The notes beneath the pieces were generated by a model, which saw nothing but the letters and a program-made list of their open reading frames with translations, was not told the origin of the DNA and did not search any database. The translations under genes were made by a program, and so were the position numbers. From assembly GCA_001724265.1 (NCBI GenBank), contig MEDY01000052.1, positions 62,001 to 126,000 of the forward strand: DNA of 64,000 bases. Reading direction: 5' to 3'. Numbering within the stretch: position 1 is the stretch's first letter; each line of letters begins with the position of its first letter. Below are positions 1-64,000 of the stretch, piece after piece. The DNA comes from Rhizaria sp. SCN 62-66 (Eukaryota).

Positions 1-3000
1 CGTCACGCTCAGCCAAAGCGTTGTCGCGCTCAGCAAAGGCAGCGTCACGCTGGGCACAGGCAGCAGCTTGCTCAGTCTCAGCGGTTTTGCGCGCCACAAA
101 AGCAGCATCGCGCTCCTCAACAAGGCGATCACGGACAGCATTAGTGGCCTTGTGCGCAGCCTCGCTCTGAACAAGCGCGGCGCGCGCCTCAGCCAAGTCA
201 GCCGTACTCTGCTTAAGAGCAGCGAGGCTCTGCTCAAGCGCGCTCTGGCTCTGCGCAAGATCGATCTTGCACTGACTCAGATCCTTCTCACACTGAGTGA
301 GCTCGGACTTGCACTCAGAAAGTGCGACCACAGCGGCGGCAAACTCAGCCTGCGCGCGCTCACACTCACTGCGGCTGGATGCAAGTGCAGCCTGAAGCTG
401 TGCAACTGCAGCCGCCTGGGCCGTAACCGCAGCCTCCGCCTCAACCACAAACGCACGCGCAGCGGCAACCTCAGTATCGGCCTTAGACAGCGCGGCACGT
501 GCGGCGATAGCGTCAGCCTCCGCAGCGGCAGCGCTCTCTTTAGCCTCTGCAGCCTCAGCGAGTGCAGCCTTGGCAGCGGCCCCAGCCTCAGCAGCAGCCT
601 CGAGGGCCGTCGAGGCCTCGGCCTTGGCAGCACTTGCCTCCGCATTAGCGCTCTCAGTCTTAGCGCGAGCGGCCGCAGCCTCGCTCACAGCATCAGCAGC
701 GGCCGCGAGTGCAGCGGACGTCGCTTCACCGGCAGCAGCAACGGCGCTCTTGGCGGCAGCGGCCTCAGCCTTAGCGGCCTCAGCCTCTGCGGCAGCTGCA
801 ATAACGGCAGCCTGGGCAGTCTGAGTCGCAGCCTTCGCGGTCGCTGTCTCGGCCATAGCAGCCTCCATATCCGACTTAGCGCTCTGAGCTTCGGCTTGAG
901 CAGCCTTAGCATCAGCCTGAGCGCTCTGCGTGGCAGCCTTGGCAGCCTCAGCTTCAGTCGTAGCAGCATCAGCCTTTGCATTGGCGGCAGCGCACTCGGT
1001 CTTCGCGGTCTCAGCTTCAGTCTTGGCTGCGTCAGCCTCAGCATTGGCTGCCTCAGCGGCACGCTTCGCAGCCTTAGCCTCAACCTTAGCAGCGGCCACA
1101 TCCGCAGCAGCAGCCTCAGCAGCAGCCTTCGCAACAACAGCCTCATCCTTAGCAGCCTGAGCATCAGCCTTGGCAGCGTCAGCAGTCGCGCTCATTTCAG
1201 CAGCCTTAGCCTCAGCAGCCTTAGCCTCAGTCCGAGCAGTCTCAGCCGCAGCAACTGCAGCAGCCGTGTCGTTCGCAGCGGTGGCAGCCTGCGCCTGAGC
1301 AGACTCCGCCTCAGCCTTGGCAGCGGCCGCAACAGCAAGCGCGGCTGAGGCTTCAGCAATAGCCTCAGCAGCTGCAGAGTGCGCAGCGGTGGTCTCTGCC
1401 TTTGCGGCCGCAACCTCTGCAGCGGCAGCAGACGCGGAGGCAGTCGCAGACGCAGCCTCCGCCTTTGCAGCAGCTGCCTCAGCCTTGGCTGCAGCAGCAG
1501 TAGCATCAGCAGCCGCAGCAGTAGCCTCTGCAGCCGCGCACTGCGCCTTAGCCTCAGTGGCCTCAGCGTTAGAGGCCGCAGCAGCAGCAACTGCAGCAGA
1601 AGCCTCTGCCTTAGCCGCGGCCTCAGAAGCCTCAGCAGCATTAGCGCGGGCAACTGCAGCAGAGGCCTCCGCAAGGGCCTCAGTTTTAACGGTCTAAGCC
1701 GCAGCAGCAGTCTCGCGTGCATTCTCAGCAGCAGCCTTGGCAGCCGCAGCGTCAGCGTTGGCGGCGTCAGCGTTAGCCGCCGCAGTCGCGGCCGCAGCCT
1801 GAGCCTGAGCCAACTTGGCAGCAGCGGTCTGCGCGGCCGCCTGGGCGCTTGCAGTCTCAGCTGCAGCAGCCTCAGCTTTCGCGGTTGCAGCAGCAGCGGT
1901 GGCATGGGCAGTAGCAGCCTCAGCGCTTGCCGCGGCCACAGCGCCTTCGGCAGCATCGCGTGCAGCAGCCACTTCGGCCGCCGCAGCAGCCTTGGCATCA
2001 GCAACGGACTTGGCCACGGCCGCCTCAGCTGCAGCCGCAGCAGCCTGCGCGGCTTCAGTCTCAGCGCGTGCGCTAGCGGCAGCCTTCTCAGCGGCCACAG
2101 CCTGCGCTTGCGCGCCAGCGGCCTGCGCATGTGCGCTCGCAGCCTGCTCCTCGGCGCGCGCGGCGCGCGCCGCAGCGGCCTCAGCGTCGGCCTTAGCGCA
2201 AGCGACGTCCGCAGCGGCGCCCGCTGCAGCGCTGGCGGCAGCGCCCGCCGCGGCGACTTCGGTGGCAACAGCACGGGCGATGGCGTCCTTGGCGGCCTTC
2301 TCGGCAGCGGCCAGCGCCGTCTGCGCGCGCGCTTCAGCCGCCTCACTCGCCGCCAGGGCACGACGACACGCGTCCAGCTCCGCGCCAGCGCGACTTGAGG
2401 CCGCGCGCTCGGCGGTCAGAGCGGCGTTCAGACGCGCGGAGTCCTCCTTGGCGCCCGCAGTGATGGCGGCCAGCTCCGCGCCCAGTGTGCCCACGCGCGT
2501 CTTGGCGGCGGCAGCGTCGGCCACGGCGGCAGTCAACGCGGTGCCCGCGGCGGCGAGCTCAGTAGTGATGGTCGTGATGGCAGCGCTGGTCGCCATCGAG
2601 CCGGCAGCGGCGGCAGATTCCGCGCGCGCTAGAGCCGCAGCGGACGTCGCAGCAGCAGCACGTGCGGCGGCAGCGTCCTGACGCGCAGCCTGGGCAGCAG
2701 CGGTCGCAGCTGCAGCTTCAGCCTTGGAAGATGCAGCTTCAGCCAATGCAGATGCAGCGTGGGCCGCGGCAGCATCGACCTCAACAGCCGCGGCTGCGGT
2801 AGCTTGTTGGGCGGCACTGGTATCTGCGGCAGCCTTGGCAGTTGCGGCAGCGGCGTCGGCCTCAGCTGATGCAGCATTAGCCTCCGCCTCGGCAGCAGCA
2901 TTTGCGGCGGCAGCAGCCTTTGCCTCAGCCTCAGCTGCCGCAGTGACAGCAGCCTCAGCAGTCTTGTTAGCCTCAGCAATAGCGGTCGCGCTTGCAGCAG

Positions 3001-5597
3001 AGGCAGCGTCAGCCTTCGCAGCCGCAGCGGCGACCGCGCGCTCAGCGTTAGCCTTGGCGTTATCAGCCGCAGCCTTCGAATTAGCAGCCTCAGCAACGGC
3101 AGAGGCCAGCGCGCGTGCGGCGCCACGTGCCGCAGCAGCGAACTCGGCAGCAGAAGCACGCGCTTGCTGCGCCTGGCGCTCAGCCAAGCGCGCATCAGTG
3201 TTCGCAGCAGCCAGTGCAACAGCAGCGTTCGCATGCACACCTGCGATGGCCACCGCAGCCTCACACTGTACGGCAGCAGCCTAGCTCTGGGCGGTAGCAG
3301 CAGCAGCCTCAGCAGCGCTCGCAGCGGCGCGCGCAGACACGCACTCGCGCTCTGCATCAACACGGGCGGCGGACGCAGCGTCACGCTCTGCGTTGGCGGC
3401 GTCGCGCTCAGCGAGTGCAGCATCAAGGGCGACGTTTGCAGCATCGCGCTCAGCGTTGGCCACATCGCGCTGGGCGACAGCGGCGTCGCGCTCCGCGGCA
3501 GCGCCGTCACGCTGAGCCTGTGCAGCATCACGCGCAGCCTCAGCCTCAGCGATCTTAGTGTGCGCAGCCGCTGTGCCGGCTTCAGCGGCTTCAGCAGCCT
3601 TTACGGCAGAGCTTACAGCCTCAGAGCGAGCAGCATCAGCAGCCAACTGAGCATCAGCCGTAGCGGCGCGAGCCTGCTTGAGCATAATTTCACACTCACA
3701 CAATACAGCCTCTGTAGCAGCAAGCGCAGCACTCTTCTCAGCAGCTTCCGCGTTGCTCTCTCGCAACGTAACCTCACGCTGCTGCAGAGTGGCCTCGGCA
3801 TACTGCAGACTCGCATTGCTTTGTTGCAGCACAGACTCACGCTGCGCAAGCGCGGTCTCCAGCTCCGTGACACGTTGCCCCAGCTCATCTTGCGTCGCTG
3901 CAAGAGCGCCCTGTGTACTGGCAAGCGCAGTCTGCGCCGCAGCAAGAGCGTTCTCCGTCATCGTCACTTCAGCGCGCGCGGCGGCGAGCGCGGCTTCCTT
4001 TTCCGCAAGCGCGGCGCGGGTTTCATCCAGGGCGGCGCCACTACGGGCCAGCGCTGCAGTACCATCCGCGGCCGCAGTCTCGCTCGCGCGCAGCACGGCG
4101 GCCTGTCGCTCTGCAGCCGCAGCAGCTGCATCCGCAGCAGTCTCAAGAGTAGACACACGGGCCTGCAGCGCGGCAGCCGCGGTCTCAGCGGCTTCAGCGC
4201 GCGCGGTGGCAACATCAGCGTCGGCGCGCGCGCTTAGCAACGCGGCCTGCGCGGTCACAGCGGCAGCCTCCGCGGCCGCGGCGCCGGAGGCGTGTTCGGC
4301 GGCGCTCGCGCTGAGACGTGCAGCCACGGTGGCAACGTCGGCACGAAGGGATGAAACGGCAGCGGGCAATACGGTACGCAACGTCGAGGCAAGCGCCGCC
4401 GCAACGGTAGCTGAGCGCGCAGGCGCATCATCGTTGTTGGTGTTTTCCTTGCTGATATCAGCCTCAGCAGAGACGGTCAAGCCTTCGAGAGAGGGAAGGT
4501 TGGACGACAGGAACGCAATACATTCCTAAATTAAAACGTACACAGGCATACAATATACGCGTGAGTGACATAAACAAAATCAAACTTTACAAAATCCTAT
4601 TGCCGTTCCTTTGTGTGGCAAAATTCATCGCGAAAACAAGCAACTAGCACCGTACCTTAAGGATGGTGACACTGTCTGCCAGATGACTGTGGAAACGCGC
4701 GCGCTCCTGCGCGGCAGCTAAATGCGCGCGCGCCTGCACCAGCCGCAGCCGCGCCCAAGCGGCCGCGCCTTGAAGCCTCTGCGGTGCAGCGTTTGCTGAC
4801 TGTGTAGCCGCAGCGGCGGTGTTCTGTTTGTTCTTCTTCTTGTTCTTGCTCTTCGCATCCTTCTTGTCGCTGACGCTATCAATCACATAGGTGTTAGTCG
4901 CATCGTCTGCGTTGCTTTTGCTCTCGCTGTCTGCGGTTAATGATGCGAAATCGTCGTCGCAGCGCCAGTCGCACACGGCGCGCATCAGCAACCGCCGGCG
5001 CAGTGCCATCGCGCTCACCGCGGCGTCCGCAGCGGCCGCGCGCTCGCGGGCGCGCGTCTCGCCTGCTGCGGCCACGGCTTCAATCTCAGCGCAGTGTGCG
5101 GCAAGCTGGTCTGCGCGCGTGTTGGCCTCGTTGAGGCGCGCAGTGGTGCTATCAAGCGTCACTTGCAGGGCGTCGCGCTCCTGCGCCAGGGCAGCGATGC
5201 GGGTCTGTGCCACGGCCAGCTCCGCACGCAGCTGAGCGGCGAGCGCAGAGGCCTCATCCAGCGCCGCGGTGGCGGCTGCGAGCTGCGCCTCTAAGTCTGC
5301 GACGCGCGTCTGCAGCGCGGCAAGCGTGGCGTCCTTGGTGGCGGCCTCGGTGCGAGCGGCACTTTGCTCAGCACGCAGAGTTGTAACCGTCGCTGTCAAC
5401 GCGCGCACAGAGGCCAGTGCCGAGTCGCGCTCCGTCTGCACTGTATTAGTAAAGCGGAAGCGCTCGAGGTGCAGCTGGCGCATAAGTTCGCGTAGCTTTA
5501 GCTCCGCCTGACGTGCCTTTAGGGCTTCCGCCGAGGCCTGGAGAGTCTCCAGAGGAGCGGCGGGGGGCGCGGGAGCGCGCCGGACCACCACACGCAT
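1..5597 (-). CDS. Very large Ala/Glu-rich coiled-coil protein (>1800 aa, 3' end beyond the window); exons 5597-4656 and 4525-<1; two in-frame TAG codons
   Basis: ORFs 4644-5597, 3281-4480 and 1694-3253 join up. A phase-0 intron 4655-4526 (AAG|GTACGG...TTTAATTTAG|GAA) links the first two, and the rest is one frame broken only by TAG at 3283-3281 and 1696-1694. Heptad-like A(E/Q)RDAA repeats occur near 3370-3540 and 1-130. The ATG at 5597 follows a TACATAG acceptor-like site, so the true start may be upstream. Confidence 0.8.
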
Positions 5598-5856
5598 CTA
5601 TGTAAAAAATATTCAAAAGAACAGATAAATAATAAAACAGATCACTCAAAGCAGAAACTAAAATTGCATAAAACGGAGAGTCCATGAAGATCATGATGTT
5701 GAAAAAAATGGTTGTATTTGCATGACCGTTGGCAACTTTCTAGCCGTTGCAGGCGGTGCGTTTCACGTGATATTTTAAGTATTGATTTCTCTGTGAAACC
5801 AAGGCATTATTGCAATTACGCGATACAAATACGTAGTATATCGAGTCTATTTAATA

Positions 5857-7663
5857 ATGGCTTCTTTCATTCGCCAGCCCACTGCTGGGAAGTCCGCAAC
5901 AAAGACTGTTTTGAAAGACGTTAATTCTTCTACCGTCTCGGCAAACTCTCGTCCTACAATGGGCCCCACCAAGCCTCTTGCGAAGGGTCCTCAGCTCTAT
6001 GCTAACGTTAGGGCTAAGGTTGATACTCGTCGTAGCTCTTTTTCGAAGGTACGTCTCCTTCAGTCATCGATTCCGTCTAAGATATTCTCCTATCTTGTCT
6101 GTTGCCCTCTCACATCATCCCCCCCCTGCCACCTACATATTGCACCGCTCGTAGCCTGCTCTGAACACAAGTGCCGCTTACGACGCCTCTGATGCCTCCG
6201 CCTCCACCTCTCCCATGAATGGCGACGCGTTCACTGACGAGAACAACGTCTCAATGGCGCTCTATGACGACTCCACCAACGCTGACGCTGATGCGATGCT
6301 TGCTTCTTCTGCGGCCGCTTTCGTGCCCGCGGCGGGCGACTTCCCCAGCCTTGCGCAGCCCGGCGCTCGCTACGTTGTTACCGGCGCTGAGGATGAAGCC
6401 GAACGCGGCGTTACGTCTGAGCCCGCTAGCGTGTCAGCAGCGACGCCCGCTCGCTCCTTCGCCGCTAAGTCTGCGCTCATGTCTCCCTCGACTCCCGCCG
6501 TTGCCGTCTCAGGCGGCGAGAGCAGCAGCCCGTTCGCGACGCCCACGTCTGCGGCGGCCGCGCTGTTTGTTGAAGCACCAGCCGACGCTGCCGAGGCGCG
6601 CGCTGCGTTGGCGCTGTCGTCGGCCGCTCTCTCACAGATCATCCACGGCGCTGCCCCCACTTCGGCCTCCGCGTCTTCGACCGAGATCAACGCGGGCATC
6701 GTGTGCGACGCGGCTGTGTCGTCGCTGCTTGAGGCCGCCACTGCGTCCGACGCTTCCGCTGCCGCCGCCGCTGTGGCCGCTGCCCAGGCCGCCGTGGCCG
6801 CCGCGGCCGCCGAAGAAGCCGAGGCCGCCGCGGTCGCCGCTGGCCCGTCCAACGGCCGCACACTCATGTACAAGGTGCTTGTTGTCGGCAACGCCAAGTG
6901 CGGCAAGACGTCGCTAATCCAGCGTTACGTGCGCGGGCGCTTTCAGGACGAGTACCGCACGACGATCGGCGCGGATTACTCGCGCAAGGTCGTGCCGCAG
7001 CAGGACGGCTCACACGTGCACCTGCAGTTGTGGGACCTCGCGGGGCAGGACCGCTTCGCCAAGCTCACGCGGCCATACTACCGCCACGCGCGCGCCGCGA
7101 TTGTGGTGTGTGACATTTCGCGCGCCGAGACGCTCACGGCCGTACGCGACTGGAAGGCAGAGCTGGACGCGCAGTTCGAGCTCGACACCGAGGCCGGACG
7201 CGCGCGCTTCCCCGTCGTGCTGCTTATGAACAAGAGCGATCTGCTCGATAAGAGCGTCGACGAGCTGCTGCGTATGGGCCAGCAGCTCGAGCGCCTCAAG
7301 AACGAGCTCAAATTCACGGCCGCGTTTACAACCAGCGCCAAAGCGTGCCGCTACGTCACGGAGACGATGGATTTCGTCGTCGCTTCGCTCTTCGCGCAAG
7401 AGGGGCCCGTGGACGCTGCGGGCACAAATGCCGCTGCGGGTGCAGACGCCGAGGAGGACGAGGTCGAGGCCATGCTTGCCGTTGCTTCTGCCTCTGCGTC
7501 CGCGTCGGCGTCGGCCGGGGTTGTTCGTCGCAAGGGCGGCAAGAAGACCGCCGAGGCTGCGAACACTGCCAGTGCTGCGGCTGCTGCGGGCGCTGAAACG
7601 GGCGCGATTGATCTGTCGGCGCCCACGCTGGCTCCCGGGCAGCAGGCTTCCTGCTGCTATTAA
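5857..7663 (+). CDS. Rab32/38-like small GTPase with ~300-aa N-terminal extension; exons 5857-6048 and 6155-7663
   Basis: YKVLVVGNAKCGKTS (G1), TTIGADY (G2), LQLWDLAGQDRF (G3, with a hydrophobic residue where most Rabs have Thr, as in Rab32-type WDIAGQE), NKSD (G4), TSAK (G5) and C-terminal CCY. Phase-0 intron 6049-6154 (GTACGT...GTAG). Stop TAA. Confidence 0.85.
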
Positions 7664-8632
7664 AGAGTTAGAGACCCAGCAACATGGCGCGGCGCAGCTC
7701 TGTTGTCACTAAGACTGGCGACGGTTGCGCGGAACGAGTTGTAGAAATTTAGCTTTGTTTATTTGTTAGAAAAGTATAAGTAGAATTGATTATCACAATA
7801 TCACTAAACGTTTACGTATTAGTTTGGAAAATGCCATTATGGCAGCATAAGTTCCAATACACACCCACAACATCAAATTCACTTGATAGACGTATGATGA
7901 CAACGAGAAAAGCAGTTGATTCAAATGCGAACTTGTGTATTCAGGTGTACAGTCACGACCGATGTCGCACCACACTATTAGATGCGTCACACAAGCTGGT
8001 CCATTGCCTTGCTCGAAAAAGTTCGAGTAGGTCGGGACAGCAGGTGGCGCGGGGTCACTGGACGGGCGCGGCGGGCGCAAACACGTCAGCGCACAAAGGC
8101 GCGGAGCGGGGAGATCATCATCACATAGCATGACAAATACATACGGTTTTACGATCCGGTAACACAATCATGTCGGGAACTCGCTGAACTGCAGCGCCTT
8201 TTGGTAGCGTGCGCTCGAAGTCGACGCGCGCGTTGCGACAAAAGCGGAATACAATGGGATACATTAACAAAAACAAAATAGGATGATACAGAATTTTAAC
8301 AATATACAAATACTTTACAGATTCTAAAGATACGTCAACATGATGTGGTCATGTTACGGGCTGAGTCGGGTTGGCTGGATACACAGCGGGCGAGCACGCG
8401 CAGCGGGTGCGAAGTGCGGCGCAGTGGCGTTGCCGATAAGAGGAAACACAAGACTGAGGCATGCATGACGGGTTTGATGAACCAAAAAAAAGTTTCAGAA
8501 AATAAGAACAACAACAAATTGAAAAACAAAACTAAAATCGAAAACAAAGGCGAGAAAGGCGCTACAATTTTAAGCTTGGTCGTCGACGTTGTCAGGTTGC
8601 TCAAGCCTGTGTGTGTCACGCACTTCGCTCAT

Positions 8633-11600
8633 TTAGTAGCGGCGCGGTGGCATGGGCGGCGGCACGGGCGCGGAGGGTGGCCCCTGACCGTACGGCGTAG
8701 GCGGCTGCGGCGGCGCCTGCGCGTACGGCATCGGCGGCGCCTGCGCGTACGGCATCGGCGGCTGCGGGGGCTGCGGCGGGCGCGGCGGCATGGGCGCGGC
8801 CGAGTACGCGGGCGGATGCGCCGGCGGAGCACCGCCGCCGTACTGCCCGTACGCCGGCGGCTTTGGCGGCGGCGGCGCCATCGGGGCCTGTTGGCCGTAG
8901 CCCGAGCCAGAATGCTGCATGGGGTTGTCCGAAGACACGGCATAGTACGTTTGCTGCTGCGGCGAGCGCGGCGGCTGCGGCGCCATGGGGGCCGCGGGCG
9001 CGTAGCCGTACTGCGGCGGGGTGGCAGGTGGGTAGCCAGCCGGCTGGCCGTAGCCGGACTGAGGCTGGCCAAAACCGGGCTGAGGCTGACCATAGCCGGG
9101 CTGAGGCTGGCCGTAGCCGGACTGCTGCTGACCGTAGAACTGAGGCGGCTGCTGCGGCGGCACGGGGGCGACGGGAGGCGCCGCCGTGGAAGCAGGAGCA
9201 ACAGGCACCATGACCACAGCCGCAGGAGCCTCAACGGGGGCGCCCGACGAACCGGAGCTGGAGCGCATGCAGGCGCGGCACCAGTATCGGCGAGTGCCCT
9301 GGAACTGCTGGCAGCAGCAGCACGACAACAGGCACGCGATTAGAAGCACACCGAGGATGACGCAGATGACGACGACAGCGATGACCCATCCGGGGGTGCC
9401 ACTGCCGCCGCTGCCTCCGGTGTCGGTGTTGTAGTCGCTGGGTACACCAGTGCTCGTGCTCGCGGGGCACGTGATCGAAGACGTCGACGTGCACGTCGAG
9501 TCGCTCACGCCCAGACCAAGCGAAACCTCACTCAGCGATAGCACCGACGACGTGGCGGCGACCAAGGTCGAGTACTTCGCAGCCAGCGCAGTGACCGCGG
9601 TGTAGGCCGACACCATGCTCTGATCAGCCCCTTCAGGGTCGTTGGTCGCGGCGATGACGAAGCGGCCCGTCGCGGCGTCCGGCGTCGCGCAGTAACCGTT
9701 GAGGTGGAAGCGCGCGATCACATAGTCGATCTTGCTGCTGCTCGTGTAAAGCTCAGCAGAGCGGAACGTGACCTTGCCTGCGGACGCAGGCACTCCAGTC
9801 GCAGAGCCACCGCCGGGCAGCAGCCCGCGCGCGGCGCGGGTGAGCTCCAGCGCAGCGCGCGCGAAGAAGGCCTTGGTCGCGTCGCTGTCGAGGATGGTGA
9901 CGCGCAGGGGCAGGTTGTTAGCGGCGAATGTCAGCACCAGCGCGACACCGCGGCACTCGCATTGGTCGCCGACGAACTCGCGCGAGCACTCGCACGCGCT
10001 GCAGTCGCTCGAAGGCCTGCCCGACGTGCCAGAGGAGCCCGAGGTGGAGCACCGGCGGTCGCACGTCTGGCAGCTCGAGCCCGTCCAGTCGCCCGTGCAC
10101 ACGCACGTGCCGCAGCCAAAGAGGCCGCCGGTCTTGGCGAGGGCGAAGCCGTTGTTGAGACACACGCCGACGGACGAGGACGCGGTTGACTTGGCGGCCG
10201 CGGTGGCAGCGGCGTCCAGATCGCATGTGGTGGGCGTGCCGCACGTCGTACCGTGGTAACCCGCCTTGCACACGCAGCCCGTGGTGGCGCTGTCAACGCC
10301 GGGGAAGGTGCGGGGCGCGCACGACGACGTGTCAAGCGTGTTGCAGCCGTACGTGACGCACGGGCCGTTCTCGCAGCGCGCGCCGGAGTAGCCCTCTTTG
10401 CAGGTGCACGCGTCGCTGGGCGCGCTGGTGCGCGAGCAGACGCCGTTGAGACCGCAGTAGCTGCCACCCTCAGAGTCGCAGATAGAGCCCAGCGAGAACG
10501 TGGACGCGGAGTCCGCGTACAGCGACGCCGAGACGGACACGCGCACAGTAAAGGAGAACGCGGCCCACGAAGTCGGCACTTCAAACACGGCGGATGTCGC
10601 AGTCACTGGCACGGTCATCATGGGACGAACATCATCGCCAGAGCCACGGGCCTCGATCAAGAAGTGCGTGTTCAGCGATGACGCCCAGCTCGAGCCGGAG
10701 TAAGAGAAGTTGACCGTGAGCTTGCTGCCGCGCGTGGCCGTGGTGCCCACGCTGCTGGCGCCGGATACAGTCACCGAAGTCACATTTAGCGTCGCGACCT
10801 CAGCGCACTGGTCACCACGCGTACCCGGGTAGCAGGTACACGTGCCCCAGAGACGCGAGGGCGTGCCGGTGAAGCCGACGGAGCAGGTGCCGCTGTTCTG
10901 GCACGACACGGAGCCAAGCAGACACGACGTCTCGGTGCTCGGGCGAGTGGTCGCAGGGCAGAAGCCATCAGAGACGGCAGTGCACGTGGGCGTGTCAGTG
11001 GTGTAGCGGCAGCACGTGACGGTGGACGTCAGCACGCCCCATGAGCACGCGCCGGTGCAGGCCGAGATCGCGGAGCGCTCCCACCCGTAGGTCGGCTCCG
11101 CTGCGGTGGGGTCGGTAGGACACTGCGGCGTGTCAGTGCACGCGGCCGACGTGGCGGGCTTGGTGCCAGCGACGGTGCCCGAGGCCTCGCAGTCGGAGAG
11201 AAGTGCAGAGTTGATCAGAGAGGCCGAGCTGTCAACGCAGCTCACAACGCGCGTCATGGTGCCCGGAGACGTGGTGGGATTGACCGAACACGCGGGGCAG
11301 CCGGACCACGACTGCTTCACGACCCACGCACACGCGCTGCGGTCAGTGCACGACGACGACGCCGCGGGCTGCGTGCCAGCGCCCGCGGACGCGCAGACCG
11401 AGTTGTTGACGGCGATGGGCGCGGCGTTGCCGCCGGGCAGCACAAAGCACCCGACGTTGCGGCCGCGACGGCCCGTGGAGGAGCACTTGGACGAGCAGGC
11501 AGTCCATTCCGAGCCCGTATCGGAGCACGTGACCAGCGCGGGCGCGGTGGGAGACCAGCAGCGCCAGTCGGCCGTGCAGCCGGTTGAGGTCGGGGAAGCG

Positions 11601-14600
11601 GTGCAGCCGGTGACCGACGTCGCAGGTTTGTGCAGACCGTCGCAAGCGGAGTCGGAAACGGCCGCATTCGTGGTGGGGTTGACACAGACGACGGTGCGCG
11701 TGCGCACGCCTGTGGCCGCGCCGCAGCTGCCGACGCAGTCGCCCCAGGAGTTGTCGTCGCAGTCGACGCGCGTCGCAGTCGACGCGCCGCACCTCCACAG
11801 CGGCTGGCCACCGCAGCCAGCGGTGTCGACGCAGTCCTCGCTGGTGGCGGGCGAAGTGCCGCATGTGGTGGCCGCCGTGCCAGCCTGGTTGCGGCACGCC
11901 ACCGTGCGGTCGCGCGTGCCAGCGCCGCAGTTGCCTGTGCACGCGGCCCAGTTGTCCGTGGTGTTGCAGGGCGCGGCGGCAGAGGCAGCGGCGCCCTTGG
12001 GTGTACAATACCACTGAGTGACGCAGCCAGAAGTGCTCGTGCACGTCTGCGAGGTCACAGGGCTCGCGCCCGCGGCGGTGACGCAAAGGGCGTTGTCCTG
12101 CACGGTCGAGCTGGAGGTCGCGGCACAAACCACGGAGCGCGTTTGAGAGCCAGAGCCGCAGTCGTTGGAGCACGTGGCCCAGGAGGTGGAGCTGGTGCAG
12201 GCGAGGCGTGACGTCGCGCCAGTCGCAGTGCACCACCACTTGCAACCAGAGGTAGCAGAGCACGCGCGCGAGCTGGCGGGCACGGTGCCGGAGCACTTGC
12301 TGCTGGCCGCGTTGGCATCGAGCTGATCGCGGCACTGCACGACACGCGCCTGCGTGCCAGTGCCGCAAGTCGAAGTGCACGTGGCCCAATTGTCCTCGTC
12401 GCCGCACGTACCGTAGGTTCCGGAGCTGCTCATGGCGCACTTGTACGAGTACGTGCATGTCGCCGTGCACGCCTGCGACGCCACGGGCTTAGAGCTGGCG
12501 ACGCAGTTAGCCTCATCCGTCGTCGTGCCTGAGGCTGTCTTGCAAGTCACATTGCGCGTCTGAGTGCCGCCGTTGATGTCGCACGACGTCGTGGCCGCGC
12601 ACGTGCTCCACGCAGTGGCAGACCAGGAGTACGACTCCGTGGACGCGCACGTGCAGCTCTCAGAGCTCGCGCTACAGAGGGACTGCGCGACAAGCAGGTC
12701 GCCGTTCTCCCAGCATTTGAGCTCGCGGGTACGCGTGCCGACCGTGGTGCCCGAGGCGCAGGTGCACGTGCTCCAGGAGGTCCCCACATCAGTGGCGGTG
12801 TACGTCAGCGGCTGGCACGTCGTCGTGCGGCTCGAAAGCCCGGGGTTCGGAGACGTGCAGCGGCCGGGCGTGGTGGTGCCCGACACGGTGCAGTACGACC
12901 CGTGCGTGATGTTGAACGCCACACTGAAGCTCGGGCATGTCGTCGGATTCGGGGCAGTGTTTAAGGCGCACGTCTCGCTGCACTGGTCACTGGACTTAAT
13001 GCCGCAGTGCAGCAGGTTGCCGTAGGCGTGACACTCGCTCGTCGCGCAGCGGCCGGCCGGACCGCAGTAGCCGAGCGGGCCAAACGCAGCGCGGCACGTC
13101 GCCGTCGTGGGCTTGGGCTGGCAGTTGACGCAGCACTCGCCCGCAGTCTCACTGCAGCGCGAGCCAGCAGTGAACTTGCAGGCAGCAGTGCAGCACGCGT
13201 TGCCGCCGGAGACGCCAGAGTCGCACTCCTCGCCAACCTCGACGACACCGTTGCCGCAGACGGCGTCGGCGGCAGTGTTGGTGACCCACGCAAGCGTACG
13301 CGGGGAGACGTACGAGGAGGACGTCGAATACAGCGAGGTGTTGACGTTGTTGCAGAAAATGGTCTTTTCCTTCTCAACGTTGAAACCAATCTGTCCGGGG
13401 TCGACGGCGGCGTTGGAGTTGAGGCGACCGCCGTTGTTATAGTCCATGATGCCGCCGTACACGCCCTGCTCCGAGGAAGTAGCGAACGGGTGCGGCAGAT
13501 TAAACGTGTGGCCAACCTCGTGCGCAAACGTCAACCATGTCGTGGCGTGGAACTGGCTCCAGCCGCCAGCGCCGGAGATCATCGCCGCAGTGCCGAGACG
13601 CGCCATGCCGACGGTGCCAGCGGGCGGGAAGCAGTTGGTGATGACGTGCACAGCGCCCGTCTTGCGGTTATCAACCGTGGCGGTCGTGTTGCTCGTGCGC
13701 CAGTTGAGGACGAGCGTAAGGAGCGCCGCAGGGTCAGTCTGGCAGTTGGTCTTATCGTTGTTGTAGTCGCGGTTCCAGTCCACGGGGTTGCCACCGTCCG
13801 TGCACGTGGACGTGGTGCAGACCAGCAGACGCGACAGCGCGAGCGTGACGTCGAGCTGCGCCGAGTACACCGCGTTGGTCATGGCCATCATCGACGCCAT
13901 ATACGCAGTCGTGGCCGCCACAGAGCCCGTGGACGCGGTGACGCCGTACGCAACGCCGATCGCCATGCGGAACGTGCGCGCACCGCCAGCAAAGCAGCTG
14001 GTCCACTTCGTCAGCAGCGGGCGGCGCGCCGCGCTGACACCAGAGTCAGCGTCAACGTCAGAGTCGGCGGACTGCGTGGTGGCGTGCGCACTCGCGTGTG
14101 CAAAAAGTGACGGCGACGTGACGGGCTCGACGGGCAGAAGCACATCCTCGCCGGAGTTCGCATCCGAGGCAACGCCGCCGCAGCCAAGGTATGGCACGTC
14201 GTTGCCGGCGGCGTCGCGCGCGCGCAGCGGCAGCTCCGAGAGCGCAGTGGCGACGAACGGACTGCGCGAGCCCGCGGACGCGGCAGTGCGCAGGACCGAG
14301 CGCGACGCGGGCGTGAATGCGGGCGCTAGCGAAGGCGTGGCGAGCAGGCGGCGCGCAGGCTGGATGTGCACGCCGTCGTCGTCGGCCAGCACCAGCGCGT
14401 CGACGAGCGCGCCCGTGGTGGGGTCGAGAGTCAGCGTCGCGACACCAGGAGCGCCAGAGGCGTCGGTGAAGGTGGCGCGATAAGACGTCGGGGGCGGGTG
14501 CGCAAAGACACGCTTGCCGTCGACGGAGATGGTAGCGTCGGGCGTAAAGACGCTGGGCAGGAGAGTTAGGTTGTAGGCGTGGAAACGGCCCTGAGACTCG

Positions 14601-15028
14601 AACGAGAGCTCAAGCTCATCGCCGAAAGGAGAGCCCGTGCCGGGAGCGCTGAGCAGGTACGCGTCCTCGATCTCCTGGGGGTCAAGCTCGCCGTCAGCGT
14701 TCGCACGCGGGGCAGGAGCGGTAAAGTGCAGGCTCTCGGCGGCGGCAAGCTCCTCGGCGTCGCGGAACTTAAGCCCGGCGGTGACGGAGAGAGGCTCCAT
14801 GTGCAGAGATGAGATGGAGGCAGCAGCAAAGCCGCTCTCAGTGCCGGCGGGCGCGGGAGCGCGCACATGACGCCGGACGAGGATGTCATTCACCGCATGC
14901 ACGTTGTGAATGCTGGGGGAAGAAGAAATGAATGCCTCAGGCTCGCCATAGCGGGGCACGGCGGCCAGAGCGCCCCCCAACAGAGTCGCCACAAAGGCGA
15001 CAACGAGGAGGAAGGGTCGAAGGGTCAT
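8633..15028 (-). CDS. Type I membrane reprolysin (M12B)-like zinc metalloprotease: signal peptide, prodomain, metalloprotease, disintegrin-like, many TSP1-like repeats, EGF-like repeats, TM helix, Pro/Gln/Tyr-rich tail
   Basis: MTLRPFLLVVAFVATLLGGALAA signal peptide; HEVGHTFNLPH zinc motif and GIMDY Met-turn; CGNGVVEVGEECD...CC disintegrin-like start; repeated W(S/A)xCxxxCGxGxxxRxVxC; CxCxxGYxGxxC; TM WVIAVVVICVILGVLLIACLL. Single exon, stop TAA. Confidence 0.88.
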   Translation of the reverse strand: MTLRPFLLVVAFVATLLGGALAAVPRYGEPEAFISSSPSIHNVHAVNDILVRRHVRAPAPAGTESGFAAASISSLHMEPLSVTAGLKFRDAEELAAAESLHFTAPAPRANADGELDPQEIEDAYLLSAPGTGSPFGDELELSFESQGRFHAYNLTLLPSVFTPDATISVDGKRVFAHPPPTSYRATFTDASGAPGVATLTLDPTTGALVDALVLADDDGVHIQPARRLLATPSLAPAFTPASRSVLRTAASAGSRSPFVATALSELPLRARDAAGNDVPYLGCGGVASDANSGEDVLLPVEPVTSPSLFAHASAHATTQSADSDVDADSGVSAARRPLLTKWTSCFAGGARTFRMAIGVAYGVTASTGSVAATTAYMASMMAMTNAVYSAQLDVTLALSRLLVCTTSTCTDGGNPVDWNRDYNNDKTNCQTDPAALLTLVLNWRTSNTTATVDNRKTGAVHVITNCFPPAGTVGMARLGTAAMISGAGGWSQFHATTWLTFAHEVGHTFNLPHPFATSSEQGVYGGIMDYNNGGRLNSNAAVDPGQIGFNVEKEKTIFCNNVNTSLYSTSSSYVSPRTLAWVTNTAADAVCGNGVVEVGEECDSGVSGGNACCTAACKFTAGSRCSETAGECCVNCQPKPTTATCRAAFGPLGYCGPAGRCATSECHAYGNLLHCGIKSSDQCSETCALNTAPNPTTCPSFSVAFNITHGSYCTVSGTTTPGRCTSPNPGLSSRTTTCQPLTYTATDVGTSWSTCTCASGTTVGTRTRELKCWENGDLLVAQSLCSASSESCTCASTESYSWSATAWSTCAATTSCDINGGTQTRNVTCKTASGTTTDEANCVASSKPVASQACTATCTYSYKCAMSSSGTYGTCGDEDNWATCTSTCGTGTQARVVQCRDQLDANAASSKCSGTVPASSRACSATSGCKWWCTATGATSRLACTSSTSWATCSNDCGSGSQTRSVVCAATSSSTVQDNALCVTAAGASPVTSQTCTSTSGCVTQWYCTPKGAAASAAAPCNTTDNWAACTGNCGAGTRDRTVACRNQAGTAATTCGTSPATSEDCVDTAGCGGQPLWRCGASTATRVDCDDNSWGDCVGSCGAATGVRTRTVVCVNPTTNAAVSDSACDGLHKPATSVTGCTASPTSTGCTADWRCWSPTAPALVTCSDTGSEWTACSSKCSSTGRRGRNVGCFVLPGGNAAPIAVNNSVCASAGAGTQPAASSSCTDRSACAWVVKQSWSGCPACSVNPTTSPGTMTRVVSCVDSSASLINSALLSDCEASGTVAGTKPATSAACTDTPQCPTDPTAAEPTYGWERSAISACTGACSWGVLTSTVTCCRYTTDTPTCTAVSDGFCPATTRPSTETSCLLGSVSCQNSGTCSVGFTGTPSRLWGTCTCYPGTRGDQCAEVATLNVTSVTVSGASSVGTTATRGSKLTVNFSYSGSSWASSLNTHFLIEARGSGDDVRPMMTVPVTATSAVFEVPTSWAAFSFTVRVSVSASLYADSASTFSLGSICDSEGGSYCGLNGVCSRTSAPSDACTCKEGYSGARCENGPCVTYGCNTLDTSSCAPRTFPGVDSATTGCVCKAGYHGTTCGTPTTCDLDAAATAAAKSTASSSVGVCLNNGFALAKTGGLFGCGTCVCTGDWTGSSCQTCDRRCSTSGSSGTSGRPSSDCSACECSREFVGDQCECRGVALVLTFAANNLPLRVTILDSDATKAFFARAALELTRAARGLLPGGGSATGVPASAGKVTFRSAELYTSSSKIDYVIARFHLNGYCATPDAATGRFVIAATNDPEGADQSMVSAYTAVTALAAKYSTLVAATSSVLSLSEVSLGLGVSDSTCTSTSSITCPASTSTGVPSDYNTDTGGSGGSGTPGWVIAVVVICVILGVLLIACLLSCCCCQQFQGTRRYWCRACMRSSSGSSGAPVEAPAAVVMVPVAPASTAAPPVAPVPPQQPPQFYGQQQSGYGQPQPGYGQPQPGFGQPQSGYGQPAGYPPATPPQYGYAPAAPMAPQPPRSPQQQTYYAVSSDNPMQHSGSGYGQQAPMAPPPPKPPAYGQYGGGAPPAHPPAYSAAPMPPRPPQPPQPPMPYAQAPPMPYAQAPPQPPTPYGQGPPSAPVPPPMPPRRY

Positions 15029-15610
15029 CGCAGGGCGTGTGACCGTTCTACGCAACAGAATCAGGGTGACACAAGGCAGGAAGGGAATAGCAGAGAAAGA
15101 GGGTGAGTAATATGTGTAGAGTGACAACGAAAACCCTAGCCAAACCGCATAGCCCGCCTGTCGCGCGCATGGCACACGACGCTTAAGTGTCCCCGCTAAA
15201 GCCGAGCGGTCGATTTCGATGAGATTGATCAGACCCATTTCGCCACGGAGCGAGTCATGGCAATATATTGAGAAGCTAATATAGAATCTGTATCTCCCAT
15301 TTAAGTGTAACCGTGAAACAAGTCATACCGAATGTGAAAGCCACCTTCTTTAAAGTTGGCCAACTTTTTTGCCTCTCCTGGCAAAGAAACACGAAGCTGC
15401 ATCTGGAACAACCGCCCTAGCCTCCTCATCGTAACAATTGTGTAACCTTGCTGTGGGCTGTCCTGTCCGTCAGCAGACTTCTGACACATTGCATAAACCA
15501 CGTCTTTGTTGAACGTGTATCAATACTTCTTTTAGACCTCTCAAGCGTTCACCGGACCTCGTTCCACTCTCTTCCCCAGCGCTCGCCTCAACCACTGAGA
15601 GAGCAGTCCG

Positions 15611-16872
15611 ATGAGCTCGTTCGAGGACACGGTTCTGGAGAAGCGGCTCATCCACCGCGTGGGCCGCTACACGGCGTCATGGCGCAAATTTCTTTACGCC
15701 ATGAACATTTTCGGCATCATCCTCGCTGCCGTCCTGCTGGGCCTCGCCGCTTGGTACTCGATCAGCGATGAGGTATGTCAACACTTGCCACTCACTTATC
15801 TTTCATATCATCAGCCACAGACAACGCTTTTTAAATCACATATGCTTGTTTCTTTGAATAGCGCTTTTCGACTTTTCTTATTAGCCGCACCTTGTTCGAT
15901 CCACTGTTGCATGCCTCACCATATCCACTGTTTATTCTCCTTTCATAACCCCCCTCGCTCCCGTCATTGCGATTCACGACACTCTCTAACTGACGCCCTG
16001 CCCTCTGTTATCAACTGCCATGCCACGTCATGTTTTATTTCGCTCTTGCAGTTGCACATGATGATGCCCCTGTGGGGCTTTTACGTCTGCATCGCGTTCG
16101 GCTCCGTCATGCTTGCCTTTTCTTTCGTAGGCATCATTGGCACTTATTCCGCGCCCGGTTACATCGTGCGTCAACGCTGCAACGGCTGGATGTTTACCTA
16201 CCAGCTCGCCGTACTCGTCGTGTTTGTCCTCACTATTGTCTCCGCGGTTGCGCTGCTTGGTTTCCTGAAGAACATCGAGGGCGCGCGCACCGGCTCCCCT
16301 CGTGGTATCGCCTTTGAGTCAGATATCCGCGCGTGGAAGGCCGCGCACAAGTCCCGCTGGCTCGATATCGAGGCGCTGTTTGAGTGCTGCGGTTTTGACT
16401 CGTACGTTAAACATCAATATCTCTTGAATATTGAGATGATCTCGACCGAGGAACCGGCGAGATATGCGCTGCGCTCGTACATTGTCATGAAGTCTTTGAC
16501 CTCTGCACACTTTTGTGATCATGTCTATGCTCGATGTCTTAATAACGTTATATTTACGAATGTATATCATCTTTTGTCTATATTTGTGTCAATATAACCC
16601 CATTGCGTGTCACTCATGTTTGTTTCTGTTTCCCTAATGCTTGTTTCCTTTTTAGCGTGAGTGAATCTGACCGCAAGGAGTGCGGCGGCCACACCGCACT
16701 CAAGGCGTGCAAGTCCCTTCTCTACTCCGCAGCGGAGACCAAGCTCATCGTTATCGGCGTGCTTTCGGTTGTCTTTGCCTTCGCGTTGCTGTGTGCGATG
16801 ATGGGCTCGTGCTGCGTAGTCTGGCGCAAGCCCGCCGCGCGACCCTCGCTCGCATCGCGTGCCGACGACTAA
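15611..16872 (+). CDS. Tetraspanin-family protein; exons 15611-15772, 16052-16401, 16656-16872
   Basis: Four hydrophobic helices; FECCGFDS (CCG motif) plus two more Cys in the large loop. Introns GTATGT...GCAG (phase 0) and GTACGT...TTTAG (phase 2) keep the frame. Stop TAA. Confidence 0.85.
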
Positions 16873-17264
16873 CCGGAGGCGGAGGCGAAGCAATAGACGA
16901 CAAAGTTAGACTGTGGACTTGATGGGACTCATGATGAGGTTGATGAGTCACACTCGCGACTGAAGAGGCATTGATCGATCCGGATCACACCGAAAGACTG
17001 GCAGATAGAGTTGACGAGAGGAAGAAAAAGATACGAAAACACATACAAATGATATCTATTTAAGCAACTGTTTTATTAAAATATACCTTTAACGAAATTT
17101 TGTTCATGTTTGTCATCATAATTCTCCCTGACGGACCTTTGAGCGCGTATTGGTTGCTTCTTTTGTCGTCACGCCTTTTCCTCACTCCGCCGCGGCCTTC
17201 CGCTTCATTTCCATCTCGGCATCTCTCCCACGACTTTCATTGCGCATATTACAACTTTCATCAG

Positions 17265-18591
17265 ATGCTGCGCACTTCTCTTCGTAAGCTCGCTACGTTT
17301 GGCGCCTCTTCGTCCGCGATGCGCACCGTCATGCCCATCGTCAGCGTGCCGGCCCGTGAGGTTAAGGTCACCGCCGACCAGCTCCGCGTACGTCACTCTA
17401 TCTCACGCTTGCTTCTCAATATCTTTGCGAATGCCTGGTCGATCAGACTATGCTGCTCCCCGTATTGAAGCTAATGTTATAGCTATTCTGCTTGAATCCT
17501 CGCTCATCACGTTGTCTTTCTTCCTCCGCGGTTCGTTTATTCTCGCCCTCTTGCGTCGCTTTGCTTGACTTCGCTGTGTTCACTGTTGGCACTGCTGCCC
17601 CTCCCCACAGAACGGCCACCTGATCGAGTGGGAGGGCAAGCGCATGGCCGTGACGGGCTTTAAGGCTGCGATGATGGGCCGCCGTCCCACTTCGCTCCAC
17701 ATCGACCTCAAGGACGTCGTCACTGGCAAGTCTTTCCCGCAGCGTTTCTCCCCGTCGGATCGCGTCGAGCGCATCGAGCTGGAGAACAACGACTACCAGT
17801 ACCTGTACACGGAGGGCGATATTTCCTATGCGATGCACCCTGTGTCGTTCGAGCAGATCGAGTTCGACTCCAAGTACGTCTCGCTTCAACTCGAATTACC
17901 ATCAAACAAGAGCATCAAAAGCGCGAGTGAAATGTTTCTTGTTGATATTTGAACATATTATGTATCAACTTACTGGAACTAGAGGCTCTATGATCTTTTA
18001 TCCTTCTTTGTTATACGAATTCATCTCACACCAGAGCTTTTTATTCAAATTCTATCTGCCATCTGCTCCCCGCTTCCTTCTCTCTGCCCTCGCGGTGCAT
18101 CGTTTTGTGACCGTCCCACAGGCTATTCGGCGACGGCGCGGTGCACTACGCGCAGCCCGACTCGCCGGTCACGATCTCCTTCTACCAGGGCAAGGTTTTT
18201 TCCATCTCTGTGCCCGACTACGCCTTTGTGCGTGTGACTGATACCGAGTTCTACTCCGCTGAGAAGTCCGGCCCCAACGACCAGGTACGGCTTATATACT
18301 TACCCAACACACACGACTGAGCTTATGACCTTCTCATGTGATATGCATCCACACTGCTCACTCTGCAATCATTTGTTGTGCTCACTCCTACTGTTTTCTC
18401 TGCTTACGACACAGGCGCCCAAGCCGGCCGTGCTGGCCAACGGCCGCACCGTCAAGGTGACCCGCTTTGTCAACAACGGCGACCTGGTCAAGATCAAGGT
18501 CGACGGCGAGGAGTTTGTTTCCCGCGCCACTGAGGAGGAGGCCAAGGCGTACCAGGAGCGCTACCTCTCGAAGACCATCATGCGCGGCTAA
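17265..18591 (+). CDS. efp: Organellar (probably mitochondrial) elongation factor P; exons 17265-17387, 17611-17873, 18122-18284, 18415-18591
   Basis: Basic/hydroxylated presequence MLRTSLRKLATFG; LRNGHLIEWEGK, RVERIELE, YQYLYTEGD, M-x-P-x-x-FEQI; C-terminal KPAVLANGRTVKVTRFVNNGDLVKI...EFVSRA matches the EF-P C-terminal signature. Three GTACG...CAG introns with consistent phases. Stop TAA. Confidence 0.85.
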
Positions 18592-19077
18592 ATTGTTGCC
18601 CACTTACACGCAGGCTATGTATGTATGTGTACGACAACTTACAAATTGATGAGAGGAGCTGGCACAGCCACACTGAGCGCTTTAGCGCCATATGAGCAAA
18701 CGCAGCAGCAAAGCAGAGCAAAACCAGCGGTGCATGTGTTTGCGCAAGTGTAAGATTCTCGATTGTTTGTGCTCGGATTAGTTGTCATGCATGTATGCGT
18801 TGTGATGGTGGTGATGACGGATTGAACGTTCTTTATAATTTAAATACAAATTTACGCTATTTTATATCGTCAAATGCTCTTATTGAACTAGTCTGTCGCA
18901 TGTGCCGTGGAGTTCCAGTCAGAAATACGCGATCGATTTGTATTAAACAGAGCTAGGATCCAAACTCTGCAGTCTGGGCCAATTCTCGGCCACACCGACC
19001 TTACAACAACAAGCGCACCACATAATGCGTATAAATATCAAAGAGACCACATGCACGAACGACAGTCAGTCATTCAC

Positions 19078-20049
19078 TCACTTTATGGGGAAAGCAGCGA
19101 TGTAGTTGCTCCCAAAGTCCTCGGCATCAAGCACCCAGTCATTGAGCGGCGGCGGCCGGAACACCATGCCGCTTGCCACAAGCCCGTCGGCATCACCCCG
19201 GCGCCGCGCCGCCTCACCGCGTGCCGCATCGGCCTCTGGCAGCACGCCGGGCAGGGGAACCGTGTGTGCGCCGGTGACGAGCTGCTGCATCTCGAACGGG
19301 GTGAGGAACTTGTGCCACTCATGCGTACCGGGCGGGACCCAGCGCAGCACGTGTTCCGCGCCCAGGATTGCCATCGCGTACGCCTTGGCCGTGCGGTTCA
19401 TCGTAGAGAGAATCAGCAGACCGCCGGGTCGCACTAACTGCGCGCAGACTGCGGCGAAAACGGCAGGGTCAGACACGTGCTCGATGACTTCGACCGAGGT
19501 GACGACGTCAAACTGGCGGCCCGCGGCAACAAGCGCCTCGGCCGTCGCGTGGCGGTACTTGAGCGCGCGCAGAGTCGGGTCACCGGCAGCATGAGCCCGC
19601 GCCATCGCGACGTTGGCGGCGGCGACGTCGACGCCGAGCACGGAGTTCGGACCGAGACGCGCGAGCGACTCGCACAACAAACCGCCGCCAGAGCCGACGT
19701 CGAGCACGGAGAGGCCAGACAGCGGGGCCGATTCGGGCGTGGCAAAGTGCTGCTGCGCGGCCGCGGCGATGAAGGCCATGCGCGTGGGGTTCATCGCGTG
19801 CAAGGGGCGGAACGGACCGAGTGGGTCCCACCAGGTCGCCGCCATGGCGCCGAACTTGGCCACTTCGGCCGCGTCAACGGTGCTGGGGCCAGAGGACGCC
19901 GGCGGCACAGTGTGCGCGCGCATAGGAGCCGAGCGCAGTGCAGATGCCGCCGCCGACGACGACGAGGATAAGGATGAGGATGATGTAAGGGCGCAACGGC
20001 GCGCCAGCTGGGCAACGCCGCGCTTGAGAGAAGAGCTGTGACCAAGCAT
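19078..20049 (-). CDS. COQ3: Ubiquinone biosynthesis O-methyltransferase (COQ3/UbiG) with mitochondrial presequence
   Basis: STVDAAEVAKF...WWDPLGPFRPLHAMNPTR, VLDVGSGGGLLCESLARLG, FDVVTSVEVIEHV, STMNRT, PPGTHEWHKF. Stop TGA. Confidence 0.93.
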   Translation of the reverse strand: MLGHSSSLKRGVAQLARRCALTSSSSLSSSSSAAASALRSAPMRAHTVPPASSGPSTVDAAEVAKFGAMAATWWDPLGPFRPLHAMNPTRMAFIAAAAQQHFATPESAPLSGLSVLDVGSGGGLLCESLARLGPNSVLGVDVAAANVAMARAHAAGDPTLRALKYRHATAEALVAAGRQFDVVTSVEVIEHVSDPAVFAAVCAQLVRPGGLLILSTMNRTAKAYAMAILGAEHVLRWVPPGTHEWHKFLTPFEMQQLVTGAHTVPLPGVLPEADAARGEAARRRGDADGLVASGMVFRPPPLNDWVLDAEDFGSNYIAAFPIK

Positions 20050-20476
20050 TCTTGTTGGAGTTAAGAGGCCACGCAAGAGCACTGATTGTAGATCAGAGGA
20101 CACTTAACAACACGTCAGAAGGCAAAACTCGTGGGATGGCTGCTGGTGCGATCGGAGGGTCATGACGAGGGAGAGACCGGCGTGATAGGACGAGGACGGT
20201 GGATAGAAATCGGTGCATAGTGAGCCAAGACGTTGGGTTTAGAAAGTGATCAATTGGTATGATAGCCAAAGATTAGATATTTACCAATAAACCATGACAA
20301 AACCTTGTTTAAACGATGGTCAGCAGAGATATCGAGGCTGCAAATGTCGCCTCGCAGGGCCGACAGGGCCCACGGTCAGTGTGGCTCGGCGGCGAGAGCC
20401 AAGTTTCCCGCCCAAGGTCGTGAGACTTCATCAAGGTATATATGGGTGAAAACTCCGTCACAGAGTCCCACAAAAG

Positions 20477-21214
20477 ATGTCTGAGAGTGATCTTGCGCGG
20501 CGCTGCCGTTCTACTGATGTCCTGCCCAATCCGGAGACCCCGCGCCGCCTGGTGCTTCAAGCGCTTGACATCGTCCCCATCGACCACGAGGATGGCGTCA
20601 AGGAGTTCATTGTCACCGGCCGCTTTGCTGGTGAGGAGGCCGTACGTTTCTATACCCACAATTCTACCTAGAAAATATGTTTTGTTATATTATACTGCCG
20701 TTTACATTTGTTTTGCGAGTATCTTTGCGAGCAACGACTCACTTTTAGCTTCTTGCTCGCTCTCGTCTAATCGACTGTCTTGCTCCTGCGCTTGCCGCCG
20801 CTTCTGCTTGTATCGTTTCATCCCACGACAACAGACCGTGAAGCTGCACTTCGAGGATGCGTCCTCGTTTGAGGTTAACGGTTGGTACGAGGTTATCTGC
20901 AACTACCAGGACGGCAATCTCCGTGAGCTCACCAGCTTCAAGCTTCCCGGCGAGAACTTCGGTACGCCTCTATTCTTCCGCGCATATATATATTTTAACT
21001 GCCATATGTCCAATTTAAACTTCGTTGAACTATTATTTGCATGCTATGTTACGTGATGTCCGAGTTTTAGCTCACGACTATTCAATATTCTTCTTCAACT
21101 TCCAAATTTATTGTTTTGCTGCGTTCTTAACTCACAGATGAGAACGCATTCAAGGGTTTCCTTGACCTCTACAACGACAAGTTCCGCTCGTTCTACCTCG
21201 GCAGCAACAAGTAA
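20477..21214 (+). CDS. RPA3: Probable replication protein A 14 kDa subunit (RPA3-like OB fold), ~122 aa; exons 20477-20641, 20835-20961, 21138-21214
   Basis: Spliced product ends ...GWYEVICNYQDGNLRELTSFKLPGENFDENAFKGFLDLYNDKFRSFYLGSNK, resembling the RPA14 pattern YEVIG...G.NFD...Y..L.... Two GTACG...CAG introns in consistent phase; stop TAA. The N-terminal half is divergent. Confidence 0.6.
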
Positions 21215-22098
21215 ATCAGCTGACCACCGTGTTTTAGCTCTTTTTGCACATTTTGCATCGCCTCTGGCGGTCGCTGCTCATACTTTAACACAACCCACGC
21301 TCGCAAACGTGTGTTCTGTATGTGAAGCTGCCTTGTTAGCGCCTCTGTTGCGCCTCGTTACGTTAGTAAACTCGCTTATTACAGCCCACGAACATTCAAA
21401 ATTAAAACAAACAAAATACTTTATTCCAGACCGACAGATAAAGTCATCGATACACAACAAAAGTAAGACTTGAAGCGAATAGTGTTTGATATGGGTGCTT
21501 TGTATTGTTTGTAGAAAAGTAATATCACGGGGACATCCATTTATAGTATAATAGAATAGAACGCACGTCGCGATTATAAACAAAAAGAGAGAGCCAGACG
21601 TGTCCTCACTCGTCGCGCAATCAGCAAAGAAACTAAACAGCTGCTGCGGCAACAAAAGCTTGGCTGGCAAATAAATCACCTCGGCGGCGGTGGATGCAAA
21701 CGGCACCTGCACCGGCTGAGGGGTGGGACTATTGGATAGGAGAGGCCTCGGATCGCTCGCGCCCCCCTCACGCGCACGAGTCACACGACACCAGTCAACG
21801 GGGACTGAGAGAAGATGCTGCGTATGCGTCAGGAAGACGAGAGCAGAGGCGGCGGCACAGTGAGTCCGTCACTGCGCCGCGGGGCCTGTGAAAATAAAAC
21901 TGGCTATATAGGTCTATGATACCAAAGCACATGTTGTGTCAGAAATAGAATCGGAGAAGAAACGAGAGAGGTCGAGGCAGGTGAGAGGAGGATTCGAGCA
22001 AGGCAGGCGGAGAAGATGCGAGGTTCAGGGTGCATCAAGGCAGAAATTGGCCATGGTGCGGTTGCGGAGGGGGATTATAGTATTAAAGAAAGTAGTAG

Positions 22099-22184
22099 TG
22101 CTCACTCAGAGTTTGTTCAACATTTGAGACATATAGCGAAGGCCGTAGCCCTGCCATTCCAGGAAAAAAGTGTCATCACGAGCA
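22099..22184 (-). ncRNA. Candidate intronic box C/D snoRNA
   Basis: Minus strand reads TGCTC-GTGATGA (box C, 22179-22173)...CTGA (box D, 22109-22106)-GT-GAGCA with a 5-bp terminal inverted repeat, inside a putative 3'-UTR intron (22296-21886). No target identified. Confidence 0.45.
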
Positions 22185-22369
22185 ACCCTCGCAAAAGTAA
22201 CCAACTGGTCCCTATGGATTCCCATGAGGAGACTCACATAGAGATCGGTGGAAGACAAAAGCTTGTCAAGGCGTAAAAGATAGAGAGTGGACGTACCAGG
22301 TTGCCCGATAATGTAGATGGGCGCAACATAAGAAGAGGGAGGAGGGCAGACGAGAGATCGGCAACCAAC

Positions 22370-22894
22370 TTAGTCGGAGCCGATGTACTCGACGAACTCG
22401 GGCACCTCCTGGAGAAGCTGGCGGAGGTCGGGGTCAGCGATGCCGGCGAGGCGGTCGCCGGGAGTAGCGACAGCGACGGGCGCAGCAGCGACAGGGGTGA
22501 TTTTGGCGACTATTGGAAGCGAGAGAGAGGAGCAGAGGGTGATTAGAAAGAGAGCGGCGTGAGCGACGGTTCGTGGGGGCAGGGATCTGCGCGGGCAAAC
22601 AAAGAGGCATATGAGGCGCAAGATGTCAAAAGTATAGACGTACTCGCAGCGTCCTTCTTACCCTTACCGATGAAGTAAGAGATAAGGCCGGTGTAAAGGC
22701 CGATGACGCCAATGACCTCCTGTGAAAGCGAAAAAACAAAACGGGCGGGGTGGTCTCGGTGAGCTCCAGAGCTTGGGTGATCGAGGGATGATCGAAAAGG
22801 GTCTATACAGCGCGCACGCGAAAGTGCGGAAAGAAATACGTACCTGCTGAGCAGAGGTGTAAGCGCCCAGAATGCGGGTCGACAAAGCGGACAT
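22370..22894 (-). CDS. Small single-pass membrane protein (~88 aa), possibly an ATP synthase subunit k/DAPIT-like mitochondrial protein; exons 22894-22844, 22719-22644, 22509-22370
   Basis: Spliced product MSALSTRILGAYTSAQQEVIGVIGLYTGLISYFIGKGKKDAAIAKITPVAAAP...EFVEYIGSD. Two GTACGT...AG introns; one TM followed by KGKK; stop TAA. The family call is only a resemblance. Confidence 0.65.
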
Positions 22895-24026
22895 CACGGG
22901 AATGTGTTTGTGAGGCTACAACGAAGACTGAAACTTGGCCCCAGGTCACCACCCAAAGCCCAGCCCCACCCAGCCTCCCACTAAGAGGGCCGGGTACTTA
23001 GTCCCACGGTCACCAAGCGGCTCACAGTCTATCCTTCTTGTGGGCGGTCATAAACAAGAAGAAATCACAGGCTAGAAACAATCCTTTGTGATTAAAGTTA
23101 GCTTGCCGACGTTGTGCTACTGCAACACATATTAATATATGTTGAATTCCTTTGGAACGCTGAAATTGTTCTAGATCTATCTCTGTGACCGGTCGTGTCA
23201 TGAGACCTGGCTCGAGGATCTCTCGGATATGCGGAGTGTCTTCATGCTCTATATGTAAATGGTTTTTGTATGCTATAGATTAATTTGCGAACTATTATTT
23301 GTTTAAATTTCACACGTCCTAGCAATTGTTGTAGCTCATGATTCTGATGATGAATCAAGGGCCCTAACGGTTACAATCGCTTGTAGCAACGATATCTGGA
23401 GTAGGTTTTGCTTGATCAAACTATTCAATGGTTGTGCAGATACTAATCGCTGTGAACTGTGTTGAGATTCTATAATTTCCTAATTGCGTTTGCTTTGCGC
23501 TCCGACGGCTGTTTAAGGTGATTCACACCCAGGATGTGTCGTCTTATCATAAGAGTTATATCATAGCCAGAGCGTGATTAATTATTTTGCGCTATTTTTA
23601 ATTAAGCAAGGCAACATTCTCTGCGATATCAACAGTTATTTGGTGACTGATGTAGTCATAGTCTTGCAACAGTGCCTTCACGACAACATGACTAACCCAT
23701 GAAATTGGGTTGATCTGGCACTAAATGTGGTTACGAGTGTGAATTAATCATATTTTGTTAATCAGAGTGGAATAGAATATACAATATCACAAGTCCATAG
23801 ACAAAAGACGTGTTTGGAAGGTAGATTGAAATGATTTTGATCCAAATTGATTTCTATTTTTTTCCGGTCCTCGGTCGCACTCGTTCTCCCGCGCCGCCGC
23901 AGAGTCGTTGGCGATGAGATGGCGAAACAAAAGTGCGAATTCCTGTGTCAACACTCCGTTAACAGCACTGAGCTTGATTGTTCTAGAACATCCACAGAGG
24001 GACATTGATACTTGCTTAATTCACAC

Positions 24027-27000
24027 ATGTACGGTGTCGGAACCAAGCTGCAGCAGTCTGTGCTCGGCCACGCTGTGGTGCCTCAGGGCCCCGCGCCCCA
24101 AGCCCCGCTTGGCGAGGTCACGCTGGGTGAGATCGACTACACTCTCGTCACCATGACACCCCACGAGCGCACTGACGTCGCTTCACGCTTTGGCGCCTCC
24201 AAGGTACGCTCTACCTCATATCATTCTTTCATATCCTTTCGTTTGTCGTCGAAATAACAATGCCCACTATTTATATTTCACTTTGCCACCGCCACCGTTA
24301 CCCGTACTCACACACAATGTTTACAACTTGCCTGTTATGCTCTTAATCACTGTTAGCTCTACGCTCCCGCCCGCGTGCCCGCCGCGTCTGCGCGCCGCCC
24401 CACTTCTCGCTCCATCCTCCTGCGCGCTCCCCCCGCACTCACCTGGGCCCCGTCCCCGTTCTCCACCGCCGCATCCTGGCTCTCCGCGCTTTCCGCGCGC
24501 GCCGCCGCGGCCCCGCTTGCGCGCTTTCTCTCCGGCGCCTCCGCGCCCGTCCCCGCGCTGCCAGCGCCGCGCATGACCAACGGCGCCGCTCCTCCCGCCT
24601 TTGCCCTCCACCCCGCATTGCCCACGTACGCAGTCGCGCAGCCCGACGGCGCAATCGCGCTCTGCGCCATCTCGGAACTCGAGCTCGCGAGTCCCACCGG
24701 CTCCAGCGGCGGTTCCGGCATGCCTGGCGCCCCGCTGGCCGTGTTGAGCCACGAGTTGCACGGCGCCGCGGTCCGCGCGCTGGCCTTCTCGCCCGCCGGC
24801 GGCTGCCTTCTCGCCGCCGCCTGCGACGCCGGTGTCGCGCTCTGGTCCGTGCCCCCGCTGCCCCTCGCGCGACCCGCTGCGGGCTCCGCGTCGGCCGCGG
24901 CGGCGGCTTTGGCCGGGGGCGCGAAGGGCGCGGGTCGCCGCGGCGCGGTGGCGGGGGCGCGCGTGCCGCTCTCCGCGCTGTCGCCCACTCTTAAGACCCC
25001 CGGGAAGCTCTTTGGCGCGCGCGCCGCTGCGGCAATGTTTGTCGCGTCTCCGGCTGGCGCTGCGCTGGTCGAAGCCGCCGGCGCCGGTGCACTGCTTTCT
25101 CACAACTCTGCGAACGGCAACAGCAATGCGTTGACTGTGGGCGGCGGAGGTATCGGTAACGGCGCTGCTGTGCAGAACGCCAACATCGGCACAGGTGTTG
25201 CGCCGAGCCCGCTGCCCACCCTTATCTGGCTGCCACACCCCGACTACACCAGCCATAGCAGCAGCTCCGCCTCTGCGTCCGACTCGAGCCCGCCGCAGTC
25301 GCATTCGCAAGGCTCGCGTCCGTCCGCTGCCGCCGTGGCCGCCGCCGCCACGGGCGCGAGCCTGTCTTTCTCCCCCTGCGGCTCGTACCTCTGCGTCGTC
25401 ACCGGCGCCGCGCGCGTTGGCCCCGGCGCTGCGGCCACGGTCAGTGACGGTGAGCTCGAAGGCCGCGTCGCAGTGTACGACGTCGCTCAGGCCGTGCGCT
25501 ACGCGGCCGCCTGCGCGCGCGACGACGCCAACACCGCCGCCGCCGCAGCAGCTAATGCAAACGCCGTTTCTTCGTTATCTTTGTCGACGTCTTCCTTAGG
25601 CGGTGCGAAGAGTGGGTCGCTCGTGGGTTCGCTCGCCGCTGCGGCCCAGAGCGCGCTCAATTCCCTTTTGGCGCCGCCTGCGCTAACCCACACCGCGCCC
25701 GGCGCTCTGTCGGCCGAAGTGCCCGAGACCTCGTCGAGCTCCGCCGTGGCGAGCGGGCTCGTGTTCACGCGGAGCTACCGCGGCGGCGTTGCGGGCGCGT
25801 GGTGGTCGCCGCGTGGGTCGAAACTGCTCGTCGCGCCCGCCGCCACTGTCACCACCGCGACCGCCACCGCGCCCGCTGCGACCGCCGTGAGCAACAAGCA
25901 CCGCGATGGCAGCACCGGAAACGATGTGACGACTGTGGGCTCGTCGGGCGGGTATTTTGAGGTTCTGGCCACGGAGGACTGGTCCGGCGCGGCGTTCGCG
26001 ACCTGGAACGGCCTGCCCCTGCGTGCCGCTGCCTGGGCGCGCGACGACGCGACCGTGCTTCTGGCCGCCACGATGTCCTCTCAGATCCACGCTCTCACCG
26101 TCGCTGCGGCGTTGCCGACCGAGGACGCAGACGGGCCCTTCGCGGGGTCATCCGCCGCTGCGGCGGCGGCCGCTGCGGGCGCCGGCGCTGGCCGCGTCCG
26201 CCGCCGCGGCGCCACGACCCTGGCCGGCGCCGCCGCCCGCGCGGGCGGAGGCATCTTCGTCGGCGGACAGGCCCCCGTTCTGCTCTCCCGCGCGCAGTCG
26301 CAACAACACCAGCAGCAGATCGCGGCGCTGGGCGCGGCGCCCGGAGGCGTGCTCGCCCGGCTCCCGCTCGTAGGGTCGCTTGCCGCGGCCGTCGCAGGCG
26401 TCTCCGCCGCGCTCGCGGGCGCCACCGCACGTTTCGCGGTGTCGTCGTCGCTGTTCCTCGATCTCGCCGACGCCGCCGTCTCAGGCCCCGGGGTGAGTAA
26501 CGGTACCGGCACGCTCGCGGGGCTGTGCGTCGGCGGTCTGGCGTGGAGCCCCTGCTCCGAGCGCCTCTGCGTGACGCTCGCAGCGCCCCCGCGTGGGGCT
26601 CGCGTCGTCAACGCCCCGCTCCGCGCGACAACGTTTGCTGACGTCATCGCGCCCGCGGCCGATGCCACCGCCGCCGCGAGCGTTGCCGCCGCGACTGGGA
26701 ATGACGTGGAGGGGCTGTGCGGACTGGCCGCGCTGTTCCACACGCCGGCCTCGTCCCCCGCCGCGGCCGCCGGTGGAGGTGGCGGCGCCGGCTCCGGCGC
26801 GGGCGCGGGGCGGCCCATCTTGTTGGGACTGCTGCGCGGCCCGTCGCCGCTCGCCGTCGCCGCGTGGCGCCGCCGCTGCGGTCAGCGCTCCGGCTCTGGC
26901 CCCTCTTGCCCCGCTGGCTTCACTGACGCTGGCGCTGGAGCTGGCCACGCGACTGCGACTCCCGGCGGTCGCAACGTGCGCTGGGGTTCCTCTCTCGGCA

Positions 27001-27611
27001 ACAACAACAACGATGGTGACGACGAGGAGGAAGAAGAGGAGGACGAGGGCGGTGTATTCACGTCCGGACTCGCCAGTGCTCTCTACGGCACCTCGACTCC
27101 CGCGCCCGGGGCTGCTCGCCGCGCCGCTGCATCGGTCTCCACGGTCAAGAAACGCCCTGCGACAGCCGCGCTCCATAACGTCAACGATATCGACGAGATC
27201 GGCGACCACCGTGGCTTCGGGGCCGCCTCGCCGCAATCCGCCGCCAAGCGCGCCCGCGCAGCCGCCTCTGGTGCTGCGGCTGCGGCTGGCGGCATCGCCA
27301 CACCGGCGCGCTTCGGTTCCCCCGCCCACCACGCCGGCGCTGCTGGTGTCACGGGTACCATGGGTGCCGGCGCTCTGGTCGAGGCTGATGCGGACGCCGC
27401 GCTGCCGCTGCCCGCGGGCAACCGCCCTGTGCGGACCCTTTTCCACAGTGCTTTTGCTGGCGGCGCGCTGCTGGCGACGCTCTGGGCCGACGGTGCGATC
27501 ACATTCACGCCGCTGTATTACGCGCGCACCGCAGCTGCGGCCGCCGAGGGCACGGGCAGGGCCACGGCGCGTGCGCTGCTGGCGGCCGCACCGGAGGATT
27601 ACCTCTATTGA
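24027..27611 (+). CDS. AAAS: Aladin (WD40 nucleoporin) with long low-complexity insertions; exons 24027-24203 and 24357-27611
   Basis: N-terminal PLGEVTLGEIDYTLVT resembles Aladin P.G.VTL.E.N..LVT; FALHP...YAVA, GGVAGAWWSPRG..LLVA, LAWSPCSERL; C-terminal FAGGALLATLWADGAITFTPLYY. Phase-0 intron GTACGC...TTAG; stop TGA. Confidence 0.8.
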
Positions 27612-28065
27612 GTGAGTGAACACAAACGCATGCACACTCTTGTGTGACAACTAATTTGGCTGGAACTTAGTCTCTACACTTCGAGGCCGGCCCACTTGCA
27701 GGAGTATCAAATGTTGATGTTTCAGTTATATGGCAAATTTATCTCTAGCTCACATTGCGTTACGTTTCATCTTAAAACAATAAATTATTCTTTGATGCAA
27801 CACACCGACGGCTGGTCCGTACCTGCCTCAAAATGACATAATCGTAGTTTGTTATAATAAGTATCTTTGTATGTATTATTATCATTACATGTAAAATAAA
27901 CAAGAACAATCACTTGATATAGTACGTATTGCTTTTGCTTTCCGTCCACCACAACTCTTAACCAAACCAAACCACAAAACTACTGTTTGACACCGTCAAT
28001 TCAACTTACCCGCAGCGCGTTATATAACCACAATCAGCGCTGTAGATGCAGTCCACACGGCTCAC

Positions 28066-29496
28066 TTAGGTGGGCTTGAGACGGATGATCTTGCCGACGC
28101 CGATGGTCTTGTTCTTATCACGCAGCGTGAAGCGGCCGAGCGAAGGGAAATCCGCAAACTTCTCGAGCGCAGTGTGGTCGTCAAGCTCCAGACGGACGAT
28201 GCCGATGGAGCCGACCTTGAGGAACGGGGGGTGCTCCTTGGCGACAGCGCCCTTGCGGTCGAGCTCCTGCACCAGCGCGCGGACCTTGACCTCGACGGTG
28301 GCCGAGTGCACGTGCATGACGCAGGTGAAGCCGTTGGTGACGACGGGGATCTGGGGGTTGAGGTCAGTGATCATGATCTGCGCCTCGATCATGTTAGAGC
28401 GGTAGCCGGGCTTAGTGGCCGGGCAGAGCACGTGGCCCGAGCCAATCTCGTCCTCTTCGATGCCCTTGACGTCGATGATGACGTTGGAGCCGGCGGGGGC
28501 GACGGTGACGGGCAAGTCGTTGCACGTGATATTGACGATCGACACCTTCTTGGCCGTGGGGACGACGATGAGCGAGTCCGTCGCGTTGAGGATACCGGAC
28601 TCAACCTTGCCGATAAGCGACACGACACCCTTGTCCTTGTAGCGGGCAGAGATGGTCACGCGGAGCGGGGAACCAGTGGGACGCGAGATGGGCGGCATGT
28701 CGTCGAGCGCCTGGAAGAATGTGGGACCCTGGTACCAGGCACTCGCGTCAGACTTGAACGCGTCCTTGACGTTGGCGCCTGTGAGCGCGGAGACGGGGAT
28801 GAACTGGTACTCGGACGAGGAGAAGTTGTACGACTTGAGGGCCTTGGTGAGCTTCTTGGCGATGTCGTCGTAGCGCTCCTGCGACCAGTTGACGGAAGGA
28901 TCATCCATCTTGTTGATGAGCACGAACAGGCGCTGCACGCCCATGGTCTTGATAAGCATCATGTGCTCGAGCGTCTGACCGCCCTTCTCGAAGCCGGCCT
29001 CGAACTCACCCTTGCGGGCGGAGATGACGAGGCAGCCGACGTCGGACTGCGACGCACCAGCGATCATCGAGGGAACATACGCGTTGTGGCCGGGGGCGTC
29101 GAGAAGCGTGTAGCGCTTCTTCTCGGTCTCGAAACCGGCCTTGCCGCACTCGACGGTCTTACCACGCGCGCGCTCCTCATCGGACGTGTCGAGAATGTAG
29201 GCGAGATACCACGACTCACCCTTCTTCTCGCGCGCCTCCTTCTGGTAGCGCTCGACGGTGCGCTTGTCGACCTGGCCCGTAGTGAGCAGGATCTGGCCGG
29301 ACATACTCGACTTACCGGCGTCGACGTGGCCGATGAAGACGATGTTGACGTGCTCGCGCTTGTCGTTGACGTCGGAGGGCGACATCGGGGAGAGCGGGGA
29401 GCCGGAGTCCTCAGGCGCGGACGCGGCGGTCGTCACCTCGGCGGCCGTCGCCTCGGGCACGGCGAGCTCGATCTTGTCCTCAGCTGGAGCAGACAT
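28066..29496 (-). CDS. GSPT1: Eukaryotic peptide chain release factor 3 (eRF3/GSPT/Sup35)
   Basis: REHVNIVFIGHVDAGKS, ESWYLAYILDTSDEERARGKTVECG, LLDAPGH, ISARKGEFEAGFEKGGQT, INKMDDPSVNWSQERY and the C-terminal GRFTLRD eRF3 motif. Stop TAA. Confidence 0.93.
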   Translation of the reverse strand: MSAPAEDKIELAVPEATAAEVTTAASAPEDSGSPLSPMSPSDVNDKREHVNIVFIGHVDAGKSSMSGQILLTTGQVDKRTVERYQKEAREKKGESWYLAYILDTSDEERARGKTVECGKAGFETEKKRYTLLDAPGHNAYVPSMIAGASQSDVGCLVISARKGEFEAGFEKGGQTLEHMMLIKTMGVQRLFVLINKMDDPSVNWSQERYDDIAKKLTKALKSYNFSSSEYQFIPVSALTGANVKDAFKSDASAWYQGPTFFQALDDMPPISRPTGSPLRVTISARYKDKGVVSLIGKVESGILNATDSLIVVPTAKKVSIVNITCNDLPVTVAPAGSNVIIDVKGIEEDEIGSGHVLCPATKPGYRSNMIEAQIMITDLNPQIPVVTNGFTCVMHVHSATVEVKVRALVQELDRKGAVAKEHPPFLKVGSIGIVRLELDDHTALEKFADFPSLGRFTLRDKNKTIGVGKIIRLKPT

Positions 29497-29945
29497 CTAA
29501 ACCATCAAAGAGATTCGCGGAAGGAAGGTGCGTTCAAAATGTGAGTCAAACAGTGTGTAAATCGCTGCTAGTGGGCGGCAAGCCAGGCTGGCGAGGAAGA
29601 CTCGAATGGTGTGGGAAGCAGGGTTCGCAACTCGCTCTTAGCAGGAGCTAAAGCCTCCAAAACAGCATTCCAATAAATAATTCCAACATGACACACGATA
29701 TTTTGAGGTGAACCACGCCTTGTAATTCCTCTTTGTCGGCACAAAGGGCACAAACAAGAGCTCAAGATCAACATGCGTGTTTGTTTTTTTAAGGTGTGCG
29801 GTGGTGTGGCTCGACTCGGACCTAAAAAATCATTTTCGACCACAATCAGTTTTGGAATAACACAGAGATCAACCAGTCGTTGGGTGGCCGACTTTGTCGA
29901 CCTTGTTTGTACGCGATCCTTCCACCGGTAAAGATCTAGTGCACA

Positions 29946-31290
29946 ATGCAGCCTACCCCTGACGTCGATGTTTTTAGCGCCCTTGCCGAGGAGCGCGGTG
30001 GCTTTGAGTTTGACAACTGCAAGCGGTACGTTGACCGTCTGGGTTTGAGAGACCCAAGACCTCCCACATTCGCATAGATCTGCCCTGCATGCGACCCAGG
30101 AAGCCCTGAGCATTCTGCTATAGACTTTGTTTAGATATATACAACCTTGTAGTTTTGTCTTGCGTTGCTTATTCTTTCAGGAGATGCGGTCTTTCCTTCC
30201 ATCTTGCCGTCTTGCTTACTCGCGATTAGACTATCTCTTGTCCCCACTCCTGCTCCCTCACTTCTTGCTCACTCTTTATCATCCCTATCGTCACTCGCAC
30301 GCTCACAACACATCTTATAATATACTTCACGACAACTGCTATCTTTTTCCGCGTACAGCAATGCATTCCTGACCAAGATGGGCGCGACTATGCCGAACGC
30401 GAAGAAGACTGGTACCACGATCGCAGGTGTCATCTACAAGGGCGGCGTCGTTCTCGGCGCCGACACGCGTGCTACTTCCGGCTCCATTGTCTGCGACAAA
30501 AACTGCGAGAAGATCCACCACATTTCCAAGCTTATCTGGTGCTGCGGCGCCGGTACCTCTGCCGACACCGAGAACACGACGAACCTCATCTCGTCGCAGC
30601 TCGAGCTGCTGCGCCTCACCACTGGCGAGGAGCCCCGCGTGGTGACTGCGATGACCCGTCTCAAGCAGTACCTGTTCAAGTACCAGGGCCACGTCTCGGC
30701 CGCGCTCGTGCTGGGCGGCATCGACGCCACGGGGTCGTATCTCTACACTGTGCACCCCCATGGCTCCGTTGACCAGCTGCCCTTCGCCACCATGGGCTCC
30801 GGTTCGCTCGCCGCGATGGCCATCTTTGAGGCCGGCTACAAGGATGATCTCACCGAGGCTGAGGCGATCGAGCTCTGCGCGGACGCCATCCAGGCCGGTG
30901 TCATGAACGACCTCGGCTCCGGCTCCAACGTCGACATTTGCGTAATCTCCAAGGAGTCCAAGGTACGATCTATTATCCTTAGCAAGACAGGACAGCAGGC
31001 TTGCCTCCAGTCCGTTCTCAATCGTCTTTTTGCTTTGATTGACTCGCATTTTCTCCCCGCCTCTTATTTCATTATCTGTTTGCATCACCTCACATTGCTA
31101 TCCATTTTGTTACACTTCATAGACTGCGAAGGTTATGCGCTCGTACCGCCAGCCTATCCCGCACATCCCCCGCACGCACACCGGCTACGCATTCCCCCGC
31201 GGCACGACCGCTATTCTGGCCGAAGCGCAGCGCAAGTTCAAGGAGGACGTCGTCGTCGCCCCCGCTGCAGCCACTGCCATGTCTGACTAA
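29946..31290 (+). CDS. PSMB7: 20S proteasome subunit beta-2 (PSMB7/Pup1); exons 29946-30025, 30359-30962, 31123-31290
   Basis: Propeptide [22 protein letters not shown] catalytic Thr, [40 protein letters not shown]. Two GTACG...AG introns in phase; stop TAA. Confidence 0.95.
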
Positions 31291-31852
31291 GCCTATATGA
31301 CTTAAGCACGCACGCACACACCCACACACAGCCTCGATCGGCTACACTTGAGATACGAGGTGAAATCGGCGTAAGGTGTGCGTTGGCAGGCTGGTATAAG
31401 ATAATTCAATCGTATTACACTAGGATTCATTGCAAGACGGGCGCAGCGAAGACATTACAAACATGAAAACAAATAACATAGACATCGCTGAGTGTGGCGT
31501 AACAAAACTGTCAACAAAAGCACACTTATAACAGTCGCGTTTCCTCAACAAAAACACAAAAACATTTACAAAATACACTAAAAATTTCAACATCAAACCC
31601 GTAGACTTCGTTGATTCTAAGATACTTTGTATATTTTCGTACCGAGAGTTTAACCATGCAACAACTATAGACCGCCATCACAAACGAGGATATAAACCTC
31701 TGGCCCGACCCTACATTTGATATTGTAGGGTTTATTTAATATAATCGTGAGTTCATACCGTGAACCAGCACTTCAATAGTCGCAGACAGAGCGTCTTTGT
31801 CTTGTTTACGAGAACGTAGACGTATTGTTTCACACTGTGTGCAGTGTTTTGC

Positions 31853-34800
31853 TCACCGCCACTCCTTCTCCTCGGCCTTTGCGGAGACACGCGCCCACGC
31901 AAGCGCCGTCGCCGCGGCGACGGCAAGGACCGTGAGCAGCAGGAACGGCGCGTCGAACGAGTCCGCCAGCACGTCGAACAGTCCCGCAGGCGCGGCGCGG
32001 CGGAGGTACAGATCCAGCCCTGCGACGGCGACCAACGAGACTGACTCAAGAGCGGCGGGCGCGGAGACGACCATGCGCGCGCGCGGGAGCGTGTGGTTGA
32101 GCGAGAGCCAGTGCGCGGGCGGCACGACCAGCGCGGGTGCGTACGGCACGAGCCCTTCCTCACGGTCCTCTGTTGTGGGCGCCAAAGGACGGCGCGCGTC
32201 GAGCAGTGACCGTGAGAGCGGGATGACGCGCCCCGCCTCAGTGGCGAGAACGAGGTCCTTGGCGGTCAGGCCGCGGCCTGTGGACGTGGCCACCCAGGCG
32301 CGGGGCGCGTGCGGCAGGGTGAACGTCTGCGTCAACGCGACAACATCACCACTAGAGCCAGTGCTGTTCGCAATGTTGTTATTGTTGTTGTTGAGATAGG
32401 AGTCGATAACCATGACTTCGTGGCGGCCGCGCGCGGGGGCCCATCCGGCGACGGTGACGCTATTCTCCGCCACAGCCAGCAACAACGGCGGCGCTAGCCC
32501 CGCCAGCGTCCACGCATCGCGCGTCTCGCCCGTGGCGGCCGCGAGCAAACGTACTTCGACACCGGCGGGCGCGGCGACGGCGAGAACAAGAAGTTCACGG
32601 TCAACGGCCTTCGTCAGCGCGCCGCGGTGGTCGCCGACAACACGCACGGCGGAGCCAATGCGCTCGCCGGCGTCCGCGGCGGCCACGGCGGCGAGGGAGG
32701 CGCCGCGGCCGACGGAGTGGCCCCAGGTCGGCAGCGCGCGCGCACAGAGCACGCCCTTGCTGCTCTTATCCGCCGCCGCAGTGGCCGCGACAGAGGCGGC
32801 AGAGAGAGACCAGGAGGACACGACGCCGCGGGGCCGGTCGGCGACGGTGAGCGCGACTGGCACCGCGAGCAGCGCTAGTGCGCGCGCTGCAGTGACGCCG
32901 CTGTCCGGACGCGCGACTACCGCCACGGGGAGACCTTCGTCGCGCATCGCACTGCCAACCTTGTTGCTGTTGTTCTCAGGGAGGAACGCGTCGCTGGCGT
33001 GCGAAGCGTCGGCAACGAAGAGCACGGAGGGTAGCGCAGTCAGCGGCGCCGCGGCGGGGCTGGACAGCGCCACGGCGGCCTGCAGCGCGCGCGCCACCGC
33101 CCCGCTCAGCGCGGCCGCCACGCCAGTCGCGCTCGCCACACCCGCAACAGCGGCAGGGGCGCCGTCGGCCGCGGCAGCGGCGGGCGCGTGATGCGAGTCG
33201 GGCTCGGGGATGGCGGCAAGCGTGGTCGGCAGCAGCGGCAGCGGGAGAAACGCCGGGCACGCGCGCGCGGAGATAAGCTTCGCGGCGGCCGCAGCGGGGC
33301 CGGGGGCCGAGGCGGCGGTCGCGGCAGGCGCTGGCGCTGCGGCGAGCACAGGCGCCGGCAGCAGCGCGCCGGTCCACGGCGCCAGGCGCACAGCGAGGCC
33401 CACAGTCACCGTCGAGCTTGCTGACTCAGCAGTGCTCGGCACAGCAGTGTTCTGCGCAGCAGCAGAAGAGAACGAGGCCGCGAGCGAGAGCACCATGTCG
33501 TTGGGTCCCCACATCGTCGCCTGTGCACGGCTCACAGTCACCGTCGCCGCGCTAGAACTCACGGCGGTACCCGCGGCGGTACCCGTGGGGGTACTTGTGG
33601 CCATAAGTACCGCGCGCGCGTCGCAGGCCGACGCGGCGAAGAGGTACCTGCGCCAGAGCAGCGCACCAGAGTCCGACGCCAGTCCCACCGCGAGCCCGCG
33701 GCGCGTGACGGCAACCATCGCCTGACGACTACCGAACGCGTCCCTGTGCGCGGGCTTCGAGGGCGCACCAGAGGGCGGCACGGCGAAACGGTCCTTGCGG
33801 TCCCCTGCCCCGCCCATAGTAGCGCTGGAGCCGGAGTTGGAGCCAGAGCTGGCGCTGGGGCGGAGCGCGGCGGGTAACAGCGCAATCAGCCACGCCGGTG
33901 CGGCGAGCAGCGGGCGCGCTCCAGCGGCGGCAGCGGCGCCGAGCAGCCCGGTCTCGGAGGGCAAGGGCGCGATTTTGATCAGCTCGATCTCAGCGAGACC
34001 TTCCTCACGCACCCACAGAGCGGCGACGCCGGCCCCCGCCCCCGCCACGGTGGGCAGCGAGAGAGACAGCAGCGCCGCGGAGCCGTCCGCGAAGACAGCG
34101 GCGACGCGCGCGCCGGGGCCTGCGCGGCAGGAGTGCACGGCGCCGCGGCCGGCGGCCCAAGCGGGAAGGACCACGGGGGCAGCGGGCGCGGGCGCGGGCT
34201 GCAGCAACGGGGCCGCGTCGGCCGCTGAGGGGGGCAAGAACGCACGCAGAGGTGCGGCGGCGGAGGAGTCAGAGACACCGCAGATGACGCCGCCAGGACC
34301 CACAGTCGCTGTCACGGTCACTGCAGCGGCGGCAGAGAAAGAGAGAGCAACAACGCCGGCGCTGGGGTGTGAGACCAGCACAGTGCCGCTGACGGGCGAG
34401 GCCGCGGTCACCGTCACAGAGCCAGATGTCTTGAAGGCGGTCGGCAGCGGCGCGGGCGCCGCAGTGAGGCTTTTGGCAGCGGCGGCGGCGGTGGCGGCGG
34501 CGAGAGTGGCGGGGAGAGTGACCGTGAGCACGGCTCCGTCCGCGGTGGCGACCGTGAGCAGTGCGGCGGATGCGGCGAGAGCAGACACGGGGCCGGGCAG
34601 CGCGACGGTGACCGTGGCGGCGGGGGCGCTGAGCTCAGAAGCAGAGGCGGAGGTAGCACCAGGCGCGGAAAAGTAAGCGACCGTAAGTGCGCTGGCCGCG
34701 GGGGCAGCGCAAACCGCGGCAACAACGCCGCCCGGTAGCACGGCGAGCGCGCTCGCAGCGCAAACAGCGACAGAGGACTTGCCAGGAGTGCTAATGGCTG

Positions 34801-35350
34801 CTGCGGAGCCAGTCGCCACGGTGGTCGCGAGTGTAGCGCCCGTGAGACCGGAGAGCGTGCGCACAGTAGCGCCGCACAGCAGGGCAATCTCGGACACGCC
34901 GTCGCCGTCCGCGTCGGCGCCCGTGAATGCGGCCGCGACGCTGGCGACGGGGCAAGCGGCGTTGCTGTGAGCTGATGCAGTGAAAGAACGCTCCCAGATC
35001 AAGTCGCCCTGGTCGGCGAACCACAGCCGCAGCACGGTGGCGTTGGCGGCCGCGGAGACGGTAAGCACGGCCTTCTGGTGTGCGGCGAGCGCAAGCGGGA
35101 CCTCGGCCTCGGGCAGCACGCGGCGCCAGCGCACGGCGCCAGAGTTGGGCGCGACCGCAGCGACGACGTGCGAGTCCGTCAGCGCGAGCAGAGTGCCGTC
35201 GGGCTGCAGCACGGAGCGTGTGGGCACGCCGATGTGGTCGCGCAGAAAGAAGTCGCTGCCGTACTCGTCCTCGTGCAGCGCGGAGGCGAACGGCGCAGAC
35301 GCGATGGCGAGCACCAACGCCGCCAGGGCAAGCCACAGCGACAGGCGCAT
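31853..35350 (-). CDS. EMC1: ER membrane protein complex subunit 1
   Basis: Signal peptide then ALHEDEYG...HIG.P, G.V.WR..L, WVREEGLA, D.FG, TSTGRGLTAK, LLDARRP, EEGLVPY, ALESVSLV...GLDL, FDVLADSFD plus a C-terminal TM. Stop TGA. Confidence 0.9.
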   Translation of the reverse strand: MRLSLWLALAALVLAIASAPFASALHEDEYGSDFFLRDHIGVPTRSVLQPDGTLLALTDSHVVAAVAPNSGAVRWRRVLPEAEVPLALAAHQKAVLTVSAAANATVLRLWFADQGDLIWERSFTASAHSNAACPVASVAAAFTGADADGDGVSEIALLCGATVRTLSGLTGATLATTVATGSAAAISTPGKSSVAVCAASALAVLPGGVVAAVCAAPAASALTVAYFSAPGATSASASELSAPAATVTVALPGPVSALAASAALLTVATADGAVLTVTLPATLAAATAAAAAKSLTAAPAPLPTAFKTSGSVTVTAASPVSGTVLVSHPSAGVVALSFSAAAAVTVTATVGPGGVICGVSDSSAAAPLRAFLPPSAADAAPLLQPAPAPAAPVVLPAWAAGRGAVHSCRAGPGARVAAVFADGSAALLSLSLPTVAGAGAGVAALWVREEGLAEIELIKIAPLPSETGLLGAAAAAGARPLLAAPAWLIALLPAALRPSASSGSNSGSSATMGGAGDRKDRFAVPPSGAPSKPAHRDAFGSRQAMVAVTRRGLAVGLASDSGALLWRRYLFAASACDARAVLMATSTPTGTAAGTAVSSSAATVTVSRAQATMWGPNDMVLSLAASFSSAAAQNTAVPSTAESASSTVTVGLAVRLAPWTGALLPAPVLAAAPAPAATAASAPGPAAAAAKLISARACPAFLPLPLLPTTLAAIPEPDSHHAPAAAAADGAPAAVAGVASATGVAAALSGAVARALQAAVALSSPAAAPLTALPSVLFVADASHASDAFLPENNSNKVGSAMRDEGLPVAVVARPDSGVTAARALALLAVPVALTVADRPRGVVSSWSLSAASVAATAAADKSSKGVLCARALPTWGHSVGRGASLAAVAAADAGERIGSAVRVVGDHRGALTKAVDRELLVLAVAAPAGVEVRLLAAATGETRDAWTLAGLAPPLLLAVAENSVTVAGWAPARGRHEVMVIDSYLNNNNNNIANSTGSSGDVVALTQTFTLPHAPRAWVATSTGRGLTAKDLVLATEAGRVIPLSRSLLDARRPLAPTTEDREEGLVPYAPALVVPPAHWLSLNHTLPRARMVVSAPAALESVSLVAVAGLDLYLRRAAPAGLFDVLADSFDAPFLLLTVLAVAAATALAWARVSAKAEEKEWR

Positions 35351-35509
35351 CGCGATCAGACTAGCGAGGGGGAAAGAGGGCGCTGGCCTACTAGAAGACA
35401 AGATGTTCAAGTGTAGATTTTAGATGTAAATGAAAGAATAGTGAGGTATCTCAGACCAAGATTATTTCGCTATTGCACGTTGATATACATGAAATTTTGA
35501 AGGACAAAT

Positions 35510-35573
35510 AAAGTCATGATGACCTACAGCTGGAGGACTGTGGGCAGGCGGGCTTCGTGTCCCGGCTGACTTT
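35510..35573 (+). ncRNA. Candidate box C/D small RNA
   Basis: AAAG-TC-ATGATGA (35516-35522)...CTGA (35566-35569)-CTTT; two internal hairpins (CCTACAG/CTGTGGG and CGGG/CCCG); a GC-rich island in an AT-rich spacer. Confidence 0.35.
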
Positions 35574-36554
35574 CAGGGACATAACTCAACAATAAGGACG
35601 TTGCGGCTCGAACAGCATACGAATCGCGGAATTACACCACAAACCATGTATTAAGTGAAAATTGTGTATGATTTATAACTGCTCTCGAAGCATGGCTGCG
35701 GCGCAGGTGATGGACCAGCCAATTGGTGCCGCTCAAAGTTTGCTGAAGAATCTGAGTTAATCACACTCGTAAATGTTGGCGTTCTGTCTGAATGTTGGCG
35801 GCGCTGCTATGAACACGCTGCGTTGTGGCACCGGGAGCTGGTCATTTTCTTTGGTCTGTGTTTAACCATGTCATATACGAAGTCCGACGAACACCGACTC
35901 CGTTAGTCCGGCAGAAGATTCGTGCTTCCGGCGAGTGTATCCACATGATAATGAAAGGTCATAGAGCTATAGCGCCTTGTAACGGTAGCGTCATGAGGAA
36001 ATATGTCACCACAATGGTCAATTATCATGATTGAGGCTTGTTTGTCTTGCGTTCCAGCTGAGTATTCAAGAGGGCGACGATGCAGATGAGTGAAAATCTA
36101 TCATTAGACATCGTTTTTTTCAATGAAATAAATGTATATTACAGTGAACAAAAGATAAAATATAAATAATCACCATTTGTATCGTAAATCAATATCAAAC
36201 TTTAAATCGGAGGCATTATTACCGAAGATATCATCGGTTCAGTGAGTTTTGACTGTGTTGTGGTTTGGAGGCAGCAGGCTGGCACACGTTCAGAAGGGGC
36301 TCCAAAAGACCTCGTGTATTCTCTCTACGGATCGTCAACATGGTATATGAGGTTTGTTTCACACTGAAGGGGCGTTTTAAAAATCACTTTTATTTCCACA
36401 TTTTTGGGACTCATCCTTATTGTCCTTAACTCTTCGTCATATCAGCGGCCCCTTCCTTTGACCCGTGTAGTTGTGCAAATCTCCGCACCTCGTCCTTTTC
36501 CCGTACCCCCCAGTTTTGTCACGCACCAGGGGCGCGCGCCTCTCCCTCTCCGCG

Positions 36555-39500
36555 ATGGATTTAAGCCGCTCGTTCTGCTTCACGGAGCTCAAGCGCGGCT
36601 ACTCGCGGCCCAACGACGCGCACATTGACCACCGCCGCGGGCTCCTCATCGTCACCAAGCACGCCGGCGCCGGCCAACGCCGCAAAGAGTTTCCCTGCGC
36701 GCACGTGCTCATGCTCGAGCTCGACGGCGGCGCCGCGTCCACCCAGCCCGTTCACGAGGACCTCTTGTCTTTTGACCCGTTTCTCTCCTCTTCCGGCACC
36801 GGTGCGACTGGGGGCTCGGCGGGCTCGACTTCCGCGCCGCCGCCGCCGCCTCCGCGCGCGGGTGGTCCAAACGGCGCGACCCCACTCGTCTCCTTCGGCT
36901 CGCTCACCGTCTCTGGCTCCACCGCGCGCGCGCCCGCCGCCGGCGCCGCCGTTGCCGTTCCCGCGTGTCTCCGCATCACTCTCGGCCCCCCGCCTCAGCC
37001 GCCAGCAACGGGTCTCACTACCCAATCCTCCTCCGCCTCCGCAGCGGCCGCCGCGGCGCCGCAGCAGCGGCTATGGCAGTTTCCCAGCGTGGCCGAGCGC
37101 GACGCCTTTGCCGACATGCTTTGCGCCGCCGCCGCGGTGACCCCACGCGTTATCCACGCGTACTTGCGCCTCGCTGACGCCACAACCGACGCCGTCGACT
37201 CCACCGCGGCTGCCGCTGACTCCGCCGCAACTGCGACTGGCGCGGCCGCGATTCTTGGTGGCGTCGGTGGCGCCACGGGCGCGGATGACGCTGCGGGCTC
37301 GTCGTCGTCGTCGTCGACATCAGGCGCGCAGTCGGCCTGCTCTATCCGCGCGCTGCGGCGTGTTCTCGCCTCGCTCTCAATCGACCTCACTGCTCTCGCC
37401 GTCGCCGCGTGCGCCGCGTCGGGCTCGTCCCACGCCGCTTCGGCCGCGGCGGCGTTGGGCTCCGGCCCCGGCGCGCTCGCTCGGCCGCTCTCTGTAGGCA
37501 CGAACTCCTCTCCCAACGCTCTCACCGGTCCCCCCAGTGCCAGTGCCAGCGCCGGTGCCGGCGCACCTGCGACAGCGGGCCCTGGGCTGGTGTATGCGCG
37601 CGCTGGCAGTGTTTTGACGCCTCCGCCGCGCCCACCCGCTGCCGGCGCCGGCGCCGCCGCCGCGTCCGCCGCTGCAGCCGCCGCCCTGAGCCCCGGCCGC
37701 CTCCGCCGACTGCGCTTCGTCATCGCGGTCGCCACTGCCTCCGTTCCGGTCCCCGCGGCCGCCGCAGTCTCCTCGTCCTTTGCCGCCGCCGCGGCCGCCG
37801 CCGCCGCGGCCGCTGCGACAGCCGCGGGTGTGGCGACGCTCGACGACGTCGTGCTCTGCTACTGGGACTGTCTACGCTTGCTCGCGTGGTTCGCACTCGC
37901 CCCCGGCGCGCTCGCGCCGCAGGCCCCCGGTCCGCTGCAGTGCTCGATGGCCGACGGACGCGACTCGACGGCGCTGCTCGGCCAGCGCGCCGCCGCGCTC
38001 GCGCACTTTGTCGCCGTCACGGCCCCCGTCAGCACGAGCATCAGCAGCGGCAGCGGCGCAAACAGTGGATCTGCACCGGGCGCACACCGTGGTTCTGTCC
38101 TCACGCCGGCGCCGCTATCGGGCTCGGGGGGCGCGGCCACCGCGACCGTCACTGCCGCCGCGGCCGCGTCCGTGGCCGCAGGTGCCGCGGCGTATCTCCA
38201 GGCCGCAGCCGCGAGCACCGGCCTCCGCCTGCCGCAGCGTCCAACGCACGGCAATGCCCACGGTCACGCGCACGGCCTCGGCCCTCACGGCGCGGCCCGC
38301 GGCGCCGGCGGCGCCGGCGCCGGCGCTGACGCGGGGGGCGCGGAGTCATCCGCCTCGGCTGCGTCCGCCGCCGCGTCGGCAGTGGCGGCGGCCTTTGCGG
38401 CGGGCGCGGGCGGCGCTGGCGTGTCGGTCCCGCTATGGTCCGGCGAGCACATTCTCAGCACTGCGCTCGCGGGCTGCCTGACCGAAGTGGCCTCGGCGGC
38501 TTCGCTCACCGGCCAGGGTGCTCCCCGTGCGCGCGTGCACTACGGCACCATGGCGCTGACCAATGCGCGCGTGCTGTTCATCGCGCACCCGCCCGCGCCA
38601 GAGGCTACGGGCGGCGTCGTCGCACCCGCGCCGCGCGATGCCGCCGGCGCCGCGGCCGCCGCTGCCGCTGCGGCTGCGGCCCCGTTCATCGCGGAGATGC
38701 CCGTCGCAGCCGTCGAGGTCGTCTCCAAGACGACCGCCACCGCGGGCACCAGCACCAACAACTCGACCGCGCTGGCGGTAGCAGTGGCGACCGGGTACAC
38801 CAACGCTCTGGCGCGGCTCCCGCGGCTGCGGCTTGTGTCGAAGTTAGGCCGCGAACTCGTGCTTATCCTCCCGCCCGCCACCGCTGTCTCGAGCTCCGGC
38901 GCGAGCACCAACTCCAACTTTGCCAACTTGGACCATCTGTACGCGTTGATCACAGAGCTCGCGTTCCCCGGTGACCAGCGCCGTTTATTCGCGTTCCGCC
39001 ACCGGTGGCCCGCGCCCGCGCTCGACGGCTTCCCGCTGCACCCACGTCTTAACGGCTGGGAGCTCTACTCCCCCCAGCGCGAGTACACCCGCTTGGGACT
39101 GCGCGCCAGTCACCCGCGCTTCCGCTGGTGCACGGCCAACGCCAACTACTCCCTCTCGCCAACCTACCCGGCGCTGCTCGTGGTGCCGCGCGCGGTTGAC
39201 GACGCCGCGGTCGCCAAGGTCGCCGCCTTCCGCTCCCGCGGCCGGCTGCCCGCCGTGGTGTATATGCACGCGGCCACGGGCGCAACCATCAGCCGTTGCG
39301 CGCAGCCGCTGGTCGGCCCTGGCGGTAACTCGTGCCTCGCGGATGAGATCCTCGTGTCTTTGCTGCGCGAAGGCAACCCCAGCAATGCTGGCGTGTTGTA
39401 TCTCCTTGACGCGCGTCCGTTTAAGGCAGCCGTTGGGAACCGGCTTATGGGCAAGGGTAGCGAGGACGTCTCGCGCTACCGCGGCACTGTTCTGCACTAC

Positions 39501-42500
39501 CTCGGTATCGACAACATCCATGCAGTCACATCCGCGCTGCGCCAGCTCCGCGAGCTCCTGGGCACTGCGCCCTCGGCTTCGGGCGACGCCGCCGCCGCTG
39601 CCGGCGCCGCGGGTGGCTCCGCGCTGGCCGCGCTGCTCGCATCCGAGTCAGGCGCCGGGCTCGCAGTCGCCCGCGGTGCGAGTTACATTGATTTGCCCGA
39701 CCCGCACGTGCAGCCCGGCACGGCCGCGTCGGCCGCGGTCGCCGTCGCCGCCGCCGCCGTCGCCGCCCAGGCGCCGCGCGTGATCTCGCACAACGGCCAC
39801 GGCGGCGGCGTCGGCGGCGCGGCGGGCGCGAGCTACGCGGGCTCCGGGCTCGCTCCCGGCAGCGGCACCGCGGCGGCCGCGGCGGCTGTCATGGCGAGCA
39901 CCAACACGGAGCCTGCGGCGACGCGCGGCGTCAGTGACTCGCGCTGGCAGCGGCTGCTGACGCTCATCCTGGCGTCCTCCGCCCGGCTCGCGCGCCACAT
40001 CTCCGAAGAGGGCGCCAGTGCGCTGATCCACTGCTCCGACGGGTGGGACCGGACGTCGCAGCTCTCGGCGCTGGGGCAGATCATGCTCGACCCTTACTAC
40101 CGCACGCGCGCCGGGTTCGCCGTCGTTGTCGAGAAAGAGTGGCTGTCGTTCGGACACAAGTTTGCGCACCGACACGGCCACGCGTCGGCCAATATCGCCG
40201 ATGACCAGCGGTCCCCTGTGTTCCTGCAGTTCCTCGACTGCGTGTACCAGATGCAGCGCCAGCACCCCGCCGCGTTCGAGCTCAACGAGGCCTATCTCAT
40301 CGCCCTTGCTGAGGCCGTGACGTCGGCACGGTTCGGTACGTTCCTGTTTGATTCCGAGCAAGAGCGCGTGTCTGCCGGTCTGCGCCACCACACCTCCTCG
40401 GTCTGGACCTACTTAGCGCACCCAGCGACGGCAGCCAAGTTTGCGAACCCCGGCTACGACCCGGCTCTGTCGCCCGCGCCGCTCTTCCCCGACTGCTCCG
40501 GCCGCAAGACCGTGCTCTGGGAAGCTCTGCACCTTGGCAACAGTCCGCACCGGCCGTACGCGCACGCGCACACGTCGCTCGTCCCCGCAAGCGCGCTTAC
40601 GCACGCGGTCAAGGCCATGCAGCCGCGCGCCGACAGCAGCGCCACTGCCAACAACGGCAACAACAACGGAAACGACGACGACGACGACGGGGAGGACGCA
40701 CCGGGCGCTGCGACCGCCGGGAGCGTGCCGCCGCCCGCGGCGGTGCTCGGCGGACCCGACGCCGCGCTGTCCCGGCTGGCTCTCAAGTATGCAGCGCTGT
40801 ACGAGCGCGCGCGCGCGGCCGGCGTCGACCTCTCCGGTCTGGACTTCAACAGCGAGAGTGCCGCCGGGACCTCAAGTCCTCCCACGGGTCCACCCGCAGG
40901 TACTAGCGGTACGGGTGAGCCGCACGTGGTGTGGGATCCGTACCCCGCGCCCGGCGCGCCAGGTATGGCCTCTCTCTCGTCTTTCCCACCCGCCTCGGCC
41001 GCGCCCTCGCTTGCCACCTCCTACGCTCTCATCTCGCACACCCCCGCCAGCAGTCAAAGCAACAGCAGTAGCAGCGACGCCATGCGAGTGCGTGCGACGG
41101 TGGCGGCGCGTGACTGCGGCGGCGTCGCAGGCGTGCCCGTACCGTGCCCCGCGGCCGTGTTGTGTAACTCGTTTGCGACCCCGGCGCAGTCGCTCGGCGC
41201 GCTTTCGCTGCCGCTGTACCTCTCCCGCGTCGAGACGCCCGCCGTGGCCGCTTTGGCCGCCGCGGCCGCGGGCGCCGCGCCCGGTCTGCCGCCCCGCGCC
41301 GTGAGCCCCACGCCCGGCTCCGGCCCCACCAGTGGGGCAGCGACCGCGGACAACAACGCAGAGCAGCGCACTGCGCTTGTGGTCACGTCCGCAGGTCTGC
41401 GCTTTGCACACTTACCGCCCGCAGACTCCACCGAGGCATTCGTGCTCGCGGCCGACCCGAACGCTGACGCCGCCTCTGGGGGCGCTGTAGCTGCATCAGG
41501 CCGCGGTGCGACGGAGACAGCGCGCGAGGTTGAGTCCACCGCCCCGCCGCCTCCGCCGCCGCCTGTGGTGCCCGTTGCGGGCTACCGCGGCGTCGGCATT
41601 GGCGCCGGCGGCCGTTTCTCCATCCTTCCACCGCCCGCCGCGCCCGCTCCCGCTGGCGCCGGGGCTGCGACCGCGGATGCCTCCGCCCTCAACAGCGGCG
41701 GCGGCGGCATCGGCGTGCGTAGCAGCGTGTTCGCGCCTGGTGCTTTCGCAGGCACCACGTTCGGGGCTGTTCGGGGCACGCGCTCTGCCTCTATCATCAC
41801 ACCCAGCCCCGCGCCCGCCCACGCACACGCGCACGCACACGGCAAGCCCGGTTCCGCCGCCGGCGCGCCCCCTGCTGCCCCCGCCGCCTCTGCTCTGCGC
41901 GGTGGGCTTGGTGCAAGTGAGGGATTCCTGTCTTCATCATCGTCGTCCTCGGCTTCGACTGGCGCTGGCGCCGGCGCTGTCGGATATGGCGCCGGCTACG
42001 GCGACGAGCCGAGCAGCAGCGAGGACGACGGCTACGGCGGCGGCGACGACAGCGACGGCGACGACACCCCTGCCCCGGCTGCTGCTGCTGCTGCTCCTGC
42101 TGCAACCGCAGCTGCTGGCGCTGGTGCGATTGCGGGGACGCGCGGCGGCCTTGCGGGCCCTCGCGGGAGTAATGGCGGCGTGTCGCGCAACCCCTATGTG
42201 GGTCCTGAGCCTGACACGTACTCGCCTGTCCCCACGCCGGGCCTCGGCTCTAACTCAGTCGTCACCGGCGTCAACGCAGGCGCGGGCGTCAACGCAGGTT
42301 TCCCGCTGCCGCCGCCCCCGCCCGCCTCGGCACGCCCCACCGGTGTCGGTTCTGGCGCTGGCGCGGGCGTGGGCGCTGGGGTGGGCGCAGGTGCGGGCGT
42401 CAGTGCCAGTCTCGGCGGAGTGCGATCCCCCACAGCGGCGTCCTCGGCGGCGGCGGGAGGAGGCCACTTCTACACGGTCACGGGGTCAACTGGCTCTGCG

Positions 42501-42699
42501 ACTGGGAGTGCGACTGCGCAGCAGCCGCCGCCGCCCCCCTTTGCGCCTCCACCGGCTGCGGCTGCACTTATGCCCGCTGCTGCGCCCGTACCTGCACCTG
42601 CGGAGAGTCGGAGGTTTTATTCGCAGCCTCTGGCGCAGCAGCAGCCTCCGTCGCCGCCGCTCTCTCCCACCTCCACCTCCACCTCCGGCCCGCCCCCGC

Positions 42700-42733
<34 letters not shown>

Positions 42734-43463
42734 TGGCAGTAGCGGCAGCGGCAGTGGCAGTGGCAGTGCGAGCGCGTACGCCACTATCGCGCCGCCGTCG
42801 CCCGCCGCGCACCAGCATCCGCACCCGCACCGCCCGCCGCAGTCCCCCAGCCCCAGCGCCAGCGCCAGCGCGACAGCGACAGGGCCGGCTGCGGCTGCGG
42901 CTGCGGTGCCTGGAGCTGGGCGTGGCGTGGGCGGCGCGTCGCCCGCGCCGGTGAGCGGCAGCAGCGGCGGGACGCGGTCCAGCGGCGGCAGCAGCGGCGC
43001 GAGTAGCATCGGCGGCAGCGCGCCGCGCACCAAGTGGGTTCTGGCCACTGGCGGCAGTAACTACAACAGCGGCAGCAACACGAATACCAACAGCTCGAAC
43101 TCGCCGTCGTCTGCGGGGGCCAGCGCGGGAAGCGTGCCGCCTCCGCCGCCGCAGTCCCAGCCCCCGTTGCAGGTGCAGCAGCAGCGGCCGTCGCAGCAGC
43201 CATCGCAGCCGCCGCCGTCGCCGCCGCCGCCGACGCCGCCGCCCTTCCCCGTCCCCGGCCAGGCCGCCGCGCGGCCGGCGCAGACTGGGGCGCCCCCGGT
43301 GCTGCCGCCGCGCAACAAGCTCATGGGGACCGCTCTGCCGCTGCCGCCGTCGCCGTCGCCGTCATCGCTCGCGGGCCAGGTGCAGCAGGAGAGTGATGAG
43401 CCTCCAGTGCAACAACAAATCCCCAAGGCAAGGCAGTGGCCGAGCGTGGGGAACACCATGTGA
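36555..43463 (+). CDS. Myotubularin-family phosphoinositide 3-phosphatase (~2300 aa, large low-complexity insertions, Pro-rich tail)
   Basis: GRAM-like GTMALTNARVLF, GWELY...EY.RLG, NANYSLSPTYP, FRSRGRLP, RCAQPLVG, DARP, NIH, active-site IHCSDGWDRT, LDPYYRT, EKEWLSFGHKF, SPVFLQFLDCVYQ, FGTFL. The 5' end is uncertain (possible short exon at 36340). Stop TGA. Confidence 0.92.
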
Positions 43464-43690
43464 GAAATTAATAATAGTTCCGCCATAGATCCGTTAATCC
43501 AAAGTTTAGTTTTATTAGCAACAACTCTCTGCCACAATACACCTTTAATCAAAATAATTATTCTTAGATTCCGCACTAACCCCATTTTATCGACTTGGAT
43601 ACTTCTCTCCTTTGCACTCCGTTTGTTGCTGCTTTTGTCGCAGTTCTCTCCCTCTTTCCGGACCCAAGCTCCGAGTGTTTTGTCCTGCAG

Positions 43691-45976
43691 ATGGACCGCC
43701 GCGCTGCCACCCTGGTTGAGCTCACCAACCTTTCCGCGGCCCCCGCGCACGGCGACTCGGTGCTGCGCGACGCGTGCCGCCGCGGCGACGTTACTTCAGC
43801 CACGAAAGCCCTGACTCGTGGTGCCAACGCGTCCTCGCGCGACTCAGACGGTGAAACGCCGCTCCACGCGGCCGCACTCGGAGGTCACTCGCGTCTGGTT
43901 GAGCTTTTGCTTTAGGCGGGCGCTGATCCGTCTGCAGCGGCTTTCGCGACTCTGGAGACGCCGCTGCACTACGCAGTGTTGGCAAACCACCTCGCCGCCG
44001 CCGCCGCGCTCCTGCTCTCCCCCGCCTCCTCCACCGCGGCCCCCGCGTCAGCCTCGGCGCTTCGCGGCTCCGCGCGGGGTGCTCTGTGCGCGCGCGACGC
44101 TGTGGGCCGGTCAGCGCTGTACTGCGCGGTTATGATGGGCCGGCCTGCGTTGGTGCGGCTGCTGCTGGGTTGCGGCGCCGACCCTAACGAGGCCGGCGGG
44201 GCTTACGGGCACTCGCTCATCTGGACCGCGGCGTACTACGCGCAGCCAGAGTGTCTGCAGCTGCTGCTTGCGGCGGGAGCCTCGCTGACACCAAAGCAAT
44301 CCTCGCACTCTCCTGAGCACACATCGGCTGAGGGCAAGACTGCAACGGCCGCTGCGGCGCCTCACAGGAGTCCGATCGACGGCGCGAGCGCTGCGGCCGC
44401 GTCAGGCGCGCTGCCTGACGCTGCCTCTGCGGCCGCTGTTAGTCTCGCTGATGCCCTAGGCAAGCTCACAATCACCGAGGCCAACGCCGACAAATCCGAT
44501 GCTGCGGCGGCGACTGGTGGCTTTGTGTCATCATCGAGTCCTGTGTCGACGGGGCCTCGCTCGCCTGCGCCGCTGCTGGGCGCCGCGATCGCGATGCGCT
44601 CGTCCAACAGCGACCTCCGCGTTCCCGTGACCAGCAGTGGCAGCGGCGATGCGCGTGGCTCCAGCCTCGGTCACGGTCGCGGTCACGCGAATGTAAATAG
44701 CCTGTCAAGTGCAGGGTCGCTCGAGTTTGAGCACGTTGCGCTACCGGGCGACTACAGCGCGGGCTCAGAGGGCGACGACAGCAAGGACCACAGCGGCGGA
44801 CCCGCGTTTATAACCGCGACTACCGTGGCTGTCGCAGTACCAGGGAATGGCAGTGCACTTGCGCCGCCCCAGCAGTCTGCGACGACGGCGACGATGACCG
44901 TGGCGAATCACGTCCAGTTCGTGCCGCCGTCTGAGGACAGCTATTTCCCGCTTGAAGCCGCCGCGCGCTCTGGTGACGCGCCCACGGTTGCGCTTGTGCT
45001 GCTCGCCGCCGCGCGCACAGAGGCCGAGGCGAACGCCGCCGCGTCACCACAAGCAACGTCATCATCTTTGTCAAGTCCTTCTTTTGCTGCCACGGTTGCT
45101 GGCTGGTTCTCGGCCGCCACTGCAGCCGTTACAGGCTTTAGCGCCGCCGACAACACCGCTGCGGACACTGCTACAGACGCTGACGGCGCCGAGCTGCGCG
45201 CCGACGCCGCCGCCGTGGTCGCCGCCGCATGCTCCAGCCTGCCGCGTGCGCCTGCGGTCGACGAGCCCACGCGCGCGCGCGCCGCGGCCGCGCTGGCCCG
45301 CCTGCGCGCGAGCGCCGCCGTGCGCGCCGCGCTGTCGGCATCGAACCCTGCCGCGGGGGGCTCGTTCCCGCTGTGGACGGCCGCAGCAGGCGGCCACGTG
45401 CCCGTCGCGGCGGTGCTGCTGGCGGCCGGCGCCGCTGCGGGGCAGCGCCACGTCGTTTCGGGAGGCACGCCGCTGCATTGCGCGGCCGGCGACGTCGCTG
45501 GCGCGCTGGGCGGGGGACCGGGCGCCTCGGGCGCGGGGGCCCCCGGCGGCGGGCGCGCCGCGGCCGAACTCGTGGCACTATTGACTCGCTGCGGCGGCTC
45601 TGGCTCGGGGTCTGGGCTAGAGGCGCGCGACCGGCGCGGACGCACTGCGCTCCACACTGCGGCGGCGCGCGTGGAGCCTTCGGTGGTCTCTGCACTCCTG
45701 CGCGCGGGCGCAGACCCATTGGCGGAGGATACCATCGGGCTGACGCCGCTTGGAGTAGCGCGCGACGCGGGCGCGGAGGGACTCACCAAGGCCATGCTGC
45801 TGCGCGCGACCAGGGCTGCGCTGGACGCACGCAGGGCTGGAAAGCATTCGCAACAACAGCAGCATTCGCAGCAACAGCAACAGCAGCAGCTGCAGCAGCA
45901 GCTGCAGCAGAAGCAGAGAGGACCTACAAAGAAGCGCGCTGGCTACGAGGAAGAGGAAGAAGAAGAGGAGCAGTGA
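43691..45976 (+). CDS. Ankyrin-repeat protein with one in-frame TAG (43913-43915) and a poly-Q/poly-E C-terminus
   Basis: GETPLHAAALGGHSRLVELLL[TAG]AGADP, then ETPLHYAV, GRSALYCA...LLLGCGADPN, GGTPLHCAA, GRTALHTAA, GLTPL. ORFs 43595-43915 and 43976-45976 share a frame with no other stop between them. Stop TGA. Confidence 0.87.
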
Positions 45977-46608
45977 AGCAACTCTTTGCTTAGTGAGTTT
46001 ACTCGTAGAATTGCTATCCATGCGTATCGACTGATCTTGTAAGCATATGAAACGCTGTAGTGTAGACAAAGAATGCGCATATAGAGTCAGAATATGAAGA
46101 ACTACATTACATATTCACTCACGAATAGAGAATTGAGAAAGCGTCAAAATGACGTTTACATTGTGCGCAAACAAAATATCGATCGCCACCTTCAAATAAT
46201 AATGTCTGTTCACATACACTCCGCACCACATTAAATACGACAACTGATGGTAGTGACAATAATCAGACATTTAGCGTATATACGCATGTTCGACTAAGTA
46301 TAATTTGCTGTATTGTTAGAATCAGGAGTAAATCAATAAATACCTGCGCATGAATGACTGTTTGTGACAGTGAAAGACGCGTGTCACCTAGCAAAGAGTG
46401 GCCGGTACACCGGACACTACACTTGCTTGCGAAACAATGCGCCTCAAATAAATTTGGTTAAAATTATTATGAGCTGCTTCAACTATTGTTCATTCTACTG
46501 TGTGTCGTGTCGCGCGAGCATTTCATTGTACTCACGTTCACAGTGCACAACTGGTGAAATCAATGACAAAGCAAAGCAAAGCAAACAAAGCAAGGCAAGG
46601 CAAGGTGT

Positions 46609-47400
46609 TCACCACGCGATCTCGTTGTAAGTGCCACAACACCCGTCGCGGCGCGTCTTGGTAGTGCAGCAAAAGTGCACCGCGTTGTACGTCATCACGA
46701 GTGCGACGAGAGCGAACGGAGCAAGTCCTAGCACCAGCAGCACGACAGCGGCGCCGACGCCGGACCCGCCGCAGGTCCAGCTCTCCGGCCCGTCGCCGCT
46801 CAGCGACGCGGCGCAGATGCCGCCGAACACGGCCATGATAATGAACCCTGCGACGGTGCTCACCAGCAGACACAGCGCCGTGGCCGCCATGCAGAGCACA
46901 CGGCGCTTGACTGCCTGGCGTTCAGCCGCGCCGGGGCCCGCGGGCGCGCCCGTCGCCGCGGCCGCCACGGCCGCCATCGAGGCCGAGCCCGCGGCCGGGG
47001 GCGGCTGCACGGGCGCGGGCTGGCAGTGCTGGCACTGGCCCGTGGCATGCGCGTGTGCGTGTGCCGCAGCGGCGCTGTAGTGCGCGTGGGCGTAATGTGC
47101 TTGGTAGTTGGCGCTGGCGTTGTTGACGTTCAGCGCAAGTGGGCTTGCACCAACGCCGGGCGCAGGCGACATAACGGGCGAGTCTCGTGTAGCGCGTAGC
47201 GCGGCAATGACGCCCGAGGTGTCCTCGGCACCCGCGGAGACGCCGTGCAACGCGCGGAAGGAGGAGCCGTGCACAGGCACGAGCGCCGAGTCAGGCGACG
47301 CGTTGGCGCTGATCTCGGGGGTCGAGGAGACGGAGACTTCGATGTCGTGCACGTCCAGTGGCAGCGCGGTCGGCTGGAACGAGCTGGGATCGGTGGACAT
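46609..47400 (-). CDS. Hypothetical membrane protein with two C-terminal TM helices and a Cys-rich tail
   Basis: GC-rich ORF; hydrophobic segments VLCMAATALCLLVSTVAGFIIMAVFGGI and VGAAVVLLVLGLAPFALVALVM. Stop TGA. Confidence 0.7.
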   Translation of the reverse strand: MSTDPSSFQPTALPLDVHDIEVSVSSTPEISANASPDSALVPVHGSSFRALHGVSAGAEDTSGVIAALRATRDSPVMSPAPGVGASPLALNVNNASANYQAHYAHAHYSAAAAHAHAHATGQCQHCQPAPVQPPPAAGSASMAAVAAAATGAPAGPGAAERQAVKRRVLCMAATALCLLVSTVAGFIIMAVFGGICAASLSGDGPESWTCGGSGVGAAVVLLVLGLAPFALVALVMTYNAVHFCCTTKTRRDGCCGTYNEIAW

Positions 47401-47951
47401 TTCGAGACAAGGGCGCCCGGGAGCGGGGCAGCGAGGAAGAAGGGGGTGGAGGAGCTTGCGAAGGAGAGAGAACTTCGAGCGCACTAGTGGAAAGTAGTGA
47501 CGGCAATAGAAGAGACCAGATATAAATTTGAGTTCAAGAAGTATTCAAAACTAAGTACAAAGGCTATACATTCATGTCAGGCGTGTAACGCATGAAGGGT
47601 TGTGTCTACAGTCAGCGAGTTTATTTGCACCTGTGTTCACCATCACTGACCCAGTCTGAGCCAACGACAAGCAAATGTTACGCACACAAACAGGCGCTAC
47701 TTGTGACAGTCTCTCACTCGAAACAAAGGCAGTTCAAGTCAGGGCTTTGGTGGTGCATTGAATGTTGGCGTTGAGATTTAATATTTTGTGTATTTTTAAC
47801 ATACTCTTTTTCTTAACATACATATCCCCCATCGTAACATTGTGACCCACTGCGCATTCAAGCGTCGCCCTTGCGCCGCTCCTCCGCACACTGCTCACTT
47901 CACGCATCCATCAACCCGCGCCCCGGGCGACACGACAATGACCCCGCGCGC

Positions 47952-48655
47952 TTACTGCGGTGCGCCGCGCGCGGCCCCGATGGAGACGTCCTGGCTGGCC
48001 GAGGTGTCGGCATCGGACCGGCGCGGACGGTGGGCGTGCGTGTGCGACATGAAGTTCACCCCCGTCTCAGCGCCAGCGGCGTGAGAGCGCGTGGACTTGG
48101 CCAGGTAGCGGCGCTCGAACTCCTCCCATGACACGCGGCCATCGCCGTCAGTGTCCATGGTGCCGATGAGCCGAGCCGCGCCGGCGTCGAGCGCGGAGGC
48201 GGACAGGCCGGAGAGAGAGAGCACATGCGCCGCCTCGCTCGTGTCGATGTACCCGTCGCCGTCACGGTCCCACTGCTGGAAATTCTTGCGGATCGCGTCA
48301 ACGCGCGCCTCGGAGAGCGAGGCGGCGGTCGAGACCGCGGTCGCAGAAGGCCCGAGAGCGGGGGAGCCGCCGAGGCACACTTCGCCATCAGCTGCGCCCG
48401 AGGCGGAAGCGGGAGGAATCGCGCGTACGGGCGTGCGCACAGCCGGCGTCGCGGTCGTGGCGGAAAAGACAGGATTCGTTGGAGTCGGAATATCCTGAAC
48501 GAAGCGCGAACCATGGCGTGGTGGCGGAGTTTGTTTTAAGAGAGTCGAGAAAGGAGGCTGTGAGTGACCCGGAAACTTTGAGCGCCGAATTCAATCCAGT
48601 TTTGTAGTTGAACCGCGCTGTGGATATTGTGAACATATGTATATAGACGTACCAT
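47952..48655 (-). CDS. Two-EF-hand calcium-binding protein; ATG-only first coding exon (48655-48653)
   Basis: Canonical loops DRDGDGYIDTSE and DTDGDGRVSWEE. AAAATG|GTACGT donor at 48652 with in-frame acceptors (exon resuming at 48557 or 48494). Stop TAA. Confidence 0.8.
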
Positions 48656-49054
48656 TTTAAATTATGATACTTAAATCCGTAATCAAGCTGCGGATTCGTC
48701 TCACTACACATATGACGTGAACTAGCCGTTTGGGTATCCTTCCACCACAATCGCAAGCCAAGCCTTGGCGCCCTTGAGTGACTAACTTCAAACCAAATTT
48801 CGGCAGGTCCAACGCTGTCAGTTGAAGATGAAACTTGAATATATATATTGAATATATTGGCAGCATATCATATCCATTTTTTAAATCTAAGCTTTGTTTT
48901 TAACTTCGTTTTTCGCTTCTTCCTCTGTTGCTGTTCAAGACTCTTCACCAGACCTTGAAGCTGTTGTGTATTTTCTCGTCCAGCACCTGTCTTTGAGGCA
49001 GTGTGCGTTTTTATGGACTGCGAGAAGTGTGCCTTGTAACTACCACTGCTTGTT

Positions 49055-49640
49055 ATGGCCGAGTGGAACGTGATAAGCTCTCAGGTGGCGATCACCGCAG
49101 CCGCGGGCGGCGCGCGCATCCCGCAGCAGTCACGTTCATCAACTTTCAACTGTTGCTATGCGCTGCGCTCGCTGAACCCGTCTTTCCCGCACTCCACCTA
49201 CATCGGTTTTACCAACAACCCGCGGCGGCGTCTGCGGCAGCACAACGGCGCGCTGCGCAACGGCGCGCGCGAGACGTCCCGGCGCCGCCCCTGGGAAATG
49301 CTTGGCTGCGTGCACGGCTTCCCCAACCCCATCTCGGCGCTCCAGTTCGAGTGGGCGTGGCAGAACCCGCACCGCTCGCGTCACGTGCGCGCCGCGCTGG
49401 CGGGGCAGTCGTTCCCACGTGGCGCGCGCGGCACGCTGCGGATTGCGCTGGCGATGCTGCATGTGCAGCCCTGGGCGCGGCTGCCGTTGGCGCTGCATTT
49501 CACCTCGGCGGCGGCAGCTGAGCTCGCGCGCGGCGGCGGCGCGAGGGAGCCGCCGCGGCACGTGCCTGTCACGGTGGGGCCGCTTGAGACGTTGCCGTGC
49601 TACGCTGCGCGGCCCGCCGGCGCGAGCGAACTGCTCGACA

Positions 49641-49723
<83 letters not shown>

Positions 49724-51993
49724 TCAACGATGACGACGGAGATGGCGTGAGCAGCGGCCGCGACGCGGACGAGGGTGATGCTGGTGACGGTGACGGCGAC
49801 GGCGGAAATAGGTCGCGTCACGGTGGGTTTTTGCTGACTCAATACTTCCCCGCCCATCGCGACAACCAGAACAGTAACAATGGCAGCGGCAATGGTGGCA
49901 ATGGTATTGAAGAGTACGGTGGTGAGTACGATGGCGACTTCTATCAGTACTACGCTCCACCCACGGACGGTGACGCTGACCTTAATGCTAATGGCGCCTA
50001 CGGTGACGGTCACCTGGCCGCTGCGATGGTGTCTGCGACTGCAGCAGCGGAAGAACATAAAAGCAGCAGCACTAACAACAACAACTTCGACTATGACGAC
50101 GACGACAACGACGACAGTGAAATGGGCCGGTGGCTGCGCGAGCTCACTCAGCCGCCCGCAGCGCCTTCGTCACCGCTATACACGCCCACACCAACCCTTC
50201 TGCAGTCATCATCCGCCGTCGACTTTGCGCAATCCTCGTCCGCTGCCAACGCCTCCGCCGCCCTGCAGTCCTCTGCTACAGCGCCGTTGCAGCAGCCTAC
50301 GCCGCGTAATGCGTTCTCGCTTTCACAGTCACATGTGCAGCTGCCTGCCCCAGTGAGGCGCGCGCCCTTTGCCCGCCCCGCGTCCGCCGCTTCTGGCACT
50401 GCTACGACAGCTACGATTGTGACTAGTTCTCACTCTGGTGCCGATGTCAGTGGCACGCTGTCGCGCACGTCGTCGCTCTCGCTCGCGCGCGCCCCGTTAT
50501 CCCGTGCATCGTCGGCGTCACTATTCTCCGATCCAGCGTTTTCTTCCTCATCCTCTGCAGCAGCAGCAGCATTGCCAACCCTCGGCGCTGGTGGCGTGTC
50601 CGATGGTGTGGCGTTGCCGGCGACCGTGCGCGCCGCCGCCGCCACAGTCCTGCGCATGCTCGCCGGCAGCGCCACGGGCGCCGACGCCGCCGCGCTCGCC
50701 GCCACGGGCGTCGCACCGTCCTCCGCGGCCTCCGCCGCGGCGGCCGCCGCTGAGGCCGCGCTCCCGCGCTGCGCTGTGTGCCGCGACCCCGCGCCGCTAC
50801 CGCGACCGCCGCTGCCCGCGCCGCTGCCCGGCGCCGGTGGGGACGCCGCCGTGGCGCGCCTGCTCGCCTCCGTCGCCGCCGCGCCGCAGTGGCTCGAACC
50901 CCCCGTGTCTGCCGCGTTGTCTGGCGTCGCTGCTGGCGGTGGCGGGAGTGGCCCGCCGCGCGCGCCCGTGGCAGTGCAGTTCTGCACCGCTGCCGCGCTC
51001 GTGCCCGTCGCCGCCGCCGCCGCCACAGGGATGGCCGCAGTGCGCGGCTGTGGGGCGTGGGCGCACCGTGTGTGCCTTATCCGGGCCTTTGCACAGCAGG
51101 CGGAGGCCTCGCTCGCGCCCTTTGACGCAAACGCACCGCAAAACAACACGGCATTGGAGGCAGAAAACGACAAGCCTAAGGGTAAGGGCAAAGGCAGCAA
51201 GAGTAAAGGCAAAGGCAAAGACCTATCTGTATTCAACACTCCTGTAGCAACCACGCGCGCGCCCCCGAATGCCGGCGGCATCGATGACGGCGATGACGGT
51301 GCTGCTGCGGGGAGCGCTGCTGCAACTCTGGCGCCGTTGCTGCCGTTCTCGTCGCCGCACCTGCGTCGCCGGTGCGCGGGTGCGTGCCGCGCGCCGCTGC
51401 TGCCCGCCGCGGGGCTGTGCCCGTGCTGCCGTGCACCACTGATGTGGGCGCGCGTTGTTGCCGCTGCCACGGCCGCGCAGGAGCGCCGCGCCGCCGCGTA
51501 CGCGCTCGCCATGAAGACGCTCCGCAAACACCTCAGCACAACCGCTGCTAGCGGTGCGGCGGGCGAGTCCGGCGCTGATGCCGGGGGCGGGCGGCGGAGC
51601 AAGCAGGGCGGGATTAAGCGCAAGGGCTCGGGCACGGGCTCCGCTTGCGGCACGACTGCGAGCACGTTATCTGCCGTGTCCGCTGGCCCGCCGGGAGCGA
51701 TTTACGCTAAGGCACGCGCGCTGTCGCGGGCGTCGTCGCTCTCGCAGCAGCAGGCGCTCTCGCAGCAGCAGGCGCCGGCGCAGGAGCGACAGGCACAGCC
51801 GTTGTCGCAGACCGCTCATGTTGCGGCGGCGTCGGGGGCTCCGTCACTGTCGCTGTCGCAGCCTGGAGCGAATCGCGGACACGAAGCAGACGCGATAAAC
51901 GCTGGAGGAGCGCTGTCGCACGCGCGCGCGCTGGGCGCCATTGAGGAGGAAGGCGACATTGCGGGCGTCGATGACGATTGGGGCTGGGAGTGA
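49055..51993 (+). CDS. SLX1: Structure-specific endonuclease SLX1 (GIY-YIG plus split C-terminal RING-like domain) with an apparent frameshift near 49724
   Basis: CYALRS...[18 protein letters not shown]...GA..T...RPWEM...[18 protein letters not shown] in ORF 49055-49750; CAVC...AH..CL...PLLP..GLCPCC...LMW in ORF 49597-51993; the frame changes right after (GAC)27. Stop TGA. Confidence 0.85.
49643..49723 (+). repeat. (GAC)27 perfect trinucleotide microsatellite encoding poly-Asp
   Basis: 81 nt of uninterrupted GAC within SLX1. Confidence 0.95.
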
Positions 51994-52559
51994 GCGCAGG
52001 CTGGGTAGACGTGCGTTTCCGCGCGGGAGTGACTCTTTCGAGCCGTTAGTATTCTCAAATCGTTTGAGGTGGTGATGCATTTCAAAGGAAAACCCAATCA
52101 AAATAGCCTCTGAAAGATATTATAATACTTTATTTAGATATTTTGAAATACATAGATTTTAAAATCAGCAATATCATTCTGTTTAGCTATTATCCATATT
52201 GTATTTTCGCCGATGAAAATCGAGGTTTTTTTGGACGTAAAGCTTACAGTTCAACGGATCGCACAGGTTACACTGCGCATGGCCGATCCATCATATGACT
52301 GAGATCATGCATCCTTTCATTATCGGCTTTCAATGCAGTTCCTAGTTAACATAATTACATCAACAAGTTTAAACAACACATTTTAAATATTTACCTAAAA
52401 ACATTTAGATTGAAACGCACGTATATCCTTATATCCACGCATTGTTCAATTCCTGAGAGCGAGTTGAATACTGTGGACACGCAACTCACGCTAAGCAGGG
52501 TTTTGTCTTGTTTTGTGTTCTCGTACTCAGAACTAACTGCCTACAAGCATTGCCGCAAA

Positions 52560-55211
52560 ATGGACCCTAACCAGGCCGCCGCGCGCGCGCTAGTCGAGCT
52601 GTTTTTGAGTGACGCGAGCATCCGCACGTCGACACGTCTGAACCGCATCTACTCTCGCGCCACCGGTCCTGATGTATGGATCCCACTCACTTACTTCACC
52701 GCCTTTAAGTGTATTCGCGCGCTTTTGCCGCCTGCGCTAGGCCCGACCACCCCGCTGCTTGACGTCGTGTCATTAGGAGTCCCACCACTCGCAGACGGCA
52801 CTGTGTCCACTGACAACGGTCAAACACAGGAAATGACAAGCGACGACAGTGTCAGCAGCGCCAAAACCATTCAAGACCCCGCCTCTATAGCTGCGACTTT
52901 CTCCTTTATGATCAACGCATTGGAGAGCTCAAAGCTGCTTTGTGTGGACGCGGATTCACAGAGTATTTCGCGCCGGGCGCCCTACAACGGTGCAAACGTC
53001 GATGTGGATGCACACTCGGTGCGCGCTCGTGGATTACCAAGCAGTTGGCGTTTTGAGCATGCACGTGCGTTTTTTGCGGCTAAAGGACTTCCACTTGTTA
53101 ACCTTCTTAAAGATCCAGTTCGTAAGTGCAGCAACAATAACTCAAACGGCGAGCGTCATAACGGTGATGGTGCGTGGCTCATCTTCGCAACTCCAGAGCA
53201 CGCCATCGCTGCGGTTGAGGGCCAATTCGAAGCTTCTCATAAGGATCACATTAGTAGCAGCACTGATAATAGTAACAACACGAGCAGCTACAACGAGGGC
53301 CCCATTGATGATAAGAACAAAGCCGCGATGCGCCAACTGCACCTGATTTCCAAGAAACAGTTTGTCGCGCAGACCCAGGATAAGCGGTCGTCAGCGGCCC
53401 GCATCCTTGGGGCTCCAAAGAAAGCCACTGCCTTTGCTGGACCGCCTTGCACTCGGAGCGCAAAGCGTGCTACGCACGCTGCCAGCTCAGCTGCTGCTGC
53501 TCCTAGTTGCGGCGGCTCAGGACAGAGCAGCTCTGCGACGCTGACGGCCAGCGTTCGTGTGTCACGTCAACAGGCCGATCACAATGAGGACTTGCTTGGA
53601 CACCGTAGTAACAACAGTACTTGCACCGGCTCGGCGTTGCAGCCCGTTGTGGCCCGGGCCAGCGATAGTGCGAGCAGCACTGACTCCCATTCCAGTGGTT
53701 GTGACAGTGCGGGCGATAGCACCGACAGTAACAAGCGTGATAGCTCGAGTGACAAGCAGCCCGTGTTCACGAAAGGCTACCTGCTCAAAGTGCATGGCGT
53801 GAGCGGTAGTCGTCGTGTGGTCCGCAACAACATTGCACGCTGGCTGGATGATATCCCTGGCTGTTGCGGCACGACTGTCATTAGCTACAGCACTGGTAAC
53901 ATCTTTGCCAACGTTGCGCTTACTCCTGATTCCAACGCACCTACTGCTGCGGCTGTTGCGCGCGTGTTTAACGCGCGGCCTGCAAGTGAACGCTGCATGC
54001 GCGAACAATCCGGAGAAGTTGCCACTGCTGCAGGGACGCACACCCGCGCGCGATCAGACGGGGTGAAGTTCATGCCCGTGACCCCCGAAGCTGAGACTGA
54101 GCTTTGGGCGACGTTGATGCGCCGTCGGGCCCGCGCCAATAATCGTCGCTCTGCTATTGCCGCACGGGCCGCACACACCCGCAACAGCACGAGTGACTGT
54201 GATGCGAGCGTTATGCAGAACGGTACTCGAGGACGGGGTGATGCAGCGACTTCGCAACAGTGGCGGAACGAAGGAACATCCGGCCCTTCAATTGTTACTG
54301 AGCAAAACGTGCAGCTCATGCATCTGGAAAACGGCAACAACTTTGCGTTTGACGCCAACTATAACACAACTCACCCCAGCAGCAGCTTCCTTAGGGCACC
54401 TGAATATCCCGCTCATCAACAACATTACACAGAGCCCACTGCGCACCACGGGCATTACTTGCAACATGGCCACGCTGCGACATATGCCAACGGCTTGCCG
54501 CATGCGTTTTCTGTGCAATACGCGCAGTACGGGCCGTACTCGCAGCAATCTGTGTTTATTCCGCATCGCGGTCACAGCGATCATCGCTTCACTGTGCAGC
54601 AAAACCAACAGCCACATGTGCATTACAACCAGCACGCGCAGTTGCAAGTGCACTGGGGCGTGCCTAATTACTATCCCGCGTATGCACATACGCATGAGCA
54701 GGCACACGTTCAGGCGCAAACACAGGCACAGACACCGGCGCAGACGCAGGCGCAGGCGCAGGCACAGGCACATGTGCAGACGCACACGTCTACCAACTAG
54801 CAGTCGCATTATCTTGAGGTGTCATCGCATCACAGCCACCGCCAGCCAACCGGGGCAGCGCCGCAGTACCTGCAGTGGCATTATCCGTCGCACGGACATC
54901 AGCTTGTGCACTACCACGGCCATTATGAGGTTCAGCGCACACACCAACCGCCGCTCCAGCACTCTCACCGCACAGACTATTAGCAGCAGCGGCAGTTCAG
55001 TGCGCAGACGCGGCACCACCAGCAAGAGCGCGGGAACCGCAGTGCTCGCCACACGCAGCGGCACAGTAACTTGCAGCAACAGCAGGCGCAGCAACTACAC
55101 CCTCATCGGCAACCCCAAGAGAATCCTCACTGCCAGAGTCAGCAAGATTCCCAGCAAAATCAAAGAGCGCAGCACGGACAACAAGGCGGTTTTGGCAAAA
55201 GGAGACACTAA
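52560..55211 (+). CDS. Divergent La/LARP7-like RNA-binding protein, paralogue 1 (La motif, RRM, xRRM-like, His/Gln-rich tail); two in-frame TAG codons
   Basis: LVELFLSD...WIPL...FKCIRAL...ALESSKLLCV...ISRRAPY (La motif); DVDAHSVRARGLP...FF...WLIFATPE.A (RRM); FTKGYLLKV...ISY..GN.FANV...E.ELW (xRRM-like). The Gln/His-rich frame continues through TAG 54798-54800 and 54981-54983 to TAA 55209-55211. Confidence 0.75.
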
Positions 55212-56261
55212 GATAAGCAAATGTCGCATGGACAAGCGAGTTTTTGCTTCCGTTATATACCCACATTCTGATCTTGACGCATTTCTAGCGTCATGGCTCA
55301 GAGCATGAAAGCTTCGATACGACTTCTTTTTAGTTCAAGATCGTATGTAACTTCATGATTGTTATTTCAAGAAGTCAACTATTATTTTCACCATTCTTCA
55401 AACTATATTTTAGAAATAAGTTATATTTTTTCGTTTGGGTTCAACCGTGGTCCGGCGTGTTTTGTTATTATCAATTCATACGAGGTGCCAGTATGAAACC
55501 CAATATCAAGCAGTGGATCTGCTTACTTCTGATGCACATATGGTTTATCACTTAAATAAACGATATAATAATGCCTTTTATAAAAGGGAGTGGCGCCTTA
55601 CAAAGATGATTTGAGATTTCCTTCTGATTTTCTCTTAAAACTGGCGTTCCTCTCTGTTGCTGCGCACAGTTATGAGCGCGACACAGATCCGCACAAGCAA
55701 TTATATACCAATATGCGACTGGTTCGAGATTAATCAAACTTAAAATACAATGTATTATAACGTCTAATTTACGTCCTATACAATCTTGTTGTATGAACGC
55801 CAAATCTTGCAAAGGTATCACTTGACTTCATCAATCTATCCGTTGCACCACTGAGCTAAAGTGTATTCAGTCCATCCACCAAAATCACAGGCAGAACGAA
55901 TGGTTTGGTCGCAATTTCAGCGCTATCAAAACGAACACACTTGTTGAACAGTTCAAACTAATTACTATATGAAGATAATTACTGTCAGCATCATGCTCTG
56001 TCGATTTGCGAGTTTGTGCCGAACAAATTTTGACCTTAAGTTTTCTCTTCGCTCCTCCGTGCTTGGCGTCATGTTCCACATTCCATCATAACACTGCTGT
56101 AAACAGCTGCGGCAAATAGAGACGGACATTTTGACAGTCACATAGCAGCCGATGTATCTTATTACGCCGTTCCGTAGAGTAGCTCCCGCTACGCGCTCTT
56201 TCGACCTCCTTTTGTGTGACCCGGGAACCTGAACCTAGTCCTGTGGCACGCGCTCTTGCGC

Positions 56262-57299
56262 ATGTCTCTTCCGACGCGCAATGCGGAAGCGCTATGCACC
56301 TTGGTAGACACACTGCTATGCGACGCAAGTGTAGCAACCTCGGACCGCCTCCGTGATCTTTGTCCGCCAGGGTCCAGCGGCTGTGTGCCACTATCTTTCC
56401 TCCTTGGCTTCCGATGTGTGCAGGCCTTGACCACAAGTCCGAGTGCGCTTGCAGCTGCATTGCGAGCGTCAACGCAGCTCTGCGTGGCAGATGATAGCCT
56501 CTCAGTGTCCCGCAGGACTCTCTTCATCCCTGAACAGCTCGATTTGACTGCACACACTGTCCGTGCTTGTGGAATGCCTGCGGCATGGCGCTATGAGCAT
56601 GCACGTGTGTTCTTTTCCACGCGCGGACTTTCGCTCGTCAACAAGCTAACCGTGCGCACAAAGCACCCGCGCCGTCGCGCAGCAGTGGCAAAGTGCGGCC
56701 AGCTCTCAGTTGACGCCGCCGCAGGTGGTGTTGTTGTCCCACGTGAGCCCTCTGGCGAGGATAAAAACAGTGACGGTGACGATGGCACCCTCCCCACTCC
56801 ACCACAGCCAGCCTGGCTTGTTTTTGCGACTGCGGACGACGCTAACGCCGCCGCTGCGGCCTTCCCAGGCCCTGTGGACGGGACCGCTGCGGTGGCCCGC
56901 GTCGCGACCACGGACGGCGACAAAGAACCGCTCGACGCTCCACTGCTGGTGCTCACTCTCAAGCGTGACTATCTGGCTGCTGCGCTGGCCGCACGTGCCC
57001 CGCGCAACGCCGCCGCCCCGCGCGCGCCCGTGTCGCCCGCGTCCGCGCTCGCCGCCGTCGCAGCGGCGCCAGCAGTCACGCAGAAGGCAGACTCGCCCAA
57101 GCGCGCCACAACGGGGATTATCACGAGTACTGCTCCTGGTGACGCTGAGACTTGTACTGCGGCAAACAGTGGCGGTAGCGCTACTGTGAGCCATGCTGTT
57201 GCATCCGTTCCCGGCGATCAGTCTCCCGCCAGTGACGGCGCTGCGCTACGGCCTTCACAGGCGCCTGCGGAGTCGCTGCCACAGGCAGTTGCCGAGTGA
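56262..57299 (+). CDS. Divergent La-like protein, paralogue 2 (La motif and RRM only)
   Basis: LVDTLLCD...CVPL...FRCVQALT...ALRASTQLCVADD...VSRR; DLTAHTVRACGMP..WRYEHARVFF; WLVFAT. Clearly similar to both neighbours. A possible intron 57296-57367 would extend the CDS to TAA at 57470. Confidence 0.7.
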   Translation: MSLPTRNAEALCTLVDTLLCDASVATSDRLRDLCPPGSSGCVPLSFLLGFRCVQALTTSPSALAAALRASTQLCVADDSLSVSRRTLFIPEQLDLTAHTVRACGMPAAWRYEHARVFFSTRGLSLVNKLTVRTKHPRRRAAVAKCGQLSVDAAAGGVVVPREPSGEDKNSDGDDGTLPTPPQPAWLVFATADDANAAAAAFPGPVDGTAAVARVATTDGDKEPLDAPLLVLTLKRDYLAAALAARAPRNAAAPRAPVSPASALAAVAAAPAVTQKADSPKRATTGIITSTAPGDAETCTAANSGGSATVSHAVASVPGDQSPASDGAALRPSQAPAESLPQAVAE

Positions 57300-57610
57300 A
57301 TGTCCAAGCCCCATCCACTGAGCAACGTTGTTGAACTTACGCAGCCGCCGCATTTGTGCCCTTACAGACCCGCTGAGGTTGCAGTAGCTAGCTGTGGTCT
57401 ATGTCCACAACAACAGCGGACTGAAGCCAGAGTCAGCGAGAAGGAGATGACCGCTGAATATTCGACGTAACGCATTGTATCGATATTGAAGTCGACTCTA
57501 ATACTTAAACCCATTAGTGCGCTTGATGCAACGAGTTCAATGATGTGACGCACGACATTTTACATTAAAAAAAGCATGTGAGACGGTGACTAAGACGGTC
57601 GCGGTGTATT

Positions 57611-57632
57611 CCCCCCCCCCCCCCCCCCCCCC
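57611..57632. repeat. Poly-C/poly-G homopolymer (22 nt)
   Basis: Run of 22 C in the spacer between La paralogues 2 and 3. Confidence 0.9.
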
Positions 57633-58115
57633 TTCTTGTGTAATTATGTAACATTTTGCGCGTAACAAATGACTTTCAACGACGTGCTGTGCGCGTTATA
57701 TGACTCAAGGGCAAACTACCCGACTGGAGGCGCTCGAGGTAACGCGAGACTAAACAGCGCACCAAGCAGTCAGCATGAACAAGTTCGCCGTTATTTATGC
57801 TTGGTTGTTTTGTGCAATATGCGTTCGACAATATCTATCGAGTAGTATGTATCTTATGTAGAACTCACTTGGGTCATACGTCCGAATGCATGAGAAGTTC
57901 ACTGCCTTTGTGGCCGACGTGATAAATCTATTGCATTTTGCGGACTATCTCGTTGAAAACCTGTACAAAACCCTTGCGCGAAGTTAAATGTATGTACACA
58001 TAAAATACTTATTGCGCGTGCGATTTACTTAAAAGAATAAAGTTTCATCCCGATGCACCTTCATAGGTCATAAAGGCAAAAGCTTTCTCGCCAGGAACTG
58101 GGCTGCAGAGCCCCA

Positions 58116-58161
58116 CCAGTCCATTCCAGCCCGTGGGCCCAGTCCAGTCCAGCCCGTGGGC
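58116..58161 (+). repeat. 23-bp tandem duplication (2 copies, 1 mismatch) upstream of La paralogue 3
   Basis: CCAGTCCATTCCAGCCCGTGGGC followed directly by CCAGTCCAGTCCAGCCCGTGGGC. Confidence 0.85.
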
Positions 58162-58372
58162 TATCTTATACGAAATGCGTCAGCCGTTGAATTTATTGCA
58201 AGCGGCTGTACGAGATATTCGACGGTGAAAATGTTCTGTTCATAACGATTCCAGTCGTGTAGCTCACTTTAATATCTATTTAACTTGTTGGATTTCCTTT
58301 GCTCTTTATTTTTGTGTCTGTGTGGAGCAGGAAAGTTGCTCAAGCTGTTAGTCGCTCTCGGCAGCAGGCTCC

Positions 58373-61300
58373 ATGCAACTTTCACCCTCCACGGCCCTGG
58401 AGATATGCAGGTTGATAGATTTATTTCTGTCAAACGTTAGCATTAAAAGCTCGCGCCACCTTCGCACCCTTCACAGTCAAGACCCCGTTGCTGCTGTACC
58501 TTTGCATGTCTTCGCACGTCTTCGATGCATCTCGAAACTTGCGCCGTCCATGGAGATATTGACTGAAGCGCTACGCTCGTCTCCGGACTTTCGAGTGAGC
58601 GCGGACGGGCTGCACGTATCTCGCATCACGCCCTACTCTGGCGACGATGTTGATTTGACTGCGCACTCGGTTTGGGCGTCCGGCTTCCCCTCTTGGTGGA
58701 CTTTCGAAGATGCGCGTCTCTTCTTCTCTGCGCACTCGCTCACGCTTGTCGGCAGCACGGCGGCAGGGAAGCTGTCTTCCGCACCCCGCGTTGCGACTGC
58801 ACTTGCGACGCCCTGCACTACACCTTCTAGCAGCGACACTGACGCCATCAAACGGACTCGTCCACCCCGTATGCTTGTCGAGAGCCTTGACAGCGGGGAC
58901 TTGAGTGACGACAACTCGTTGGATGACACTTGGACTGACGAGAACCCGCGTGACGCCGATACCGAGTTCCCTATCCCCACGGCTGCTGTTGTAGTGTCCC
59001 GCCCGCGCTGGCTTATCTTCGCAACACCAGAGGATGCTGCGCGCGCTGTCGCCAGCCACTTCCTCGTCAGTGCCACCCGAGAGCACGCGCCCGACGGGCC
59101 AGACGCCGCGATGATGCTGCCCGTGACACTTGTGTCCAAGACTGAGCGCCGCGCCGCCTCTACCGCCGCTGTTTCTGCCCCCAGCCGCCGCAAGACGGGT
59201 CTCGGGCCCGAGCCGGAGAGCAGCGAAGACAGCGACGAAGCTCCAGTGACCGAGAGCACTGTGCGGGCCGCAGCTGCGTGTCCCGCTGCCGAGGGCCTTC
59301 TCGCCGACGGGCTCAACGACGCAGTCTCCACGATCAGCACGCTGCCCCCACAGCAACAGCCCCCGTCGCAGTCGCTGTCGTAGTCTCAAGCGCAGCAGTC
59401 CCAGTCCCTCTCCCTGTCACAGTCCAACTCTGGCTCCCTAAGCGCTTCTGCCACGACGCCGCCCGGCCCCAACACGTCCGTGTCTGTCTCCTCTGGTCTG
59501 CATAGCAGCGACACGCGCTGCGAGTCGACAGCCACAATGGCGGCCGCGGGACTACAGGCGACGATGCCCTTTGTGCCAGGATATCTGCTCAAAGTCGATC
59601 ACGTCTACAGCAGCGACGCGCGTGCCATGCGTCTCCTCATCAACAACTGGGTTGCTCTGGCCACTTCCGCACCCGCACCCGCACCTGCGGCTGCGCCCGG
59701 CTCCGCCTCTGTCTCGGACGCTGACGCGAGCGCGAACGCCAGCGCGAGCGCGGGCGACGGCGCCGCGGCTCTGTCCCCCGTGTCATCTGCGCTGCCCAGT
59801 GCGCCGGCACTGCCCACGTCCCCCTCGCTGCACCTGGTGCTGCCGCCGCATACGATGCAGGCGATGCGGCGCGCGGCCGCGCTTGTGGTGCGTCTCATCA
59901 GCTACAAGCCAGGAAACACTTTCGCCAACATCATCCTCGACTCCAGCGGGCCCGCGCCCGTGACTGCGGCTGACCTCGCTGCGCGACTCAACGCGCTGCC
60001 CGCGCGCATGCGCACGACATACGGCCCGCCGCGCGCCGCCGCCCAGGCCGCGCAAGCGCAGGCGCAGGCGCAGGTGCGGCCGCATTCGCAGGCGCAGTCG
60101 CGGTCGCGGTCGCAGGCCTAGGGTGCGACGCGCCGTGGTTCTGCTGCCTCAAGCAGGAGTTCGAGCACTGGCTCGAACGGCGGCTCGCGCTCTCGTTTGG
60201 GCGACACAGCAACGGGCGCGAGCGCTGGCGACGTTGTCACAGAGTCGGACATTACCTGTTTGACGGGCGCCGCTGCTTCGGCCGCGTCGGAGGCTGCAGA
60301 CCCCGCGGCGCTGCCGCCAGTGAGCGCCGCCGTTGCAACAACAGTCGAACCATCGACTTCCGCGCTCGCCCCAGCCTCGGCTCTGCCGTCGTCATCAGCC
60401 CCGGCAGCGATGTCCACGGCAGCGGCGCCCGCGACTACCGCCTCCGCGGGTGTGTCCGTGCTCCCTGCGACCGCTGCGACGGGAAGCGCCAGCACCGGCG
60501 CGGTGCAGCGCGTCGCACTCGAGGCCACGTTCGCGCCCGTTGCGGCCGAGATGGAGGAACGTGTCTGGGCGTATCTGCTGCGCTGCAAGGTCCGGACCGA
60601 GACGCGCCGCACAGACCCGCAACGGTCCGGCATGCGTGGCTCGGGATCGCACCCGCAACCGCATCAGCAGCCGCATCAGCACCAGCACAGGCACCAGCGG
60701 CAGCAGCCGCAGCATCAGCAGCAACAGCAGCAGCAGTGGGGCTACATCGGGAGCAACGCGCCGTCCGCGGCGAGCTCGTACGCATCACACTGGTCGCCGC
60801 TCGGTCAGCACGGCAACCACGGCAACCACGGCGGCCATGGCGCCGGCGCGGCCGAAGGCTACTACATGCCGGGCATGACTGGTGTGCCCGCGGCCACCGG
60901 CGGTGTGGCTACGGCGGCCTCACCGATGATGTACCTGCCTCAGGGGGTCGCGGCGACCGCGGCGGGCGTGTACGGCGCCCGCTACGGCCACACCGCGGCG
61001 CTGTCGGCGCAGTCGCCGATGCAGATGCAGATGCCGGCACAGACGCCGATGCAGATGCAGATGGCCGCGGAGGCGTCGGCCGGCATGAGCGGCGCGTCGG
61101 TGCCTGTAGCGGTGCCGGGCCAAGGCTATGTCGTGTGGGTGCCGTGTGCGCCGCATCACGTGGAGTCCGGTGCTGCGGCACTCCAGGGTCAAGAGCAGCA
61201 GTACTATCTTGCCCAGCAACAGCAGCAACAGCAAAAGCAACCACAGCCGCAGTCGTCTCAGCAGCAACAACAACAGTCGCAGCTTCATATTGCTCACACG

Positions 61301-62179
61301 CTGTCGAGCGCGCATTCGCACCCACATTCACACGCATCGACACCAACTCTGTCGACAGCGTCGTCACAAGTGTATGCGCAGACGCAACAACAGCAGCAGC
61401 AACAACAGCAACAACCGCAAAACTCCAACTTTAACCAGTCGCGCTCCCAGCTGCGCCAGCAGCGTTCGCAACAGCACCCAGCACACGCACTCGGCCAGAC
61501 AACGACTGGCGGCTCTAGCGCGGGCGACGCGCATGGGCTCGGTCACCACACCAACTACAGCCTGGGATCCAGCGCAAGCGTTAGCGCCGGTGCGGCTTCC
61601 GCTGCACAGGTATACACCTTGCCGCAATCCCAGTCTCTTTCTTCTCAACCGCAGCCACAGGCACAGTCGCACTCGCCGCACTTGTCGCCGCATCAGGCCC
61701 GCTCGCAACTGTTTGCTACACCACCGCAACAGCATCAATCGCTGCAGTTGCAGTCTCAGTTTCAGCAACTTTTGCAGCAGCAGTCCTATACGCAGCATGC
61801 ACAACTGCATGGTTCGACACCGCTTTATTCGCCGCCCGCCTCGCTGTCGCCGGCGCCTGCCGCTGTCGCACCAGCGTACTCCGCGCATCCGAGCTACACG
61901 TCGCCGCACGTCTCCGCTCGCCATACGCGCGCACACTCGAACTCGACCGCGTTCGCGACCCCTCAGTCACCGCAGCAGTCACAGCTCATGCTTCACGCAC
62001 AGCAGAGTTTGCCGTCCGCGTCTTCGTCATATTACGTACCGCAGACGCAAGCACAAACTCATACTCAGATGCAGACTCAGGCGTTGGCGTTGGCCCAAGC
62101 GCAGCAACTGGCGGCGCTTCAGACACAGGGCACACTGCAGCAGCAGCAGCAGCGGCAGCAGCAGCAACTACAACAACAG

Positions 62180-62220
<41 letters not shown>

Positions 62221-62620
62221 GCACGCTCAACTGCAGCTAGGGGTTCAGACGCTTCTGCCGCCGCCGTCGCCCTCGCACCGCGTTTCCGGCCACGGTCACG
62301 GTCACCATGGTCACAACTACGGTCATAACAACAGCTACAGCCACGCCCACGGCGGCGCCAGTAGCTTGCATAGTGGATCCGGGCGCCACCGCGCGTATAG
62401 TGACGCCGGTCGCAGTGACTCCGGTGACATTGCTACGGCGGTTTCTCTGGGCCCTCAGTCGCGCAGTGACGCTGTTGGCACGGATGACCGCAATGGGCAC
62501 CGCAACACCCGGGGTGGCCACGACAGTCGGCCTTCATCCCGCGGTGGGCGCGGCGGTGCCCGTGGGGCGAGCTATGACAGCCCAAACGATTTTTACAGTA
62601 GTGGCGATGGCCATTACTGA
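58373..62620 (+). CDS. Divergent La/LARP7-like protein, paralogue 3 (1415 aa; La motif, RRM, split xRRM-like, long poly-Q tail); two in-frame TAG codons
   Basis: ORFs 58373-59383, 59480-60121 and 60197-62620 are one frame broken only by TAG 59381-59383 and 60119-60121. Each segment carries a block matching paralogue 1 in the same order. Stop TGA. Confidence 0.8.
62138..62221 (+). repeat. CAG/CAA poly-Gln tract
   Basis: Near-pure Gln run in the tail of La paralogue 3. Confidence 0.9.
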
Positions 62621-64000
62621 TCCAGGCGACATTGGGAGCAATTGACATCTGAATTGTACACTTGATCATTCATTCCATAAGCTCGCACATGCGTATGCAG
62701 TGTTCGTTAATGTTTATGTTTCATTCTCTTTCTTCATTGTGGTGTGTGATCTTACTTTTCTGCCACGTACTTTTTTGATCGATAATTTTTTATTTCACTT
62801 CTCTCTTTTGGTTTGTCCGCAAACTTTCATCATAATTATTTTGTCTTGAATATTTCTTCCTAAGGAGGATTTTCTCTTTAACTTTAGCTCAACCCCGGTC
62901 ACTTTGTGGTGCGCCCTTTCGTGTGCCTGTTTTCTAATGATCCCCCAGTAAATGATTTCCCTTTTACTGTAGTCAATCCTTGAATCACCCAAGCTCTCTC
63001 TGTAGTGCTTATTTTCCTATGTCGTCTACCTATATGTGCGTGTTTTTTTCTCCCTCAATTTCTTTTAAGAAAACCTTGATCTCGTGACGAAGGGTGACTT
63101 AAATGTAAATTATATGTTGGTTTAAATCTTTTGTTTTGTTCGTTTTCGTCCACTTCGTTTTCATTTCAAGCTTCTCTCGCTTGTGTATTGAAAAGAAACC
63201 TGTCGCTAAATGAATGTAAGTGACATTAAATTCGTAATTATTTTCCCCCCACTACGGTCCTTCCGTAGCATCTTATCAGTTTTGAATGCAACAAAGTTAT
63301 CTCTCGTGATGTATCACTTACGTCATTCCATCAATTTTAGGTTTTTCGCTATTTGTTCTTCGTTTTGTTTTTCGTTTTGTCTAAGTTCTACGAATACGTT
63401 TCCACCCGTTGAGGTATATCCTCATACTTTTGCAATTGTACACATCTTCGTCTATCTTTGCTTCTAACAGTTCCTTTGCTCCACTCTGCTTTCGCGTTGA
63501 CCTCTCTGTCTCCGCACTATTTTATCGTGTTCTTGCGTGACACCACCCATACTTGCTTCCTGTACCAACCCGCCTGCTGCCTCAGCACGCGCTGATGGTT
63601 TCAGATCATCACAATCAATTTGTGATCACAATTCGCATCTGTTAATCAGAAGTTTAAATACAACTGCAAGTATCTCTAAATGTCACAACAATCCTCATCC
63701 TGCGTCACCACTTGCTGATCTCGGAGCTTAGCATGTCGAGTCTTAACGTGAATCCATAGTAACATTTGAGTCTGAATCCTACTTCTGAAACATGAATTGA
63801 TGACACATACAGTATATAAATACATATTGGGAGACGCCTGAAGGCGCCAGTGCGACGCCTCAAATCAATCTGCTCTCAGTGTGTTCGAGGTGCAATGAGG
63901 GGTTTTATTCAGTGTTACGACGAGTCTGACACTGTTCACTGCGCCGATCGGTCTCTTAGTCATCAAGTAAAACCAACTATCATTTTGGAGATTACAAACA

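Follow-up and report, generated by a model that had tools for sequence, protein, structure and literature searches.

In-frame UAG codons in four genes of a GC-rich wastewater eukaryote suggest a UAG-only change of the nuclear genetic code

Genes and in-frame TAG codons

The DNA analysed is a single 64-kb stretch of a contig from a metagenome assembly, referred to here as the window. Its source is a single-celled eukaryote with GC-rich, intron-poor genes, found in the setting of wastewater and bioreactor communities. The host is presumably aerobic, judging from a gene for UbiG/COQ3 in the window; the identification of this gene and of an EF-P gene in the original prediction proved correct on re-check. 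Seven in-frame TAGs had also been reported, at 1694 and 3281 on the minus strand and at 43913, 54798, 54981, 59381 and 60119 on the plus strand. All seven read TAG at these positions and the peptide contexts quoted for them match as written. The carriers are four genes: one for an ankyrin-repeat protein, one for an Ala-rich coiled-coil protein (A) and a pair of La-module paralogues (P and R). In the following list, an asterisk within a peptide marks the TAG.

2..5597, minus strand: gene A, Ala-rich coiled-coil protein; exon 1 at 4656-5597, intron at 4526-4655 (GTACGG...TTTAG), exon 2 from 4525 and running off the window start
1694..1696, minus strand: TAG in gene A, TAAAA*TVKTE; coding scores of the flanks 0.25 and 0.24
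3281..3283, minus strand: TAG in gene A, TAQS*AAAV; same-frame coding scores of the flanks 0.19 and 0.17
28066..29496, minus strand: eRF3; no TAG inside, ends TAA
43691..45976, plus strand: ankyrin-repeat gene, 761 codons, ends TGA
43913..43915, plus strand: TAG in the ankyrin gene, filling position 23 in a canonical repeat of 33 residues (GETPLHAAALGGHSRLVELLL*AGADP)
52560..55211, plus strand: gene P, La-module protein (La motif and RRM-like), ends TAA
54798..54800, plus strand: first TAG of gene P, in a His/Gln-rich tail, TN*QSH
54981..54983, plus strand: second TAG of gene P, DY*QQRQ, with the terminal TAA 76 codons further on
58373..62620, plus strand: gene R, a La-module gene paralogous to P and Q, ends TGA
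59381..59383, plus strand: first TAG of gene R, in a Ser/Gln/Leu linker, SQSLS*SQ
60119..60121, plus strand: second TAG of gene R, SRSRSQA*GAT, within an X-Q dipeptide repeat at its Q/R/H slot

Each TAG lies inside a coding frame that continues beyond it, so that unspliced, in-frame UAG occurs within bona fide coding sequence at seven sites in four genes. The entire ankyrin protein matches Ank_2 of Pfam with an E value of 4e-32, and the TAG at 43913 is spanned by an Ank match that covers residues 90-119 in the 798-aa ORF; the rest of that repeat fits the canonical pattern with no gap. For gene R, atlas matches to La/LARP clusters at 0.89 serve as a lead only. Downstream of each of its TAGs is a block in common with P (R 508-547, E 6e-5, after the first; R 720-747, E 4e-4, after the second), and these blocks are colinear with the paralogue. 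Exon 1 of gene A joins in frame by splicing. An eighth TAG in this long minus-strand frame, at 4526-4528, is not a codon, as it forms the acceptor of the 130-nt phase-0 intron. Three other TAGs, near the Ras (6152), WD (24354) and myotubularin (36468) genes, were set aside as they fall in 5' leaders just upstream of the ORFs.

The codon is rare, with seven instances in about 13,500 codons examined, or ~1.3% of Gln codons if its meaning is Gln. It is also clustered: all seven are among the 4,532 codons of the four genes versus none in eight better-conserved genes totalling 8,951 codons (P = 5e-4). The TAG-bearing genes have weak codon bias, are fast-evolving and contain low-complexity parts. 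Four of the seven contexts are Gln-rich, the ankyrin and coiled-coil sites being the exceptions, and at two sites CAG follows the TAG directly. Since base +4 is a purine at four of the seven sites and C in only two, leaky contexts are not a systematic feature of the sites.

Introns and splicing

The original prediction held that no intron removes the TAGs, and this claim was upheld. The two verified introns (GTACG...YAG, 130 and 160 nt) have a GC content of about 0.38-0.42, computed for the gene A intron over 128 of its 130 nt, whereas 80-nt windows over the TAGs are exon-like with a GC content of at least 0.54 in all cases. For five of the seven TAGs, no GTAYG donor was found within 400 nt upstream. 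There are some features that would suit removal of the UAGs before translation, through RNA editing or the splicing of unrecognised introns: introns do exist in genes of the window, site 43913 looks like an acceptor (CTTTTGCTTTAG, then G after the joint), and GTAYG motifs occur upstream of the two sites in P, at distances of 118, 271 and 301 nt. However, loss of the ankyrin codon would disrupt the register of the repeat, and contigs from a polyA-RNA library pass two sites unspliced and unchanged. Taken with the base composition and the scarcity of donors, these data make removal before translation very improbable.

Independent samples and strain variation

Contigs from three other sources were compared with the window: another study (X3), a diverged strain (X4) and the polyA-RNA library (X5), the last being assembled contigs that may contain DNA. 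The comparison covered the five TAGs at 43913, 54798, 54981, 59381 and 60119. The TAGs are stable across these samples. Over all five, the X3 contigs are identical to the window; record 1 (43829-46756) covers the TAG at 43913, record 4 covers that at 54798 and record 7 (59163-60729) covers those at 59381 and 60119, each with 0 other letters. The TAG at 54981 is covered by all three sources, and for the X5 contig (about 54828-55034) the codon has no listed change. X5 record 22 (59852-60142) covers the TAG at 60119 with neither a joint nor a change listed at that point, one of its three differences being listed and two being unlocated. The X4 strain, with nine differences in 2,051 nt, keeps both TAGs of gene P, the two that are shown as covered; record 14 has 9 other letters and none of them falls at the codon at 54798.

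These comparisons bear on whether the TAGs are assembly or sequencing errors, or products of a chimeric contig. The source is a metagenome assembly in which contigs break at microsatellites, and the frame change in SLX1, noted in the original prediction, exists and is positioned in a (GAC)n microsatellite. Against this stand contigs of another year and study that are letter-identical over each TAG compared, and a second strain that retains two of them. For the five compared sites an artefact is already largely refuted, and as an account of the TAGs as a whole it is hardly credible.

Of the X4-strain SNPs downstream of the TAGs, 6/11 were synonymous in the read-through frame versus an expected 0.20-0.28 (P = 0.034, or 0.078 if the expectation is 0.30). 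Elsewhere in the genes the count was 5/11. Thus, with the caveat of small numbers, constraint does not appear to be relaxed past the TAGs.

Gene ends and other stop triplets

Nineteen gene ends (10 TAA, 9 TGA), none of them TAG, had been claimed. The absence of TAG stood but the count did not, as 17 ends could be placed (8 TAA, 9 TGA) along with a probable TAA at 22370. TAG was therefore seen at 0/17 ends, or 0/18 with the probable end, in what is a small sample. Of the 275 stop triplets counted in the 3' flanks, 60 are TAG; at that share the absence of TAG from the ends has a probability of 0.012-0.015, with about 0.012 for 0/18. A Fisher test of the gene ends against the first downstream in-frame stop (4/17 TAG) gave P = 0.045. 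Over the 17-18 ends, P values thus reach only 0.01-0.05. After the true stops, all TAA or TGA, base +4 is a purine in 15/17 cases, which is ordinary termination signalling. In the 300 nt downstream, GC content is 0.37-0.51 after the 17 true stops versus 0.54-0.74 after the seven TAGs.

Codon usage was also screened around every stop triplet in six frames over the whole window. No TAA or TGA was found to break a sense-strand coding frame, in agreement with the earlier claim that premature TAA and TGA are lacking. Three TAA hits were rejected as in-frame stops because their surroundings look non-coding, the one at 22370 possibly marking a genuine gene end. Three extra TAG hits were rejected as antisense frames of known genes. 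Under random nonsense mutation the expected share of TAG is 0.64, so that seven TAGs out of seven would arise with P = 0.048; if the count is restricted to C-to-T changes at Gln codons, the expected share rises to 0.72 and P to 0.10.

Sense, nonsense or ambiguous UAG

The best-supported reading of the seven sites and 17-18 ends of this one window is that UAG is decoded as an amino acid in the source organism while UAA and UGA are still terminators, with a probability of roughly 0.65. Such a code change is probably real and of a rare kind, though a single 64-kb stretch cannot prove that UAG is sense. The decoder would be a tRNA of anticodon CUA or a near-cognate tRNA-Gln, and eRF1 would have lost recognition of UAG. 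The rarity of the codon and its confinement to weak-bias, fast-evolving genes would be expected if it had been recently captured or were poorly decoded.

The same clustering fits decay or leakiness too. Under the standard code, the TAGs would be nonsense alleles in dispensable, fast-evolving genes, tolerated through gene decay or through leaky reading of UAG by near-cognate tRNA-Gln in Gln-rich messages. In yeast, which uses the standard code, tRNA-Gln partially reads through premature stops when the message is Gln-rich; QXQ motifs and Gln content drive the readthrough, and Gln is inserted at the stop (Leslie et al. 2026 preprint, PMC13192750). The four Gln-rich sites, two of them continuing with CAG, resemble this system, TAG is the expected majority product of random nonsense mutation (0.64-0.72), and at least one other frame in the window, SLX1, is broken. 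However, yeast-like readthrough predicts ordinary TAG terminators, and their absence from 17-18 ends is left unexplained by the standard code. Four of about 20 genes would need to be broken by one or two nonsense codons each, yet without a frameshift, TAA or TGA in any. The mixed nonsense types, frameshifts and relaxed downstream constraint of pseudogenes were not found in the four genes, albeit on small numbers. Neither the ankyrin nor the coiled-coil sites are Gln-rich, the purine at +4 in four contexts does not favour leakage, and the TAGs are fixed across samples of different studies and in a diverged strain. On this evidence, tolerated nonsense under the standard code is unlikely, though it is the leading alternative. 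It is also quite improbable that UAG serves as both sense and stop with position or context deciding, a situation found in some ciliates and, for other stop codons, in Blastocrithidia. Context-dependent codes are on record (PMC11687900), and with TAG so rare its use as a terminator could be missed among 18 ends; on the other side, TAG terminators were not seen in the window and the true stops show the ordinary signals described above.

If UAG is sense, which amino acid it specifies is a separate matter. The original prediction had favoured a sense UAG, most likely Gln, with UAA and UGA as stops; the first and last parts are the best-supported reading, and Gln is a putative assignment. Composition and the ankyrin site do not agree on one residue. 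Local composition ranks the one-step neighbours of TAG as Ser > Gln > Glu. Ankyrin position 23, the only structured site, favours Glu: over 468 repeats, the frequencies are Glu 0.28, Gln 0.028 and Leu 0.002. No orthologue of a TAG-bearing gene was found, in searches made for the ankyrin gene, and no residue is backed by an alignment column. Given the CAG-rich slots and known precedents, Gln is the economical guess and carries roughly half of the probability; Glu and Ser may also be candidates. Leu, Trp and Tyr are disfavoured, with the ankyrin site arguing against all three.

Comparison with known UAG-only codes

Genetic code 15 is the NCBI nuclear table for Blepharisma. A sense UAG in the window would be formally the same code if the amino acid were Gln, which is putative here, and the setting is a eukaryotic nucleus. 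Code 15 (TAG = Gln) has also been named for phages (PMC9523058).

The anaerobic metamonad Iotanema spirale (Fornicata) reads UAG as Gln and stops at UAA and UGA (Panek et al. 2017, PMC5304391). Its evidence comprised 204 UAGs in 126 genes, Gln at 22 of 28 hyperconserved positions and an altered eRF1; UAG makes up about 8% of Gln codons, and the ends scored were 104 UAA, 15 UGA and no UAG (PMC5304391). The window is similar in that UAG alone appears reassigned, as a minor codon with no UAG terminator. It differs in its presumably aerobic host with UbiG/COQ3, in its GC-rich genes and in its gene ends, where TGA is as common as TAA (9 versus 8). Set against the 204 UAGs, aligned positions and eRF1 of Iotanema, the window contributes seven UAGs. 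In the sainouroid rhizarian exLh, UAG is Leu and only UAA (56) and UGA (15) serve as terminators, with heavy use of UAG (384 in 71 genes) at conserved Leu positions (PMC5304391). The pattern of stops is shared with the window; in contrast, UAG is rare here and 0.2% of 468 repeats have Leu at the position of the ankyrin TAG.

[quoted passage not shown] 2024, PMC11687900). In the window UAG likewise appears uncoupled from UAA, and a tRNA(CUA) would again be a route; the window is unlike these ciliates in its long GC-rich genes and spliceosomal GTACG introns, and no suppressor tRNA was found in the window. Long GC-rich genes with such introns would not be expected of a ciliate.

UAA and UAG are usually coupled; reassignment of UAG alone departs from this and has been described in only a handful of nuclear lineages (PMC5304391, PMC11687900). 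If true, the present case would add a GC-rich non-ciliate to these rare examples and, as UAG is still very rare, would make visible an early stage of codon capture with UAA and UGA still terminating. Its eRF1 and tRNA could then be compared with those of the known cases. A tentative, fuller proposal, given a little less than an even chance, is that the source is an undescribed, deep-branching, aerobic, GC-rich eukaryote, common in wastewater reactors, that is early in capturing UAG alone, independently of ciliates, Iotanema and the sainouroid rhizarian; the codon would amount to ~1% of its presumed synonymous family and still be kept out of conserved, strongly biased genes. A literature search found no paper on such an organism; its coverage was incomplete and a report may exist. 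In practical terms, gene callers that use the standard or bacterial code would split or truncate the genes of the source organism in wastewater metagenomes.

Termination factors of the window

The original prediction stated that tRNA(CUA) and eRF1 are absent from the window and this holds, as the 64 kb yielded no tRNA gene and no eRF1 gene. The window does contain a gene for the termination GTPase eRF3, which had not been mentioned. eRF3 is part of the termination machinery without a role in setting codon specificity. A relative at 80% identity (L001) likewise ends with TAA.

Reading frames of the seven TAG codons

Seven in-frame TAG codons are present in four genes, located where the original prediction had placed them and within the same peptide contexts: 1694 and 3281 in an Ala-rich coiled-coil gene (gene A, 2-5597, minus strand), 43913 in an ankyrin-repeat gene, 54798 and 54981 in a La-module gene (P), and 59381 and 60119 in a paralogue of P (R). 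The best explanation is that UAG is read as a sense codon, with a probability of about 0.65. The surrounding genes are ordinary eukaryotic genes found on both strands. They are GC-rich (about 0.6-0.7), with AT-richer spacers between them throughout the 64-kb window.

Genes identified in the window by Pfam and NCBIfam profile matches (the La-module assignment is based partly on a lead)
8633-15322, minus: reprolysin/TSP1 protein, 2,229 aa
15.6-16.9 kb: tetraspanin, intron-containing
17064-18591, plus: bacterial-type EF-P with an N-terminal extension, split by introns
19078-20103, minus: UbiG/COQ3, scoring 238 bits (cut-off 103)
28066-29496, minus: eRF3 with a short N-terminal region
Intron 30963-31122, TAA end 31288, plus: proteasome beta subunit
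43691-45976, plus: ankyrin-repeat protein, ending in TGA
49055-51993, plus: SLX1
52560-55211, plus: La-module paralogue P, ending in TAA
56262-57299, plus: La-module paralogue Q, in tandem with P and R
58373-62620, plus: La-module paralogue R, ending in TGA
Further matches: Ras-family GTPase
WD/Aladin-like protein
EMC1
Myotubularin-like protein, 2,330 aa
EF-hand protein

The ankyrin TAG is inside a Pfam Ank match (ORF residues 90-119; E 4e-32 for the whole protein) and occupies position 23 of the canonical 33-residue repeat without a gap. The three La-module paralogues share an N-terminal La-motif-plus-RRM-like module (32-35% identity to R) followed by low-complexity tails that are very unlike each other; two of them carry TAGs and the shortest, Q, has none. 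Gene R contains four blocks colinear with P, one of which follows the first TAG (E 6e-5) and another the second (E 4e-4). In gene A, convincing coiled-coil extends in a single frame on either side of both TAGs, and the flanks score as coding. Codon-usage scores separate the frames poorly in gene P, where the TAG flanks score negative, and coding continuity was judged instead from GC, composition and a contig of a polyA library (X5). The 300 nt 3' of the seven TAGs have a GC content of 0.54-0.74 compared to 0.37-0.51 for the 17 true stops. A repeat search for a dispersed element returned only coding low-complexity repeats. An AlphaFold model of the ankyrin N-terminus, built without an alignment, was too poor for use (mean pLDDT = 54.5).

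Introns

The window contains a small number of short, AT-rich introns (130-160 nt) with an AAG/GTACG donor and a YAG acceptor, concentrated in genes of lesser GC. In gene A, exon 1 (4656-5597) ends in AAG followed by GTACGG, the intron (4526-4655, minus) ends in TTTAG, and splicing preserves the frame. One more TAG of the long minus-strand frame, at 4526-4528, serves as the splice acceptor of this intron and was rejected as a sense codon. A similar intron, 160 nt long (AAG/GTACGA...CATAG), interrupts the proteasome gene, and others are found in the tetraspanin gene and the EF-P gene (17.0-18.6 kb). No GTAYG donor was found within 400 nt upstream of five of the seven TAGs; at the gene P sites, GTAYG motifs are located 118, 271 and 301 nt upstream, within exon-like sequence. 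The GC content of the two known introns is about 0.38-0.42, and that of each 80-nt window over a TAG is at least 0.54. At 22130-22900 (minus), short open frames that score moderately as coding end in TAA at 22543 and 22370; they may represent exons of a gene with introns that is not annotated.

Gene ends and stop codon screen

Seventeen gene ends were placed, eight TAA and nine TGA, together with a probable TAA end at 22370. The original prediction had counted 19 ends (10 TAA, 9 TGA), a figure revised here; its statement that no gene ends in TAG holds for all 17, and for all 18 with the probable end. Of the 275 stop triplets in the 300-nt 3' flanks, 60 are TAG (a share of 0.218), at which the absence of TAG from 18 ends has P = 0.012. 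TAG is also the first downstream in-frame stop in four of 17 cases, which differs from the gene ends with P = 0.045 (Fisher test). A purine directly follows 15 of the 17 true stops versus four of the seven TAGs (P = 0.13). Some true stops adjoin further stop triplets: TGAgtgaatgactga (COQ3), TGAgtgagtgaa (WD gene) and TAAgtgag (eRF3).

Five of the seven TAGs were recovered by a six-frame screen for stop triplets with coding-like flanks. The other triplets it returned were three TAGs in frames antisense to known genes and three TAAs; no TGA in the window had such flanks. Both TAGs of gene P were missed because its codon usage differs. The three TAAs have surroundings that do not look coding, and the one at 22370 is perhaps a true gene end. 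The screen agrees with the earlier claim that, apart from the SLX1 frameshift, premature TAA and TGA codons are absent.

TAG codons in independent contigs

Contigs of four sequencing runs were compared over 43500-62700, a span that holds five of the seven TAGs, with the gene A pair outside it. Contigs of X3, from a separate study, have no other letters over 43829-46756, 54785-55432 and 59163-60729, and all five TAGs are covered. X4 represents a slightly different strain (in one piece, nine differences over 2,051 nt) that keeps both P TAGs, the two of the five sites for which its coverage was shown. X5 is a polyA metatranscriptome library, one contig of which (about 54828-55034) shares the X4-type SNPs and is unchanged at 54981. 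Another X5 piece (59852-60142) crosses 60119 with three differences, one at 59884 and two whose positions were not located. X8 contigs contained nothing relevant at any TAG. The evidence from X3, X4 and X5 consists of assembled contigs, and the RNA library may include DNA. Of the seven sites for which a comparison of DNA and RNA had been proposed, five show TAG in DNA contigs, and 54981 and 60119 are crossed by contigs of the polyA-RNA library.

A 2-nt length polymorphism at 57566 appears in contigs of all four runs with very high summed depth, and R likewise has very high depth in its CAG-repeat part (60166-60806). Both signals are probably due to low-complexity sequence common to other organisms.

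Possible tolerated or leaky nonsense codons

A standard code with nonsense codons that are tolerated or leaky is considered a less likely but live alternative, and several observations are in its favor. The TAGs are strongly clustered: all seven fall within the 4,532 codons of the four low-complexity genes, and eight conserved genes with 8,951 codons contain none (P = 5e-4). The context is Gln-rich at four sites. In yeast, which has the standard code, a Gln-rich context promotes readthrough of premature stops by tRNA-Gln according to a 2026 preprint (PMC13192750). The frame change in SLX1 also indicates that not all frames in the window are intact. It occurs in or just past about 30 GAC codons (49640-49730), where poly-Asp is followed by acidic sequence in another frame. 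Contigs of other runs break in this repeat (49630-49733) and one X5 contig is without one base at 49522. Since the change is at a (GAC)n microsatellite with contig breaks, it is probably a matter of assembly or repeat length and not the mark of a pseudogene.

Against decay, frameshifts are absent from the four TAG-bearing genes. Random single-base nonsense mutations in these genes would yield TAG 64% of the time, giving P = 0.048 for seven of seven, and mutation of Gln codons only would yield 72% (P = 0.10); each is weak alone. Of the X4 SNPs downstream of TAGs, 6/11 are synonymous in the continued frame versus an expected 0.20-0.28 (P = 0.034, or 0.078 at an expectation of 0.30), and the fraction at other genic positions is 5/11.

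Amino acid assignment

Searches of protein libraries for orthologues covered the ankyrin gene. The full-length query gave 154 matches, all generic ankyrins with at most 52% identity over short parts; the N-terminal 260 aa against shorter proteins gave 127, none orthologous; and among the 150 matches listed from an exhaustive representative search, giant ankyrin proteins dominate. Across 468 repeats from 120 ankyrin matches, the TAG position is occupied by E (0.28), A (0.25), D (0.17), K (0.085), R (0.066), S (0.049) and Q (0.028), with L and W at 0.002 each and Y never, which speaks against Leu, Trp and Tyr. At the seven sites, local composition is indecisive (Ala, then Ser, then Gln); among residues one step from TAG the order is Ser, Gln, Glu. 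The TAG at 60119 occupies a Q/R/H slot in an X-Q dipeptide repeat. At 59381, the TAG pairs with CTG in an internal repeat; Leu was not adopted on this basis as CAG (Gln) fills the slot too. Gln may be offered as a guess, being one transition from TAG and the commonest precedent.

Comparison with known reassignments

UAG-only reassignment has been described in three groups (PMC5304391, PMC11687900). In Iotanema spirale, UAG encodes Gln: 126 genes contain 204 UAGs, the codon makes up about 8% of Gln codons, and the ends are 104 UAA and 15 UGA (PMC5304391). The rhizarian exLh reads UAG as Leu, with 384 UAGs in 71 genes and ends of 56 UAA and 15 UGA (PMC5304391), and phyllopharyngean ciliates read it as Gln or Leu with a tRNA(CUA) (PMC11687900). 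The present case would be of the same type, with UAG alone as sense and the codon much rarer; it is judged here from in-frame TAGs and gene ends, and the molecular parts that would define it are a tRNA(CUA) and eRF1. tRNA and Rfam scans of the window gave no matches, and none of the papers listed in literature searches matches its organism. The observation behind the original prediction is confirmed and its interpretation partly supported, with Gln as a tentative assignment. If true, this would be another organism with a rare, already known UAG-only reassignment, in which the codon is used far less often than elsewhere.

Source organism

Metagenome contigs scanned with a P/Q/R alignment gave 205 pattern matches, none confirmed, and prokaryotic genome contigs scanned with eRF3 and the myotubularin-like protein gave none. 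The eRF3 scan of metagenome contigs returned one match, a 2,097-bp contig (coding 630-2015) whose eRF3 is 80% identical and also ends in TAA; all other proteins matched by the window's eRF3 are at most 61% identical. The window stretch is present in bioreactor, wastewater and activated-sludge metagenome runs of several studies. COQ3 and an organellar EF-P had been proposed, and both genes were identified. EF-P and the adjoining UbiG/COQ3 are presumably organellar and so indicate an aerobic mitochondrion. The 2,229-aa protein combines a reprolysin-type metalloprotease domain with five thrombospondin type 1 repeats. This ADAMTS-like architecture is unusual for a protist and might help to place the organism.

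Follow-up and report, generated by a model that had tools for sequence, protein, structure and literature searches.

Three paralogous La-type genes lie side by side on the plus strand of the window, the whole 64,000-nt stretch of DNA analysed here, and the third is interrupted by TAG codons alone. Paralogue 3 (58373–62620, + strand) runs in a single frame of 1415 codons from an ATG at 58373 to a TGA at 62618–62620, with TAG 59381 and TAG 60119 as its only interruptions. Read through, it comprises a La motif, a first RNA recognition motif (RRM1), a second (RRM2) with two long insertions and a Q- and H-rich tail of about 670 aa; large low-complexity insertions occur within both RRMs. The earlier note had placed a La motif ahead of the first TAG, and one is present at residues 12–69 (58406–58579). 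Its Pfam La score is weak (E 0.0058, 16.9 bits, under the cut-off of 37.1), and the motif is clearer in pairwise comparison with P0128, a bona fide La protein (E 5e-9). The RRM1-like region (58661–59056) is split by a low-complexity insertion; it aligns with the other two paralogues and with the RRM1 of P0128, and has no direct Pfam RRM_1 match. TAG 59381–59383 is codon 337, in the RRM1–RRM2 linker, and 245 open codons follow it; GC content is 0.69 upstream and 0.65 downstream. TAG 60119–60121 is codon 583, in an RRM2 insertion that separates helix 2 from strand 4, and is followed by 832 open codons.

The two neighbouring paralogues differ in domain content and in how they end. Paralogue 1 (52560–55211, + strand) has La, RRM1 and a compact RRM2, and under the standard code stops at TAG 54798. 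With TAG taken as sense, it continues through TAG 54798 and TAG 54981 to a TAA at 55209. The tail past TAG 54798 keeps its H/Q/Y-rich composition, and GC drops past the TAA and at neither TAG. Only 60 and 75 open codons follow the two TAGs and a second frame is open too, and this tail is weak evidence for a sense TAG. Paralogue 2 (P0126; 56262–57299, + strand) consists of La and RRM1 only, 345 aa in all, and ends at a TGA; downstream of it there is no RRM2 remnant and GC falls. Pfam La finds no match in paralogue 1 and reaches 16.9–18.4 bits in paralogues 2 and 3 (cut-off 37.1). The region after the La motif aligns to RRM1 of P0128, again with no Pfam RRM_1 match.

Conserved blocks of RRM2 are distributed across the TAGs of paralogue 3 in the order found in paralogue 1. 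Between the TAGs lie the strand-1 block FVPGYLLKV (59570–59596, + strand) and, beginning with LISYKPGNTFANI at 59894, the block of strands 2–3 and helix 2, LISYKPGNTFANIILD...TAADLAARLNALPA (59894–60004, + strand). Past TAG 60119 comes FAPVAAEMEERVWAYL (about 60527–60595), where the strand-4 and C-terminal helix block TFAPVAAEMEERVWAYLLRCKVR lies (60527–60595, + strand); via paralogue 1 this block corresponds to VPVFAVISGAEEEGVWAALEEKR of P0128. The counterparts in paralogue 1, FTKGYLLKV at 53766, VISYSTGNIFANV at 53877 and FMPVTPEAETELWATL at about 54066, stand in one stop-free stretch. These positions bear out what the earlier note had read from the sequence, including its claim that TAG 60119 falls in an insertion within one domain. 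When the paralogues were aligned, as that note had suggested, the segments past each TAG matched the C-terminal module of paralogue 1 in order.

Several comparisons supported this homology, with differing strength. Local alignment to residues 381–530 of paralogue 1 scored 81 for the piece between the TAGs and 77 for the first 200 aa past TAG 60119. Composition-preserving shuffles never reached these scores against the same residues (0 of 500 each; z 8.3 and 6.0), and against the whole of paralogue 1 they did so in 1 of 500 and 3 of 500 cases, respectively. BLASTP returned the ISY..FAN block at E 4e-5 and the last block at E 0.038. With hhalign, a profile built from paralogue 1 and a La protein matched the block of strands 2–3 and helix 2 at E 1.5e-5 and the last block at E 4e-4; in three of four MAFFT alignments that last block of paralogue 3 was misplaced. 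Across the four shared blocks, 19 of 36 identical residues are encoded by different codons, so what is conserved is the protein.

The C-terminal module is, judged by its homology, a single RRM-type domain. In paralogue 1 it aligns to residues 210–296 of P0128 (E 1e-6), where Pfam RRM_3 matches residues 209–299 at 29.3 bits (cut-off 22.9), and this RRM_3 stretch aligns in turn to RRM2 of human La (PDB 9nf8_B). Since the module is homologous to RRM_3 and aligned pieces lie on either side, TAG 60119 would split one domain. No direct Pfam RRM_3 match was found in the paralogue module. An AlphaFold model of the paralogue 1 module from a two-row alignment placed the elements in the correct order, though with a pLDDT of 45.6, and the read-through RRM2 of paralogue 3, modelled from its single sequence, gave no usable fold (pLDDT 40.7). 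Neither model was good enough to show the fold. Foldseek returned no PDB match at E <= 0.001, and RRM and LARP7 chains appeared among the weak matches only.

The family is highly divergent. Through P0128, it shares with human La (9nf8_B) the order of La motif, RRM1, second RRM and then a helix with a conserved E..E..W motif. Compared with genuine La proteins, however, the paralogues have diverged so far that Pfam La stays below its cut-off, and the RRMs of paralogue 3 carry insertions. A word-indexed search with residues 1–530 of paralogue 1 found only itself. Residues 1–537, searched exhaustively with HMMER against 1.84 billion representatives, matched four proteins: three from the window and the distant P0128. 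Residues 1–760 of read-through paralogue 3, searched against shorter proteins, recovered only its own two fragments.

In-frame TAGs also occur in two unrelated genes of the window. The first is an ankyrin-repeat gene (43691–45976, + strand) with TAG 43913–43915 in its second repeat, a canonical one (…GHSRLVELLL[TAG]AGADP…). The TAG comes after the only plausible start Met of the gene, as the next ATG falls mid-repeat. A Pfam Ank match at residues 54–83 spans the TAG (residue 76), and the Ank_2 match improves from E 1.8e-20 to 2.9e-32 when the TAG is read. PDB ankyrin alignments pass through TAG 43913 ungapped, with exactly one codon at the site (“LLL_AGAD”). The second is an Ala-rich coiled-coil exon (2–4525, − strand) that extends past the window edge and contains in-frame TAGs at 3281–3283 and 1694–1696; the frame stays open for 528 codons after the first and for at least 564 after the second, with no drop in GC.

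Window-wide statistics separate TAG from TAA and TGA. Among 18 gene ends in the 64-kb window, 7 are TAA, 11 are TGA and none is TAG. Over the 150 nt after these 18 stops GC is lower by 0.19 on average, against 0.035 after the seven in-frame TAGs (Mann-Whitney p 0.003), and the median open frame that follows is 20.5 codons after TAA or TGA and 528 after TAG (p 4e-4). The sample comprises 64 kb, with 7 sense TAGs and 18 terminators. Sense TAGs are rare: about 13,000 codons were inspected and 7 found, all in genes of weaker codon bias. The nine best-conserved genes have no TAG in 8600 codons, and for six of the seven TAGs the surrounding sequence is of low complexity or poorly conserved. In DNA this rich in GC, a rough screen for TAGs with open frame on both sides gave too much noise to be of use. 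From codon usage, 63–65% of random nonsense mutations here are predicted to be TAG, so that seven TAGs out of seven would by itself give only p ~0.05.

Domain architecture alone does not establish read-through. The earlier note had argued that the architecture of paralogue 3 is complete only if both TAGs are read, and its C-terminal module does need both; the argument from completeness is weakened, however, because paralogue 2 is a natural La and RRM1 protein that ends at a TGA. A protein ending at TAG 59381 would thus have a parallel in the family. The case for read-through rests on conservation, frame maintenance and the window-wide statistics, not on architecture alone.

The same precedent lends itself to a reading in which TAG terminates normally, paralogue 3 was recently truncated to La and RRM1, its downstream part is a decaying relic and the other TAGs are nonsense mutations. 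TAG being the commonest nonsense codon expected would fit this, as would TAG 60119 itself, which resembles a C-to-T change of CAG. The sequence past the TAGs, however, has none of the marks of decay. After TAG 59381, 1078 codons that include indel-prone repeats contain no frameshift and no TAA or TGA, whereas the other two frames contain 7 and 10. Frame 0 has the best codon-usage log-odds over 58523 to about 60550, both TAGs included, and neither codon bias nor GC diminishes past the TAGs. Pseudogene signs (frameshifts, mixed stops, loss of bias past the first lesion) are absent from paralogue 3, in which TAG is the only interruption. Truncation would also need 4 of about 20 genes to have been broken, all by a codon that ends no intact gene in the window; one of the four, the ankyrin gene, would have been hit after its start and ahead of most repeats. 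We regard recent truncation as highly improbable.

Nor do the TAGs look as if they were absent from the translated mRNA, whether as parts of introns, as sites of RNA editing or as sequencing or assembly errors. Introns do exist here, and two seemingly in-frame TAGs, at 4644 and 4526 on the minus strand, proved intronic and were rejected as sense codons. They belong to a 130-nt intron (4526–4655, − strand; GTACGG…TTTAG; GC 0.38) that joins an exon at 4656–5597 to the Ala-rich exon and has the same 5′ site as two EF-P introns. The three verified introns all start with GTACG, measure 130–248 nt and have a GC content of 0.38–0.44. By contrast, the 130 nt around each in-frame TAG have a GC content of 0.62–0.72 and score as coding. 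GTACG does not occur on the plus strand between 58373 and 60119, so paralogue 3 has none ahead of its TAGs; a relaxed 5′-site pattern matches at only two places before them, both more than 500 nt away in the conserved stretch of La and RRM1. We also rejected short in-phase “introns” of the form GT..AG with a TAG at their end, as GT is too frequent to be informative and the verified introns are unlike them. The ankyrin repeat is contiguous, with one codon at its TAG. Database gene calls at the paralogue 3 locus stop at the TAGs, giving P0127 (336 aa) and P0129 (194 aa), and each of these truncated calls is found on five contigs, which argues against a one-off base error. On these points, absence of the TAGs from the mRNA is highly improbable.

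TAG might instead serve a dual role, as a stop that is read through at some sites, by programme or by leakage, to give short and long isoforms. Its great rarity as a sense codon and its absence from the most conserved genes suit such a role, and a stop at 59381 would yield a plausible isoform like paralogue 2. Against it, the seven TAGs have no common 3′ context (the six bases that follow are CAGTCG, CAGCAG, TCTCAA, GGTGCG, GCGGGC, ACCGTT and GCTGCT), TAG serves as terminator at 0 of 18 gene ends, and without read-through neither the ankyrin protein nor RRM2 would be more than a non-functional fragment. A dual function is accordingly an improbable account of these codons.

We consider it likely that UAG is a sense codon in this GC-rich, intron-poor eukaryote, with Gln its most likely meaning and only TAA and TGA acting as terminators. 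Paralogue 3 would then be one intact, divergent La-type gene with La motif, RRM1, swollen RRM2 and long Q-rich tail, and its two TAGs would be ordinary, rare sense codons, most likely read as Gln.

Sequence context favours Gln over Leu as the residue at TAG. TAG 60119 stands where a two-codon repeat has CAG: in phase before it, the second codon of the repeat is CAA or CAG seven times, CGG three times and CAT once, 11 in all. TAG 54981 opens a run of TAG CAG CAG CGG CAG. The single TAG that falls in a conserved column, that of the ankyrin gene, gives the one such comparison: among the 18 ankyrin-1/2 repeats listed, the same column holds E five times, D four, Q and N three each, and K, H and G once each, which makes 17 of 18 polar and none hydrophobic. 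A caveat raised in the earlier note is real, in that SQSLS*SQ adjoins SQSLSLSQ in the sequence and points to Leu at that one site. Gln is most likely the encoded residue, and Leu appears disfavoured in light of the ankyrin site.

Such a change would call for altered decoding and altered termination. A tRNA with anticodon CUA, arising most simply from tRNA-Gln(CUG), would read the codon, and we infer an eRF1 with poor UAG recognition. The 64-kb window contains no tRNA genes and no Rfam families, and of the release factors it has no eRF1, only eRF3 (28066–29496, − strand). In weakly biased genes UAG accounts for about 2% of Gln-type codons, and in strongly biased genes for none of 8600 codons; this rarity and confinement fit a codon that is poorly decoded or recently captured. 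It is possible, though we hold this only tentatively, that the lineage reassigned UAG alone, independently, in a GC-rich genome, and is still at a low-usage stage.

Attempts to place the organism gave limited answers. Among named sequences, the best eRF3 matches reach about 50% identity, and another eRF3 relative is 80% identical. An exact 40-nt stretch from the right end of the window had no match among genome contigs, and an eRF3 protein query against genome contigs gave no confirmed locus. A repeat scan of the window found low-complexity families only and no dispersed element. A trypanosomatid of the Blastocrithidia type was considered and rejected, given spliceosomal introns, genes on alternating strands, TAA and TGA stops and high GC.

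Few nuclear genomes have reassigned UAG alone, and the code change proposed here is of that known kind. In Iotanema spirale, UAG encodes Gln and UAA and UGA stay stops, and seeming UAG ends are sense codons with the real stop further on (Panek et al. 2017, PMC5304391); the same paper discusses eRF1 substitutions, T32G in the case of Iotanema. On that description, the window resembles Iotanema in the reassignment of UAG alone, in true ends at UAA or UGA and in the likelihood of Gln, but differs in being GC-rich, in much rarer UAG and in Gln being only favoured; it is also a different organism, its best named eRF3 matches being only about 50% identical. In the rhizarian exLh, UAG encodes Leu and terminators are exclusively UAA (56) and UGA (15); its 384 in-frame UAGs in 71 genes fall mostly at conserved Leu positions and are scarce in highly expressed genes (PMC5304391). 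As far as that account goes, exLh too has changed UAG only, and the scarcity of UAG in its highly expressed genes is paralleled here by scarcity in strongly biased genes; in contrast, the only TAG in a conserved column here sits at a polar ankyrin position, which speaks against Leu. UAG reassignments described in phyllopharyngean ciliates (PMC11687900) and the phage ‘genetic code 15’, with TAG as Gln (PMC9523058), belong as reported to the same class, stop-to-sense change of UAG alone. Unlike these ciliate and phage cases, the window contains ADAMTS-like, tetraspanin, myotubularin and EMC1 genes at a GC content of 0.6–0.7.

If UAG is indeed sense here, the organism would, as a further independent UAG-only case and a GC-rich eukaryote, add a data point on the uncoupling of UAG from UAA. 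Its UAG, rare and avoided in the best-adapted genes, would offer a view of an early or inefficient stage of codon capture. Since standard gene calling cuts at TAG, as in the 336-aa and 194-aa fragments of paralogue 3, predicted proteomes of this organism would be systematically truncated.

Paralogue 3 appears to encode its full domain architecture only when both of its in-frame TAGs are translated. This is what the earlier note claimed, and our analysis upholds both the observation and its interpretation. A La motif and an RRM1-like region are common to three tandem plus-strand genes: paralogue 1 (from 52560), paralogue 2 (56262–57299) and paralogue 3 (from 58373). Paralogue 2 stops at a TGA after 345 residues with nothing beyond, and paralogue 3 runs for 1415 codons with TAG counted as a residue, its TAGs falling at codons 337 (59381) and 583 (60119). 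The N-terminal part of paralogue 3 matches paralogue 2 (E 1e-19) and paralogue 1 (E 3e-15). Alignment with paralogues 2 and 3 and with P0128, a distant La protein, places an insertion of ~55 residues in the La motif of paralogue 1 (52680–52890, +), which may explain the complete lack of a Pfam La match in that paralogue. In the spacer immediately 5' of paralogue 3, CCAGCCCGTGGGC occurs twice as a short tandem duplication (58110–58165, +).

Both stretches beyond a TAG resemble the C-terminal module of paralogue 1. The sequence blocks named in the earlier note lie where it placed them, and with the TAGs translated, the stretch between them and the first 200 residues after the second match paralogue 1 residues 381–530 in the same order. 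None of 500 shuffles attained either score against these residues; with full-length paralogue 1 as the target, 1 and 3 of 500 did so for the between-TAG and post-second-TAG pieces, and profile comparison gave E 1.5e-5 and 4e-4, respectively. In the four blocks, 36 residues are identical and 19 of them use different codons, so it is the protein that is conserved, not the DNA.

Comparison with P0128 suggests what this module is. P0128 was the sole outside relative of paralogue 1 in an exhaustive search, and is a bona fide La protein: it scores 68.9 bits for La and 29.3 bits for RRM_3 (residues 209–299) in Pfam, and matches human La over its full length, second RRM included (E 2.3e-21). The paralogue 1 module aligns to P0128 residues 210–296 (E 1e-6), sharing a final motif (VKFMPVTPEAETELWATLMRRRA vs VPVFAVISGAEEEGVWAALEEKRA). 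Because this is the RRM_3 region, the four blocks that paralogues 1 and 3 have in common probably make up a single RRM, with its strands and helices, and a trailing helix. The second RRM of La ends in such a helix. An AlphaFold model of the paralogue 1 module gave the expected order (strand, helix, strand, strand, helix, strand, helix) at a pLDDT of only 45.6, and a fold search with it returned no significant match; together these are at most compatible with an RRM. A single-sequence model of the paralogue 3 module was useless. In paralogue 3, TAG 60119 sits within a low-complexity insertion of ~170 residues between the helix-2 and strand-4 blocks. Termination there would leave three quarters of a domain.

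Paralogue 3 could instead be a pseudogene, or a truncated isoform ending at a TAG, a reading that does find genuine support. Paralogue 2 is a precedent for a viable La+RRM1 protein, and codon usage predicts that 63–65% of random nonsense mutations would be TAG, so that finding TAG at all seven sites has a p of only about 0.05. Against this, 1078 codons keep both frame and codon bias. With nine further genes as its training set (8600 codons, 0 TAG), a codon-usage score keeps favouring this reading frame past both TAGs to about 60550, and does so again at 60700–61150; it does not discriminate between frames in the Q-rich tail. In frame 0, TAG occurs once and TAA and TGA never from 59384 to 62617, against 7 and 10 TAA/TGA in frames 1 and 2. 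No frameshift follows the TAGs despite long indel-prone repeat runs. Decay would also require TAG alone to break four of about 20 genes, and TAG terminates no gene in the window.

Translation of TAG is further argued by gene ends and by an ankyrin gene. As an internal control the paralogue comparison is valid, but it belongs to a wider body of evidence in which the ankyrin site and the terminator statistics carry at least equal weight. The 18 gene ends listed in the window are 7 TAA and 11 TGA, a count that takes TAA 55209 as the end of paralogue 1 and a TGA as that of paralogue 3 (TAG is 0/16 without both). Mean GC falls by 0.19 in the 150 nt after these stops vs 0.035 after the seven TAGs (Mann-Whitney p 0.003), and the median open frame downstream is 20.5 vs 528 codons (p 4e-4). 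The most telling single site is in the ankyrin gene, which reads DGETPLHAAALGGHSRLVELLL[TAG]AGADPS…ETPLHYAV. Its start Met lies 74 codons 5' of the TAG, and beyond the TAG the next ATG is inside a later repeat. A Pfam Ank match at residues 54–83 covers the TAG at residue 76, and with read-through the Ank_2 match strengthens from E 1.8e-20 to 2.9e-32. The N-terminal stretch is matched by 450 PDB chains, and the alignments displayed are ungapped at the TAG.

The window genes are eukaryotic, lie on both strands and are mostly uninterrupted, with coding GC of 0.6–0.74 vs about 0.3–0.5 in spacers. They encode WD/aladin-like and ankyrin proteins, EMC1, myotubularin, a Ras-type GTPase, a tetraspanin, a methyltransferase, a proteasome subunit, an EF-hand protein, EF-P, eRF3, SLX1 and an ADAMTS-like protein. 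The eRF3 gene (28066–29496, −; 476 aa) is intact and ends in TAA; it matches human eRF3a at E 7.5e-134, shares 80% identity with its nearest match in the protein collection, and reaches only about 50% with named sequences. Its N-terminal extension is very short, and a TAG directly precedes its ATG. SLX1 spreads over two frames (49040–51993, +), with the GIY-YIG domain in 49040–49750 and the C-terminal zinc-finger region in 49588–51993. The shared part is a long (GAC)n tract, translated as poly-D or poly-R depending on the frame, and the change could reflect an assembly error in repeat length, an intron or a genuine frameshift. The 2229-aa ADAMTS-like ORF (8633–15322, −) joins a reprolysin-type metalloprotease domain to five TSP1 repeats, an architecture typical of animals, and could hint at where the organism belongs.

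That the remaining TAGs are spliced out within introns must be taken seriously, since introns do occur in this genome. The bacterial-type, presumably organellar EF-P gene (17611–18591, +) has two (17874–18121 and 18285–18414, both GTACG…CACAG), from which we built a splice-site model. A 130-nt intron (4655–4526, −; GTACGG…TTTAG) joins the coiled-coil ORF 4656–5597 in phase to an Ala-rich ORF, which therefore form one gene of >1800 codons running beyond the window edge. Two further seemingly in-frame TAGs were rejected, one lying 5 nt inside this intron and the other being its 3' splice site. All three introns start GTACG, end AG and span 130–248 nt at a GC of 0.38–0.44, whereas GC near the remaining seven TAGs is 0.62–0.72. 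GTACG is absent from the plus strand of 58373–60119, and relaxing the 5'-site pattern adds just two matches in paralogue 3, both within its conserved La/RRM1 part and >500 nt ahead of TAG 59381. The stretch 16600–24300 has lower GC (0.48–0.59) and few long ORFs, and may hold intron-rich genes; two small positive-scoring ORFs there (22370–22657, −; 24009–24257, +) have no Pfam match.

Sequence context bears on which residue a translated TAG would specify. TAG 60119 ends a two-codon repeat run, [NCG][CAG], and looks like a former CAG changed from C to T, because the second codon of the 11 preceding units is CAA/CAG in 7 (CGG in 3, CAT in 1). TAG 54981 begins the run TAG CAG CAG CGG CAG. Among the alignments displayed, 18 natural ankyrin-1/ankyrin-2 repeats carry E (5), D (4), Q (3), N (3), K, H and G (1 each) at the ankyrin TAG column and no hydrophobic residue, and designed DARPins carry K. 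The likeness of SQSLS[TAG]SQ to SQSLSLSQ favours Leu at one site. We put Gln at slightly better than even; Glu or Lys, taken jointly, is unlikely, and Leu quite improbable.

TAG is used sparingly. The four TAG-bearing genes contain 233 CAG, 89 CAA and 7 TAG, and the nine training genes 179, 21 and 0; GC3 is also lower in the former, at 0.58–0.79 for their ORF pieces, than in the latter, at 0.61–0.88 (eight at 0.77–0.88). This absence resembles what Pánek et al. (PMC5304391) describe for the rhizarian exLh, whose highly expressed genes avoid UAG. UAG-only reassignment is established in Iotanema (Gln) and exLh (Leu) (PMC5304391), several phyllopharyngean ciliates (PMC11687900) and "code 15" phages (PMC9523058); beyond these three papers, a full-text literature search found no GC-rich non-ciliate eukaryote with a UAG-only code. 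In this organism, TAG would be a sense codon, probably Gln, with TAA and TGA as stops; a putative tRNA with a CUA anticodon would read TAG, alongside a presumably altered eRF1.
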